Below, piece after piece: positions 1 to 64,000 of a stretch of 64,000 nucleotides of DNA (positions within the stretch are counted from its first letter, which is position 1; each line of letters starts with the position of its first letter). A model generated the notes under the pieces. That model was given only the letters and a program-made list of their open reading frames with translations. It made no database searches and was not told where the DNA came from. A program made the translations under genes and the position numbers. Source of the DNA: Narcine bancroftii (Eukaryota); contig NC_091477.1 in NCBI RefSeq assembly GCF_036971445.1, forward strand, positions 105,524,001 to 105,588,000, read 5' to 3'.

Positions 1-668
1 GTAACAGGGATAGATTTTCTTTTCAAATTTCAATGACTGCTGAGCATTTAAACACAAAATTCTAATTTATCTTTTTAAATTCAATTGATATCTGCTTCCT
101 TCATTACATATTCTGAGCAAACACTCTCTTCAAAGAAAATTTCAAATGCCTATTACTAACATTTTGATATTTTAGTTCAGGAGATGCAAAGCTGCTGGAC
201 CGGTTCATACCCGTCCCAACTGTACAAAGTCTGTGCTGAGCGAGTGTCTCGCTGACAGCAAATCGTCGTGCAAAATAAAATCAGAAACGGAACGTTTCAT
301 TTGCTGTTCAGAACAAATAAACGAGTGTGCACTTGGGATATGAATCTCAGAAGAACATACAGTTTGAAAGGGTAATATTTTCTATTTCTGGATTGATTTG
401 GAGAGTGAGACAATTATGGGGAAGATTGATTCAAAATGTTTAAACTTCATACCACAAATGAAAATCCGTGACCCTAAAGCCTTCCCAAATAAAAATGAGT
501 TTATCCACCCTCCAAGTTGCAATTTACTAGACACTGTCGACATTTTCGTGTATTTTTTGATGAATTCAATTAGGAGACAAGAGAGGCGAGGGGAATATCA
601 AGATCAATACACACTCAAAACATAGGATACAATCCTAGCATTAATTTGCACCAAGACCCGCTCCATAC

Positions 669-1371
669 CTTCTGTGGTTCTCGATGCAGCTCTGAGGACA
701 ACACAGATAGTCTTTTTCAGCTCGATCATCGAGCCTGGCTGATTGGATATGAAGGGAAATGCCTGCACGCATTCCCCGGGATGCTGGTGGAAGACCGTCC
801 GTAGGTAGTACTCGACGAGGCGGACGGCAATGTCCAACTCTCCGCTGACAGCGTCAGCGTGCACCACGCCGATGAGTCCGGGCAGATCTTCCCACGAACT
901 GGACCTTTGCCGGACGTCCTTCAGAAGTTCTCGGATCATCACATCATTTTGCTTGTCGCAGATAAAATCTTGATGGAAGAGGAAGATAATTAACCGGGCG
1001 TTGATCCGTCGCTGCTCCTTACTCCCATTAACAATCTGCGCTACCTTGGCAGAACAATCAAGTAAGTTCACAGTCTCATTACATGGTGGTTCCATCGTTG
1101 TGCTTCCCGTGCCCGGAATCCCACTGCAAACTTTCTCAGGTCGTTGAAACAGGTTATTTACAAACTGGAACATCAGGTCCCTGCTGTCGGACACCTCTCC
1201 AATCAGGAAGATGCTCTCTCTGCCTCCGATAGCATTGACCACTTGCTGGAACTCCCTTTCGGTCCATTCTGCATCCAAATCCATGAGCACTTCTTCTATC
1301 CTTTCGTTCCGTGGGAAAAGGTTGTGATCTCCCGGCAGCTCCGCCTTTTCGAACGCCAGCTTGTTAACCAT
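669..1371 (-). CDS. C2orf72: C2orf72-like (DUF4630) protein, first coding exon; gene continues beyond the window start
   Basis: FQQVVNAIGGRESIFLIGE, IRELLKDVRQR, GLIGVV and RLVEYYLRTVF...VQA match the recalled C2orf72 motifs FQALVEAAGGRGQVLLVGE, LREMLRDVRGR and RLLEALLRAVF...VQA. Donor AG|GTATGG at 668 (phase 1). The true start may be the ATG at 1284. Confidence 0.8.
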
Positions 1372-1395
1372 TGGCTATTTCCCAAGGGGCGGAGC
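1370..1395 (-). promoter_or_regulatory. CCAAT box and GC box upstream of the C2orf72-like gene
   Basis: ATTGG at 1370-1374 and GGGGCGGAGC at 1386-1395, next to a CpG-rich exon. Confidence 0.45.
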
Positions 1396-1594
1396 CATTA
1401 CCCTTTCGATGTCATAATCGGTGGGGAGGAACGCCCACCCCCTTCATCCAACTGCTACAGTGTTGGCCCAACAGAAACAGGGTGAGTGGCGAACGCAAGG
1501 ACGAGTTTGCATTTGAACTAACTCAATCTCTCCTCCGAAAGAGGACGTTTTTACTTCCCAAGCAGCTTTTGGACGAGGTAAAGAACGTGGAGAT

Positions 1595-1812
1595 CTTCCA
1601 TAAAAACACAATGCTGGAGAAACTCAGACATTTCCCACATTTCGGGTTTGCGGTTCTCCACTATTGTGTTCTTACTCAATCAGAGATAAAGATACATGAC
1701 CAACGTCATTATAACCAATCTTTGCTATATAAAATACACAGTTTGACCTGCTGAGATTCTCTGGCAGTTTTTTTATTCAATCACCGGTGTCTGCAGACTT
1801 TCGTGTTTTGCT
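1595..1812. mobile_element. Penelope-derived short element with inverted ends
   Basis: acacaatgctggagaaactcag ... ctgagattctctggcag and a gtctgcagactttcgtgttt tail; same family as 2005-2150, 22270-22420, 30060-30265 and 55360-55750. Confidence 0.55.
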
Positions 1813-2004
1813 TAGTAGATATCTTCTATTTTCCGTATGGTATCCGGAATTAATCCCATAAAATTCTACCTACTGCACTGGGATTTTGATATTTTTGTTG
1901 GTGTGGAGATCACATTAAGGTTGAGAAATTGCTGATAAATAATTCTAAATAAGGAATCTTGCACGTCACTCTTCACCTGCTCCAATGTGAGGTAGCAGAA
2001 AGGA

Positions 2005-2150
2005 TGGAAACACGAAAGTTTGCAGACGCTGTGATTGTAGTGAAAACACAGGTGCTGGAGGAACTTGTATCTCGCAGCTTCCATAGAAGGGAATGAATGA
2101 TAGGCAACCGAAGTTTCGGGCTTAAGCCCTTCGACAAAGTATGAAAGGAA
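2005..2150 (-). mobile_element. Penelope-derived short element (pLTR fragment)
   Basis: aacacgaaagtttgcagacgctgtgattgtag...gctggaggaact...gtttcgggcttaagcccttc family signature. Confidence 0.6.
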
Positions 2151-2499
2151 CCTTTGTTTAGATCTGGCATAGGGTCAAGATTGCTTCTTATTTCTCTGCC
2201 CTATTCAGAGAAAGACCTAATTTAGCAAGAATTTCTAGTGGAAATCAGTCAAGTGCACAAGTCCTCCCCCCAAATTCAACCAATAAGTGACAGAAGACTA
2301 CCTATTGCGGTGCTTCTGTTAAATCTAACAGCTTCAAATTGCCTGTTTAATAACGTTGTAGCTTGCGTTTTAATAAGTGTTATTTTTTAAAAATTCTGTC
2401 ACCATAAACTTGTTTAACACCGGTTATAGGGGAAAGTATCATCAGCCATTATTGAAGGTATTGTTGCAGCATTTACGTTTTAGGAAAGTTTTGTTTTCC

Positions 2500-3352
2500 T
2501 CTACCACCATCAACCTGGCCCTCATCCGCATATACTTCATTACCCGCACATCTGCCATGGCCCCTTCCGACCCCACGCACAAGGACTGTATTCTCCGTGT
2601 CCTCACCTACCATCCCACCAGCCTCCGTGTCCAACATATCCTCCTCTGCCATCTACTACATGATGCCACCACTAATATAATCCCCACTCAGCCTTCTGCA
2701 GGGACTCCCTTGTACACTCCTCCCTTCCCACCAATTGTCCCCCTGTGACCGCAGGAATGCTCCACTGTCGCCCACACGTCCTCCCTCACCATCATTCTGG
2801 GCCCTACTCCTTTAAAGTGAAACAACATCTCACTTGTGAATCTGCAGGGGTCATCCAATGCTCCCGATGTGGTTTCCTCTACACTAGAGACTGGGAGATC
2901 GCCTTGTTGAGCACCTAGCCTCCATCCATCACAATAGCGTGGATCTCTCAGTGGCCAACCATTTCAATTCCCTGTCCCATTCCCTTGGAGAAATGTCTGT
3001 CTGTGGTCTTGTGCCAGACTGGGACCACCTACGAATTGGAGGAACCACACCTCCCTTCAACCAGATGGCATTAACATCGACCTCTTCTTCCTCCTGTTGC
3101 CTTTTCCCCCTGCTCAGTCTCTCTCTTCCCTTTTCTCTGTCTCCTTTCAGAGCCAAAATCAATTTTCACCTCTTGTCTAATCATATCCAAATCTTTTGTT
3201 GGTCTGGTCTCCTCCCCCTGCTAGTCTTCAGGCTTTACTCTGATGCCTTACTATTCTATGCTTATATCTTGAAGAAGGGCTCAGACCCGAAACATCGGTA
3301 ATATATCTTTACCTCTTATGGACACTGTGAGGCTGGCTGACTTCCTCCAGCA
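2500..3352 (+). mobile_element. Penelope-like retroelement 3' fragment (degenerate GIY-YIG endonuclease plus pLTR)
   Basis: Frameshifted HLTCESAGVI..CSRCGFLY..RLGDRLVEHL..SVANHFNSLSHS, then a pyrimidine-rich tract and ttgaagaagggctcagacccgaaac. Confidence 0.75.
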
Positions 3353-4659
3353 ACCTTTGAACAGTTTTACAGTGAAAGCTTGTAAAATCTTCAAAGATTT
3401 TGTGAACAAACTCCACCAACTCTTTACTATATCAGCATTTAACTCAATTTAAGCAACATCTTTTCCACCAAAATATATAGAGTATTCTGTAAATCTGAGA
3501 AAATATATCTTTAGCAGAATATACATCTGCACTAAACCTTTTGACAAAGTGGAATTTTGAGAGTGCAGTTTGCATGTTAATCCTGTTAGGATTAAAGGCA
3601 AAGTTAACAGGCACAGAGAACCCTGGTTTTCATGGGACATTGGCAATCTGATGTTAAGAAGAGGTGGGTGTACAGGAAGAATAGGCATCAATGAGAAACT
3701 TGAAGAGTACAGAAAATACTAAAAAAGGAAATCAGGAAGGCAAAAAGAAAACATGAGGCTGCTTTGGCAGATAATGTTAAGGTAAACCCAAAGGGTTTCT
3801 ACAAGTATATTAAGAGTAAAAGGAGGAGGAAGAGGGGCTAAATAAATTTGGGAAAAAGAGTAAAAGGATAATAAAGGACAAAATTGGTCCACTGGAGGAT
3901 GTGTGGTCAACTATGTGTGGCGCCTCACGTAATGGCAAGATTTTTTTGCAACAGTATTTATTCAGGAAACTCATATGAAGGGTAACAAACATAAGGAGAT
4001 TAAGGATAAAGGTAGATAAATCCCTCGGGCAAGATGATATTCCCTTGAGGGAGACTAGTGTAGAAATTGCAGGGGCCCTGGCAGATATATTCAAAATGTC
4101 CTTAGCCACGAGTGATGTGCCAGAGAATTGGAGGGTAGGTCAGGTTCTCCTGTTGTTTGTTACCAAGAAGGTAGATGATGGAAAGGCTGTTGATGTTGTC
4201 TACATGGACTTTAGTAAAGCCTTTGACAAGGTCCCACATGGGAGGTTAGTTCAGGTTAAGACCCTAGGTATCTATAGAGAGGTTGAAAACTAGATTCAAA
4301 ATTAGCTATGAAGGAGAAAACAGTGAGATAGTGGATGGTTGCTTCTCAGACCACTCTATCGAGGACATCTACTGGATGTCCACTCTATGGAGGCCTGTAA
4401 CTAGTGGTGTGTCTCAGGAATCTGTGTTGAGACCATTGTTGCTTGTTATCTATATCAATAATCTGATCTGGATGATAATGTTAAACTAGATCAGCAAGTT
4501 TGATGATGACACAGATAGGAGGTGCTGTGGACAAAGAAGTTATTTCAAAACTTGTAAAGGGATCTGGACCAACTGCATTGTTTCATACAGGCAAGTGTGA
4601 AGTGAAGCATTTTGGAAGGGCAAACCAAGGTAGGCCATACACAGTAAATGGGGCACTGA

Positions 4660-6490
4660 GGAACAAAGAATCAGAATCGGGATTTATCGTCATAAACAAG
4701 TCATAAAATCCAGTGTTTTGCAGCAGCACCAGAGCGTAACAGTGCACACAAAGTAAGGCAGTGTCTTTGGTTCATTGATTGATGGCAGCAGGGAAGAAGC
4801 AGTCCTTGTGTCACTGAGTGCTCGTCTTTAGGCTCCTGTACCTGTCCCCTCTGATGATAGCAGAGTGAAGAGGGCATGGCCTGGGTAGTGGGGGTCTTAC
4901 AGGATAGAGGCTGCTTTTTTTAAGTCGCTGTCTTATGTATAATGGTGTCTGTGATGTTGCAGGCCAAGTTAACAACCCTCTGGAGTTCATTATTGTCCTG
5001 AGAGTTGGTGCTTCAATACCAGGCAGTGATGCAACCAGACAGAATGCTCTCCACGGTACACCTGTAGAGGTTTACAAGTCTTCAGAGACAAATCTCACTC
5101 ACAGTATAGCTGCTGGTGAGCCTTCTCTGTGATTACTTCAATGTGGAGGCCCCAGTAAATTGCATTAAAATTAATATCTTCCCAAGGATACAATACCTAT
5201 TTCAATCGTTACCAATTCCCTTAACAGAGAAATTCTTCAATGAGCTAAAGAAAATAAGGAAATTCTTATGGCAAGGGGGGGAAACTGAGGATAGCGCTAG
5301 ATAAATTAACAGAATGGTACAAACAAGGGGGTTTGCAGCTACCAAACTTTAAGAATTATTATAGAGGAACACAATTAAGATATCTATCAGATTTTTATCA
5401 AACAAGGAAAAACAGGATTGGACCAGGATAGAGCTAGATAAAATAGGGGAGAAGGTACCAGAACATATACTTTATAAGTGGGATGAAAAACTGGTGTAAT
5501 ATAGAAGTTCACCAGTACTGCACCATCTGCTCAACATTTGGAAGAAGATTCACGTAGAAAGGAAGAAAAAGCAAATTACCAATTACCAAAATTATTATTT
5601 GATGCAAAATCAACTAATCCCTTTCACAATAGATAACCTTTCCTTTAGAGAATGGGAGAGAAAAGGGATTAAAAGAATATTAAATCAGGTATTAAATAAA
5701 ATCACAAAAAGTAACATGCCAAAAAATCCAGAGATCTTTCTCCTAATATAAGAAGTACAGAATTAGGCCTCAAACTGGGTGAAGCACAAAAAAGATTTAT
5801 TATGATAGCCTTAGCTGTAGCAAAAAAATGTATAATGTCAACCTGGAAATCAGAAGAGAGCCTAAGAGTACAGCAATGGTACATAGAAATGAATAAATGT
5901 ATTCCATTGGAAAAAATAATATAATTTTAAAGTCACATTATTCGAACAAATATGAGAACCGTACATGGAACACAACAGAGAGGGCCTACTGCGGACCTCC
6001 ACCCCCTAAAATGAGAAGACGAAATGAACTGCCCCAGTGTGTAAAAGTAGATGACACCATTTTCTTATTTTCATTGTGTGATGACATTGTTTAATGGGTT
6101 TATTATATTGTACATGTTGAACGTTTAATGGGTTTGGAGGGGGGTGGGAAGGAGGGGGGGGAAAATGACACTGTATATTCAAGAGGGAAATATTTGTATT
6201 TTGGTTAATATGGTTCAGTGTGAAAAATAAAAAATATATTTAAAAAAATGTGGAGGCTCCTGGACAGATTCTCAGAGATGTTGACACCCAGAAATTTGAA
6301 GTTCTTGATCCTTTCCGCTACTGAGCCTTCAATGAGGACTGGGTTATGTTCCTCTAACTTCCTCCACAATCACGTCTTCAGTTTTGCTGACATTGAGCAC
6401 AAGGTTTTTGTCATTACACCATTCGACGAGCTGATCGCTCTCCTGCATGCTTCCTCATTCCCATTTATGATTCTGCCAACAGCTGTGGTG
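4660..6490 (-). mobile_element. Rex1/L2-type LINE 3' fragment inserted in CR1 and split by an L1
   Basis: aatcagaatc repeat tail at ~4668; reverse-strand FKFLGVNISENLS RT-tail motif at ~6265-6305. Confidence 0.65.
5151..6246 (+). mobile_element. L1/Tx1-type LINE, 5'-truncated, with A-rich tail and 11-bp TSD
   Basis: NCIKINIFPRIQYLFQSLP and GGLQLPNFKNYY; AATAAA plus A-tail; TSD AATGTGGAGGC at 5140-5150 and 6247-6257. Confidence 0.85.
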
Positions 6491-7374
6491 ATCAGGTGGA
6501 CAGGGTTGTAGAAAAAGCTTTTGGCATCTTCGCCTTTATAAATCAAAGAATTGAGTCTCAGAGCTGGGATGTTATGTTGAAGTTGTTTGACATTGAGGCG
6601 GCCAAATTTGGAATATTAAATTCTGGTAAACCTAACTAAATACGCTGGAAAGAATGCAGAATAGATTTACTAGGATGTTGCCAGCTCTTCAAGAGTTGAA
6701 TTACAGGGAAAGAGTAAACAGGTTACGACTGTATTGCTTGGAGTGAAGAATGAGGGGAGGTTTATTACAGGTTTACAAGATTATGATGTATCGGCAGAGT
6801 GGATAAAAGTAGGCTTTTTCTACTTAGATTCGGGGAGATAAATATGAGAGGTTATAGTTTTAAGATGAAAGGGGAAAAGTTTAGGGGCAATCAGTCAAAG
6901 TGATTGGAGTGTGAAATGATCTCCCACCTAAAGTAGTGAATGCAGGCTCAATCTTAAATTTTTAGAATAAATTGGATAGATACATGAATGGGTGAGGTCT
7001 AGAGGGTTATGGAATGGGACTAGGGAAATAATGGTCAGCACAGACTAGAAGGGCTGAACGGCCTGTTTCCTGTGCTGTAGCTTTTGATGGTTCCATGCTG
7101 GGTAATTTTGCAAATTAATTGCAGAAGCTGCTTAAACCAGTGCAGCAGTTGACCCAACTGCTTTAAAACCATGAACTCGCCCATATTGCAAGGTTCAATA
7201 CAAAGAGAATGTTGAATTTTAAAGATAATTTATTAGAGCATTTATGAAACATCCAGCTTTGTAGCACCAAAGGTGCAATTCTTCAGCCTCTTTAGTGTCC
7301 AATATGCTGTATTAAATGTTTATGCAACAATAAGAGATGAAGAAACAATCAGTCAATTTAGAATATTGATATTA

Positions 7375-7380
7375 TTTATT
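7375..7380 (-). terminator. RPL35A polyadenylation signal AATAAA
   Basis: tttatt on the plus strand, 23 nt after the stop codon. Confidence 0.8.
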
Positions 7381-7403
7381 TTCAATTTCTGTACAGCATT
7401 TCT

Positions 7404-7427
7404 TTAAATTCTTGATGGGTACAGCAT
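7404..7427 (-). CDS. RPL35A: 60S ribosomal protein L35a, last exon (MLYPSRI*)
   Basis: ttctcttgcag|ATGCTGTACCCATCAAGAATTTAA. Confidence 0.95.
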   Translation of the reverse strand: MLYPSRI

Positions 7428-8253
7428 CTGCAAGAGAAATCAAAGACGGTGAGGCACTTGTTTAATGAAAGCATTGAACAGGTTACATCTCAAATTTAGC
7501 TGTCGCTCCTGGGCTATGCATTTGCCCATTTTTCCATCTCTGATACAATAGAGAATTGTCACAGCATCTCGAACAGTCAAGGTTTCACTGATGACTGCCC
7601 ATAAAATTAAAAGCCCATAAACAGGATTTCCTCCCACCATTCTGGGAAGTGGTGGTGATGGTGGAATGGGGTTTTAGATTCATTGGGTGTAATTAGGCAC
7701 CACAGGCTTGTGGGCTGAAAGGGCCTGTTATTGTGCAATATGTCTCAAATAACAATTATAACAGTAGAGTATGGATCAAGTTTGGTCCACTATTTGAGGA
7801 GTTGTGGCTTTGTCATATTCCAGGAATTTAATTACAAAAGGGGGAAAAAAAGCCCTCAGCTAGTGAACCCATCTAAAATCTAACATTTACAGATCTATAA
7901 TGGTTAGTAAAACATCAAACTTTGAGAAATTATTTCACATTAGTTTTGTCAAATGACTAGGTGAACATTGTGGATGAAGCAATGTAGTTACTGTAATTAC
8001 AATGTTGTTCTCCAAGTATATCTAAACTACCAAATGTTGGAATTTACCAAATTTTTTCATCAGATTAACACTATTTAATCTTTTAACAGTGTGGATGAAA
8101 ATTACTGTCAAACTGCAAACTATTAAACATGCAATAACTTTGGTTAATAAAGAATTGACCACAACTTAAATAGTCAATAAACTTGCAAATTCCTGATCAC
8201 ATTTGGAGACTCATGATAAAAATAACTGAAGAATTATTGTTCCCTTTACTTAC

Positions 8254-8398
8254 CACACGAATTCTATGCCCAATTGCCTTTGCAGGCAGGTTACTTCTGA
8301 ACTTTGCACGGACCATGCCACTGTTACCATGAGAACGAGTCACTTTACCCCAAATGACTCGAGTTCTATTTGGTTTACCTCCAGGAGTGATGGTCTTG
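8254..8398 (-). CDS. RPL35A: RPL35A exon 4
   Basis: [48 protein letters not shown]; 145 nt, AG/GT bounded. Confidence 0.97.
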
Positions 8399-8554
8399 CT
8401 GCGAAAAGGACCAAAAGTAACTTGCATTTTATAACACATCACAACTCAATAATGTTAACCAAAACAGCCCCACAAAAAACTGCAATAATCTAAGAAGATG
8501 AGTTAAAATGAAAGCCCAAAACATTAAATTACTGCAGGAAATAACAACTAAAGG

Positions 8555-9080
8555 TGGGAACACAAATTACAGATGCTGGAATTTGAGCAAAGAGAAGCTG
8601 AAGTGACTCAGCAGTCAGGCAGCCTCCATGCCGTAGCAACACTTCGTCAAGAACCCTCTTTGAAACCAATGTGAGAATGAGAGACATCAAGGGCCAATAA
8701 AAGGAAGGCTGGGAAGGGACAAGATGCAATAGGATACTGTATATAGTGGGAAAGACGAAGTGAGGAAGACTAGTTGAGCACTGGGGTGGGTGGATTTACA
8801 TGGAGAGCTCTGAAATGGGCAAGGAAAAATGGGAACAGACAAATTCAATGTTCATGCCATTGGGTTTTAGGCTATGCAGTCTGAATATGATGTGCTGTTT
8901 CCAAGTTTGCACTTGGCAATAGATGTGGGAGAGGACAGACATGTCTATGTGGGAACAAGGAGATGAATTGAAATGCCTGGCAACCAGGACTTCCAGCTAG
9001 CATGTGAGGACAGAATGCAGCTGTTCAATAAAACAGTCACATAATGTGTGTTTGGTCTCGCTAATGTTGAGGAGCCTGAT
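8555..9080 (-). mobile_element. Decayed Penelope-like fragment in RPL35A intron 3
   Basis: cagatgctggaat..actcagcagtcaggcagc end and aaattcaatgttcatgccattgggtt internal motif. Confidence 0.5.
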
Positions 9081-9633
9081 GAAAATGAGGCCAATGTAAA
9101 GTTTGAAGGACTTTGTATAAAATGTCAAGGCACAATGCAAATGAAGCTCATATGAGGTTGTTTAAAAAGCAACACCAAAATTATGTTTTGTACCCAAAAA
9201 TTCATCAAGCATTTGGATTAGGAAATCTAAAATATTAATTAAGTTTCAGCAGCGAGAAAGCATTGCAATAAGCTTAATTAACAAGTCATACTATTCCTAT
9301 ATTGAACATTTCCAATACAAACTTGCATAAAAATTTGTAGAAATCTTATTTACCACATTATTAACAACCCTCAAACAGTGCTGTTTTCCTCCTGATGTTT
9401 ACTAGTTGAATAGAAAATAAAATCACTGGCGCAGCACATAAATTTAACATAAACTAACTTAAAACTATTTAAATTTTTGTTCCTCAGTAACACATGGTAT
9501 AATGAACAAATTCAATGTGGAAATTTTTAATTTGGTTGGAACTTCAAAGTTCATTTCAAAGAAACTTTGTATCAAAATTGGTAATAATATGATAAGAGCG
9601 AAGAAAATGTTACATCAATGATGTATCATTGTT

Positions 9634-10139
9634 GCACAAAAAAGATTTGTTAAGATAGCCCTAGCTGTAGCAAAAAAATGTATTATGTCAACCTGGAAAT
9701 TGGAAGATAATTTGAAAATACAACAATGGTATATAGAAATGAATAAATGTATTCCATTAGAAAAAATAACATATAGTTTAAGAAATAATATTGAAATATT
9801 CGAACAAGTATGGGAGCCTTACATTAAATACAATAGCGAAAACCTACCGGGAACAAACATTACCTAAGTTGATGGAAGAAGAGAAGAAAAAAATGGACTC
9901 AGTAGAATTTCTGGTGTATTTTTGTTGAATGACAACATTGTCTAACTGAATTAATGCAACCTAGATTGTATAACTAAAATGGATGAGAGGGGGGAGGGAT
10001 GGGGGGGTGGCTTGGGAGGAGGGAGGGGGGAGGGAGAAAAAGTCACTGTAAATGTGTGGAAAAGAAAAAGTGTATATCATGGCTATTGTGATTTATGGTG
10101 TGAAAAATAAAAAATTTAAAAAAAAAAAAAAAAAAATAA
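9634..10139 (+). mobile_element. Young L1/Tx1 3' fragment with long poly(A) and 17-bp TSD
   Basis: IALAVAKKCIMSTWK..WYIEMNKCIPLEK, same family as 5151-6246; TSD AATGATGTATCATTGTT at 9617-9633 and 10140-10156. Confidence 0.9.
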
Positions 10140-10203
10140 AATGATGTATCATTGTTACATCAAGAGAACAAATTGAAAACCACAACTCAAAACAGTGCAC
10201 TCA

Positions 10204-10404
<201 letters not shown>

Positions 10405-11285
10405 TTATATTAAAATATTACTTCAATGATTTAAAAACACAGCAAATTTCATTTAACATTTTGATTCACAACTGGTTCAGAGGATAGCAAGGGAAAGGTT
10501 TTATCCTGATGAGAGGTCTTTGTCATGATGCTTTGCAAGGATCAGTATGGGACCTTAAATCCACAACTGTAGATAGCAAGGAGGTTGTCAAAGGTTTCAG
10601 CAGGGATAGATCAATTGAAACTACCGTATGTTTAATCAGGTCAAATGCAAGTTATTGCAGTTTGGGAGATCAAATGAAAGAGTATTCAGTAAATGGCATG
10701 ACCATTGGGAGTCTTGACATAGGGATCCTGGGGTGCTTAACTTTTCTTCTTTGGCTTGGCTTCGCGGACGAAGATTTATGGAGGGGGTAAAAGTCCACGT
10801 CAGCTGCAGGCTCGTTTGTGGCTGACAAGTCCGATGCGGGACAGGCAGACACGGTTGCAGCGGATGCAGGGGAAAATTGGTGGGTTGGGGTTGGGTGTTG
10901 GGTTTTTCCTCCTTTGCCTTTCATAAATGTGGCGACACAAATAGACAAGATGATACGAGTGGCCTTATAAGTTAGGACATTGAGTTGAAAGACCACATTT
11001 GCAGTATTAAGTGGAATTCTGGTAACTGCATTTTACTAGGGATGTGGAGGCTTTGAAGACTGCAGAATCCAGGATGTTGCCTGGATTGAAGTATTAGCTA
11101 CAAAAGGGACCGGACTGTTTTCTCAGGGATGCCAGAGCCAAAGGACATAACTAGGCAATATCGTTCTCCCTCCCCCAAGTGGAAATGTCAAATACTAAAT
11201 TTTAAATGACAGTATGGGGAAAACCATCAAGGGAGAGGCTTATGGAAATTTTTGCAAGACCACCTCAGTGTAAAGTGCCTGAAAA

Positions 11286-11540
11286 GGTAGCACAGTTGGC
11301 ATAGCAGTTAGTGCAACACCTTTTCAGTGCCCGGGATCGGGATTTGAATCCTTCGCTGTCTGTAAGGAGTTTGTACTTTCTCCCAGTGTCTGCATGGGTT
11401 TTTCCTGGGGATGCCAGTTTCTTCCCACCATTTGAAACATACTAGGAGTGTAGGCTCATTGGGTGTAAATTGGGCAGCAGAGACCCATGTACCAAAATGG
11501 CCTGTTTCCAAGCTGTTCGTCTAAATTTAGAATTAAATTT
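11286..11540 (+). mobile_element. tRNA-derived HE1/V-SINE
   Basis: A/B-box head, ctgtaaggagtttgta..tgcatgggtttt core and CR1-like tail. Confidence 0.75.
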
Positions 11541-12229
11541 AAAAGAAACTTTACACCAGAGGTGTGGAGGAAGTAGATACAATAATTTGCAAGAAAATAG
11601 AGGAATATAGATCAAGATGCATGCAAATGTGCAGTTTCAAACAGAATCACGTAGATCAATTTGCATTTCTCAGCAGTAAAATGAAAATGCAAGAACTCCA
11701 TTTGAAAACAGCTAAAACTGAGAACTATTGACTATTAACATCCTGGATTCTGCACTCTTCGAAGCTGCTGCAGCATGATCATTGAAATGCGGTGACCAGA
11801 AGTGCAAATGTAGCCTAACCAAATGACTTGCGACTTTTAAACTCAACATCCTAACAGACCTAATGCTCTCATTTAATCACAATAACAGCACCAGGGTATT
11901 GGATTGTTTGCCAGCCAGAAGTCAATCAACTAAGCCAAAATATTGTGCAATTTGTTAGGAATGTGGCTTTCACACAAAAATCAGAACTTTCTGAGGATAA
12001 AATTAGAGGGATCCTGTCTGGCACTTCACGGAATGGTTGGATCAAGTCAATCACACTCTGCTGGGGAAAACCTGTAGGAGAACAGGACGAAATGAGATGT
12101 ATTCGATGTACAAAAAGTACAGTGCTCCGACATCTAACGCGGAACCCTGGGGCCTTCCCTACACTTTAACCCCCAGAGGTCCGGGGGGGTGGGGGTAATA
12201 TTTAGAGCACAGCCCGACCCCTGTCTCAC

Positions 12230-12240
12230 CTTCCAGGCAT
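12230..12240 (-). CDS. RPL35A: RPL35A first coding segment (MPGR); exon 2 spans 12230-12268
   Basis: gttccag|...ATGCCTGGAAG|gtgaga; phase 2 matches exon 3. Confidence 0.93.
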
Positions 12241-12457
12241 TGCGATGTGCGCGCCAGGCCGCGGGACCCTGGAACAGAGCAAGAGGAGGCGGTTAATGAC
12301 CGAGCGCAATCCCGCCAACATCACGAACATCCTCCCTCCCCGACGACCGATAACCTGAGTGCGCGCATTCCCGCACCCGGCCAAACGGCTCGGAGCCCCC
12401 CGAAAACATCCATTAATCCTGAAAAGTGAGCTGATGTCCCGCGAGCTCAGTACTTAC

Positions 12458-12490
12458 AGCCTGCCCGACAAGCCAAGATGGAGGAAGAGG
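12458..12490 (-). promoter_or_regulatory. RPL35A: RPL35A non-coding exon 1 with 5'TOP/TCT initiator and YY1-like site
   Basis: CTCTTCCTCCATCTTGGC...GGCT|gtaagt. Confidence 0.8.
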
Positions 12491-12712
12491 CCGCCGCACA
12501 GCCTGCCGGGATGCTGGAGGACTGCCCCAGCGCCGGCCCGGCGACGCGCTCCCCGGCCATCAGAGATAATCGTCTTTAAACTCGCACCGCTGACTTTATG
12601 TCAATTAAACTTTAGCCAACTCTAGAAACTAAAACTGCACGCTGGAAACATTTATTTCGTGGTAAACATGTCCGAGTAGATTTTAGGGCAGCTGTCTGGC
12701 CCACCCCGCCGC

Positions 12713-12726
12713 GTTCCCATGGCAAC
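12713..12726 (+). promoter_or_regulatory. RFX X-box in the IQCG promoter
   Basis: GTTCCCATGGCAAC matches GTTNCCATGGNAAC, just upstream of the ATG of a motile-cilia gene. Confidence 0.8.
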
Positions 12727-12735
12727 ACATCAACA

Positions 12736-12815
12736 ATGGATGAGACGCGAGTTCCAGGAGGTGCTCGACGCTCCGAGCCCAACACGAAGGCGGTTGAATC
12801 GGCTGCGAACAATGG
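12736..12815 (+). CDS. IQCG: IQCG (DRC9) coding exon 1
   Basis: MDETRVPGGARRSEPNTKAVESAANNG; donor GG|gtaagg; phase 2 joins exon 2 in frame. Confidence 0.75.
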
Positions 12816-12859
12816 GTAAGGTTGTGCGCTGTTGTCCGTGGCGTGAATGCCCCTGGCCC

Positions 12860-14135
12860 AGGGGGGGGCCGGGGGGAGGGAGGGGGGGGAAGGAGGGGGG
12901 GGCCGGGGGGAGGGAGGGGGGGGGAAGGGGGAGGGGAAGAGGGGGGGGGAAGGGGGGAGGGGAAGGGGGGGGGAAGGGGAAGNNNNNNNNNNNNNNNNNN
13001 NNNNNNNNNNNNNNNNNNNNNNNNNNNNNNNNNNNNNNNNNNNNNNNNNNNNNNNNNNNNNNNNNNNNNNNNNNNNNNNNNNNNNNNNNNNNNNNNNNNN
13101 NNNNNNNNNNNNNNNNNNNNNNNNNNNNNNNNNNNNNNNNNNNNNNNNNNNNNNNNNNNNNNNNNNNNNNNNNNNNNNNNNNNNNNNNNNNNNNNNNNNN
13201 NNNNNNNNNNNNNNNNNNNNNNNNNNNNNNNNNNNNNNNNNNNNNNNNNNNNNNNNNNNNNNNNNNNNNNNNNNNNNNNNNNNNNNNNNNNNNNNNNNNN
13301 NNNNNNNNNNNNNNNNNNNNNNNNNNNNNNNNNNNNNNNNNNNNNNNNNNNNNNNNNNNNNNNNNNNNNNNNNNNNNNNNNNNNNNNNNNNNNNNNNNNN
13401 NNNNNNNNNNNNNNNNNNNNNNNNNNNNNNNNNNNNNNNNNNNNNNNNNNNNNNNNNNNNNNNNNNNNNNNNNNNNNNNNNNNNNNNNNNNNNNNNNNNN
13501 NNNNNNNNNNNNNNNNNNNNNNNNNNNNNNNNNNNNNNNNNNNNNNNNNNNNNNNNNNNNNNNNNNNNNNNNNNNNNNNNNNNNNNNNNNNNNNNNNNNN
13601 NNNNNNNNNNNNNNNNNNNNNNNNNNNNNNNNNNNNNNNNNNNNNNNNNNNNNNNNNNNNNNNNNNNNNNNNNNNNNNNNNNNNNNNNNNNNNNNNNNNN
13701 NNNNNNNNNNNNNNNNNNNNNNNNNNNNNNNNNGGAGGGGGGGGGAGGGAGGGAGGGAGGGAAGGGGGGGGGAGGGGGGGAGGGGAAGGGGGAGGGTGCG
13801 CCGGCCGGGGGGGGGGGAGGGGGGGAGGGTGCGCCGGCCGGGGGGGGGGGGGAGGGGGGGGGAGGGGGGTGGGGAGAGGGGGGGGGGGAGGGTGCGCCGG
13901 CCGGGGGGGGGGGGGAGGGGGGGGGAGGGGGGGGGGAGGGTGCGCCGGCCGGGGGGGGGGGGAGGGGGGGGGGAGGGGGGGGGGAGGGGGGGGGAGGGGG
14001 GGGGAGGGGGGGGGGAGGGGGGGGGGAGGGGGGGGGGAGGGGGGGGGGGAGGGTGCGCCGGCCGGGGGAGGGTGCGCCGGCCGGGGGGAGGGTGCGCCGG
14101 CCGGGGGGAGGGTGCGCCGGCCGGGGGGAGGGGGC
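12860..14135 (+). repeat. G-rich low-complexity/tandem repeat (~20-bp unit GGAGGGTGCGCCGGCCGGGG) flanking an assembly gap
   Basis: At least 8 copies of gagggtgcgccggccgggg among G runs at 13790-14130. Confidence 0.85.
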
Positions 14136-14957
14136 AGACTCTGCCTCTGCCTCTCATTCCAATCTGGTGACCTTCACGTCCAAGTGTTTGTGCATCAGAA
14201 GACGAGTCTTCTCTTGAATGAAAGCTTATCAGATGACTTGTGGGTATCTTTATGGGAAACATCCCATATTCATCCTATTTATTCAACCTACTTGAATTCA
14301 ACCAGATTAGACAGACATGAGTTCTTCATTAATTCAGTCAATGATGTAATGCTAAGAATGCAACTTTTAATATGAGTGCTGCTCATTTCCACAAACAGGA
14401 TTGTGATAATGACAGGAGAAGTGCAGTAAACAAAAGTGGTGGAGAAACTCTCAGGTCATGCAGCCTCGTTGGAAAGCAAAAAGCTTTGGTGTTCTAGGCC
14501 TGTGCCCTTCTTCAGGTGTTCTTCAGTTGCAAGAGGATAATCTGTTTTATCTTTTGTAAAATATTTTACCATCTAATGAAAAAGAAATACATTCACTCTT
14601 TCTTTGAGAAACGTTTCTTATTTTGAAGTGCACATTAAAAAAATTATATTTATTAGTTATATAAATCATTGTTCTTTCATGAGGAGCAGAAGCTATTACA
14701 CTGAATACTTTTCAGCAAAAGGGTAGCTTCACATTTGTGACTTTGTACAAATGTTTTGAGTCATTTATTCTATTATTTTTCATATTTCTAAATGCAAGCA
14801 ACCTGTCTCCAGGCAGAAATGGTGTCTTGTACTGTGTTTTCTGTCCATTTAAATTATTGACCCTTCTATATGTGCAAATACCATTCCCTAGTCTTAAAAA
14901 GAGATCCATGTTCAGATGGAATTTTCCCTCTTGATAATCCAATCTAGCAATGTCTTC

Positions 14958-16034
14958 TGTAACAGATCTGTGTTAATATTAATTCTTAGTTTAATGTTAA
15001 AACTATATTTTATCTATATATGGTTTAATAAGTTAGTTTTGGGTGGACAGGGCTTATTTACATTCTACAGACACACGCATGTTTCTTTGCAGCTGTTCGC
15101 TGGCTTCAGCCCAAAGACCACACTTAGCATTTTAAACACACATGGTCTTTGAGATGGAAGATACGGAGAGCCTTTTGCAGACACTGAATGGCTGCTGATT
15201 GAAGTTTCAAAAGATGAAAGGATTTATAATGGTTCTTGAGATACTGGAAACAATAGGTTAGCTCAGAAGCAGATCCTTCAAAGACAGAAATGATGTCACA
15301 TACCATGTGACATGAAAGATTTAGAGAAATTCAGACATTGTTGAATCAGTTTCAGAAGTGAAGACCCTGTGGGACCCACAGGAGTTGGAACCTTTGAAAG
15401 ACAGGGTTGAATTACAGTAACCAGGATAGGTGCTTTTTATCTGTCACTCCTAATAAAAGGGGAACACAAAAAAAAAGTGGATTTCAAAAGGGAAACTACT
15501 TCACTTTCTGACTGCTCTTTTGAAAATAAAAAGTGCAGCCTCGTCATGGAAGAAAACTCTGTGACTCTTGAGTAGAAAACGGAAGAAGAGGACGTGTTTT
15601 ATCCTATTCATAGGAGATACAACATAAGTAGCTTTGAAATAGGTAAGACCACTTCCCTTTTGTGCCCAAAAGATGGTCACTCCTGTTTGAAGGATATCTC
15701 TGAAAGACACAGCTCATCAAGACTTGTGTGTTTAAAGAGATCTGATGTTTAAAAGTACTTTATAATTATTTTTGAACTGAAAATTTAAGACCGTCAAGGA
15801 AGACCAAAATGTGGCTGAAGTTTTAGAAATGGACTTTTCTGAGTTTGGGACTTTAACACATGCACACACGTATTTACATTTTCACATAGTGGGGTTAAGT
15901 TTAGAGTTTGTTAGAGAGAAGTAAGAAATGTTATGTCATTATAGTTTAATAAAAACTGAATTTACCATTGCCCGGTGAATTTTTGCATTGCTGTTTCTTT
16001 GTTAATGCGAATAAAATCTCTTTAGTCCCTAACA
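14958..16034 (+). mobile_element. Probable solo LTR
   Basis: TGTAACA...TAACA ends; ggggttaagtt, a polyA signal and gtgaattt..attgctg shared with 22509-23374; no TSD seen. Confidence 0.45.
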
Positions 16035-16132
16035 AAATTAAGAGGGTTGCTGATCTCAGGTCAGCACAATGTTAGTCTGATGATGATTTAATCTTGGTTA
16101 AAATGATGATTATGCCTTTTCTTCCCCTTTAG

Positions 16133-16274
16133 TGTCCCCGAGGTGTGTCAACAGCAGCTTTCCCAGAGTGATATTCTCCGGATTCGCAGTGTTCTGGAAG
16201 ATTGCATTGAACAATTAACCATCCTTGGCCTCATCATGCCAGTCTCCTATGAAAAAAAGGCAGATACAACCAGT
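16133..16274 (+). CDS. IQCG: IQCG exon 2
   Basis: DILRIRSVLEDCIEQLTILGLIMPVSYE; ccctttag| ... |gtaaga. Confidence 0.92.
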
Positions 16275-16726
16275 GTAAGAAATAGCCTAAATTTTTGGCC
16301 ACCTTTCTATGTTACATTATATCCACAAAGGTTCACAATAAATTGTGAACAGGACCAGTTTTATTATATAGAACAATAACCGAGGGAGACCTGTGGCAAT
16401 ACAGGACCCAAAATTAAATGGGAAAAAAATGAGCTGAACTATTTAGGATAACGGTCTTTCATTTATCTTCTCAATCCCATTTTCAATTCTCTACTTTAAT
16501 GTTATTAAACTAACAGATTTCAATGGACTTGACAAAAGATCTTTTCAGTTGTACTCAATGGGTGNNNNNNNNNNNNNNNNNNNNNNNNNNNNNNNNNNNN
16601 NNNNNNNNNNNNNNNNNNNNNNNNNNNNNNNNNNNNNNNNNNNNNNNNNNNNNNNNNNNNNNNNNNNNNNNNNNNNNNNNNNNNNNNNNNNNNNNNNNNN
16701 NNNNNNNNNNNNNNNNNNNNNNNNNN

Positions 16727-17200
16727 AAATTACAAGTGAATATTTTCAATCCTCCCTCTCTCCCTCCCAACTTACTTCCCTAACCCTCCCCCTTACTAAC
16801 TAATAATAATAAAAATGAAGAACAGATAAGGAAAGAATATAAGAGAATGTGAATCTAAAAATATAAATCTAAAAATAAATTGATCTAAATTGTGGAGCTC
16901 AGGTTTACCAATCAGACCAGATATTGAGAGAACTTTAAATTTTTAAACCAACACTTTTCATATAAGGGCTCCATATTTTCAAAAAGAAATGATACTTACT
17001 ACATAAATTATAAGTAATTTTTTAAAGTGCATTACATGAATGCAATTCTGCATGCCATCTCTCTAGCCCTAAATCTGCATCAGATTTCCATGTAATAGCA
17101 ATACCTTTCTTTGAAACAGCTAAAGCAATTCTTAAAAATTCTATTTGATACATAGTTAATCCCAATTTTATACAAATACTTTTATATCTCCTAACAAAAA
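16727..17200 (-). mobile_element. L1-type LINE 3' fragment
   Basis: Reverse strand reads IALAVSKKGIAITWK, the L1 ORF2 C-terminus. Confidence 0.65.
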
Positions 17201-17450
17201 TTTTGCTAATATTGAGAGCAAGGTTGTTGTGACACCAACCAACTAGCTGATCTATCTCCTGTATGATTTCCTCATTGCTCTCTGTAATTATGCTGATAAC
17301 TGTGGTGCATCAAGACATTTGTATATAAGGGTTAAAGGTACTGAATTGTGCTTAGCCACACAGTCATGGGCGCAGAGAATGTAGAGCAGTGGGCTAAACA
17401 CGCATCCTTGAGATGTGTCTGTGTTGATTGTCAATGAGGAGGAGACATTA

Positions 17451-18381
17451 GCCCCTTTCACACTTGCATCCCACTAAATTGGCCATTCAGTATCCTTGGA
17501 TAGGACACTTGACCATTCCTAACTGGGACACTGAACACTTTCACCCTTTCAAGGAGCCACCCCCAGGGTTAGGACTGTTCTAGCTTCTACCGGTGACATC
17601 ATGACGCATCGAGTGATGGTGAACCTGCCCTAAATCCTGATCAATGTATTATTATCTTATATTTGAACAAAATTAATCATGTTAATTACAACTTAATTAA
17701 GCTTTATGTACAACACAGTATGAGCCCCTGTTGTTGTGCCGACCTATATAAACCTTTATAAGGTGCTGTGGGAAAGTGTGAGCAATAAATAGCAATAGCA
17801 GACAATTTTTAAACAGGGTGGGAAAGTTTGTAGTGCAATAGCACACAATTTATATAGAATGGGAAAGTTGGTAGCACTATCGCATACAATTTATAAATAC
17901 CATGGGGAAAAAGTGATGGCGGGCCTGTCCTCCCAGAATTCCATGTGGAAGAAAAAGGGCTGTCTGCCTGGCTGCCTGCACAGAGCATTCATGGAAGGGT
18001 TTCTCTGCTGCACAGCATTCTGGGAAGTCAGGTCTGCCATTGCTTTTTCCCCACGGTCTTTATAAATTGTGCACTATAGCACTACCAACTTTCCCATGTT
18101 GTTTAAAAATTGTCCGCTATTGCTATTTATTGCTATTTATTTCCTCCCTCTCCTGCTGCGACTTTCCCACAGCAAAGTTTATACCTTCATTTTAATCTTT
18201 TCTTCAAGTTCCTGCACTCACACAGGGTCATTTCAATCCCACTATGATGGCTGAAAAGTATGAGGGAGAATAGCCCCTGGCATCTTGCCTAAGCGACAGC
18301 TTTTCACAAGCGGAATATTCAAACAGTTCACATCGACGAGCTCTACAATGCCTTTGAACCACATTTATGTTCCAGCAGTGT
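17451..18381. mobile_element. PIF/Harbinger-like non-autonomous element with an internal palindrome
   Basis: TTA followed by GCCCCTTTCACAC terminal motif; second TIR not seen. Confidence 0.5.
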
Positions 18382-18457
18382 ATTCAGTCAGAATGGAAAC
18401 TTTGATCATTTCTCTTGACTTTTATTCTCTGTTTATTATTAAAGTTTACTTAAAGTA

Positions 18458-18677
18458 TGTGGTAAACCACTATTTGCATATAATTGCCTGGTCAGGCACA
18501 TCGATTGGCCGACTGTACCTGTGGCCCTTTCCACAGGCTCATATATAAAGGTGACTGTTCCACAGCCCCCTCCTCAGTGCAGGACAGTCAAGTATTATAG
18601 ATGTGCCTTTGTTCTTCAGTGAATAAAAGCCTATTGGTTTCTCAACAATGGTCTTTCGAGCAATTGATAGTACATCA
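18458..18677 (+). mobile_element. Solo LTR, 220 bp
   Basis: TG...CA ends, 5-bp TSD AAGTA (18453-18457 and 18678-18682), internal TATATAAA and AATAAA. Confidence 0.85.
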
Positions 18678-18987
18678 AAGTACAGATGATATAAAATTAA
18701 TCTTTGAGATTCAGTGGTCCATACAATAATGTTAATATACTGTACATCAATGCTAACAGGTTATAAGAGTGGTTTTCACCTCGCATGTCTTAATGTCAAA
18801 ACAAAATCTGGGGCATTGCTGCATTGGTTAAAATATATAGATTCCACATGGTATTCCAAGTAGCACCTATAAATTGACAGCTTTTTCAATTGTAAATTAT
18901 ATTTCTTAAAATTGTAAAGATAGAAAACATTTTCAATGCTACATTATTTTATTTTGACAAAAGAAATTCTCTTGCTTTCATCTCCAG

Positions 18988-19235
18988 AATATAGGGAGTA
19001 AAATTGACCTGATACTAAAGGGTCAGAAACAGGCAGAGTCTAAATATCAGGAGCTAATGACTTCTAGATCAGAAGACAAGGAGACTAGAAGATCTTGGGC
19101 AGACCAATTCCCAGAGCTGGGACAGCAAATTCAAGAAGTTGTAGCAGACCTGAAGAGGAGTAGTCAACTTTTCAACACATCCCTGAAACAGAATCCACTT
19201 TCAGTTAATAATCTCGCCAAGGTACAAACTGACAG
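18988..19235 (+). CDS. IQCG: IQCG exon 3
   Basis: NIGSKIDL...LKQNPLSVNNLAKVQTDR; ctccag| ... AG|gtgaga. Confidence 0.92.
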
Positions 19236-19989
19236 GTGAGATCCATACGGATGAAGATTTAAGAACAAATGATCATTTTTATTTGCAAATATAAGTGATA
19301 AGAAGTTAAGAATTATGAGCAGCTATGTGGCCTTTTGTGCCGGCACCACCATTCATCCAGATCTTAGTTGCCCTGCTACCCCAGCAGCATTTCCCCCCAA
19401 CAAATCCCAATTTAATTTTCAGAAATAAGTTGAAATCTATTTTTAACAAACTCAGGGATTGACCATCCAGGGTAAAAAAAAAAAGAACTGCAAAGATTCA
19501 TCATCCCTGGGTGAGGAATGTCTCCTTGTCTCAGTCTTAAAGGCCAAACCCATATTTTGAGAATTTGACTCCTCTGATTCTACCACATTGAGCTCTTGAA
19601 GAATTTTCTAACATTCAACTGGATCAGTACTAAGGGGAGGGGAGTGCATCCGCAGGCATTGCCTTGCCCAGCGAGGTGCTGTTCCCCCTGTATGGTCACA
19701 GCCATCGCTCACCATCAGCCCCGCCCCCACCCAATCCAGCATCACTAGTGTGTGTCAAACGTCACTAGCAGCTAATGACGCTCGATGCCATAAAAGCAGC
19801 GTTCTCTGCACCTACATTAGAGGGGCGGATGATGGTAACTGCAAACCCCCCCCTTCCCCACTGTGCCTTGCACCGTGTCCTCCCTCTAACATGCTAATGC
19901 CCCCCTCTAACATACGTTCTGTCGCCAACACTGACATTCAATAAGATCTGCTCTCATTCTTCCTGTGTACAAAATTACTATCAACTAGT

Positions 19990-21960
19990 GGCACTCACAT
20001 CAAAGGATCAACAGCGATAAAATTTTTTGAAAGGTTGGTATTGAAACATAACAGCTCCTGTCTAAGCGGTGACATGGATCTGTTCTAATTCACCTACTGT
20101 AGCAACAGATCTATGCTAGATGCCATCTCACTGGCACTACACAAAGCCTTGGAACACCTGGAGAGCAAAGATTCATACATCAGGATGCTCTTTATTGACA
20201 ATAGTTCAGCATTTAACACCATCAGTCCCTCAAAACTGATAATCAAACTCCAAGACCTGGAACTCAGCACCCCACTGTGTAATTGGATCACAGATTTCCT
20301 CACCTACAGACCACAGTCCGTGAGGAATTGTGGATGGGTTTGTGAATTGTGGATGGCTCTGTAGACGGCTCTGAAAATGGCGCCGCGGACTTGCTGCAGC
20401 AGCTACTCTTAATCACGGTTGCTGCAAGAACTTAAATGTTTGGAACCATGAACAACTTTAATTAGATGAAAATGGACATTGGACTGCAAGGAGTTGTGTG
20501 CTGCTAGTGGACGCCGAATGGGAGCAGATCTAAGCGTATGCTGCAAAGTCGTGGAATCCACCCGACGGAGGTGTGGAACTTCAGACATGGCTGATAGGAG
20601 GATGCCGAACCACCCGCATCGTTGGAGGCCAGCAGTATTTCAGCTCTTCGGAGCATTGTCGGAGGTGACTTTTGGAAGGCTGAGTGGGAAGGATGAGCGG
20701 CAGAGTCGGAGACATTGTCTGTGTGACGGTTGTTGCGGAGCAGTGCCGAGCTCGGCGGTTGGTAGAGATATGCCTAGGCCTCATGGATAAATGGAGGACT
20801 TGGAGGCTGTGATGTCTGGGCCTCACGGGAGGGCTCAGGCCATGTGAATTTATGACTGGGCAGAAGTTGGGTTCCCTATTGTTGGTGGACTTAACATCTG
20901 TGGAGGGGTTGGTAACCTGACCCATTGAAGGCTACACATACAGCTTGCAGCAGCCCCTCAGGCTTTGGGAACGTTCCTCTTCACCGAAACTGATGGACAT
21001 TTTATAATATCTAGCTGTAACCTGTCTCCTTGTGGATGTTGTCAGGTTTCTGAGAATTGATTGTATGTTGCATTGTATTGTTAGGTAGTTTTTGTACCAG
21101 GTCAGGGGAACACTATCTCGGTTTTAATGCAGTATGGTGTTAATTGTGATAAATAAATGATACCTGATACCTGAGGATTGTTAAGAACATCTCCTCTACA
21201 ATCTATATCAATACCTGAGCACCACAGGGCTGCGTCCTTAGCCCCCGTTCCATTAACTTTATACCTATGACTGTAGCTCGGTACGATAACAACACCATCT
21301 ACAAATTCGCTGCTGATACCACAGTAATGGGTCGTATAAAAAGGAGCGATGAGTCAGGAGGGAATATGAAAACTTGGCCGAATGGTGTACCAACAACAAC
21401 CTCGCATTCAATGTCACCAAAACCAAAGAGCTGATTATTGACTTCAGGAAGGGGAAACCAGATGTGCATGATCCAGTGATCATTGGGGGATCAGAGGTAG
21501 AGAGGTTGAGCAAATTGAAGTTCTTGGGAGTCACTATCTCGGAGGATCTTTCCTGGACCCAATCATGTCATCACATAGAACCCTGAAATTCTAAATAGCG
21601 TCATGAAGAAATCACACCAGCATCTTTACTTCCTCAGCAGTTTGCGGAAGTTTGCTATGATATTGAAACCCTGGAAAATTTCTACAGATGTGTGGTGTAA
21701 AGTGTGCTGCTGGGCTGCATAATAGTCTGATATGGGGACAATGATACCCCTGAGAGTAAGATAGTGGACAAAAATCAGGACATCACATGCAAAATGCTCC
21801 ATACCATTGAGAACATCTACTGGGAATGCTGCCATTGGAGAGCAGCAGCAATCGTCAAAGATCCACACTATCTAGTACGCTCTTTTACCTGAAAGAGGTG
21901 TAGGTGCCACAAGACTCGCACCACCATGATTTTGATAACTGATCAGAACATCACTGACTG
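19990..21960 (+). mobile_element. Rex1/L2-type LINE RT fragment, interrupted at ~20331-21171
   Basis: [31 protein letters not shown] and WCTNNNLAFNVTKTKELIIDFRK. Confidence 0.85.
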
Positions 21961-22508
21961 ATTCCTTGTATCTCTCATCACTTTGCTTCTGCTTGATCTC
22001 TATTTCTTTTGGTATTATTCTATTTTGATTACCAATATAATATTCTAACTCGATACACATTTTGTCCCTCTCCATAATCATTTGAAATGTAGATAGGGTC
22101 ACTATTTTCTCTTGCTTACCATTTCTGCCCCTAAATGTTTGAAGAAGTCATTAGGGCCTTCTTGGTATGGTTATCATATTTGTTCTGTTTCATGTTATCT
22201 ATCTGCTTCCAGAATTGCACTGAGGTCTAAGTTTGCACCCTGATTTCACAATCTGCAACTGCCCACATTTTCCCATACCTTGATGAAGGGCTCAAGCCTG
22301 AAATGTTGGTTACATATCTTTAACTTTGTTACATAAAGTATAATGCTTGACCTGCTGAGTTTCTCCACCATTGTGTTTTTACTTCAATCCCAGTATCTGC
22401 AGAATCTCGTGATTTACTCCACTTTTAAACACAAATCGGTTTCAGCACATTCTTTGCAGTTAGCATACACCATTGTATTTGCTTCTCATGCCATATCGAC
22501 ATCGCTAG

Positions 22509-23374
22509 TGTGACAAGGTATATTATATTTTATTTATATATATTATGTTTTTTAAGAGAGATGATTGTGGGGTGTTTAGTGTAGGTCACAAACAAATAAA
22601 CACTTCACAAAACAGATCTCATTTAAAATGCAAGAGCTTTGCTGAAAATGAGACATTGAGGCACTGAGTGCCTTTGCAAGAATGTTGTGTTTTTGCAAGC
22701 AGAGAAAGACCAAACAGGTTTTCTCTAAGAGAGAGAGAGAGAGGGAGAGAAAACTGACCTGTAGTGGCTTTTGGAAGCTTGTGGAAAACCCCATTTTGAA
22801 GACGGGTTGTGAGTTCTGAGTTCAGCCTGGTGAAAACCCTTGTAGTCCTTACAAGAGGTAATGGTTGGCTAGAGTATTTCTCCTAAAATAAGGGAAACAA
22901 GAGGAACTCTGTGGTGACCTGGAAGAAGAGATTATCATTTGGAAAACCCTGAAGGGGCAAATTTCTTCAGCAAGACACGCAAGTGACTGATGGAAGTAAA
23001 TCAGTTTGTTCAACAAGCAACAAATCTCTCTCTGAAACCTACAAGAACCTTCCTGAGTGGTAACCACACCAGAGCTTGGTGAAAATTCAAAAAAATGTTA
23101 AATTCTGCTCAGTATAAGAATTGACTGATACTGGTGAACTTGGAGGAGTGAGAAATGTGATTGGACTGTGAATCAAAGAACTTTCCTGAACATATACACA
23201 CATGACGTACACGTGTGCTTAGAATTAGAAGGGGGTTAAGTTAATAGTAATAGGTTAAAGTTTGATCCTGTTTTTATGTTGAAAGAACATTAAAAGCAAC
23301 TTTTGTTTAAGTAACCATTTGTCTTAGTGAATTTCTATTGCTGCTGGGTTTTGGGGTCCTCTGGGCCTGTAACA
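22509..23374 (+). mobile_element. Probable solo LTR with an internal (GA)n tract
   Basis: TGTGAC...GTAACA inverted termini and ATTAAA near the 3' end; no TSD seen. Confidence 0.6.
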
Positions 23375-23752
23375 CAAACAATTATTTTTTTAAACTGCAG
23401 GTTCTGGAAATTTGAAATGAAAATAGAAAATTCTGGATCACTTAGCAGGTTAGATGACATCTGATTAAATGGTTTTGATCTGAAACATTAACTTTCTCTT
23501 TCCACAGATGCTGCCTGACCTGCTAAATGTTTCCAACATTTTCTTTGAATCTTCTGTTTATTTTAACAATCTTTACCACATTGTTCCATTGCAGTAGTAA
23601 TATTAAAACAAGACGACATTTTATAAAGGTTATACATTTCACTATCTGTTTAAGCCTCCACTTAGACATGTGCTATGACATGGATATATTCTGCTTTATG
23701 CTTCAATAATTCCTGTTTATTCTTTGATTAATAGTTTTTATTTTGTGAATAG

Positions 23753-23881
23753 GAAATTTGCTTTGGACGCGATTAACGATACCATGAAGGAGCTGCAATT
23801 TTCAGGAACATACCTTACACTGCTAGATGTTCTTGAGACTGAGAAAAAGAAAAAAATGATCATGCAAAATGCCATCATTAA
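23753..23881 (+). CDS. IQCG: IQCG exon 4
   Basis: KFALDAINDTMKELQFSGTYLTLL; 129 nt; phase 2-2. Confidence 0.93.
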
Positions 23882-24128
23882 GTGAGTTATGTTATTATTG
23901 GTTGTCTTCACACCTGCTTGCTTGGTCATTACAACATCAACCTGAACAAATTATGTTCTCTAGTTGACTCCTGATTGTAAATTATACTTTCTGGATCTAA
24001 TACAATAGACATTGGAACACACTTAGCCGTGTTCCTCACAGTTATATTCGGACTAGAATTTGTGTGTGATAACCAAAACAATCAACTATAATTTTTTCAT
24101 CTTGTCTCAGCTTTCTTTAATTGAAGTA

Positions 24129-24398
24129 CAGATGTTCCCCTACTTACGATGGTCCAACTTACAATTTTTCCAAAAGTTGTGATGGTTCGCAAATGAGTGT
24201 AAACAACGGATATTGTGTTGAAAATATTTTTTTACATTTTGGCTTTGTGTTAGATTATTTTGCCTAACTGTAAGCTATGGTAAGCATTCTGAGCATGTTT
24301 AAGGCAGTCTAGGCTACAATGTTCAGTAGGTGTGGTACTGTATTCTTTATCGACGTACAATTTTTCCACTTATGATGGGTTTACTGGAACGTAACCTG
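24129..24398. mobile_element. Tigger/pogo-like MITE
   Basis: TA|CAGATGTTCCCCTACTTACGATGG start, internal ttacgat/ttatgat repeats, ends ctg|TA. Confidence 0.55.
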
Positions 24399-25924
24399 TA
24401 ATTGTGTCATATGTGGAGTAAGGGACAGGAATGTATTGGCAAATAGTATTGCTCTAAAACACAATTAAAATCATGCATATCAAATTGGTATTTCCTGATT
24501 CTGATGTTCTAGATTGCTGTTGCATTGCTAGTGCTCTCCATACCATCTTAGAAAGCAGTGGAGTTTAAAATAACACTGCAAGTTGTATGCTGATTCACTA
24601 AAATGGGAGAGCAATGTCGTGGAAAGTGTGCTGATCGACTGCATCATGGTCTGATATGGAGACGCCAAAGCCTCTGAGCAGAAAGCCCTACAAGATGTAG
24701 TGGACACACCACAGACAAAACTCCCCCCTACCATCGGGAAAATCTACATGGAATGCTGCCATCGGAGAGCAGCAAGGATCCACGCCATCCAGGACGTGCT
24801 CTTTTCTTGCTGCTGTGATCAGGAAGGAGGCCTAGAGGCAGCACCAGGTTCAGTTGCTATCCCTCCACTATCAGACTCTAAGCAACAAACTCAATCAGAG
24901 ACTCATTTAAGGATTTTTACTCTTATTTATTTTTGAATATTTAATTCCCATATTACAGTCAGTTTGTTTACAATTCTCTCTTTTGTATACATATCTTTTC
25001 TTGAGTACAGTCTATTGCACTATTGATAATTTGAAATTCTGCATCACCCACAGGAAAAAGAATCTCAGGATTGTAGGTGATGTCATTAAGGTTCTCTGAC
25101 AATGAAGCTGAACTTTAAATTTTTTAATAAAGTCAACAGGGTATACTAAAGTCACTCAAGGGAGTTCACCTTTAAAAACCAGTCTCCTCTTGACTCCCCA
25201 TCAAGGAAGCTACATATCTCTTCTCCAAAATGTTGAATTGCAGTTTATATCTTATATTAACCACATTTCATTCAATTCGGTGACGAGCATAAATTTTGAA
25301 ATTATAGTTGTTTCATGTGCACAAAATTCTGAATGCTGTTGGAAATTGTCGTAGTCACTGCAATTGTGAATATTTATTTATCTATTCTTTGATATTCATT
25401 TCTCTTGCTTTTGTAGCAATTTAACATTTTATTATTGTGTTTGATGTTTGGCTGCAGCAAGTAGGAATTTCATTACATCTGGACATTGAACTTATGCATA
25501 TGACAATGAGTTTGTTGTTTTCTCTCCAAAGAACAATGTGCTAAAGCAGGAAGTTAGTTGGTAAAAAGATCAGTACTGTAAATAAATGAAGGATATTGTA
25601 TGTGCCTGCCTCAAACATAGTTCTGAATTCTGTTTCACTGGGTAACAAAAGTTTGGGATTGAGGAATGCATAAAAATAGGTCATGCTGTCCAAAATTTAA
25701 AATTTTGCATCGGTATGCTGATATAAAATAAAAATCTGATCAAATTTGATATAATTTGGTTTTTACTGATTACAACTACAGTAAATCTAAATATTATTAT
25801 ACATTGTTAATTTTAGTTTTACAGAATTTACCTTTAAATCAATGAATTGCCACAGGTGTGTATGATTAATAGTTAATGCTGCCACAGCTTGTTTCACTCA
25901 TACCTTTTCATGTACATGTAACAG

Positions 25925-26006
25925 GGAAGAAGAAGGCAGAAGGAAAATTAAAGCTCTAAAAAATCAGCTGCAAAATTTACAGAAGGAAAAGGAGGCAGAA
26001 CAACAG
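25925..26006 (+). CDS. IQCG: IQCG exon 5
   Basis: EEEGRRKIKALKNQLQNLQKEKEAEQQ; 82 nt; phase 2-0. Confidence 0.92.
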
Positions 26007-27659
26007 GTTTCTGAGCTTATTGTTTTCCAATGTCTTTTGTTTCATATACAAAGGTCTTTTTTTTACACTTTAATTACAATCAGAAACCTAATTAAAAACT
26101 GCACATCATTAACAGTGATATAAATAGTGTTTAAGACCCTACAGCAAAATATTTTGCTTTTAATAAACTCAATGGGAAAATGTTTTTGTAAGTATAAACA
26201 ATTTTCAAGAAAGATATTCATTGAAAGAACAGGAAAGCCACAAATTCCTTGGCTCCAAAATTGCCCTTAGTTCAGGCACTATGGGCAGGGATGCGAGACA
26301 AATTTCAAGTGAGATACACCCCTACATATTTTTGTGTGCCACATTTGGAAAGGATTTGTGCATGAGTTCATCTCCTATTTTGGGCAGCAAATGACATTAA
26401 TTCTCAGGAAATGCTAAATTGACCAATGTTGTAAAGTGAATCATTGATATCCAATTAAAGCAGCTCCAAAACGCAGATATCAAAAAGAGGCAGAACTGAT
26501 ATTGATCATGTATGTAAGATCATTTAACTTACGGCATTATGTGCATGAATTTTTGAGCTTGGCTCCTTACATTACCTAGAACTGCTGGCTCAATTCACTG
26601 CCACATAACTGTGTATCTAGAAGATTTACTCCTCCGATCACTATTTCTACCAAGGTATCCAGAACTGCACTGAAGGATCAGAGAGCCTGATCTCTTCCAT
26701 AGCTTGTTTTAATTGGCAAAAACATTGGAGTGACTTCCACTATCAGTTGCATCCAAGAAGCGTCTATCTGTTAATTTGCAAATATAGCTTCGATAGCAAT
26801 TGCTAACTTAAAATAATGATGTGCCAAGGTGAAAAGTAGTTAACACTGTTTGGATAGAGATTTTGTACATGATCTGCTCCAGATCAAATGGGTGTGAGTT
26901 AATTGCACATTTTGTTCCCAGTGCCTGTGTTCTGGTTAAAGCAAATGTTGACCCTAAATGAAATAAGAATTGATGGGAGATGGGGATAGGGATGTACATA
27001 TCATTGAGACCATCAAGATTAAAGGATTATTGGAGGGATAGAATTGAAAAGCAGTGAAATTATATTAAACATGTAAAACTTGGCTTTGATTCGACTTGGC
27101 AAATGCACTTTCCTTAGGTGCATATTAAAAATATAGAGGTAATATTTATCAGGAATAACAAGCAGGAGAAATCTGTAAAGTTAAAGAAAGGTACATTAAC
27201 TAAGCTACTTTAATAAACCGATAGATAGTATTGATTTCGTCAGCATGGGGTTGGGGGGGAGGGGTGGGGAATTATAGTCTTTGAACTGCTCCAGTAGCTA
27301 ATGTCAACTTTGATAAGAATAGGAGATCAGTAACATCATAAATTAAAATGTTTTGAAAACATTATAATCTATTAAGGGAATTGGGTGATAATGCCACAAT
27401 GTTACAATCAACTGCTTTTACCTTCACATTTTGGTTGATAAATGGGATGAAAAGAATTGTGGAAATGAGAAGACATAGGTTTATTGTTTGCAGCTTGGAT
27501 AGAGTGGATAAAATTTCAAAAAACCTCAACCACTAGCATCTTGGTCAAAATTAGTTCAGAAAGATAGACAATATATTTATTCATCATACTGATCATATCA
27601 TTGCAGAGACAGAAGGTAACCACAACCACTGACCCTAAACATTTATTTTTTCTGATCAG

Positions 27660-27821
27660 AGTAAAAATGAGATGATCGCTCATTTAAAAGACCAAGTGCA
27701 AGAAATGAAAGCAAAAACCTCTATGGAAGGGAAGTACATGAAGAAAAATGCAGAACTACAGGTCCAACAGACTCAAAAAAAATGTGCCAGTGAGGAAAAT
27801 AAATTAAAAGAAGAGATTCAG
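27660..27821 (+). CDS. IQCG: IQCG exon 6
   Basis: [27 protein letters not shown]; 162 nt. Confidence 0.95.
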
Positions 27822-28461
27822 GTCAGGAAATGAAAGGAATAACTGCTCTGAGTTTTGTGACTTCAAATATTTGGTAGTTTAAATCTGTGAAACAATAATC
27901 CAGATTTTGATCAACCTATGACAATGCTGATGTAGCTCTTGCCTGCTATTTGTTCAATCTAAAACTTGAGATGCTAATACCCTTTATGCTCCAGTTACTG
28001 ATATCTGCACAGGTCCACATTCCTGTGACTAGATGATAATCTAAAGCAGCACCTTTGGCTGAACGTTTGCCTCTGTACTGAATCCAATTGTGGTGCCTTG
28101 GCTTCATTCTGGTTCAAAACACAACAGTGATTAATTATACCTGGGCCTTCCTGCGATGTATAGCTCAGAACTACCAGTATGTGTATTTTACTTTGTAAGC
28201 TTGTAAAGCAGCCTTCTTTCTGTATTTAAACTCAACACACATTTTTTAAAAAAAGTACATAAAGTGATTCCTATTGTAATTAATTCTCGTTTCAACTTAA
28301 CATTTCCCTCTATTTTTCGCATCTTTGCACTGAATGTATAGTGAGATTACCACAGTTTCATTTACAAAAATCCAGTTAATATGTAAACATTATTTTATTA
28401 TTAACATTTTATCAATCTGTTAAAATCTCTCCTTCCATTATATTTGGTCTTCTTGAACCAG

Positions 28462-28536
28462 CTCTTAAAAAGCAAAATCGAACAGGAGAATCAGATACAT
28501 TTGGAGATTGAAAGATTCCTGAGACAAAATCAGGCA
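28462..28536 (+). CDS. IQCG: IQCG exon 7
   Basis: LLKSKIEQENQIHLEIERFLRQNQA; 75 nt; |gtaagt. Confidence 0.93.
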
Positions 28537-28849
28537 GTAAGTATCCAAGTCATTAAAATTAAAATTAAAAATGCAGATAGGGCTAAATTACAGAAGGAAT
28601 TCTGAATCAAAATAGTTGCGACCTCATAGAATACAGAACTCTCAATGTAAGAGTTAATTTATTTATCCATGTATGTCTTGAATATTTGGATACTTGTTCA
28701 GCAAACATTTAAAAAATGTAATTCAAATTTATCCAGGCATGGAAGTATTTGTTAATAAATTGATCTCACAGGAGCTTTATTTAATAGTTAAATGTCATAA
28801 AGTGACCCATACCCTTGCATAATTTTTAAAATTTTTTTTTTCTTGCAGA

Positions 28850-31507
28850 AATTTGGTAGTACTGTTGTTAAACTAATATGGTGGGTGGGGGCAGTGGCTG
28901 AGAATCCAGGCAGAAAGATAATGTAGAGACCAAAGCAAAAGTTAGAAAAGAGAATAGTTAAAATGCAAAGGACACAAAGATTCCTAGATTCTGAAAGAAC
29001 AATGAGTGCAAGGTATTTCATGTTTCACTCCTTTTGTCCCACAAAATAACCTGTGTTGCCAATCAATGCTAGCCAAGTCCTCCTTCATCATATTGTGGTC
29101 TCCCTTGTCAAGGTGAAGCACACTGTCTCTCGATTGATCTAGTGCACCCTCCATCTGAATACTCGTAGTATTTAAAAGATCACTGAAATTATGGGACAAT
29201 CAGTCAAAAGTGATATAACAGCCATTACATATTTGTGGTGGCAGGGTGGAGATGATTGGGAATTAAATATCCAAGCGTATGAGCTAATTCAGAAAGAAAG
29301 GCCAGAAGATAAGGGAGGTGGGGTATTATTGGAGTAAGATTAAGGATGACGTCAGAAAGATAGTGGGAGACCATATAAGATCTAAGGAGCAGAATGTTGA
29401 ATCCACAATGTAGAGATTAGGGTAAGAGACTCCGATAACTCAGTGGTTAGAACTCTGGTCTTAAACCAGGGGTCGCTAGTTTGTTCCTTGTGAGGGGCGC
29501 TGAACAAAATGGCGACTCTCCGTCTTCCTTACAGAAGACAAAATTAAAGAATTTCATGTATATTACATTCTAAATGTAGTATTACATGACAGTAATGAAA
29601 CCATTACCTTTAAAAAATCACTGGTGGGAGTTGTCTACAGGCCACCAAATGATAACATTTTAGTGGCACAGGCAATAAGCCAAGATATATCTAATGCATG
29701 TAAGAATAGAATGATAGTTGTCATGGAGGATTTCACCTTGCACATAGATTGGCAAATCAAGTTGGTTGAAGCAGTGTTGAAAAGGAGTTAATGGAATGCA
29801 TCCGTAATAGCTTTTTTGAAAGCGTTACATGGTATCTGGTCCTCTGCAATGACACAGGTAAAATTAACAATCTTGCAGTTATGTATTCTATCAGAAAGTG
29901 TGATCACAGTATGATTGAATTTCTCATACAAATGGAGGGTGCACTAGATCAATCGAGAGACTGTGTGCTTCTCCTTGACAAGGGAGACTACAATATGATG
30001 AAGGAGGACTTGGCTAGCATTGATTGGCAACACAGGTTATTTTGTGGGACAAAAGGAGTGAAACATGAAAGTCTGCAGATGCTGTGATTGTAGTCAAAAC
30101 ACAGATGCTGGAGGAGCTCAGCCAGTCTCGCAGTGTCCATAGGAGGTAAAGATATATTACTGAGGTTTTTGGCCTGAACCCTTCCTCAAGGTATGATATT
30201 AGCCTGAAACATCACTAATATATATATTTGGCAGAGTTCCTCCAGCATCTCTGTATTTTGACAATATGGTAGACGGTTGAGTATGTTCAACAAAAATATA
30301 TTCCAGTCAAAAACAAGGACAGTAAGGATGGAAAGAGCCAACTTTGGATAACTAAGGAAAGAAAGGCATCGAACTAAAAGTTCCGTCAGACAAAGTCACC
30401 AAGAGTAATGGGAAAACTTTAAAAAGAAACAAAACCACAAGGCAAGCGATAAAGAAAGGGAAGATAGATAATGAAAGTAAACTTCTGCAAAATATAAAAG
30501 CAGGTGGTAAAGTTTCTATAATTATATAAAGAGGAAAATGGTGGCAGAAATAAAAATAGGTCCCTTGGAAGATGAGAAAGGGGAAATAATAGTGGGTAAC
30601 GTGGAAGTGGCTGAGGCTTTGAATGACTATTTTGTGTCAGTCTGCATGGTGGACACATCTGACATGCCAAGGAGAGAGATGCCATGATTGCGATGGGAGG
30701 TGAAGACCTTGATACAATTGCTACCACTGAAGAGGAAGAGCTGATCAATCTAGTGGGCCTAAAGATTGATAAATCCCATGATCTTGATGGAATACATCCC
30801 AAGGTACTGATAAAAATGGCAGAATTTATAGTAGAAGCATTGGTGATAAATTACAGAAATTCTCTGGAGTCTGGGTAGGTCCCTGCTGATTGGAAGGCAC
30901 AAATGTGAAATCATGTTTAAAAAAAGTATGAAGGAAAAAGGCATGTAATTATAGGCCAGTTAGCCTAATGTCAGGAGTTGGGAAAATGCTTGAAGCTCAT
31001 TAAGGAAGAATTAGTAAAACCTCTGCATTGAAGTCATTTCATTAGGCAGATTCAACATGAATTCAGGAAGAAAAGTTCACGTTTGATAATTTTTTTTGAG
31101 GACAGTGGACGCTATACACAATACTAGGATTTCTCGAAGGGCTTTGATTAAATGCCTAATAAAATACTTTTGCATAAGGATTCACAGAGTCATTTATTAG
31201 CATGGATAAAGAATTCGTTAACCAATTGAAGGGAGTTGAGATAAATGTGTTTCTCTGGTTAGCTCTGCAGGGTTTGGTGCTAGTCAAGCAATTCTACATG
31301 ATATGTATAAATGATTTGGAGGAAGACCTCAAGTATGGCCTATCTAAATTTGTTGATAACACGAATTTGAGTGGCAAAGCAAATTGTGTCGCGGAGACAG
31401 TGTGCGGAGAGATAAGGATAGGTTATGCTATTAGGCAAGAGTCTGGAAAAAAATGATGTAAATTTGAGGTTATCCACTTTTAAGAAAATAATAGTAAATC
31501 AGATTTT
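28850..31507 (+). mobile_element. Long decayed CR1 LINE (endonuclease plus RT) in IQCG intron 7
   Basis: VGVVYRPPN, VVMGDF, LKIDKSHDLDGIHPKVL and INDLEE..SKFVDNT motifs. Confidence 0.8.
29428..29612 (+). mobile_element. tRNA-derived SINE inserted in CR1
   Basis: gactccgataactcagtggttagaactctggtctt head; the tail recurs inverted at ~37395-37455. Confidence 0.65.
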
Positions 31508-31543
31508 CTTTGCTGTCCTCATTCTTTGTTTCTTGTCTAGCAG

Positions 31544-31675
31544 GAACTGGAAGAAAAGCTGGAATTTTGGATGGAGAAATATGATAAAGACATTGAAGCA
31601 AATCAAAATGCACTGATTTCTCTGAAATCATCCAAAACGAGTAATTTACAGCGGCTCAGAGAATACTCTGAGAAG
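31544..31675 (+). CDS. IQCG: IQCG exon 8
   Basis: ELEEKLEFWMEKYDKDIE; 132 nt; TAGCAG acceptor. Confidence 0.95.
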
Positions 31676-33359
31676 GTACTGCTAATTATCCAATATTCAC
31701 CTGTGAGAATAAGAATTTTGCTGAATTTATTCCTCTATCTGTACATTACAATAATGCACAGTATAAAAATATTACAATAATATAAAGCTGTGTTTCAGAA
31801 ATATTTAATGTGATATTATTTCAGGCATTTTGAAAGCATCTAATTTGCTTGTAAATGTTGTTTCCTACCGATTGCAAATAGTGATCTGGAAAATGCATCA
31901 TGTAACACTGCATTTTCAACACCTTGGATCCTTGTTTGGACAGAATTGGACATGTTGCATTATTAACATGTTTTCTGTTGCTTGACAAATTGAATCATAT
32001 GATTCTGCACATATTTCACATCTAGGGTGTATCAAAGAAATATACAGATTAAATAGTTGTGAACATTAGTAACATAAAGGTAGCAAGACTATACATGTAC
32101 ACAGTGAGTTATAGTGTAATTTGGAAAGCAGGTCATAAGTATTAACCACCCTGATCAGAGTTACATAAAGGGAACTCTTAATTTCTAGTCAGTGATTATT
32201 GTAATGCTGCAGCAATTTTTAGGATTTGCATTTCTCCACAAAATAGTGGAGCTTTAGCTGTGCTCCCACTAGACTCCAGCATGACTGGCAGCAGGTGTCT
32301 TCATGATGACGTCGCAATGTCTTCAAAAATAGTGTTTCCAAAGAAAGTATCTTTTGTTTTTCCCTCTTTGTCAGCGTGCTAGACTAGTGGCAACTCTTTT
32401 TGGGCCTTTCCAGGCAAACCAAAGAAAACGAACTGTGTATGATAAACAGTATAGTGACAACAAAGGAACCTTGATCAATGCAGAAGCTGCATAGAAACCA
32501 GAATCATGTGTACATTAAGAACCAGCTTGCCAATAAATGCTCACATTCTCAACAAAAATCTCTATTTCTTTCCTTTGGTTGCTCATCATTTCAGAGTTTG
32601 CTTGAGCGCAAACCACGAAAGCTCAATCTGTACAATGGTACATAGGCTAATGCACACTGTTAGTCAGCTAAGTTTTCCTACATTTTACAGTGTGCCCAAA
32701 TGGCTAGAGCAAAGCTGGTAGCTGGTTGCTTTCTGATTACAGTGGAGACCAACCCGAGGTCCTCGAGGATCTGCTTCTGGAGATTCTCTTGTCATGAGGG
32801 GTAACAACCTGGGATAACTGACTACTGAACAATAGCAAGGACAATTCTGGCAATGCCGTGTAATCCAAAACCTTATTGCAGCCATGGATGTGACTGACTG
32901 ACTGGGTTTCTTGGAGGAGATCTAAACTCCCAGTGTATTCCCACAAGATTGCAAGGCTTCGACAAAATTCCGTAGAATCATAGAGCATGGATTAAACCTT
33001 TTCAACCCAGTAGTCCATGCCCACCACAGGTATCTCTTTACAATAATCCCATTTTTATTCCCATTACCTCACCTGAGATTCTACCACTTATCTCCATGTT
33101 GGGAACCTGTTACACTAGCAATTAACCTTTCAACATGCACATCTTTGGGATGTTGGAGGATGTGTAAATTCCACACAGGAAGCAGAGCCGAGGCTAACAT
33201 ATGTTGCACTGTCTTTTGATGTGATGTGAATGCTGATCTACTAGATTTCACGAAACTTATTTTGGATTCTGTGGCTTATTTTCAATTGTAATTGGGAAAG
33301 GGGAAAAAAATAAGATATCTGAATATTAAATCAAAATCTTTTTGATTCCAACCTTTCAG

Positions 33360-33461
33360 TACTTGACTTATGAACGAGTGATAATTGAGGACAGGATTGA
33401 GAGAGAGAATGAATGCAAGAGACGGACACAAGAAGAAAAGGAGTTCAGAAGCATTATTAAG
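33360..33461 (+). CDS. IQCG: IQCG exon 9
   Basis: YLTYERVIIEDRIERE...SIIK; 102 nt. Confidence 0.95.
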
Positions 33462-34491
33462 GTAAAATGAGAAGCGTGAATTTCATTTGTAATTGCATGT
33501 CTGGGACCAATCGATCAAACTGTTAAACGGCCTGCTGCAGACAAGACAACAAAGCAACATCATTCACAATAATGTAATTGTACAATATAAACTTTCTTCT
33601 TACGGGTTGACACTGCAGTCAGGATATTCTATTCCTATTTTTAAATTAAAATTTCATATCTCTAAACATGAAAAATCACAACTAAATTTAGCTCAAATAA
33701 ATAAAAAGCAAAGAATTCAAAACAAAATGGGGAATGATTGAGATGATCTTTTAGGTGTAGACTTAAAGTTTTTTAATTAAATAGTTAATGTATATAAAAC
33801 AGAACAAGAGGAATGAGAGTGTAATACATTTAGGGGCATCTTGCAAGTTGATTTAGTGGAAAACAGAGGGAAGTTGGAAATAGTATAAAAAGGCAGAGAC
33901 GTGGGTTAACAGAATTTGTGGTCTTAAGTGTTGGGCACCCCAGCAAGTGGGAACATCTGATTTTTCTGGAACACTTGCTTTATTTAAGAACCATTATAAT
34001 GCTAAATGTTTAGTTCTGATGAAAGTTCATTATCCTGAAATCTTTTCTCCCTTTGCACATTCTACCTGATTTGCTCAATATTTTGAACATATTATTTTAT
34101 TGGTCAGAATATTGTCATGTAAAACGTCAAGTTGCTTGGGACAGATCTCTCACAATTTTATATTAAATAATATAGTTGAGTTTGAAAGTTTGCAAGCTAC
34201 ATCTCTCCTCTGAATATTTAGGATTATGGAAGCATTTAACCAGATTCATCACATTCCTTTTCATGAAAATGTCAACTCGTACTTTTTTGAACATCTCCAT
34301 TTCAAAAAAGGGAAAGCTAAATTGATATATTCTAATATGAAGCCTGCAGTGAATCCAATTGATCTGTAATATTATTAACTATACATCTTTAATGTGGATA
34401 GTGTTGTCTATTTGTTAGATTTGACTTTGGTAGATACTATTACTCTCACTGGATATTCTTTTGTATGAGATTGTATCTCTCTCTTTTGCAG

Positions 34492-34617
34492 CTTCAGTCG
34501 TGGTGGCGAGGGGTCATGGTTCGCAGGGGAATTGGTATCTACAAGAACATTAAAAAGAAAATAGAAGGAAAAGGAAAGCTTAAAGGAAAAGCAAAAAAGG
34601 CAAATAAGAAGAAATAA
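34492..34617 (+). CDS. IQCG: IQCG last exon (IQ motif and basic tail)
   Basis: LQSWWRGVMVRRGIG...KKK*; summed CDS is 1278 nt. Confidence 0.96.
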   Translation, partial: LQSWWRGVMVRRGIGIYKNIKKKIEGKGKLKGKAKKANKKK

Positions 34618-35469
34618 AACTCTTTCTAGAAATTTGCAACATTCATGCAGTTATTTCTTTTGCTTTAAAAATGAAGATTTGACATTAAAAAACAATTAAA
34701 AAAATTAAATTGTATCAACCAAATGAGATTGTAGAATTAGCAATTAATTTAAAAATTGCAAACAGTTGACCTATTTTTTTTCACCCTGGTTTTAAAAAAT
34801 AAAAAAAAAGTTTTAGTACTTTGACTTAGCCTTTTCATTCCAGTGCAACTCCTCTCTAATCCATCCTCCAACTTTCCAACCCAATCACAAGTTTCAAAAA
34901 TCAAAAATAGAAAGTGCTGGAAACACCCAGCACTATTCTGATGTTAAATAAGGACAAGGTATATTTCAAAAATAAAAAAATATTTTACCTTCTACCTTTA
35001 TATACATCGTACTCAATGTGCGTGTTAGAAAAAAAATTGCTGAAAAATTGGAGACAAAAAAAAGATTGTAGATGCTCTATCTAGAAAACAAATTGCAGGA
35101 AGAACTGTGGTCCAGCAGTATCTGTTGAGAGAAGGGGTATTGTTGATGTTGCAGTTCAAGACTGCATCACCTCTTTGATTTGCTTGCAGTTATAATTCAA
35201 TGACTGGGACTGCACATGCAGCCTCACAACTTCAGTTGTAAAGTGAATGCCTTGAACTGACACATGTATCAATGAATGTCAGAACAATAGAAAGTCAGAA
35301 AATGCTGGAAGTTGGCCTTGTTGTTTCAGGTTGATATTGGAAGCAGGTTCACATTTCAGAAGTCAGGACATCTTTTGCCAGACTGTTCAAATGGTTAATT
35401 TAAACAGCTCATGTAGTAACAAATGTGTGAATTCTGCTTTATTCTTTGTTAATTTTTTTTGTATTTTAT

Positions 35470-35682
35470 TTTTTGAAATTTAGAAATACAACATGGCAAC
35501 AGACCTTTCCAGCCTATGTGCCCAAACCTATTAACCCCATGTCTTTGGAGGGTGGGAGGAAACTGGAGGAAACGTGTGCAGGTCATGGGGAGAATGTACA
35601 AACTCCTTACAGAAGGCACTGGATTTGAACCCAGCTGGCGCTGTAATAGTATTGTACTGCTGTTACACTAACTGTGCTGTCC
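35470..35682 (-). mobile_element. HE1/V-SINE
   Basis: ggagaatgtacaaactccttacaga...ggatttgaaccc. Confidence 0.7.
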
Positions 35683-36962
35683 TCATTGTGTAATGATGGT
35701 CAGTAAACATTACCATCATTATAACCACTGGAATCAGAGGAGTCTACTCAATTATTCCACATAGAATAACACTTGCCTATCAAGAATGAACCCAGTGAAA
35801 GTTGACTGAATTTTCCACTGAAGTGAAAATCAAAATTCTAAAACAACACGCCAGGTTTAATTTCTCTGATAGGTCATTATTGAAGAAAGACTTTAACTCT
35901 TTTGCTCATGTTCTTTTATAATAAAGGCTAAAACACTTTTTAAACTACTTTATGTAAAATACAAATTTCAGACCTTCTTTCTAATTTTTATGACCAAATT
36001 GGGTGTCTTTACATAATCTTCCTCAATTTTGCCCACACTTAATGGGTCTATATTTCTTTGCAGTCTTCTATAAATACGTGGAAATAATATGTCCCTTCAT
36101 TACAATCATTGATTTTGCTTATAAATAGTTGAGGCCAAGCATGATGCTTTACATTCCTGTGGGTTTCAGCCCTTCTACTTTACTGTTCTTTATTAACCAA
36201 TCTTTGGTTCATGTTGCTAAATTACAACTAACCTGAAGCATTAATATTTGGTACATTGTAATCTCTTGTGGAACCTTGTTAAGAGCTTTTGGAAACTTCA
36301 ATTGCATTAACGGGTTTCTCTTTATCCTGGTGATTAGTCACAGAAATTATCCCATCTTAAAATAGTGCTCATCTGTGGCCATATTCCCAATAATCAATTA
36401 TTCTTCCATGATCCTTAGCCACAAACTTTGAAACCTCTTTTCATCATTTGGTCCTCTCTCCATAGTTGTGGGTCCTTCTTCATCGACTCACCTCCTACCC
36501 CACCATCACTCAACTTCGTTAATAATTCCTAAATTCCAGAATGAGCGAAATAAAAACATACCTTGCACATCATCTTGAATAATTTTCTTCCTATTACTGC
36601 ATATTTGGTTTTTACCATTAAGTGGAAGTTCATCATTACTGCATTTACTTTATGAACCTAATTTATGCTATTTCCTGCTACCATTGGGGGATGGTAAAAA
36701 CATCCCATTTTCACCCACTTTGATTCTACATCTTAACAAAGATCCGATAGTATACACATTGGTGGTATAGAATGTGTTTGGTGTGGTAACGTACCATGCC
36801 AAACGACGCTGCTGAAATTCTATTTTACTTTGTTGTCTTGGTCATTCTGCATTAGCAACTAAACAATTGGTTAATCTGGTTTGTTGTGAGTACTTCATAA
36901 TTAATTGTGTTAAGCAAAGAGAATCTGAAGGAAAAATAAACACTTTAGACTATTTCCATATA

Positions 36963-36968
36963 TTTATT
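36963..36968 (-). terminator. Candidate distal polyA signal of LRCH3
   Basis: AATAAA on the minus strand at the end of a long AT-rich, repeat-poor stretch after the LRCH3 stop. Confidence 0.45.
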
Positions 36969-39900
36969 CATCACAAAAGCCTCATAAACTTATAGTGCAA
37001 GTTATACATATGTACAAAGGAGACGTGTAATTGACTAAACATGCCTTTTCTTTTTACATAATAATTATCTATACAGTAAACCGGAATTAAAGCCATGGTT
37101 TCCAAGGTTTAGTAGGCCTACCGTGGAAAAATATTTTGAAAAGGATACATATCCAATATTCTACAGCTGTAAGAACACTTATAACAGATTCAGCTGCACC
37201 CAGCAGAAAAAATTGCAACATTGGTATCATTTAAAAAAAAGTGAACATAAAACATTCAACATCTTGTACAAATAACTATACTGTGAGCGACAACCCAAGT
37301 ATTTACAAAATCTACAAATGAAAGGTAAACAAAAAAAAATACTAAACAGGATTGCATGTTTCGCCACAAATTTTTAAGTACTGGTTCCAATTAAAGATTC
37401 AATGTCCCATTATTGTCACATAATACAACATTTAGAATGTAACATACATGAATTTGTTATTGAGATTGGGTGTTAACTTCCTTGTAGATTATCTAATCTC
37501 ATGTATGTCAATTTCAATCTACAGTATTTTATTTCAAAAGCATCCAGCAGAAACACTGGTAATCATTACTCGATGCATCTCAGTTCATGACTGAAATAAA
37601 AGTGGATCCAAACCTAATTCAAGCTCATTGTCATAAGTTAATGTAATTTATTCAATGAATCAATATTATATGCCCGCTGAATACAGTTAATTAGAAATTT
37701 CACTTTTTCCAGGGAGAGGCATACAAAGAGAGATTTATAAAAATTGCACCCTTTCAAAAGCAGTTCTGAATTAGATCTAGAACAATCTAAAACGTGCCAA
37801 TCCCAGAAAACACATGAGAAGATATTCAAGTGTTTAAATATTAGATTTATTTTCAAAACATTCATAATCTCCATTAGGTGAATCTATTTTAAGCTGTAAA
37901 TGAAATAGGTCAAGATTACAGGGTGCAAACAGTGTGGTTGCTGGAAATCAGAAATAAAAATGCAAATATTGAACGTTTGTTCAGTAAGTCAAGTTAACAT
38001 TTTTGGTGAGGAACAGATGATGTTTCAGGTCAATGAGATGTGCTGGTAAAATATCCACCATTTGTCTCCACAGTCAAGATCAATGGAATGACATAACCTG
38101 CGCCAATAGGCAATCTCCAATTTCCTTGATTCAGACAGGAAATGGATCAAAGGACTTCTGAAAACTATTTGGCTGGTAAAATTTTTGATATCAATTACAC
38201 AGGAATGGGAAAGTTGTATTATCAGATGCTCCCTTAAACCAGTACGATTGCAGTTCTAACAATTCAACTTGGGAATGATAAAAATGAAGTCCTAATTCTC
38301 CAGATTCTGTACTGTACCATTCACACCAGAATTTAGGAGCTTAATTAGGAGTATGAATTTTTGTCTTAATGCATTACAAGAAACAATGAATACAGCTGTT
38401 AGTATTGATGAACAGAACTTCTTTCATGAATATTGTTGTTATTGCTATTCAAATTTGTTTTGACATATTAAAAAGTACCAAAATTGTCTAATTTCAAGAT
38501 CCAAAACTACAACTCACTGCCAAGGAATGTTTGGTGCAAGACCTACAGCAAAACAAACTACATCTAAATGTAAAACCAAAACAGAAAAGCATCGCACAAA
38601 TCAAAATGAATGATTGATTTACTTGCTCAAGACTGCTTCAGTTTGGGAAATTTTACTGGTCAGAAGCACACTCTGAGAACAGTCACAGCTTTGTTCCTGC
38701 AGCATTGCTTGTCAACAGCACAAAACTGGCAATTAATATTTAAAAACGTGAAAAATTTTATTTCCTCATTAAAACTAATTACCCTTTCACCTTACTGAAT
38801 CCTATTTGCACTAAACCTCCCTTTATGCAATGATTCAAACCTATTGTAATTAGAGCATCCAAGATTATCCTATGATAGACAAAAATAAATCACCTGTAAA
38901 TTATGATACATCTCATCTGATTTAGTCCTTGCTTTTCTGCAGGAATCAGATCCACAAATAGCTATTGTCCTAATATTTCCATATTATCAGAATCTTCAAA
39001 TATATGATCAAAATGTGTGTCATTTTCTGCAGAAGTATGGTTGACAAATATTACTTCATGCAGGGTGGATGTGCAGAATTAATTTCTTAATTAATGTAAA
39101 TAACTTTAGTTCCTCCCATCTATTTCCAACTTTAAGTCTGGTTAATTTCAATGGGTTTCCAACAAGCCAATCCGATAGACAGTTCGCAACCTTAAAATAA
39201 TGAAAATAATATTACATTTGGTAATAATATCACTATGTAAAGTTTAAAATCAGAACATAATTTGAAACAAAGAATGAACGGCGAGAGGATTTCAGCTCAT
39301 CAGGCAGCATCCATGGGCAGAAATGGTCAGCATCCTTTATTAAGACTAAAGTATAAAGGGGATATTACATCTATGAAAAGGAAAAGGTGGGTGGGGGGTG
39401 TCAAAAAGTGATAGGGGAGTGTGAAAAATAAAAAGTGAGAACATCAGTATGTAGAGATAGAAAGAGTAGAACCAGATAGAGCTGAGGATTATGTAAAATA
39501 AAAAAAAAACAATGTTTATGTTGTCAGGTTTAAGGCTGTCCAGGAGGAACATGATATGTTTCTCCTCAAGCTTACATCGTCCCGACAATGGATGAGGCAG
39601 AGGGCAGACATATCACTGTGGGAACGGTGAAGGGAATTGAAATGGATAGCAACAAGAAGCTCACATCTAGACCACAGATGGAAGCAAACCTGAACTTGAA
39701 CAGAGTGTCTACAATTTAATATGAATACAAGAAAGCATGGCCTGTGATTATATATGAAAAGGAAAGTGCAGGTAAAACTCCATGTTCAAGTTAGGGTCTC
39801 CCTGTGCCACACTTATGAACTGCCCCAAGATTACTTGATCCAAAATACAGTGAAAAGGTAAAATTTAACCACTTTGGTATGGATGAAAATAAAGTATGGT

Positions 39901-41190
39901 ACAGCGTTCTATTTGTTTGAGGGTCGAATGCATAACAAATTTGAAAATTTACATTTACGATTGCTTGTGAATTTAAATTTAAATATTACATCATGAGAAA
40001 TAGTGGATGCAATTTATTCCACAATGAAGTCTTCTAAGTCAAATCCACAACTAAGTTTAAAAGGTCAGGTTAGTGCTCATGTAAAGATGTTTTGGTCTGC
40101 ATATCATTGTTTTTCACTGTATAGTTAGTTTACACTATATAAAAAAATACATAAATGAACAAAAATGTAGTGGAAGGTACTAAAGTCATGTATAAAGAGA
40201 ATTCATTCTCACGTCATGAAGCTGAGTGAAGTTATCGTCAATGCTACTTCATGATAAAGTGCATTGCTCTACATTGCTTGAATACATCTGAGCAACCAAG
40301 GTTACTTAGTGGTTGTTTTATCATACTTATGTACTATGAATAAATACAAATGTATAGTCTATGAACAAAAATAAAAAATTAAAAGTTAATTCTTAAAGCT
40401 CAATTAAGCCACTTAGTCATATCAGAATAAATGCATACATAAAGCAACAGAAAGCAGTATCTATGTATAACCATGCTTTAAAATAAAGAAAACCCTGTCA
40501 CCAAACCTGAAATATTCATACTGTACTGATCCACTTACGAGTACAATCAGTGCATAGTTTCTACACGTGGATTTCTAGAAACGTGTTAACATTCCCTTTT
40601 AAGAATCCTGGTGATTCCATCTTTAATGGGGTTCATTTGCTTTGAAATATACTTTTCCTATATGAAGTACTGAGTGGACATTCAGGTACTTCTGCAGTCT
40701 CTCAGCATTTCTTACTAGACAGTGTTTTTGCGTGTTTTGTCAGAGAATGCGGAACTTTATTGTGAATTCCAATGTCCCAGATGGTCCTGTCTGTTGTTAT
40801 CAAACTTGATCTTATTGGCTGCCATACAAACCAGGAAGGGCCACAATTTAGAAATCCACTCAAAAGTTTTTTGTTTTAGTTTCTTGATCTGTTGTTAAGA
40901 TTGCTCTGTGCAATATTTCAGCAGCGTGAATGCTATTATGAGCTTGGGACCCAAACTAGTAAATGAAGTGGTGATTTTTTGGAAAAGTAACAGAACTGAG
41001 GAATCAAAAAAAGGTAATGTTTAGCAACTAATTTGCTTCTGCTGACAAGACAGAAAGTTATCATTCAGATGCTAAAAAAAGAATGTGGTAAATATGACCA
41101 CCATGCAGACCAACATGTAGCACTTTTTATTATGCTGCCAAAGTATTTCTTGAAGGTGATGCCCCACACTCGTAGTCTCTAGACAGTTGA

Positions 41191-41298
41191 TTAATGGTGC
41201 TGTTTGGTAGGGGCGAGTTGAAGCAGAGTTTCTATAGTCATGGCTACCTGTGCCAGTCCTTTCTCTTCTAGAATGTGAAGGGGCAGGCACAACCGATC
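41191..41298 (-). CDS. LRCH3: LRCH3 distal last exon (soluble isoform)
   Basis: gtgtag|DRLCLPLHILEEKGLAQVAMTIETLLQLAPTKQHH*; compare recalled human EQLCLPLHILEEKGL. Confidence 0.92.
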   Translation of the reverse strand, partial: DRLCLPLHILEEKGLAQVAMTIETLLQLAPTKQHH

Positions 41299-42168
41299 CT
41301 ACACAAAATCAAAAACAAGAGAAAGGGAGGGGAATGAAAAGAGGGGAGAAAAAGAAAATTAACAAATTATTTGCTTACGTAAAATAATAAAAATTGGAAG
41401 ACCTAAAGAAATGAAATGATAAAATAATTTGCATACAAATTATTGGAAGTGGACAAACAGCAATGAAATGGGTACACCGTATGGTTACACTGGCTTATAG
41501 CTTTTTCACAATCACCACTTATTTCACATTCTATGCCCATAATTTAATACTGCATTGTTTTCCACAATATGCCTGACAGATGATGGTAGTCCTAATAAAA
41601 ATGTCATTTTGAATGAACTTTGCACATCTAATTCCCAATTTTACAAGTACAGAAGTACTTTTCACATGCTGCCTTTGTGTGAGTAAAAATAAATATCTTT
41701 AAAATGATAGTACATTAGATTAGTTTATTATTGGTAGACCGTTCATTCTCCACATGCATGGTTAAAACTGCTCTTGTGATCTATGCACCCATTTCTTATT
41801 CAACACATTAAGACAACAAATCAATGTCTTTGATAAATCTCAACTATACGTGTGTTTCGGAAAGTGGAGTACACATTAACATTTTACCTTTAGTGGTATT
41901 GATTGTCCAGTGGAAGATTGAAAATATTTTACTGATCCCTTTTCTTATCAGAAAAATGATGGATTTATTGCTCCAATACTGAAACTACCTTTTGGTTGAA
42001 TAATTTCTTACAAATTTCATTTGCAACACATTTGGAAATAATGTAATAAAATCAGTTATGGTCAAAATTTAAAATTCTGCAAAGTGGCTCTATTTTATCT
42101 GTTCCTTTCACAATGCCATGTTTCTTTCAGATCCCCTTTTATTCTTCTGAATTTTCGTGAGTATAATC

Positions 42169-42292
42169 CAGGGTTCTTAGCCTTTTACTTTCCACTCATC
42201 TAAAGTATTCCCTATGCCATAGATGCTCTATGATCAGTAAGGGATTGCTTAAAGTGGTATATGAGCGGGAAGGAAAAGGTTGGGAACCACTG
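42169..42292. mobile_element. hAT (Charlie-like) MITE
   Basis: TIRs cagggttcttagcctttt / aaaaggttgggaaccactg; 8-bp TSD GTATAATC. Confidence 0.8.
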
Positions 42293-42867
42293 GTATAATC
42301 CCAGGTGACTGGTATAATCCCAGGTGACTTAATCTCTTCTCATAGGCCAACTCTCTCATCTCCAGAATTAAATTGCTGAAACTCTGCAGTACTGCCTCCA
42401 AAGCCAATGCATTCTTTCTCAACTAGTCCAGAATTGCATAGTTCTTCATGTCTTTCCTCGTCAGTACATTGAACAGCTGTAGCAGAACCTCCCTGCACTT
42501 AAATTCAATTCCTCTAGCAATGAAAGCCAACATTCTAACTTTCAAGTTGTGGAAACAATAAAGTTTAAATATTTTAAAGTTCTTCAGAAAATTGCTATTT
42601 TTATTATACTGTATTTTCTGTTAGACTTTATAAAACATCTTGCCTTAATTAATGAGAAATAACATTTATCTGTTCATTAAAACGATGTTTTAATCCTCTA
42701 CTGGTTGAGTGGCAAAATGCATTGATGGATAATTATCCAGATGATAAAGGTCTTGGGTTAAGTTTATATTTGAAATGAATCAAATAAATCAGAAGGCAAT
42801 AGGACTGTTAAAATTTATTTTAGGGTATGGAAATAATAAATGACCCACCATTCCAACTCCTGACTTA

Positions 42868-44408
42868 CAATGCCCTCCATAATATTTGGGACAAATACAC
42901 TATTTTCCTTTATTTGCCCTTATGCTCCACTTTTAAATTCGTAATCAAACAATTCACATGTAATTAAAGTACACACTCCTGATTTTATGAAAGGATTTTG
43001 TGTACATTTTGGTTTGACCATGTAGAAATTACAGCACTTTTTATACATAGTCCCCTCATTTCAGCGCACCAAAATGTTATGTATAATTAGTCACATTTGA
43101 CACTTTGTTACATATCCCTTGCATGCAATGACTGCTTTTAAGTCTGTGATTGATAGACATTGCCAGGTGCAGAGTTTCTTCTCTGGTGATGCTCTGCCAG
43201 GCCTCTAATGCAGCCACCTTCAGCTCCTGCTTGTTTCAGGGGCTTGTCCCCTTAAGTTTTCTCTTCAGCATATGGAAGGCATGCTCAATTAGATTTAGAT
43301 TGGGTGACTGACTTGGCCTTTCAAGAATTTTCCAGTTTTTAGCTTTGAAAAACTTCTTTATTGCTTTATCAATGTTTGGGATAATTGATTTGATGTAAGA
43401 TGATGTTTGGAGGCATTTGCTCGAACTTGAGCAGATAAGAGGTTTCTGTACACCTCAGAATTCATTTTGCTACTGCCATCAGCAGTTACATCATCAATGA
43501 AAATAAGTGCACAGACCATAATTCCTCCACTACCATATTTCACAGATGAGGCAGTATTCTTTGGATCTTTGGGAGTTCTTTTACACCTCCACACTTTGCT
43601 CTTGCCAACACTCTTAATGTAGGTTAATCTTGGTCTCATCTGACCTTTTTACAGAATTCTGCAGGCTCTTTTAAATACTTCTTGGCAAATTATAATCTGG
43701 CTGTCCTTTCTTTGGCTAACTAGTGATTTGCATCTTGCAGTGTAGCCTCTGCATTTCTTATTCATGAAGTCTCTTACAGCAGTAGTCATTGATGCATTCA
43801 CACCTCCTGAAGAGTGTTTCTGAACTATTGGACAGGCATTTGAGGATTTTTCCTTATTTTGTTGAAAATTCTATTATCAGTGGAGGTCTTCCTTGGCCTA
43901 TCAGTCTCTTTACAATTACTGAGCCCAATAAAACACTCTTCTTAATAATGCTCCAAACTGTTGATTTTGGTAATCCTAAAGTTTGGGCAATGTCCCTTAC
44001 CGTTTTAGTCTTGTTTATCAGTCTAATAATCCTTTCTTTGACTTTCACTGGCACAACTCTGGTCCTCATGTTGAAAATGGCAACTACAGACTCCAAAGGT
44101 GATCAAAAGCTTAGAAGCAAGCCTAGCTCTCTTATACCTGCACCACTTAAACAAACCCAAGTACTCAACACCTGTGAAGCCAAATGTCCAAAATATTATG
44201 ATGTCCTGAAATGAGACAATTATATATAAAAAGTGCTGTAATTTCTACTTGGTCAAATCAAAATGTATACAAATCATCTTTAATAATATCTGGAATGTGC
44301 ACTTTAATCACATGTGAATTGTTTGATTACAAATTTAAAACAATGGAACACAGGGACAAATAAAGGAAAAAAAAGGTGACTTTGACCCAAACATTATGGA
44401 AAGGGATA
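42868..44408 (-). mobile_element. Tc1 transposon, near full length, with ~210-bp TIRs and a decayed transposase
   Basis: TA|CAATGCCCTCCATAATATTTGGGACAAA terminus mirrored at the right end; ORF remnants VRDIAQTLGLPKSTVWSIIKK and SVKYGSGGIMV..FID..MNSEVYRNLL. Confidence 0.9.
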
Positions 44409-46140
44409 TACATGTACAAAGGTTGCTGGAAAGTTATGATTTATGCTGTGATGGTTCATTATGTTTGAATATTCTGTTGGACAGTCACTTTTCAGTTTCA
44501 CCACCAAGAGAACAGGCTCTGGGCATGAACTTTGGCAAGGATTAGGAAAGTGAAGGTCAAGATTCAGAAAAGGTTTCTTGTTTCTTAAAATGACTTGTCA
44601 TTAAATTAAATTTCATAAATATAGCCTTACATTATTAGGCAATGCTGTGAACAAAATACAACTGTACCATTACTTATATATTCTCCTTTGCAAAATGTTA
44701 GGTTGATACCATCTTTGGTGTGGAGCAAAGATGAGGCATGCTGTGATTAATATGAGAAAAATTAAAATGACTTGACTCATGTCTTGTACAACTAATCCTG
44801 ACCAAAATAAAAATATTTTCAGTGACCTAACTACAAGTACTTATGGTTACTGAATTGAATATCAGCTACTCTGAACAGAATATAAACATTTGCAAAATAT
44901 TTTTCCATTTTGCAAAATGTAATTTTTACTGTAGTTGATGAAAACAAGCAGAAATAAATGAAAAAGCAAAGTTAATTGGAAGCTGGTTATGGAAGTCATC
45001 TGCTCAAAAAAATAATTGTACTTTCTGACCAAAGATTCAATAAAATTTGCTTTGTACAACATCCAGTTTGACAAGGCATCATATAAAAAGCCAGTCTTTT
45101 TAAAACATATAATATCTTTAATGTTTCACGGTAAAGGCAAAAGAAGAATTCCATTTGTGGAGGTATTTTCTCAGGCGATAGTGTTTAAATCAAAGACAAA
45201 AAAAAGCCATATAAATTAAATGATCAATTATGTACCTGTTTTGGTAAGATACCTGTAACTAAAAAAAAGCAAGCATATTCTTCATTAACATCAATCACAC
45301 AAGTTCTTGAGTTGAAGATTTTGTCTATTTCTAGGCGAGCCAGTCTTTACAGTGTTAATTTTGATTACATTTTCATTTGTTAATGTTATGTAGAATTTCA
45401 CTTATTTCCTGAGAGAAGGCAGAAATGACTTTGAAACAGACTGCATTTGCTGTACAATTTTCAAAGGTGCTAGAACTACAACCACGGGAACAGGATCAAG
45501 GTGTTTACAATTGATGCATTCCAAAAATCTGGATAGATTGTCCAAAATCATTTTGTTTTTTTTTTCCAAAATAAACAAAACCACTGCTACTGAACTTCTG
45601 TTGTGGCAGATATTTTAAACAGAACAGCCCAGCAGTTGTACTATAACTGTTAATATTACACACCCAGTAATAATACTGAAGGCAGTGAAACAATAGGCAT
45701 ATTAATTTGAATTTCTGCATGCTTATATGTGCAGAATAGATTCATAGTGAATAATATTCAAAGTTTCTCCAACTTCCAATTTTTACACTGGCCATTCAAG
45801 GGACAGGGCGTCAACCTAACGTTAACACAACTGTTTCGATTGTGAGTGTGCTTGCATTAATGTTTCAGCGAAACAGTACGTTGAGAAGACTGGATGAGTA
45901 AAGGAAAAAATGGAACTTGTCTTAAAAATTCATTAAATGTCTAAAGAAATGGTATGAAGGCACTACAATTTTTTTCTCAAAAATATTGGAATTCTATTCA
46001 TTGATTTCTATTAAAAATAATATCTTCAAGTACTAGAAAACATTTTCTGTGGAACTTTTTTCAACCAAACCCAGTGGTGCAGTTCACTTCATAGATTCCC
46101 TTTCTCTCACCCTCTTCCTTGCACATACCTTCTCTTCTAA

Positions 46141-46347
46141 TTAGAATAGAGTGACCCAGTGGTATAAAGCAAAAAGCAGAAGCATAACATTGATGTAAAA
46201 GAGAGCAAAGCCTGCAAGCTGGCCACCAGAGAGAGGGGCTAGAACAGGACTGGTTATGCTTGCTCCCAAAGTCAGTAGCATGTCAACCGTCTTTTGAGTG
46301 CTGAGGAGGTTGGCTTGGAGCACATCAGATGAAGAGCAAAGGTCATC
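46141..46347 (-). CDS. LRCH3: LRCH3 proximal last exon (C-terminal transmembrane isoform)
   Basis: ggaag|DDLCSSSDVLQANLLSTQKTVDMLLTLG...QLAGFALFYINVMLLLFALYHWVTLF*. Confidence 0.9.
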   Translation of the reverse strand, partial: DDLCSSSDVLQANLLSTQKTVDMLLTLGASITSPVLAPLSGGQLAGFALFYINVMLLLFALYHWVTLF

Positions 46348-48867
46348 CTTCCAATGTTTCAGTGAGTAAGGAGAGAAATGACAAAGAAAAATTAGTTGAG
46401 AAAATCAGCATGCAACATTTACTAAGAATTACTTTTATCTTTGCTTCAATTCAGAGCCATGCGCAATAAACACGAGTGCACAATTAGCTTCAATATGCCA
46501 GCATACAGTTTAAATGTTGACTTTATTTCTAACATTAATTATTAATTGTTCTTTGTTATCCCTTCTCGTGATAAATTTCCTTAAGAATCATGAATTTGTC
46601 GAAAAATCTATTCGATCAAATATTTTACTTAGATGGAACTTGTTTTCACAGATGGATGATATTTTTGTGGAAGATGCCGCAGATTATTGCTGCCTATTTT
46701 AACTATATTCTTATCATAAAATTTAAGTTTCAACAGTAGGCTAGGCCTGACCTGTCAATGTTGCATTTGCATTAATTATTTCAGTTGACACGGGATGATA
46801 TTTTTCACTCATTAGTCAGGCTGTTTTGCACTGTACTGTGTAATTTCTAAAGTGAAGCAGGAACAGGAAAAGAGTCGACTAATACTCATCTCTCTTTTTC
46901 TCTCATGTTTACGGTAAAAGTAGAGATCACATTGGTTGATTATACTGATGAAATAGAAACAAAAATTCTGCTATGAAAGCAATTGTTTGGATGGCAGAGG
47001 TTTTGCAGTACCAAGGATAAATTTCATTTGCATTAATAAAAAAAACAAATGTCATAACTTTGTTTTTACAGTTCTCTCCAGTTTATTAAAGTCAGGAGCT
47101 ATTACTTATCTTTAGAAAGGGCATGTTATTTAAAATGTTTTAATATGTTTTTGCTAATGTTGTAATTTTCACAAAATAAACAGAAGTTATAGTTATTAGA
47201 TGCAATCCTTGCACGCAACAACAGTTCTGATAGTATTTCATTAGATTTTCCACAGACTAAGCACAATGAGAAGAAATAAGAGCACACCGTGCAGATTCCA
47301 AGGGAGGGATTCACAGGAAGAATGATTTGGGGAGAGAATAGCAACTAGATGTACAAAGAATAGATAGAAGTCGTTAAAAGAAGTTATCCAATATCCCCCT
47401 GATTATTGATTATAGTATTGATGTTAAAATGGATCCAGTCTTGTTTTATTAAAGCTTTTGTAAGACTAAAACTTAGACCAGATAAAGACACATTTAATAA
47501 AAACATGAAAAAAATGGGTGCACTGAAGAAGCACAAAAATTTAATCTGAAATCACAAAGGTGGGAGCTTTGCAAATATTCTGAGGTTTGGACAATGTTTT
47601 GATTAAGGCCAATTTAAAAATGCTTTTATATTAACATTTTACTACTTTAATTATGATTTTCACAAGCAAAAGGCACAATACAGTTCATTGAACATGCTAT
47701 TGAGAATTGTGACATTGGGAAATGGCCATGAAGATGGTTATTTCCTATAGTTTCCTAGTTATTCCACACGTACATAATTGAGGCATTTTATACAATTGTT
47801 AATGACTTGCCGCAGCACTGCTCTCAACAATCCATAGGATTTGTTGTTTTACTCCAGTTTGCTTATGATCAGTAAAATGGTGCCAAAAATGTACATGATT
47901 TTGTTGATAATATACCTGGTGCAATTAATAATAACAATCAATCATTGATAGTGGACTCCGCACAGAGAATATTTAATATATAGCTTTTATTAATCTACTC
48001 CCGTTGTTCTTGTCCTGACCTGCTGTGTTCTCTCAATTGAAGGCGCACCTACAAGAAACTTCTCATTTTAAAGAAAGGAAAGCTCCATGTGGTACTCAAG
48101 CGGTGCCAAATGGATATAGAATGCAGAAACATATGGTCTCTATAGTAAAAGTATGTTGAGTTATAGTGTGTTAGTTTTCCTTCAGTTCATTCAAGTATAA
48201 ATTTCATCAAAAGATTCAAATCATTAGATATAAAAATGATAATTCAACCATATCCTCACCCAGAACAAAACAATTACACTTGATCTGACTCCCGAAAATG
48301 CATATTATGAGGGAATTCATATACTTAGAAAACTTCAGAGCAAGTTCACACTTCAAAGTTCATTTAAATTAAAAAGTGATAAACTTCAAATAAGTATGAA
48401 TTTGCAATCTGAAGTTTTTAATTAAAAAGTGATTAAAAACTTGTCACAAGATCAGAGTTATACTATCAGTAAATTGGAAATTTAAAATTGTTATACACAA
48501 TACATACCAGCATTTAGAATCCAGCTTAACAATTAGTTGTCGTTAAATATATATATATATATTTTTTTTTAAAAAAACACATGCTGTTAAAAATACTGTA
48601 CACCTAAGTTAATTTCATAGTTATATTTTTTTAATTAAACATTTAGTTGTTGATCTAAATTCAATCCCAAGTAACATGCACAATACCTATAAAACCAAGT
48701 AAAAACAAAATTCAACTTTTGTTTCTTTAAAACAATGAAAATCAAACACCAGAAATCTACTGGAAATCACCATGAAAATAGAAAGTACTGAAAACCACAT
48801 TTGATGGAGAACACTGATGAACATGGCTTCTACTATTTAATTATATTTAAAAAATTAATATTAACTT

Positions 48868-49080
48868 AATTTAGAGATACAGCACAGTAACAGACCCCTC
48901 ACGCCACCCAAATACACCCATGTGATCAATTAACCTACTTACCCTGTACGGCCGTGGAAGATGGAAGGAAATCCACATGGACACGGAGAACATAATACGC
49001 TCCTTACAGACAGCGACAGATTCAAACCTGGCCACTGGCATTCTAATAGCGTTGAGCTAACCTCTATGCTAACTGTGCTA
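48868..49080 (-). mobile_element. HE1/V-SINE
   Basis: ctccttacagacagcgacagattcaaacc...gctaacctctatgctaactgtgc. Confidence 0.7.
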
Positions 49081-49824
49081 CTTATGTGGCTTCTCTTACC
49101 ATAAATGCTCTCTCATCTGCTGGGTTTTTCTAGCATTTATATTTTTAATTTCTTTAAATCAAAGACCTCTCCGTAAAAAGATTCAATAGAGATCTCAACA
49201 TGAAAAGCCCTAAAATCCATCATTAAACCAAATATGGCTAATTCACTCACTTGAATATGTCCATACTGTAGTAAATTAAAATTCATCCTTAACTTTAAAG
49301 CAAAGAAGTAAGTGTCTATGGAATCTTCTGAATTGTGGGGTCATTGTCAGAGAGAGGGAAAAAGTGAGAGCTACAGAGTGCACAACAGGGGAGCTGGTTG
49401 TAGAAGGAAAGCAGGAATTTTTCAGTCAAGAAGTAGGCTGCTCGATTGAGAATGAACAATGGAACAGTACAGATTTCAGTCCAGATCTCCTTAAAAGGGA
49501 GGTGGAATAGTTAGGAAAGACTGATGAAATGGGAAAGAGTAAGAAGACCAATTTAGAGAAAGAAATCAGAGGGAGCACAAAATCTTGAGCAGTATATAAA
49601 AGCAGTGGATGGGAATGCTTGCATCAGAGAGAGAATTAAGGAACAATTGCAATAACGTGCATTAATCTTTTTCCCAGAAATGTGAATGCTGAGTGATGAC
49701 TTCTATTTCGCAAATATTACATCAGTAATGTTAAAGGCTCACTAAAATGGCAGTATCAATCATGCAACAGGGCAGAAACTGTCAAAAATGTAATAATGCA
49801 GATATGAAACAAAAGCTAACATAC

Positions 49825-49902
49825 CTGAGGTACACCAATTTTCTTACATGCTTCTAGGAAGTTCTCCACATTTCGCCTGCATTTTGCCATTGTTAATTTG
49901 GG
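49825..49902 (-). CDS. LRCH3: LRCH3 CH-domain exon
   Basis: PKLTMAKCRRNVENFLEACKKIGVPQ; 78 nt. Confidence 0.97.
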
Positions 49903-50289
49903 CTATAACCAAAAGATAAACAAACTGGTAAACTCGTTAAGATTCAGATTCATACAAGGATAGTGTTGTATAAAATGATAGGAGGTGGGCATTAGATTTC
50001 AGATTTATTGACAGAGTACATACATGACATCACATACAACCCTGTGAATTTTTTGAGATATAATTAAGAAAATGTTCTCTGAATATATTCTAACTCCATT
50101 AGTTATATATTCACAAAAAATCTGAGCTGAAACTAACAATGCTTTAAATTCTGCCTTAACATATCAGTATTTCAAATTTAGCAGTTATATAAAAACTTAT
50201 AATGAAGATTATTTCAAATGGAGAACAATTACAAATATACATTTAAAGATGCAGTGAGCAAATTAATGTCATTATGGTTTCCTTCTGAA

Positions 50290-51020
50290 AATTGGTTGGA
50301 GCAATTATTGATAACCTTTGTGAAGTAATGCATGTTGCGATGTCAGATTCATATAGAGTAAAAAAATCAGGTACACGAGAGCATTTATGTACACATGGAC
50401 CTTGGGGTTCACTCTTTGAAAATAGCAAAACAGATGGATAGGTGGGTTTAGTATTTTTGCATTCATAGGACTAGGCACTGAATACAAGAGTTGGGGCACC
50501 ATCTTGAAGTTGTACAAAATATTGGATAGATAATGTAACTTTTACAGTTCTGGAGAGATTCACTAGGAAGTTGCTTGGAATGGAGGGCTGTTGCTATGAA
50601 GCAAAATTGGATAGGCTGGGTTTATTCTCACTGGAATGTTGGAGTCTGAAGGGCTTTCTTAAGGAGGTTTACATAATTATGAGAAGAATAGAATAGATAG
50701 GTAGTCAGAATCTATTTTCCAGGGGAAGGGAGTCTAAAACTGAAGACACTGGTTTAAAGTGAGAGGGAAGAAATTCAAAGGAGATCTCAGGGATAAATTT
50801 TCCACACAGAGAATGGTGATTATTTTGAATAAGCTACAAGAGGAGCTAGCCAAGACGGATATTATTACAATGCTTAAAAGGCATTTGGATAGGTACATGG
50901 ACAAGAAAATAGAAGAGGGATAGGAGCCTAATGTGGGCAAATGAAATTAATGTAGATAGGCATCATGATCAGTGTGAACATGGTGGCCATAAGGCCCCAT
51001 TTCTGTGTTATATGACAATT
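50290..51020 (+). mobile_element. CR1 3' fragment
   Basis: KLDRLGLFSLE motif and CR1 tail. Confidence 0.75.
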
Positions 51021-51137
51021 CTTTGCAGCAGGTGAGGCTTGGTAGATTTTAAGTTTGAAGTTAAAAATAATGGTCAATAAGGAGTGAATCTATGGTAGGA
51101 AAATAGTCAGATGAAAACAAAGTTATGAACAAGATGA

Positions 51138-51819
51138 TTCAGTCCAAAAAAACCCCTGGTACCGGCACCTATGGGGATTGGTAGATACCGAATAAGTGTA
51201 TTGCTTGAGAATTACAATGCCCAATTCATACACTTGCATTAAGAATAAACAGTTTAAAAGACAAAAATACTATACTGTACTTACATTAAACAAATTTCAC
51301 TTGCTTGAATATATAAATCTTACTTTAATTTCAGTCACATTCTTTGAAAACATTTAACGGTCGACATATCTGCAGGTTCCTCCCCATTCCACAGAGCCGC
51401 CCGATAGATGAACAATAACATTAACCCCGCCCTCGCCCAAGTTTACAGATAAAGCCTCTAATCAAGGCGACTCTTACTAAGCAGGGATAAGGATACATTT
51501 TAAGAGTAATCCTAATGGCGAGTGGCATCAGCCAGCTCTTCATCCTGTGAGATGCCATTGTTGTTTCATGCAACTTTATTCAGATGGTACAAGCAAAGGA
51601 TGGCCAAGGCACTCCACTGCCTGAATATTTGCTCACATTATCACCAAAGATTTGTGTTATTTCAGAGAATATTTACTGATACAATTTTAAATGTGTTTTT
51701 TACCTATTATTTTATTCTTATTTATTAAAATTTTTAAAAATATATATTCCTCAATTTTTTTTTTGCCAATTGCATGAGGAAGCCAGTTGCTTGAATTTTG
51801 GAAACCAGGGGTTTTACTG
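51138..51819. mobile_element. Tigger/pogo-like non-autonomous DNA element
   Basis: aaaacccctggta at the left end mirrors ccaggggttttactg|TA at the right end. Confidence 0.6.
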
Positions 51820-52061
51820 TACACAGGAAAGTATTGACTTGGAGTTTGATACAGACATTAAAAACCACTAAATTTAGTTGGAGTACTTTCATGTTCATGT
51901 TGGAGAAGCAGTAAGACAAATTATTGATTATGGAAGGTCAAAACAGGCAAAGATGAGATAAAGTTGAAGAGCTGGATGCCCTAAGTACAGAAGTAAAAAC
52001 TGAGAGTATGCCAGATTCTGTGAAGAATGCTTCTGATACCATTAGATTTCAGAATACTCAC

Positions 52062-52199
52062 CACTGCTGGAGATGGGACATGTATACTAGGGACTGACCG
52101 TGGTCTCACATGATTAGCCAGATGACAGAGGACAACACCATCCGTAAGTGCTGTTCCAAGATCACTTGGGAGTGAAACCTTTAACCGTGTTTCAATGTT
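52062..52199 (-). CDS. LRCH3: LRCH3 CH-domain exon
   Basis: NIETRLKVSLPSDLGTALTDGVVLCHLANHVRPRSVPSIHVPSPAV; 138 nt. Confidence 0.97.
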
Positions 52200-53610
52200 C
52201 TGAGAAATAAATCAGCGAAAAATTGTACAATTCTTGATTGTTTACAAATACATTTTATAAAAAGAAGTATACAGGATTAAGTTAGATTTTTGGTTCTGCA
52301 ACCTTGCTTAAATCCAACACAGGCTAATGGAATACATTTATTTAATTTTTACTGTTTTATAGTGAAAACATTATGTAACAATAAATATGACCCCATTGCT
52401 AATGGGGATATGAACACAAAAGAAAATCAGGTTATTATGCCAAGGATTAATCATTAAGTTGGCATTTACCTTAAAGATGGGTTGAGGTCAAAAATAAAAA
52501 TACTCTCTTTGCTACCTTAAGTACTTTTCTGGGAGAGACATGCAAATTAATGCAAGCACCAGAACCAGCTGATCAAAAGGGAAGTTTTTGGTTTCCCAAA
52601 TAATAATAATAATGCAATTTTTCTTTTCTATTCATGCAAATTGTTGGCAAAACTGGTATTTCATATCAATTTCACATAGTCTGGAGCATGTCAACTGATT
52701 TCAGAGCCTAGTTAGGAGGTAACATACTCTTGTTATGGAGACACCTAGAGTACAGCAGTAAAATAATGCATATTTATTTTCCTCAGTGAGATGATGGAAC
52801 TGGATGTATTTTTAATGCCAATGTCAATCACTGATGCCAGCTTTTCTCCTGGATTATTTAATTAACTGCTTAAAATTCTTATGCGATTTTGATGGGATTT
52901 GAACTCCAGAAGTGTAAAAGGTATTAAAACTGCTCATGTTATGAAACTGCAATCAAGAAGAATGTTAAAGAAATAATTATGAAAGTAAACAAACCTATGC
53001 CATAGAGGAGGACATCTCTGATAGTATGCTATTTTATAATACTCAGTAATTGCTTGGGGATGGTACATCTATAAATGGGAATGAACACAATCTCAGGGTT
53101 TTCAGCATGGCACACTAAAACTACTGCAACACACCTCCAGCAAAATGAGCGCAATCTCATTGTTAGTGCTGTATGGTTTGCATGTTCTGTCTGCTCCAAT
53201 GTCCCAATGAAGATGTTGATTGATTTTGAAAATTGCCTCCAATGTGTTTATGAATTATAGAGTATGTGGGGAGATAATGGGAATGTTAGGAGAATAAAAT
53301 AGCATCAGTATGAATGGTTAGGACAAACTTGGGAGGCAGAAGGGCCGGCTTCTGTGCTAAATGACTTTCGACATCAAGATCTCTAAGCTTTGTTCCAAAA
53401 GTACATTAAGAATCCAGATTTTTTTTGGCAGCGAGGGAGTAAGTGAATAAACCTGGCAGTTAGGTTCCTGGTAAGTACCACTTGGAATCATTCTGTCTTT
53501 AGTTAACTAGTATATTTCATTAACGTTCTACAATCCATCATTGGATCAATTTCTGTGAATCTATTTACTGTAGGACATGCAGTAGTGATTTAATTCTGGT
53601 AGACATTTAC

Positions 53611-53729
53611 CTTCCTTAGCTGCTGCACAACTCTCTGTTCATCCTCATATTGCTTTTGGTTCTGCAACATTATCAGTATTTCAGAATCCTGGCCAGGGCT
53701 TAGAGACGAAGAAGCAGAAAAGCTCCCAT
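53611..53729 (-). CDS. LRCH3: LRCH3 exon preceding the CH domain
   Basis: ...QKQYEDEQRVVQQLRK|gtaaat; 119 nt; phase 1-0. Confidence 0.9.
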
Positions 53730-54277
53730 CTAGAAAATAAAGTCAATTGTGCATTGGTGATTACCAGTGTTTGACATTAGATTCAATGATCTTGGACATA
53801 TTCTTGCTTCAAGTTCCTTTGTTAAGATTCAGTGGGATTAAAACTTTTTGGCTTAAAATGCGTGGTAATTCTTTTTAATCAACTGACAGTCACTCAGTTC
53901 AAACAGCAAAAACAAGAAAGGAATAACTAATTTGGGAAAAATGCAATAGGTAGTCAGTGGACAACTTGATCATCTTTTTCTTCAACATAATGCTGTTCCT
54001 GGGTCAAACTCCTCGAAGTCCCTCCATAACAGCATTGTGGATAGGCAGCTGATCATTACCTTTTCAAGTAGGGATGGGAAATACTGGCTCAAGCTAAGAT
54101 GTGCACAACTCTTGAATGTATAAAAATATAATTTTCTATTGTATCATGATACCTGCATGTATCAGAAATAGTACATACATGCAGAGAAGTGAAAAATTGC
54201 ATGGACCATCATTGCCGCCTGATACAGTTTTCAATAATCAACTGAGTTGGGTGAAATTTACTTTCAATCAGACCCAC

Positions 54278-54394
54278 CTTTTTTCATTTCATCCCGCATG
54301 GCTGCTCTCAAGAGGAAGCTCTCAGGTCGGTAAGCTTGAGTGGACTGTTTGTAAAAGTGGGGAGAAGAACTAGGATAAGGAGAACCAGGCTGGG
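54278..54394 (-). CDS. LRCH3: LRCH3 symmetric exon
   Basis: QPGSPYPSS...RPESFLLRAAMRDEMKKG; 117 nt; phase 1-1. Confidence 0.85.
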
Positions 54395-55883
54395 CTACAG
54401 CCAGACAAAAGGGTATAAGAATGAGCAGAATTTGAAGATAATGTTAAGAAACAAAGTTCGATTAACATTAGTTGGAACAGGGGAAGAGACAGAGATGGAA
54501 ATGAAAAAGAAAAAACAAATATTAAAATAACATAAACACTATAATTTAGGTTGAATGATGATTTGATACATTTGTAATAAGTTGGTTTAAATGTAATGAT
54601 GTTTTTTTTTTAATTGGGGATAACTCGGTTTTCAATTTCACACCTATTACCATTTGCTTTCTTCATTCAATTTTCCCAAACCTATTAATGCATTTCTAGC
54701 CGTTTATAATTTTCACTTTTAATTTCCAACTTTAGAAGAATTTAGAAACAGATTGTTTTGTGAATTGATTACATACTGCATACCCATATTTTTGACAGCT
54801 TGACTCAAAAGTGTATCATTTTATTTTTCTGCTTCAAAAGTTCAAAGACAACATCACTATGTTTTTTTCCCCCCATTGGCAATTCAAAAGTAGCCACAAG
54901 CTACTTAACTGAGAAAAGAAAGGGTGATATAGACAAGCTTTAACAGCACAAACAAGAAGTACAAAACACTTACCATGTAATCTATTTCACCTTTAAGCCA
55001 AATGATATTGAGACAAATTGAATTATACCAATGTAGGGCCAAATGTCATCACTGAAGTAAGCACAGATCTAGATGGTCAGTATCACCCAAACATTATGCC
55101 CCAAAAGAACTAATAACTCTATTTATATTCTTACTCATGAGTCCATCATCAGTCTATCAGGAAATGTGAAGCTATGCTGAGCTATGCTCAGAGACTGATT
55201 ACTGCAAAGTGTTTTAAAGTTTTATGAACAAACTGTGACATTACTAGACTTAATAAGCATTTTGAAACACCTGCCATGATTATTTTGTTAACCAGGTGGA
55301 TAGATAATATTAGATAATAAAATCCCATAACTGAACTTTGATCTGTGTGTAATACAAAGCAAAAATTCTGGAGCAGCTCAACAATTAATACGGCATTCTT
55401 TATGTAGCAAACATAAAGATAAACAACCAACACTTCGGGCCTGAACCCTTCATCAAAGTATGAACAAAAAGCAGGCAGGCGCCTGAATAAAATGGTGAGG
55501 GGAGGAGCACAGGTTCACAGGCAAAAGGTCATAGGTGGATATGGGTGGGAGAGCATAAGAGAAAAAAAAGCTAATAAGTGATGGGGGAGGGGATAACTGA
55601 ATAGAGAGGGAAGGGGGATAGAGAGCTGAAGAAAAGGAGAAAAAGGCTGAAACTTCTCCGGTTTCCATTAGGACCCGGCCCTGTCTCCCTCTCTTCACCA
55701 TCGCTCTTTTGTGTAAACTACTATCACAGCATCTGCAGATTTTCTTGTTTAACTTAATACAATGCAGTAATGTTTAAAAATAAGTATTTTACTTCACATC
55801 AAAAGAAGAAAACACAATATACACTATTTCATTTATATAGTCAGGGAAACTGCAGAATGTTTTTGATATAGGTTTTCTCTTAC

Positions 55884-55944
55884 CCATATGTACAGATGAT
55901 TGAGTAGTAGAGGCACTTGATGAGAGAGCTGCTTTGTCTTCATT
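55884..55944 (-). CDS. LRCH3: LRCH3 exon
   Basis: ccttacag|NEDKAALSSSASTTQSSVHM|gtaaga; 61 nt; phase 0-1. Confidence 0.8.
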
Positions 55945-56729
55945 CTGTAAGGAAAAGGTATGATTTTTAAAAAAAAGTAGCAGATATGCCACACTAAAAG
56001 AAAAAGAAATATGGTGCAAATTTATGGAGCTTCAAACAATGCTTCCAAATAGCAGAGCTTGGGCAATCAGCCACTGTCCAATACATCTTGCTTCCTCTTC
56101 AATTCCAAACCATGTCATCATCTTGGTATTCCGTTGGAACAAAGCAGTGACTTAGAGCATAAAATGGAACTGAGATTAGTTAATTCTATAAAAGATTTTG
56201 GTTAAATGTAATAGTTAAAGTTAAAAGCTTTAGCAATCCCTTTGTGCTTTGCATGCTATAATAAGATTTTGTAATTTTGGCCAGTCAGCCTGTGGAGGCC
56301 TGAGTAGCAGCCTTGATCAACATTTACTTCCCTCTCAAAACAATTTTAATTCTATAACTAACATTTGACTGAAGGTGCAATACAATATAATTAGTATTTG
56401 TAAATGATTGAAACTACCAAGCAGTAAAATCTACTTATACCATTGCATATTATCATGTTTTTTTTAAAAACAGGATGCCTATGGTAGGGCAATAGCAGGC
56501 TGCAGTAATCCATTCATACCAGTGAAAACACAAAACCTGTAATTGGAAGTAGAAAGAATCAGGTGGGGCTGCCACTTTACTATCCACTGAATTCAGTTGG
56601 GAAACAAAGCTGATGACTGATTCGAGCCAGTTAAGGTATTTCTAAATAAAGATCACTGTGCAGACATGCAATCAAAGAAATGGGTCTTGGTTGAGACAAA
56701 CTAATGCCTAAAAATTACAGAATAGCTAG

Positions 56730-58230
56730 TCAATAGTCAAACTAAGAAGGTAATTAGGAAGGAAAAGATGAATTATGAAAGGAGGTTAGCAAGCAATATC
56801 AAAGAGGATACTAAAAACTTAAAAAAATAATATAGAGTAAAACAGTAAGTGAAATAGACATAGGATCGGTAGAAAATGACGCTGGAGAAATTGTAATGGG
56901 AGACAAGGAGAAGGCAGAGAAACTGAATGTATATTTTTGATCAGTCTTCACTGTGGAAGACAATAATAGCATACTGGGATCTCGTGGCTCTCTCAGAAGA
57001 GAAGTGAGTGTGGTCAAGATCACGTGAGAGTAGGTACTTGGGAAGCTACCCTCGGCAGTAGAGATTGTGGACGCATTGGAAAAGACCTTCCAGGAATCAA
57101 TGGAGTCTGGTATGGTTCCTGTGGACTGGAGGATCATTAATGTCGCTCCGCTATTTAAGAAGGGAGTAAGGCAACAGAAAGGAAATTATAGACTTATTAG
57201 CCTGACATCAGTGGTTTGGAAGCTGCTGGAGTCAATTGTCAAAGGTGAGGTTAGGGAATTCCTGGAGGAGCATGAAAAGATAGGTCCAAGTCAGCATTAT
57301 TTCCTTAAAGGAAAATCATGCCTGACAAACCTATTACAATTTTTTGAAGAGATCACAAATAGGATAGACAAAAGCCTTCAACAAGGTGCCACACATAAGG
57401 CTGAAAAACAAGATGACAGCCCATGGAATTATTGTAGAGGAAGGATACTAGCATGGCTAGAGCATTGGCTGATTAACAGGAAACAAAGAGTAAAAATAAA
57501 GGGTTCCTATTCTGGTTGGCCATCACTTACCAGTGGTCTGCAGGGGTCAATGTTGGGGCTGCTTCTTTTCACATTGTATATAAATGATTTGAATTATAGA
57601 ATAGATGGCTCTGTGTCTAAATTTGCAGATGATACCAAAATAGGTGGTAAGTGCTGAGGATACTGAAAGACTACAGAGAATTGGAAAAATTAGGAGAATC
57701 GGAAAAGTGGTGGCAGATGAAATATAATGTTGGAAAGTGTACAGTTATGTACTATTGGCATTCATTTCTAGAGGAATAGGATACAAGAGCAGGCATCTAA
57801 TGTTGAGACTCTATAAAGCACTAGTGAGACCTCACTTGGAGTACTATGTACCGTTTTGAGTGCCTTATTTGAGAAAAGACATTCTGGTGTTGGAGAGGAT
57901 TTAGAGATTTACTAGAATGATACCAGGAATCATATGAGGAATGATTGTCGGCTCTTGGACCGTACTCATTGGAGTACAGAAGGATGAGGGTGGGGGGGGG
58001 GAGAATCTCAGAAGCATTTCAAATGCTGAAGGCCCTGGACTGACCAGATGTGGTAAGAATGTTTCCCATGGTAGGGGATTCTCTGACAAGAGGGCATTAT
58101 TTCAGGTTAAAAGGACATCAATTTAAAACAGAGATGTGGAAAATTTTCTAGAAATTGTGAATCTTTTTGCTACAGGCAGCTGTGGAAGCGAGGTCATTCG
58201 GTGATTTTAAGGCAGAGATTGACAGATACT
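56730..58230 (+). mobile_element. CR1 LINE fragment with internal deletions
   Basis: VPVDWRIINVAPLFKKG..NYRLISLTSVV..KSCLTNLLQFFE..SKFADDTKIGG. Confidence 0.9.
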
Positions 58231-60530
58231 GATTTGGAAATAAAGCAACTGAAAGCAAAACCTAAACTGTACAATTTCCACAGGTACAATTCTCTACTTA
58301 CCCATGGTGAAAAATTTATAACACCAGAAAATGCAAATACCAAAGACTTTTTGACTCTGTGGCTTTATTAATGAACACATTGTGTGGGAGGGAATTAAGA
58401 CGACAGGAATCTAATTCATCACAGCAAGTTTTTAAATAACCATTCAAAATATTTAACTGAAATGATTACATGTACCAGCTTGGTTTATTATCTAAAATTT
58501 TCTAAGGCACAAGCAGACAAACACAATATTGTCCAGCAGAGACCATGAATTTTTAGAAAGTGAAAGCTTTATGGACCAAGTGGCAAACCAACAGCCACAG
58601 AATATGGTGAATGAATTATTGAGGATATTTCAGCAATCTTAATACCAATTCATGCTAACAGAAGGTATGTGGACCCTCTTTGAGTGGTAATGTCATGATG
58701 TGAATTGGCACAGTCTAGTTATTTTTATTATGTGGAAACAGGTTACATCTTTTGCTGATTTCTCACTTTTGCCTTTATGATGGAAACGTGGCCATTGACG
58801 AAGTTGAAGTAGTTGAAGATATATGGATTCCATCTCTGCTTATTAGGCAAATTCCTTCCACAGAACTGCAGAACACTACAGCACAGAAACAGGCCTTTTG
58901 GTCCATCTAATCCATGTCAAAGTATTATTCCAGCTAGTCTCACTGATCTGTTCCCAGATCACAGCCTTCCATACTCCTTCCATCCACGTTCCTATCCAAA
59001 CTTTTCTTAAATGACAAAATCGAGCCCACATTCACTACTTCAGTTGGCAGCTCATTCCGGACTCTCACCACACACGAAGATCACTCTAATGTTTAATTTC
59101 ACCCTTCAGTCTTAACTCATCCTCTAGTTCTTATATCACCTAACCTCAGTTGCAACAGTAAATAAACGTCTTCCTTTGTGCAAGACATGACTCCAATCAA
59201 CCTTGAGCTTTCACCAATTCTCAATGACTCCAATAATATCATGGCTCCATAAAATTGGCTATATTTCATTGTAGACTGAATCCAGAGCAGAACAAGACTG
59301 ATCAGCTTTCATTATTTAAATCAAAGCTTTTGTTGTGAACAATTCATTGAAGAGAAGAATGACCACCTTTGAAGAATAGTAACAAATTCCCTTCTTATCA
59401 ATCTTTCACTTTAGTAGAAATAAGATATTGTATCCATGTGGTTTTGACTATACAACATTTTCTCACATATAGAACAATATGAGCAATATAATTATAAAGG
59501 ATCATATTTCACTTTATTAAATAGAAATGATGTTTTCCTTTCCTCGTGACCTTAATTGACATTCGGGTTAAAATCTATAACCTGGAACAGTGGGGGGAGT
59601 AATGCACGACATTGGTTGGGGGAGGGGTTGGTGGGTGGGGAGGATGGAGGGAGAGGAGAATAGCTTTTAGTATCTGGGGCGAAATAATTGTACCTAACAA
59701 TGAAAAATAACTTGAGGCAAATAAGTCAGGATGTTTATTACAAGGAAAGATCTGATCTGCCATTGAATATTTGAAAATTAACATTTTAATTTATTTAAGT
59801 CTATTTCATTGCCATGTGAGGAGATTGTGACAGGATTAATCTTTGAGAGAATAATTGCCTAATAAGTTCTATTTCCTTATTTCAATTTACATTTCTGCAG
59901 CAAAACACGCAGTTCAAAGAAAACAAGCAAAAAAAATTCTGTATAAAGAAAATGAATGAAATGTAAAATACTGCAATTTGTGGAAGTACTAAAATTCTGA
60001 TCCAGAACCTTACTGGTTACTAACCTTAGGAAATGGTTTCAATGTTCAAAGATTACTATTTCGAGCAATGAATTAATATGGTGTCTAGTTAGAATATTTC
60101 ATTAAAATTTCATGTACATTGGGCAAAGTTAAAGATGAAGCTAATTGTCAAAAGTTTTCCATTTCAAATGTTAGTTTTCACATGCAGATTGAGTAGAATC
60201 TTTCACCAGCCCATTCCAAAGCCTAAACAATTAAATCTTCATTTTTTTTTTCTATACATTGTTTGTATTGTCATTTATTTTAAAATGTTTGAAGACCAAT
60301 AATCATTTTATCCTTTCCTGATTTACATCTCTCTCAAACGATACAGGACAAAAATTTAGCAGTGTCAACTCCATTTACCTTGATTATTTTTCTTTTTGTC
60401 TTTTGTAAAAGAATATTGTAAATTTGGTCTTGTGAAAGAAGCCATACTCACTTATCACATCAGGCAAAGAATATAAAAGAGAACAAGAATCAAAACAAAG
60501 CCACAAACTCCACACAAGCTGCTTAGTCAC

Positions 60531-60611
60531 CTTGCTGTGAGAGCCAGGCCTCCGTTTAATGGTATTGGTGTTATTGTCAATCTCAAAGAAGAAGTGCGGT
60601 TCAAAGCCATT
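60531..60611 (-). CDS. LRCH3: Probable LRCH3 exon
   Basis: ctctctgtaacag|NGFEPHFFFEIDNNTNTIKRRPGSHSK|gtgact; 81 nt, open, phase 0-0. Confidence 0.6.
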
Positions 60612-61519
60612 CTGTTACAGAGAGAAGCAGAGGAGAAAGCTTTAAGCATGAGAGTCCAACAGCTTTTAAAAAAAATCGGCAAGGGACAGCCTGAGGATGC
60701 CTAGCATATTCTGGTTTATATCAATTACTAAAGTTTGGTCTGGGATTCACAGATGATGTCAGAATTGCATAATAAAAAGTTGCTGCCATAGGTCAGCATC
60801 AAAATAAATATAAACCCATTTCCTAGGTTTTAAGAAAATAGAATTTAAAAAAATTCTACCAAAATTGCTTGATACTAGAGAATCAATAGCCAATCGCTAT
60901 TCTGGAAGAATTGATATCATCCTATTTCTTAGAAAGTTTTGGATTTAAATAGAAATTTTATGCTCAACGCAAACATTGCTTCAGTACTTCTTCCTAGATT
61001 TGTACACTAAACAGTATCAAAGATTTCAGGACAGAAATCATTATTGATCAGCAACCACTCACTTATGTACATCTTATTACCACGACAGTACTCCAATGGA
61101 CAGTTTTACAATGAACTGAATGGCACACTAAGTAAGCATTGATTAAAAAAAACTCGAAGTAAAGTTAATACCAGAATTATTAAATTTGTAGGAGGTTTTC
61201 AAAATAAAAATTCTGAAACAAAATTTATATTAAGATCTTTTTCTACCTGTGAATGGTTCAATGTGCCATTGTAACACTGTCACCATGAAATAATTTTAGG
61301 ACACATTTTATTCATTTTTTTTCCAAATAGCAAGTCTAACAGTCAAGAAAAGGAGCAATGAATGTTTTAGTAAAGATGGCTGAAAACATTTATTGGAAGT
61401 TCCCTTCATAATAGAAAAACAAAATCCATTCTATTCCATTTTTCATCACAGATTTCAAAGTTGCATTAATTGTAACAGTCATTTTCACCTATTTCAAACA
61501 GAACAATCCATATATACCC

Positions 61520-61940
61520 AGATGGAGCAACTCAGTTACAAAGAGAGATTGTATCGGCTTTTCTGTTTTCTTTAAGCCAAGAAGACTGAAGGGGGACATG
61601 ACAGAGGTGTACAAAATTGCAAGCATAGATAGGGTAGACAGTGATGAATGTTCCCTACAGCAGAGAGGTATCTATATGAGATAAGTTTAGGGAGTAAAAA
61701 GTTTCAAGGGGATACAAAGAACATTTTTTTTTAATCTAAAGGGTAGTTGGAGTTTGGAATGCATTGTCTGACAGGGTGCTGGAAGCAGAGATTCTCACAA
61801 CATTTTTCTGCAGGTGCACTTGAATCACCAGGCATGGAGGTTTATGGACTAAGTATTGGTAATTAGGATTTTAAAAATGGGAGCAGGATAGTTGGCATGG
61901 ACATCGTAAAGCAAAGGGGTTGTTTCTCTGGTATACGACT
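61520..61940 (+). mobile_element. CR1 3' fragment
   Basis: LSYKERLYRL..RRLKGDMTEVYKI. Confidence 0.7.
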
Positions 61941-62649
61941 ACAAGCTTTCAGCTAATCCCTTCAGGAAAATCAGAGCCAGCACCACAAGGCTGAGAAGCA
62001 AATTCTTCCCGCGGACAATGAGAATGCTGAACCAAAGGAACTGCTCACACTAACCATCCGAGACTCTAATATTACTAAACAATTGTTTGCCTGTATGCGT
62101 GTTTGGTGCCAAAGACCAGAGAATGCTGTTTCGTCAGGTTGTACTTGATAATAAAATGAAAGACCTGATAATGGCGAGTATTTCAAAACGTTGAGACGAT
62201 TATCCGATATTTCACAAAAAAGAAAATTCTCTCTCTCGTTCTCTGTCACTTTTGTGAACCCAATGTTAAGTTTCTAGTTCTGCTTGATAAACTGCCTCTC
62301 TAATAACGATTTTGGAATTCATTGAACAAATCACCAATGGTTGATCTTGAGAACACGCACCATATGACCAATATGGATGAAAAAAAATCTGCAAAATTCA
62401 ATGTTTTTGTAAACTGACTTTTATTTCCCCTATATTTTTGGCGCAACCCATTAGTTCTTCTTCTGTTGCATCTGAGGAGAAGTAATAAAAGTATCATGTA
62501 ACTGCTCGAGCAGTTTTTAATGAGAAATAGAAATGGTGCCAATACTCATGATTACAGCTTTACAACTGGGTTAATTAACCAACATTAGAATAAAGGGATT
62601 GAATAATTTTATTTATATTATGTATATTCACCAGTTTTTATTGGATATA

Positions 62650-63060
62650 ATTTTGGAATTATCTCCCTCCCCTATTGACATCATTTATCGGGATTGTTGT
62701 ATGAAAAGGGGGTGCAAAATCATAGAGGACCCTTCCACCCCGCACACAGCATCTTTCAGCTGCTCCTGTCGGGAAAGTGATACAGGAGTAACAGAGCCAG
62801 CACCACCAAGCTGAGGAACAGTTTCTTCCCTCGGGCATTGAGAATGCTGAACGACCAAAGGAACTGCTCTCACATTAACTACCTGAGACACTCATATTCG
62901 ATGAAAAATGCTTATTTATTTATTTACTTGAACATATGAATACTTGTCTTGCTTGTGTGTTGTTTGTCTGTACGTGTTCTGTGTTTGCATGCTTTGCACC
63001 TCGGACCAGAGAACACTGCTTCGTCAAGTTGTACTATCAGATGTCAATAAACTTGACTTG
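62650..63060 (+). mobile_element. Rex1-type LINE 3' end
   Basis: KIIEDPSTPH..FQLLLSGK; aataaacttgacttga tail; related fragment at ~61970-62170. Confidence 0.7.
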
Positions 63061-64000
63061 AGAATTCAAGACGTAGCAAATAAACTGAAACTGACATTGG
63101 TCAAAAATATCCGCCACATGCTGATCATTAATTATAAAAGTGTCCCAGAGTTAGGACCTGGGAGCAAGAAAAACATTTGAAATTAATATTTTAAAAGCAT
63201 AATGCTGTAAATAACACAACACAAACTATTTTACAAGAATTCCTGAATTTCAGTAAACCCATAAATCCAGCATGACTTCATATTATTTCATTAATCCTTA
63301 GTGGACTAAACGAAGTGTAATTTAATCGTACATGATTGCAAACTGCAGGCAATACCCAGTTAATGAATGTCCTGATTTAGAAATTTTATGCTGAAATTTG
63401 TACAAATTTTTGAAGCAAATTGAGCTTCTATAACTTTATAGCAGAGCTTCTCAAGTCTGTGAAACAAATGAAGTGATTTGGAGTTAGCCAGTGTCATCAG
63501 AGCCTGACTGTGTAGTTGTATGTTGTTGAGTCAGGGCTAGACCTTCTGCAGAAATTCTCTGCCTGCTACAGGTGGATGGATTGGAGTGCTACTGTGGGGG
63601 CTGCTGGTGGCCTTTATTATTCTGAGCGGTTGGGAGATCAGTGGGATAGTTGAAGATGGATTTACCAGTTGCTACATGGATATATGCATCTTCTGCCAGT
63701 TGGGAACTGACATTTCCCCATGCGCACTCCTTTTCCCGCGAGCCACAGCAACAGTTGAGATCTTCAGAGCTGGGGACACTAAACATACTTGCTAAGAATC
63801 AGTGAAAACAACTGGTGGTTTGCTTTTCGTGTGTCCTACTTGCGTCTCATAACAATTGTTGTGATCCTCAGGTTCAGGGTTGAGCTATGGGCATTTTCCT
63901 TTTTGTCAGGTGTATGGAACAGTCCCTGTTTCAATCGTATTCAGGTATCACTTCCCAACTATATTGATGCTATCTTCTGTACCCATGTAAAAGTTGACAA

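Follow-up and report, generated by a model that had tools for sequence, protein, structure and literature searches.

The six hammerhead-like motifs in this window (the whole 64-kb stretch of Narcine bancroftii DNA analysed here) are very probably degraded minimal type I hammerheads that open the 3' pseudo-LTR (pLTR) of a Penelope-like element (PLE) family, likely Neptune, whose copies are 5'-truncated, partly inverted and likely catalytically dead. As damaged copies of a motif described in 2014, they are ordinary and likely inactive. An earlier note on this DNA had read them as Penelope-derived minimal type I hammerheads, and their position, strand and architecture indeed match published PLE motifs.

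All six copies listed in that note were recovered at their coordinates and strands. A 23-letter degenerate core pattern matches five times in the window, against 0.00 expected from 100 shuffles, and misses copy 3 (14489), for which more than 3 mismatches are needed. The repeat had been described as a ~37-nt unit; by profile and sequence, the motif is the start of a ~150-bp unit, and a profile of this unit, built from three of the six copies, finds 6/6 at E 1e-44 to 2e-8 (best match in the reversed-window control, E 5.9). Covariance model R1 matches copies 1, 2, 4 and 6 and misses copies 3 and 5, the four matches being partly circular because the R1 loci were picked with a pattern from these copies. 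Pattern scans of viral contigs and of prokaryote genomes gave 0 matches; a U3 pattern spaced as in the window matched none of 123 metagenome loci, and no metagenome locus showed DNA similarity to the window at E 1e-4. The earlier placement in introns of IQCG and LRCH3 holds for four of the six, which are in IQCG-like or LRCH3-like genes. Copies 1 and 2 (2107, 3262) lie outside, between a DUF4630 ORF (604-1374) and the RPL35A 3' exon (7407).

Table 1. Penelope-derived features of the window, with positions counted from its first letter
Feature	Position	Strand	Description	Support
Coreless fold-back	1601..1811		subfamily B; arms 1706-1601 (-, tail-less) and 1715-1811 (+, with tail)	profile E 3e-5, 6e-11
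Copy 1	1999..2144	-	5'-truncated pLTR unit, subfamily A, with tail	profile E 3e-44 (training copy), R1 E 0.007
Copy 1 core	2107-2140	-	U3, A6U, G16.2U	
Decayed PLE ORF end	2479..3013	+	frameshifted, with stops	
RT thumb region	2479-2652	+		PLE profile E 8e-6
Cys linker / start of EN	2772-2882	+		PLE profile E 0.14
GIY-YIG C-half	2888-3013	+		PLE profile E 4e-7
Pyrimidine-rich stretch, EN to hammerhead	3014..3262	+	ORF end and 3' UTR	sequence
Copy 2	3263..3354	+	pLTR unit, subfamily A, tail-less	profile E 7e-19, R1 E 2e-6
Copy 2 core	3266-3299	+	U3 at 3269, G12 at 3289, stem II mismatch at 3285, G16.2A	
Copy 2 predicted cut	after C17 at 3296	+		
Older PLE remnant, RPL35A intron	8559..9071	-	EN C-terminus 9071-8841	E 2e-6
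Eroded pLTR of that remnant	8630-8559	-	hammerhead past recognition	profile E 2e-5
Copy 3	14422..14518	-	diverged pLTR unit, third subfamily, tail-less	profile E 2e-8; R1 misses
Copy 3 core		-	C3; G12, A13, 16.1, 16.2 lost	
Copy 4	22272..22423	+	pLTR unit, subfamily B, with tail; sense in IQCG-like gene	profile; R1 E 2e-4
Copy 4 core		+	U3, C11.1U, C15.2U, U17; least damaged of six	
Copy 5	30051..30197	-	pLTR unit, subfamily A, with tail	profile; R1 misses
Copy 5 core		-	U3, C11.1A, G12A, G16.2C	
Inverted arm, head-to-head with copy 5	30202..30262	+	tail-less	BLAST; profile 30229-30262 E 9e-4
Copy 6	55348..55463	-	pLTR unit, subfamily B, tail-less; sense in LRCH3-like gene	profile E 8e-17, R1 E 0.028
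Copy 6 core		-	U3, A15.1G, C15.2U	
Inverted tail piece at copy 6 5' end	55708..55754	+	profile 103-149	E 4e-7

The Penelope origin is anchored by RT-thumb, linker and GIY-YIG remnants lying 257 nt upstream of copy 2 on the same strand, found with a PLE protein profile whose underlying proteins carry RVT_1 and GIY-YIG (best match on the reversed-window control, E 0.33). Coding DNA is reached by this copy alone of the six. The pyrimidine-rich stretch that follows the remnants is continued by contigs of the family and can be loosely aligned to the sequence before copy 6, where ~240 bp of the element's 3' UTR are present. Of the metagenome motifs that share this architecture, 63 have at least 500 nt of upstream sequence; of these, 15 have a PLE match on the same strand (two of these rows being one contig) and 4 on the opposite strand, with a gap of 76-164 nt from the EN end where that end is reached. 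Searches with the two PLE ORF fragments gave no match in Pfam and nothing among the 52 and 36 candidates of word-indexed protein searches; a further search returned one database match (E 7.5e-4). A CX2-5CxxC linker occurs in 24/24 homologues with an EN motif, and the window holds its broken remains over two frames. From the linker motif in the homologues, the family likely belongs to the Neptune clade. Neither an intact element of the family nor a partial tandem was seen in the 64-kb window; for want of the former, we infer the exact hammerhead of the source element.

The core is recognisable and damaged throughout. UGANGA is present in 5/6 copies; as the earlier note had it, U occupies position 3 in five copies, always with G8 (C3 in the sixth), and an A stands between A9 and G10.1 in all six. 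The pair U3-G8 recurs in 3/130 metagenome matches. Stem II closes (10.1-11.1) with G-C in three copies, G-U in two and a mismatch in one. Stem I is 77.8% paired across the six copies and spans 3 bp, at most 5 bp with a bulge, and there is no stem III loop. A register placing C3 one base earlier, with an inserted U, was rejected because stem I would break. The central hairpin had been said to keep its pairing while its sequence varies: pairing does persist (91.7% of stem II cells), but the variation is loop change plus CpG and transition decay and does not reflect selection for structure. Covariation within the six copies is absent, with both-side change in 0/9 pairs (score 0.178 versus 0.255 in shuffles), stem I included. 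Over 45 picked motifs from other organisms stem I does covary (79 double-change cells versus 31 shuffled, 0/500). The GAAAC-GTC end is intact in none of the six copies, the ACGU dimer palindrome is kept in none, and part of GAAA is lost in three. Every copy has at least two departures from core or palindrome, in keeping with the earlier caution that activity was unproven, and on this reading of their letters all six are likely catalytically inactive today.

Beyond the core, the ends of the units carry the imprint of PLE insertion. At three fold-back loci the arms stand head-to-head; one arm reaches profile position 148-155 while its partner stops at 112-117, leaving a ~35-40-bp tail on one 3' end alone. 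The 30202..30262 arm begins, by eye, in the 3' strand of stem II. Unequal arm tails are a PLE signature, and PLEs are described with an inverted arm and a 30-40-bp tail on one side (PMC11167929, PMC8557442). Copies 1 and 2, separated by 335 bp without PLE similarity, are a candidate single inverted insertion. By eye, no target-site duplications were evident at five copies. The six fall into two or three subfamilies (A, copies 1, 2 and 5; B, copies 4 and 6; the third, copy 3). The unit is abundant, with 10,428 matching contigs in the own-species DNA run X2 and 1,517 (run X5) and 6,513 (run X6) in other organisms. In X2, CpG transitions reach 32% (C11.1U), 27% (G12A), 14% (C15.2U), 29% (C17U) and 33% (G1.1A) of summed depth; four adjacent non-CpG sites show 2.6-4.5%. 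These shares come from 40 of 60 difference rows and are summed contig depths, which favour the letters of copy 2 and should not be read as numbers of copies. In the same terms, catalytic G12 is lost by CpG decay in about a quarter of family depth, and G stands at 16.2 in 35-62% of it despite the A of copy 2.

If the family behaves like the PLEs studied so far, its RT-GIY-YIG protein would cut one DNA strand and prime reverse transcription near the pLTR end, starting at one of two sites ~35-40 nt apart, which would yield two classes of 3' ends. Early stops would leave 5' ends at variable distances upstream of the core (~7 nt, 250 nt, >790 nt), and an inverted truncated arm would often be added at insertion. 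Hammerheads of two tandem pLTRs in the source element may pair via the ACGU palindrome; their cleavage after C17 would be weak and possibly aided by the element's protein. Inserted copies would then decay neutrally, mostly at CpG, in which the core is rich.

Could the ~150-bp unit instead be a non-autonomous, SINE-like pLTR derivative that amplifies itself by borrowing the PLE protein and starts just before the hammerhead? We consider this unlikely, though it has several points to its credit: copies 1, 4 and 5 begin within a few bases of one point ~7 nt before the core, depth drops ~50-fold upstream of 3260, loose contig ends before 3268 agree only 0.39-0.45, and there is the subfamily structure. 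However, copies 2 and 6 run on into element 3' UTR or ORF, the loose ends, by majority letter, read as that same upstream UTR, and the diverged upstream part of copy 2 by itself lowers depth; 5' truncation or template folding also predicts a common stop near a stem-loop. It is highly improbable that the units are non-LTR retrozymes, tandem ribozyme repeats cut into small circular RNAs, as the earlier note had suggested in calling them retrozyme-like. The motif is a type I hammerhead, as in animal retrozymes, for which a PLE-related origin is proposed (PMC7229834; bioRxiv 10.64898/2026.07.22.740005), and tandem retrozymes are reported in a chondrichthyan genome (the bioRxiv preprint, 2026). One contig of X8, a run guessed to be RNA, has head-to-tail joints (3327->3271, 3352->3295), and X2 has single go-back joints; for 1500-3600 no RNA run is listed, which does not bear on expression. 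But the retrozymes of those sources form head-to-tail arrays with circular RNAs and carry canonical hammerheads with a 6-bp stem I and loop 1-2 contacts, whereas the motif here is minimal, with a 3-bp stem I, and tandem repeats occur at 0/6 loci. The loci hold PLE ends that are truncated on the 5' side and bear inverted arms and tails; with no tandem arrays, these are not retrozymes. The X8 variant spectrum equals that of DNA (G12A 27% in both), so there is no enrichment for intact cores, and 46% of X8 pieces continue into unlike sequence.

Exaptation of some intronic copies as active ribozymes or RNA elements of host genes is less probable still. Copies 4 and 6 are sense in their genes, and the predicted minimum-energy structure of copy 4 contains stems I and II; yet of five copies folded as monomers none exceeds its shuffles in stability (z -0.85 to 0.05), neither gene offers a sense-strand partner bearing a full core, and core changes are present in all copies without compensation. 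Least credible of all is a chance hammerhead likeness within an unrelated repeat. In its favour, besides the unremarkable folding, an Rfam scan of the whole window yielded 6 weak matches and no hammerhead at E up to 10. Minimal hammerheads, though, lack the stem III that Rfam models expect. The likeness to published motifs speaks against chance, which is largely refuted by the PLE remnants, the stem I covariation across organisms and the PLE matches upstream of the metagenome motifs.

The motifs explain a common repeat and extend a class known since 2014 by one example, probably from a cartilaginous fish; they are no new system. U3-G8 looks ancestral in two subfamilies. Tentatively, and with more doubt than confidence, we suggest that the source elements of both already had this uncompensated wobble yet reached thousands of copies across several related species, in which case either the core cuts as a dimer or with help of the element's protein, or the lineage amplified massively with a crippled ribozyme. 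If true, a vertebrate Penelope family offers a natural test of the need for hammerhead cleavage in PLEs. PLE hammerheads show low in vitro activity, and mutants were without effect on insertion in the Anolis system; an abundant family whose U3-G8 core is ancestral would provide a comparative handle on the role of these ribozymes. U3-G8 has published precedent, and the six copies are themselves too damaged to serve as test material.

How do these remnants compare with known elements? Poseidon PAc of Anolis (Frangieh et al. 2024, PMC11167929) has a pLTR hammerhead, as here, and its tail is set by a choice between two RT start sites, as proposed here, but it belongs to another clade and has C3-G8; its cleavage needed protein, and core mutants were without effect on in vitro insertion. 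Neptune C-terminal EN+ PLEs, as described by Craig et al. 2021 (PMC8557442), share with the window the order of RT, linker and GIY-YIG (the CX2-5CxxC motif being reduced to broken remains in the window) as well as 5' truncation, inverted arms, the one-sided tail and the pLTR hammerhead; unlike them, the window has decayed fragments only, and no partial tandem. The closest parallel is the PLE minimal hammerhead of Cervera and De la Pena 2014 (PMC4209133). The earlier note had called the core a variant. In that source the extra A before stem II is normal, and the U3-G8 combination has been published too, in 1/56 motifs of Fig. S3 (Saccoglossus; two others have U3-A8), and U3-G8 or shark motifs may also be listed in Lunse et al. 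(RNA Biol 14:1499; cited in PMC6765202). Cartilaginous fish are not among the 56. Window copies differ in keeping U3 with G8, each with further damage. Otherwise the published motifs are likewise type I with a short stem I, and their consensus has, like the majority of the window family, an extra nucleotide between 9 and 10.1, G10.1-C11.1, GAAA, palindromic 15.2-16.2 and UH. They lie on the sense strand directly after the GIY-YIG ORF, mostly as single dispersed motifs of truncated elements with some opposite-strand pairs, as here, and the Acropora Neptune motif of Fig. S3 agrees with the window family in its 3-bp stem I, its 4-bp GGGC stem II capped by a tetraloop and its ACGU-C end.

All six hammerhead-like motifs reported in the earlier note (copies 1 to 6, with cores near 2107(-), 3262(+), 14489(-), 22275(+), 30160(-) and 55425(-)) were recovered. 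A degenerate core pattern matched five of the six, with 0.00 matches expected in 100 shuffles, and self-comparison and alignment revealed each motif as only the start of a ~150 bp common unit, 67-85% identical between copies over aligned parts. Copies 1, 2 and 5 form subfamily A, copies 4 and 6 form subfamily B with a coreless locus at 1601-1811, and copy 3 is a third type beside these two clear subfamilies. A unit profile built from copies 1, 4 and 5 picked up 15 pieces of the window with E < 1, all six copies among them (best E in the reversed-window control, 5.9). A 145-bp inverted repeat of 96.5% identity within LINE-like DNA (29016-29160 / 29926-30070) takes in ~20 bp at the end of copy 5 plus flank, and looks like a later inverted duplication. 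The family is large: contigs matching 3180-3400 number 10,428 in an own-species DNA run (X2), 1,223 in a run guessed to be RNA (X8), and 1,517 and 6,513 in two runs of other organisms (X5 and 55% of X6), all being contig counts, not copy numbers.

DNA preceding copy 2 encodes the broken end of a Penelope-like ORF. Direct searches with the window ORF fragments were weak, yielding a single protein (P0001, E 7.5e-4), which as a query retrieved 31 proteins, the best named one from a bamboo shark, suggesting that the host is probably a cartilaginous fish; of three scanned for domains, all have RVT_1 and two have GIY-YIG. A profile of the 31 places three collinear pieces before copy 2 on the hammerhead strand (see table; best control E 0.33). 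The CX2-5CxxC linker, present in 24/24 homologues with a recognisable endonuclease (EN) motif, is a feature of Neptune and Nematis, but not of Penelope or Poseidon, in the available part of Craig et al. (PMC8557442). The 5' end lies ~7 nt ahead of the core in copies 1, 4 and 5, ~250 nt in copy 6 and >790 nt in copy 2, and head-to-head fold-backs occur at 1601-1811, 30051-30262 and 55348-55754, where unit-profile positions 148-155 mark the end of one arm and 112-117 that of its partner. Inverted arms with a one-sided 30-40-bp tail are described for Penelope-like elements (PLEs) in the accessible text of PMC8557442, and the tail is traced to two reverse transcriptase (RT) start sites in that of Frangieh et al. 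(PMC11167929). Variable 5' ends, inverted arms and a one-sided tail are diagnostic of PLEs and, with the same-strand ORF remnant before copy 2, bear out the proposed Penelope-derived origin. The six motifs are decayed minimal hammerheads in truncated, likely Neptune-type Penelope ends, of a known kind. Older Penelope remnants at 8841-9071 (-), 39285-39779 (-), 63848-63973 (+) and 23485-23539 (+) comprise EN ends, an RT piece (E 0.09) and eroded pseudo-LTRs (pLTRs), their hammerheads past recognition.

Coding features in the window
Feature	Position	Strand	Evidence
PLE ORF piece	2479-2652	+	profile of 31 proteins, E 8e-6
PLE ORF piece	2772-2882	+	profile of 31 proteins, E 0.14
PLE ORF piece	2888-3013	+	profile of 31 proteins, E 4e-7
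L35Ae exons	8200-10404	minus	domain match
IQ motif exon	34402-34614	plus	E 0.003
CH domain exon	51984-52211	minus	domain match

From domain matches and vertebrate synteny, we take the genes to be RPL35A, IQCG and LRCH3. Of the suggested placement in IQCG and LRCH3, the analysis confirms that copies 3-5 fall within the IQCG-like span and copy 6 within that of LRCH3; copies 1 and 2 belong to neither and lie upstream of a 256-codon open frame at 604-1374 (-) with a DUF4630 match (E 3e-6). Where the IQCG-like gene begins, a G-rich simple repeat (12860-14134) surrounds an assembly gap of 751 bases. LINE-type reverse transcriptase remnants, presumably CR1-like by their motifs, occur at 57034-57657 (+; RVT_1 E 4e-9), 3979-4290 (+) and 30511-30875 (+).

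An Rfam scan of the window returned no hammerhead match, and monomer folds of five copies were no more stable than shuffles. The layout is that of the minimal hammerhead in the available part of Cervera and De la Pena (PMC4209133), which combines a short stem I and a conserved nucleotide inserted between positions 9 and 10.1 with G10.1-C11.1 and palindromic 15.2-16.2. Because that conserved nucleotide is part of the published motif, the extra A before stem II is the norm rather than a variant feature. The same text describes mainly single dispersed copies derived from truncated PLEs, some opposite-strand pairs, and low activity even as dimers.

Every copy is substituted, as first noted, with at least two departures from core or palindrome. 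Copies 3 and 5 lack G12, the general base; copy 1 has lost A6 and copy 6 A15.1, and none of the six keeps the ACGU palindrome. The hairpin variation is not compensatory: 0/9 pairs changed on both sides across the copies. In contigs of the four runs, the commonest family-wide changes are CpG transitions. In X2 they make up 14-33% of the depth at positions 11.1, 12, 15.2, 17 and 1.1, compared with 2.6-4.5% for changes at four neighbouring non-CpG sites. X5 and X6 resemble X2, apart from a lower value at 15.2 in X6 (4%); X8 shares the CpG spectrum, but its non-CpG values are noisier (6-23%). This spectrum is the expected outcome of methylation-driven decay after insertion, which hits the hammerhead general base.

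Seen in the window and contigs are remains of PLE coding DNA, motifs placed and oriented as in a pLTR, truncated and inverted copies, a tail, high copy number and CpG decay. By analogy with other PLEs, the element protein would nick its target and start reverse transcription internally, tandem pLTR hammerheads may dimerise via ACGU, and cleavage after C17 would be weak or protein-assisted. In the accessible portion of PMC11167929, insertion in an Anolis system is unaffected by core mutants and no RNA reads end at the cut site, results in keeping with the spread of a family whose core is weak. The alternative of retrozyme-like units fails at the six loci, none of which is a tandem array; retrozymes are described as tandem arrays with canonical hammerheads in the available parts of PMC7229834 and bioRxiv 10.64898/2026.07.22.740005. 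One X8 contig on 3271-3352 (depth 27) has head-to-tail joints of partial units and may be tandem DNA or a circle, the contigs alone fitting both.

The sole point worth following in these Penelope ends is that their U3-G8 core appears to be ancestral. U3 did not arise by CpG decay. It occurs in 5/6 copies spanning subfamilies A and B, T>C at 3269 is absent among the 40 of 60 difference rows listed, and the largest listed group of 5' loose ends starts at 3268, matching through U3, in all four runs. Together these suggest that U3-G8 is ancestral in the family, the contig evidence being subject to seeding bias. An uncompensated U3-G8 wobble would be expected to lower hammerhead activity, and our literature search found no paper that tests it. 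C3-G8 is a pair covarying to U3-A8 in the available part of Perreault et al. (PMC3088659).

Scanning one-eighth of a metagenome collection (123 loci) gave 130 matches to the layout, duplicates included, with position 3 being C in 119, G in 7, U in 3 and A in 1. A same-strand PLE match accompanies 15/63 motifs with enough upstream DNA, among them locus L076, where a U3-G8 minimal hammerhead (1456-1498 (-)) lies 164 nt behind a GIY-YIG frame; from another organism, it is an independent instance of this core state. Locus L005 carries a 595-codon RT-linker-GIY-YIG frame 139 nt ahead of an intact C3 motif, and L005/L006, L039, L046, L090, L111 and L122 each have two minimal hammerheads on opposite strands. 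Stem I covaries strongly in 45 motifs (79 double-change cells vs 31 shuffled), a hand-picked set (44 of 77 non-redundant plus L059, leaving out likely chance bacterial matches and near-duplicates) with stem II and palindrome preset by the search pattern. In a partly circular search of the window, the top matches of their model are four of the six copies (E 2e-6 to 0.03); copies 3 and 5 escape it. The 56 motifs in the available part of PMC4209133, none from cartilaginous fish, comprise 53 with C3, two with U3-A8 and one, from Saccoglossus and within a PLE, with U3 and G8; the Acropora Neptune motif there has a layout identical to that of the window family.
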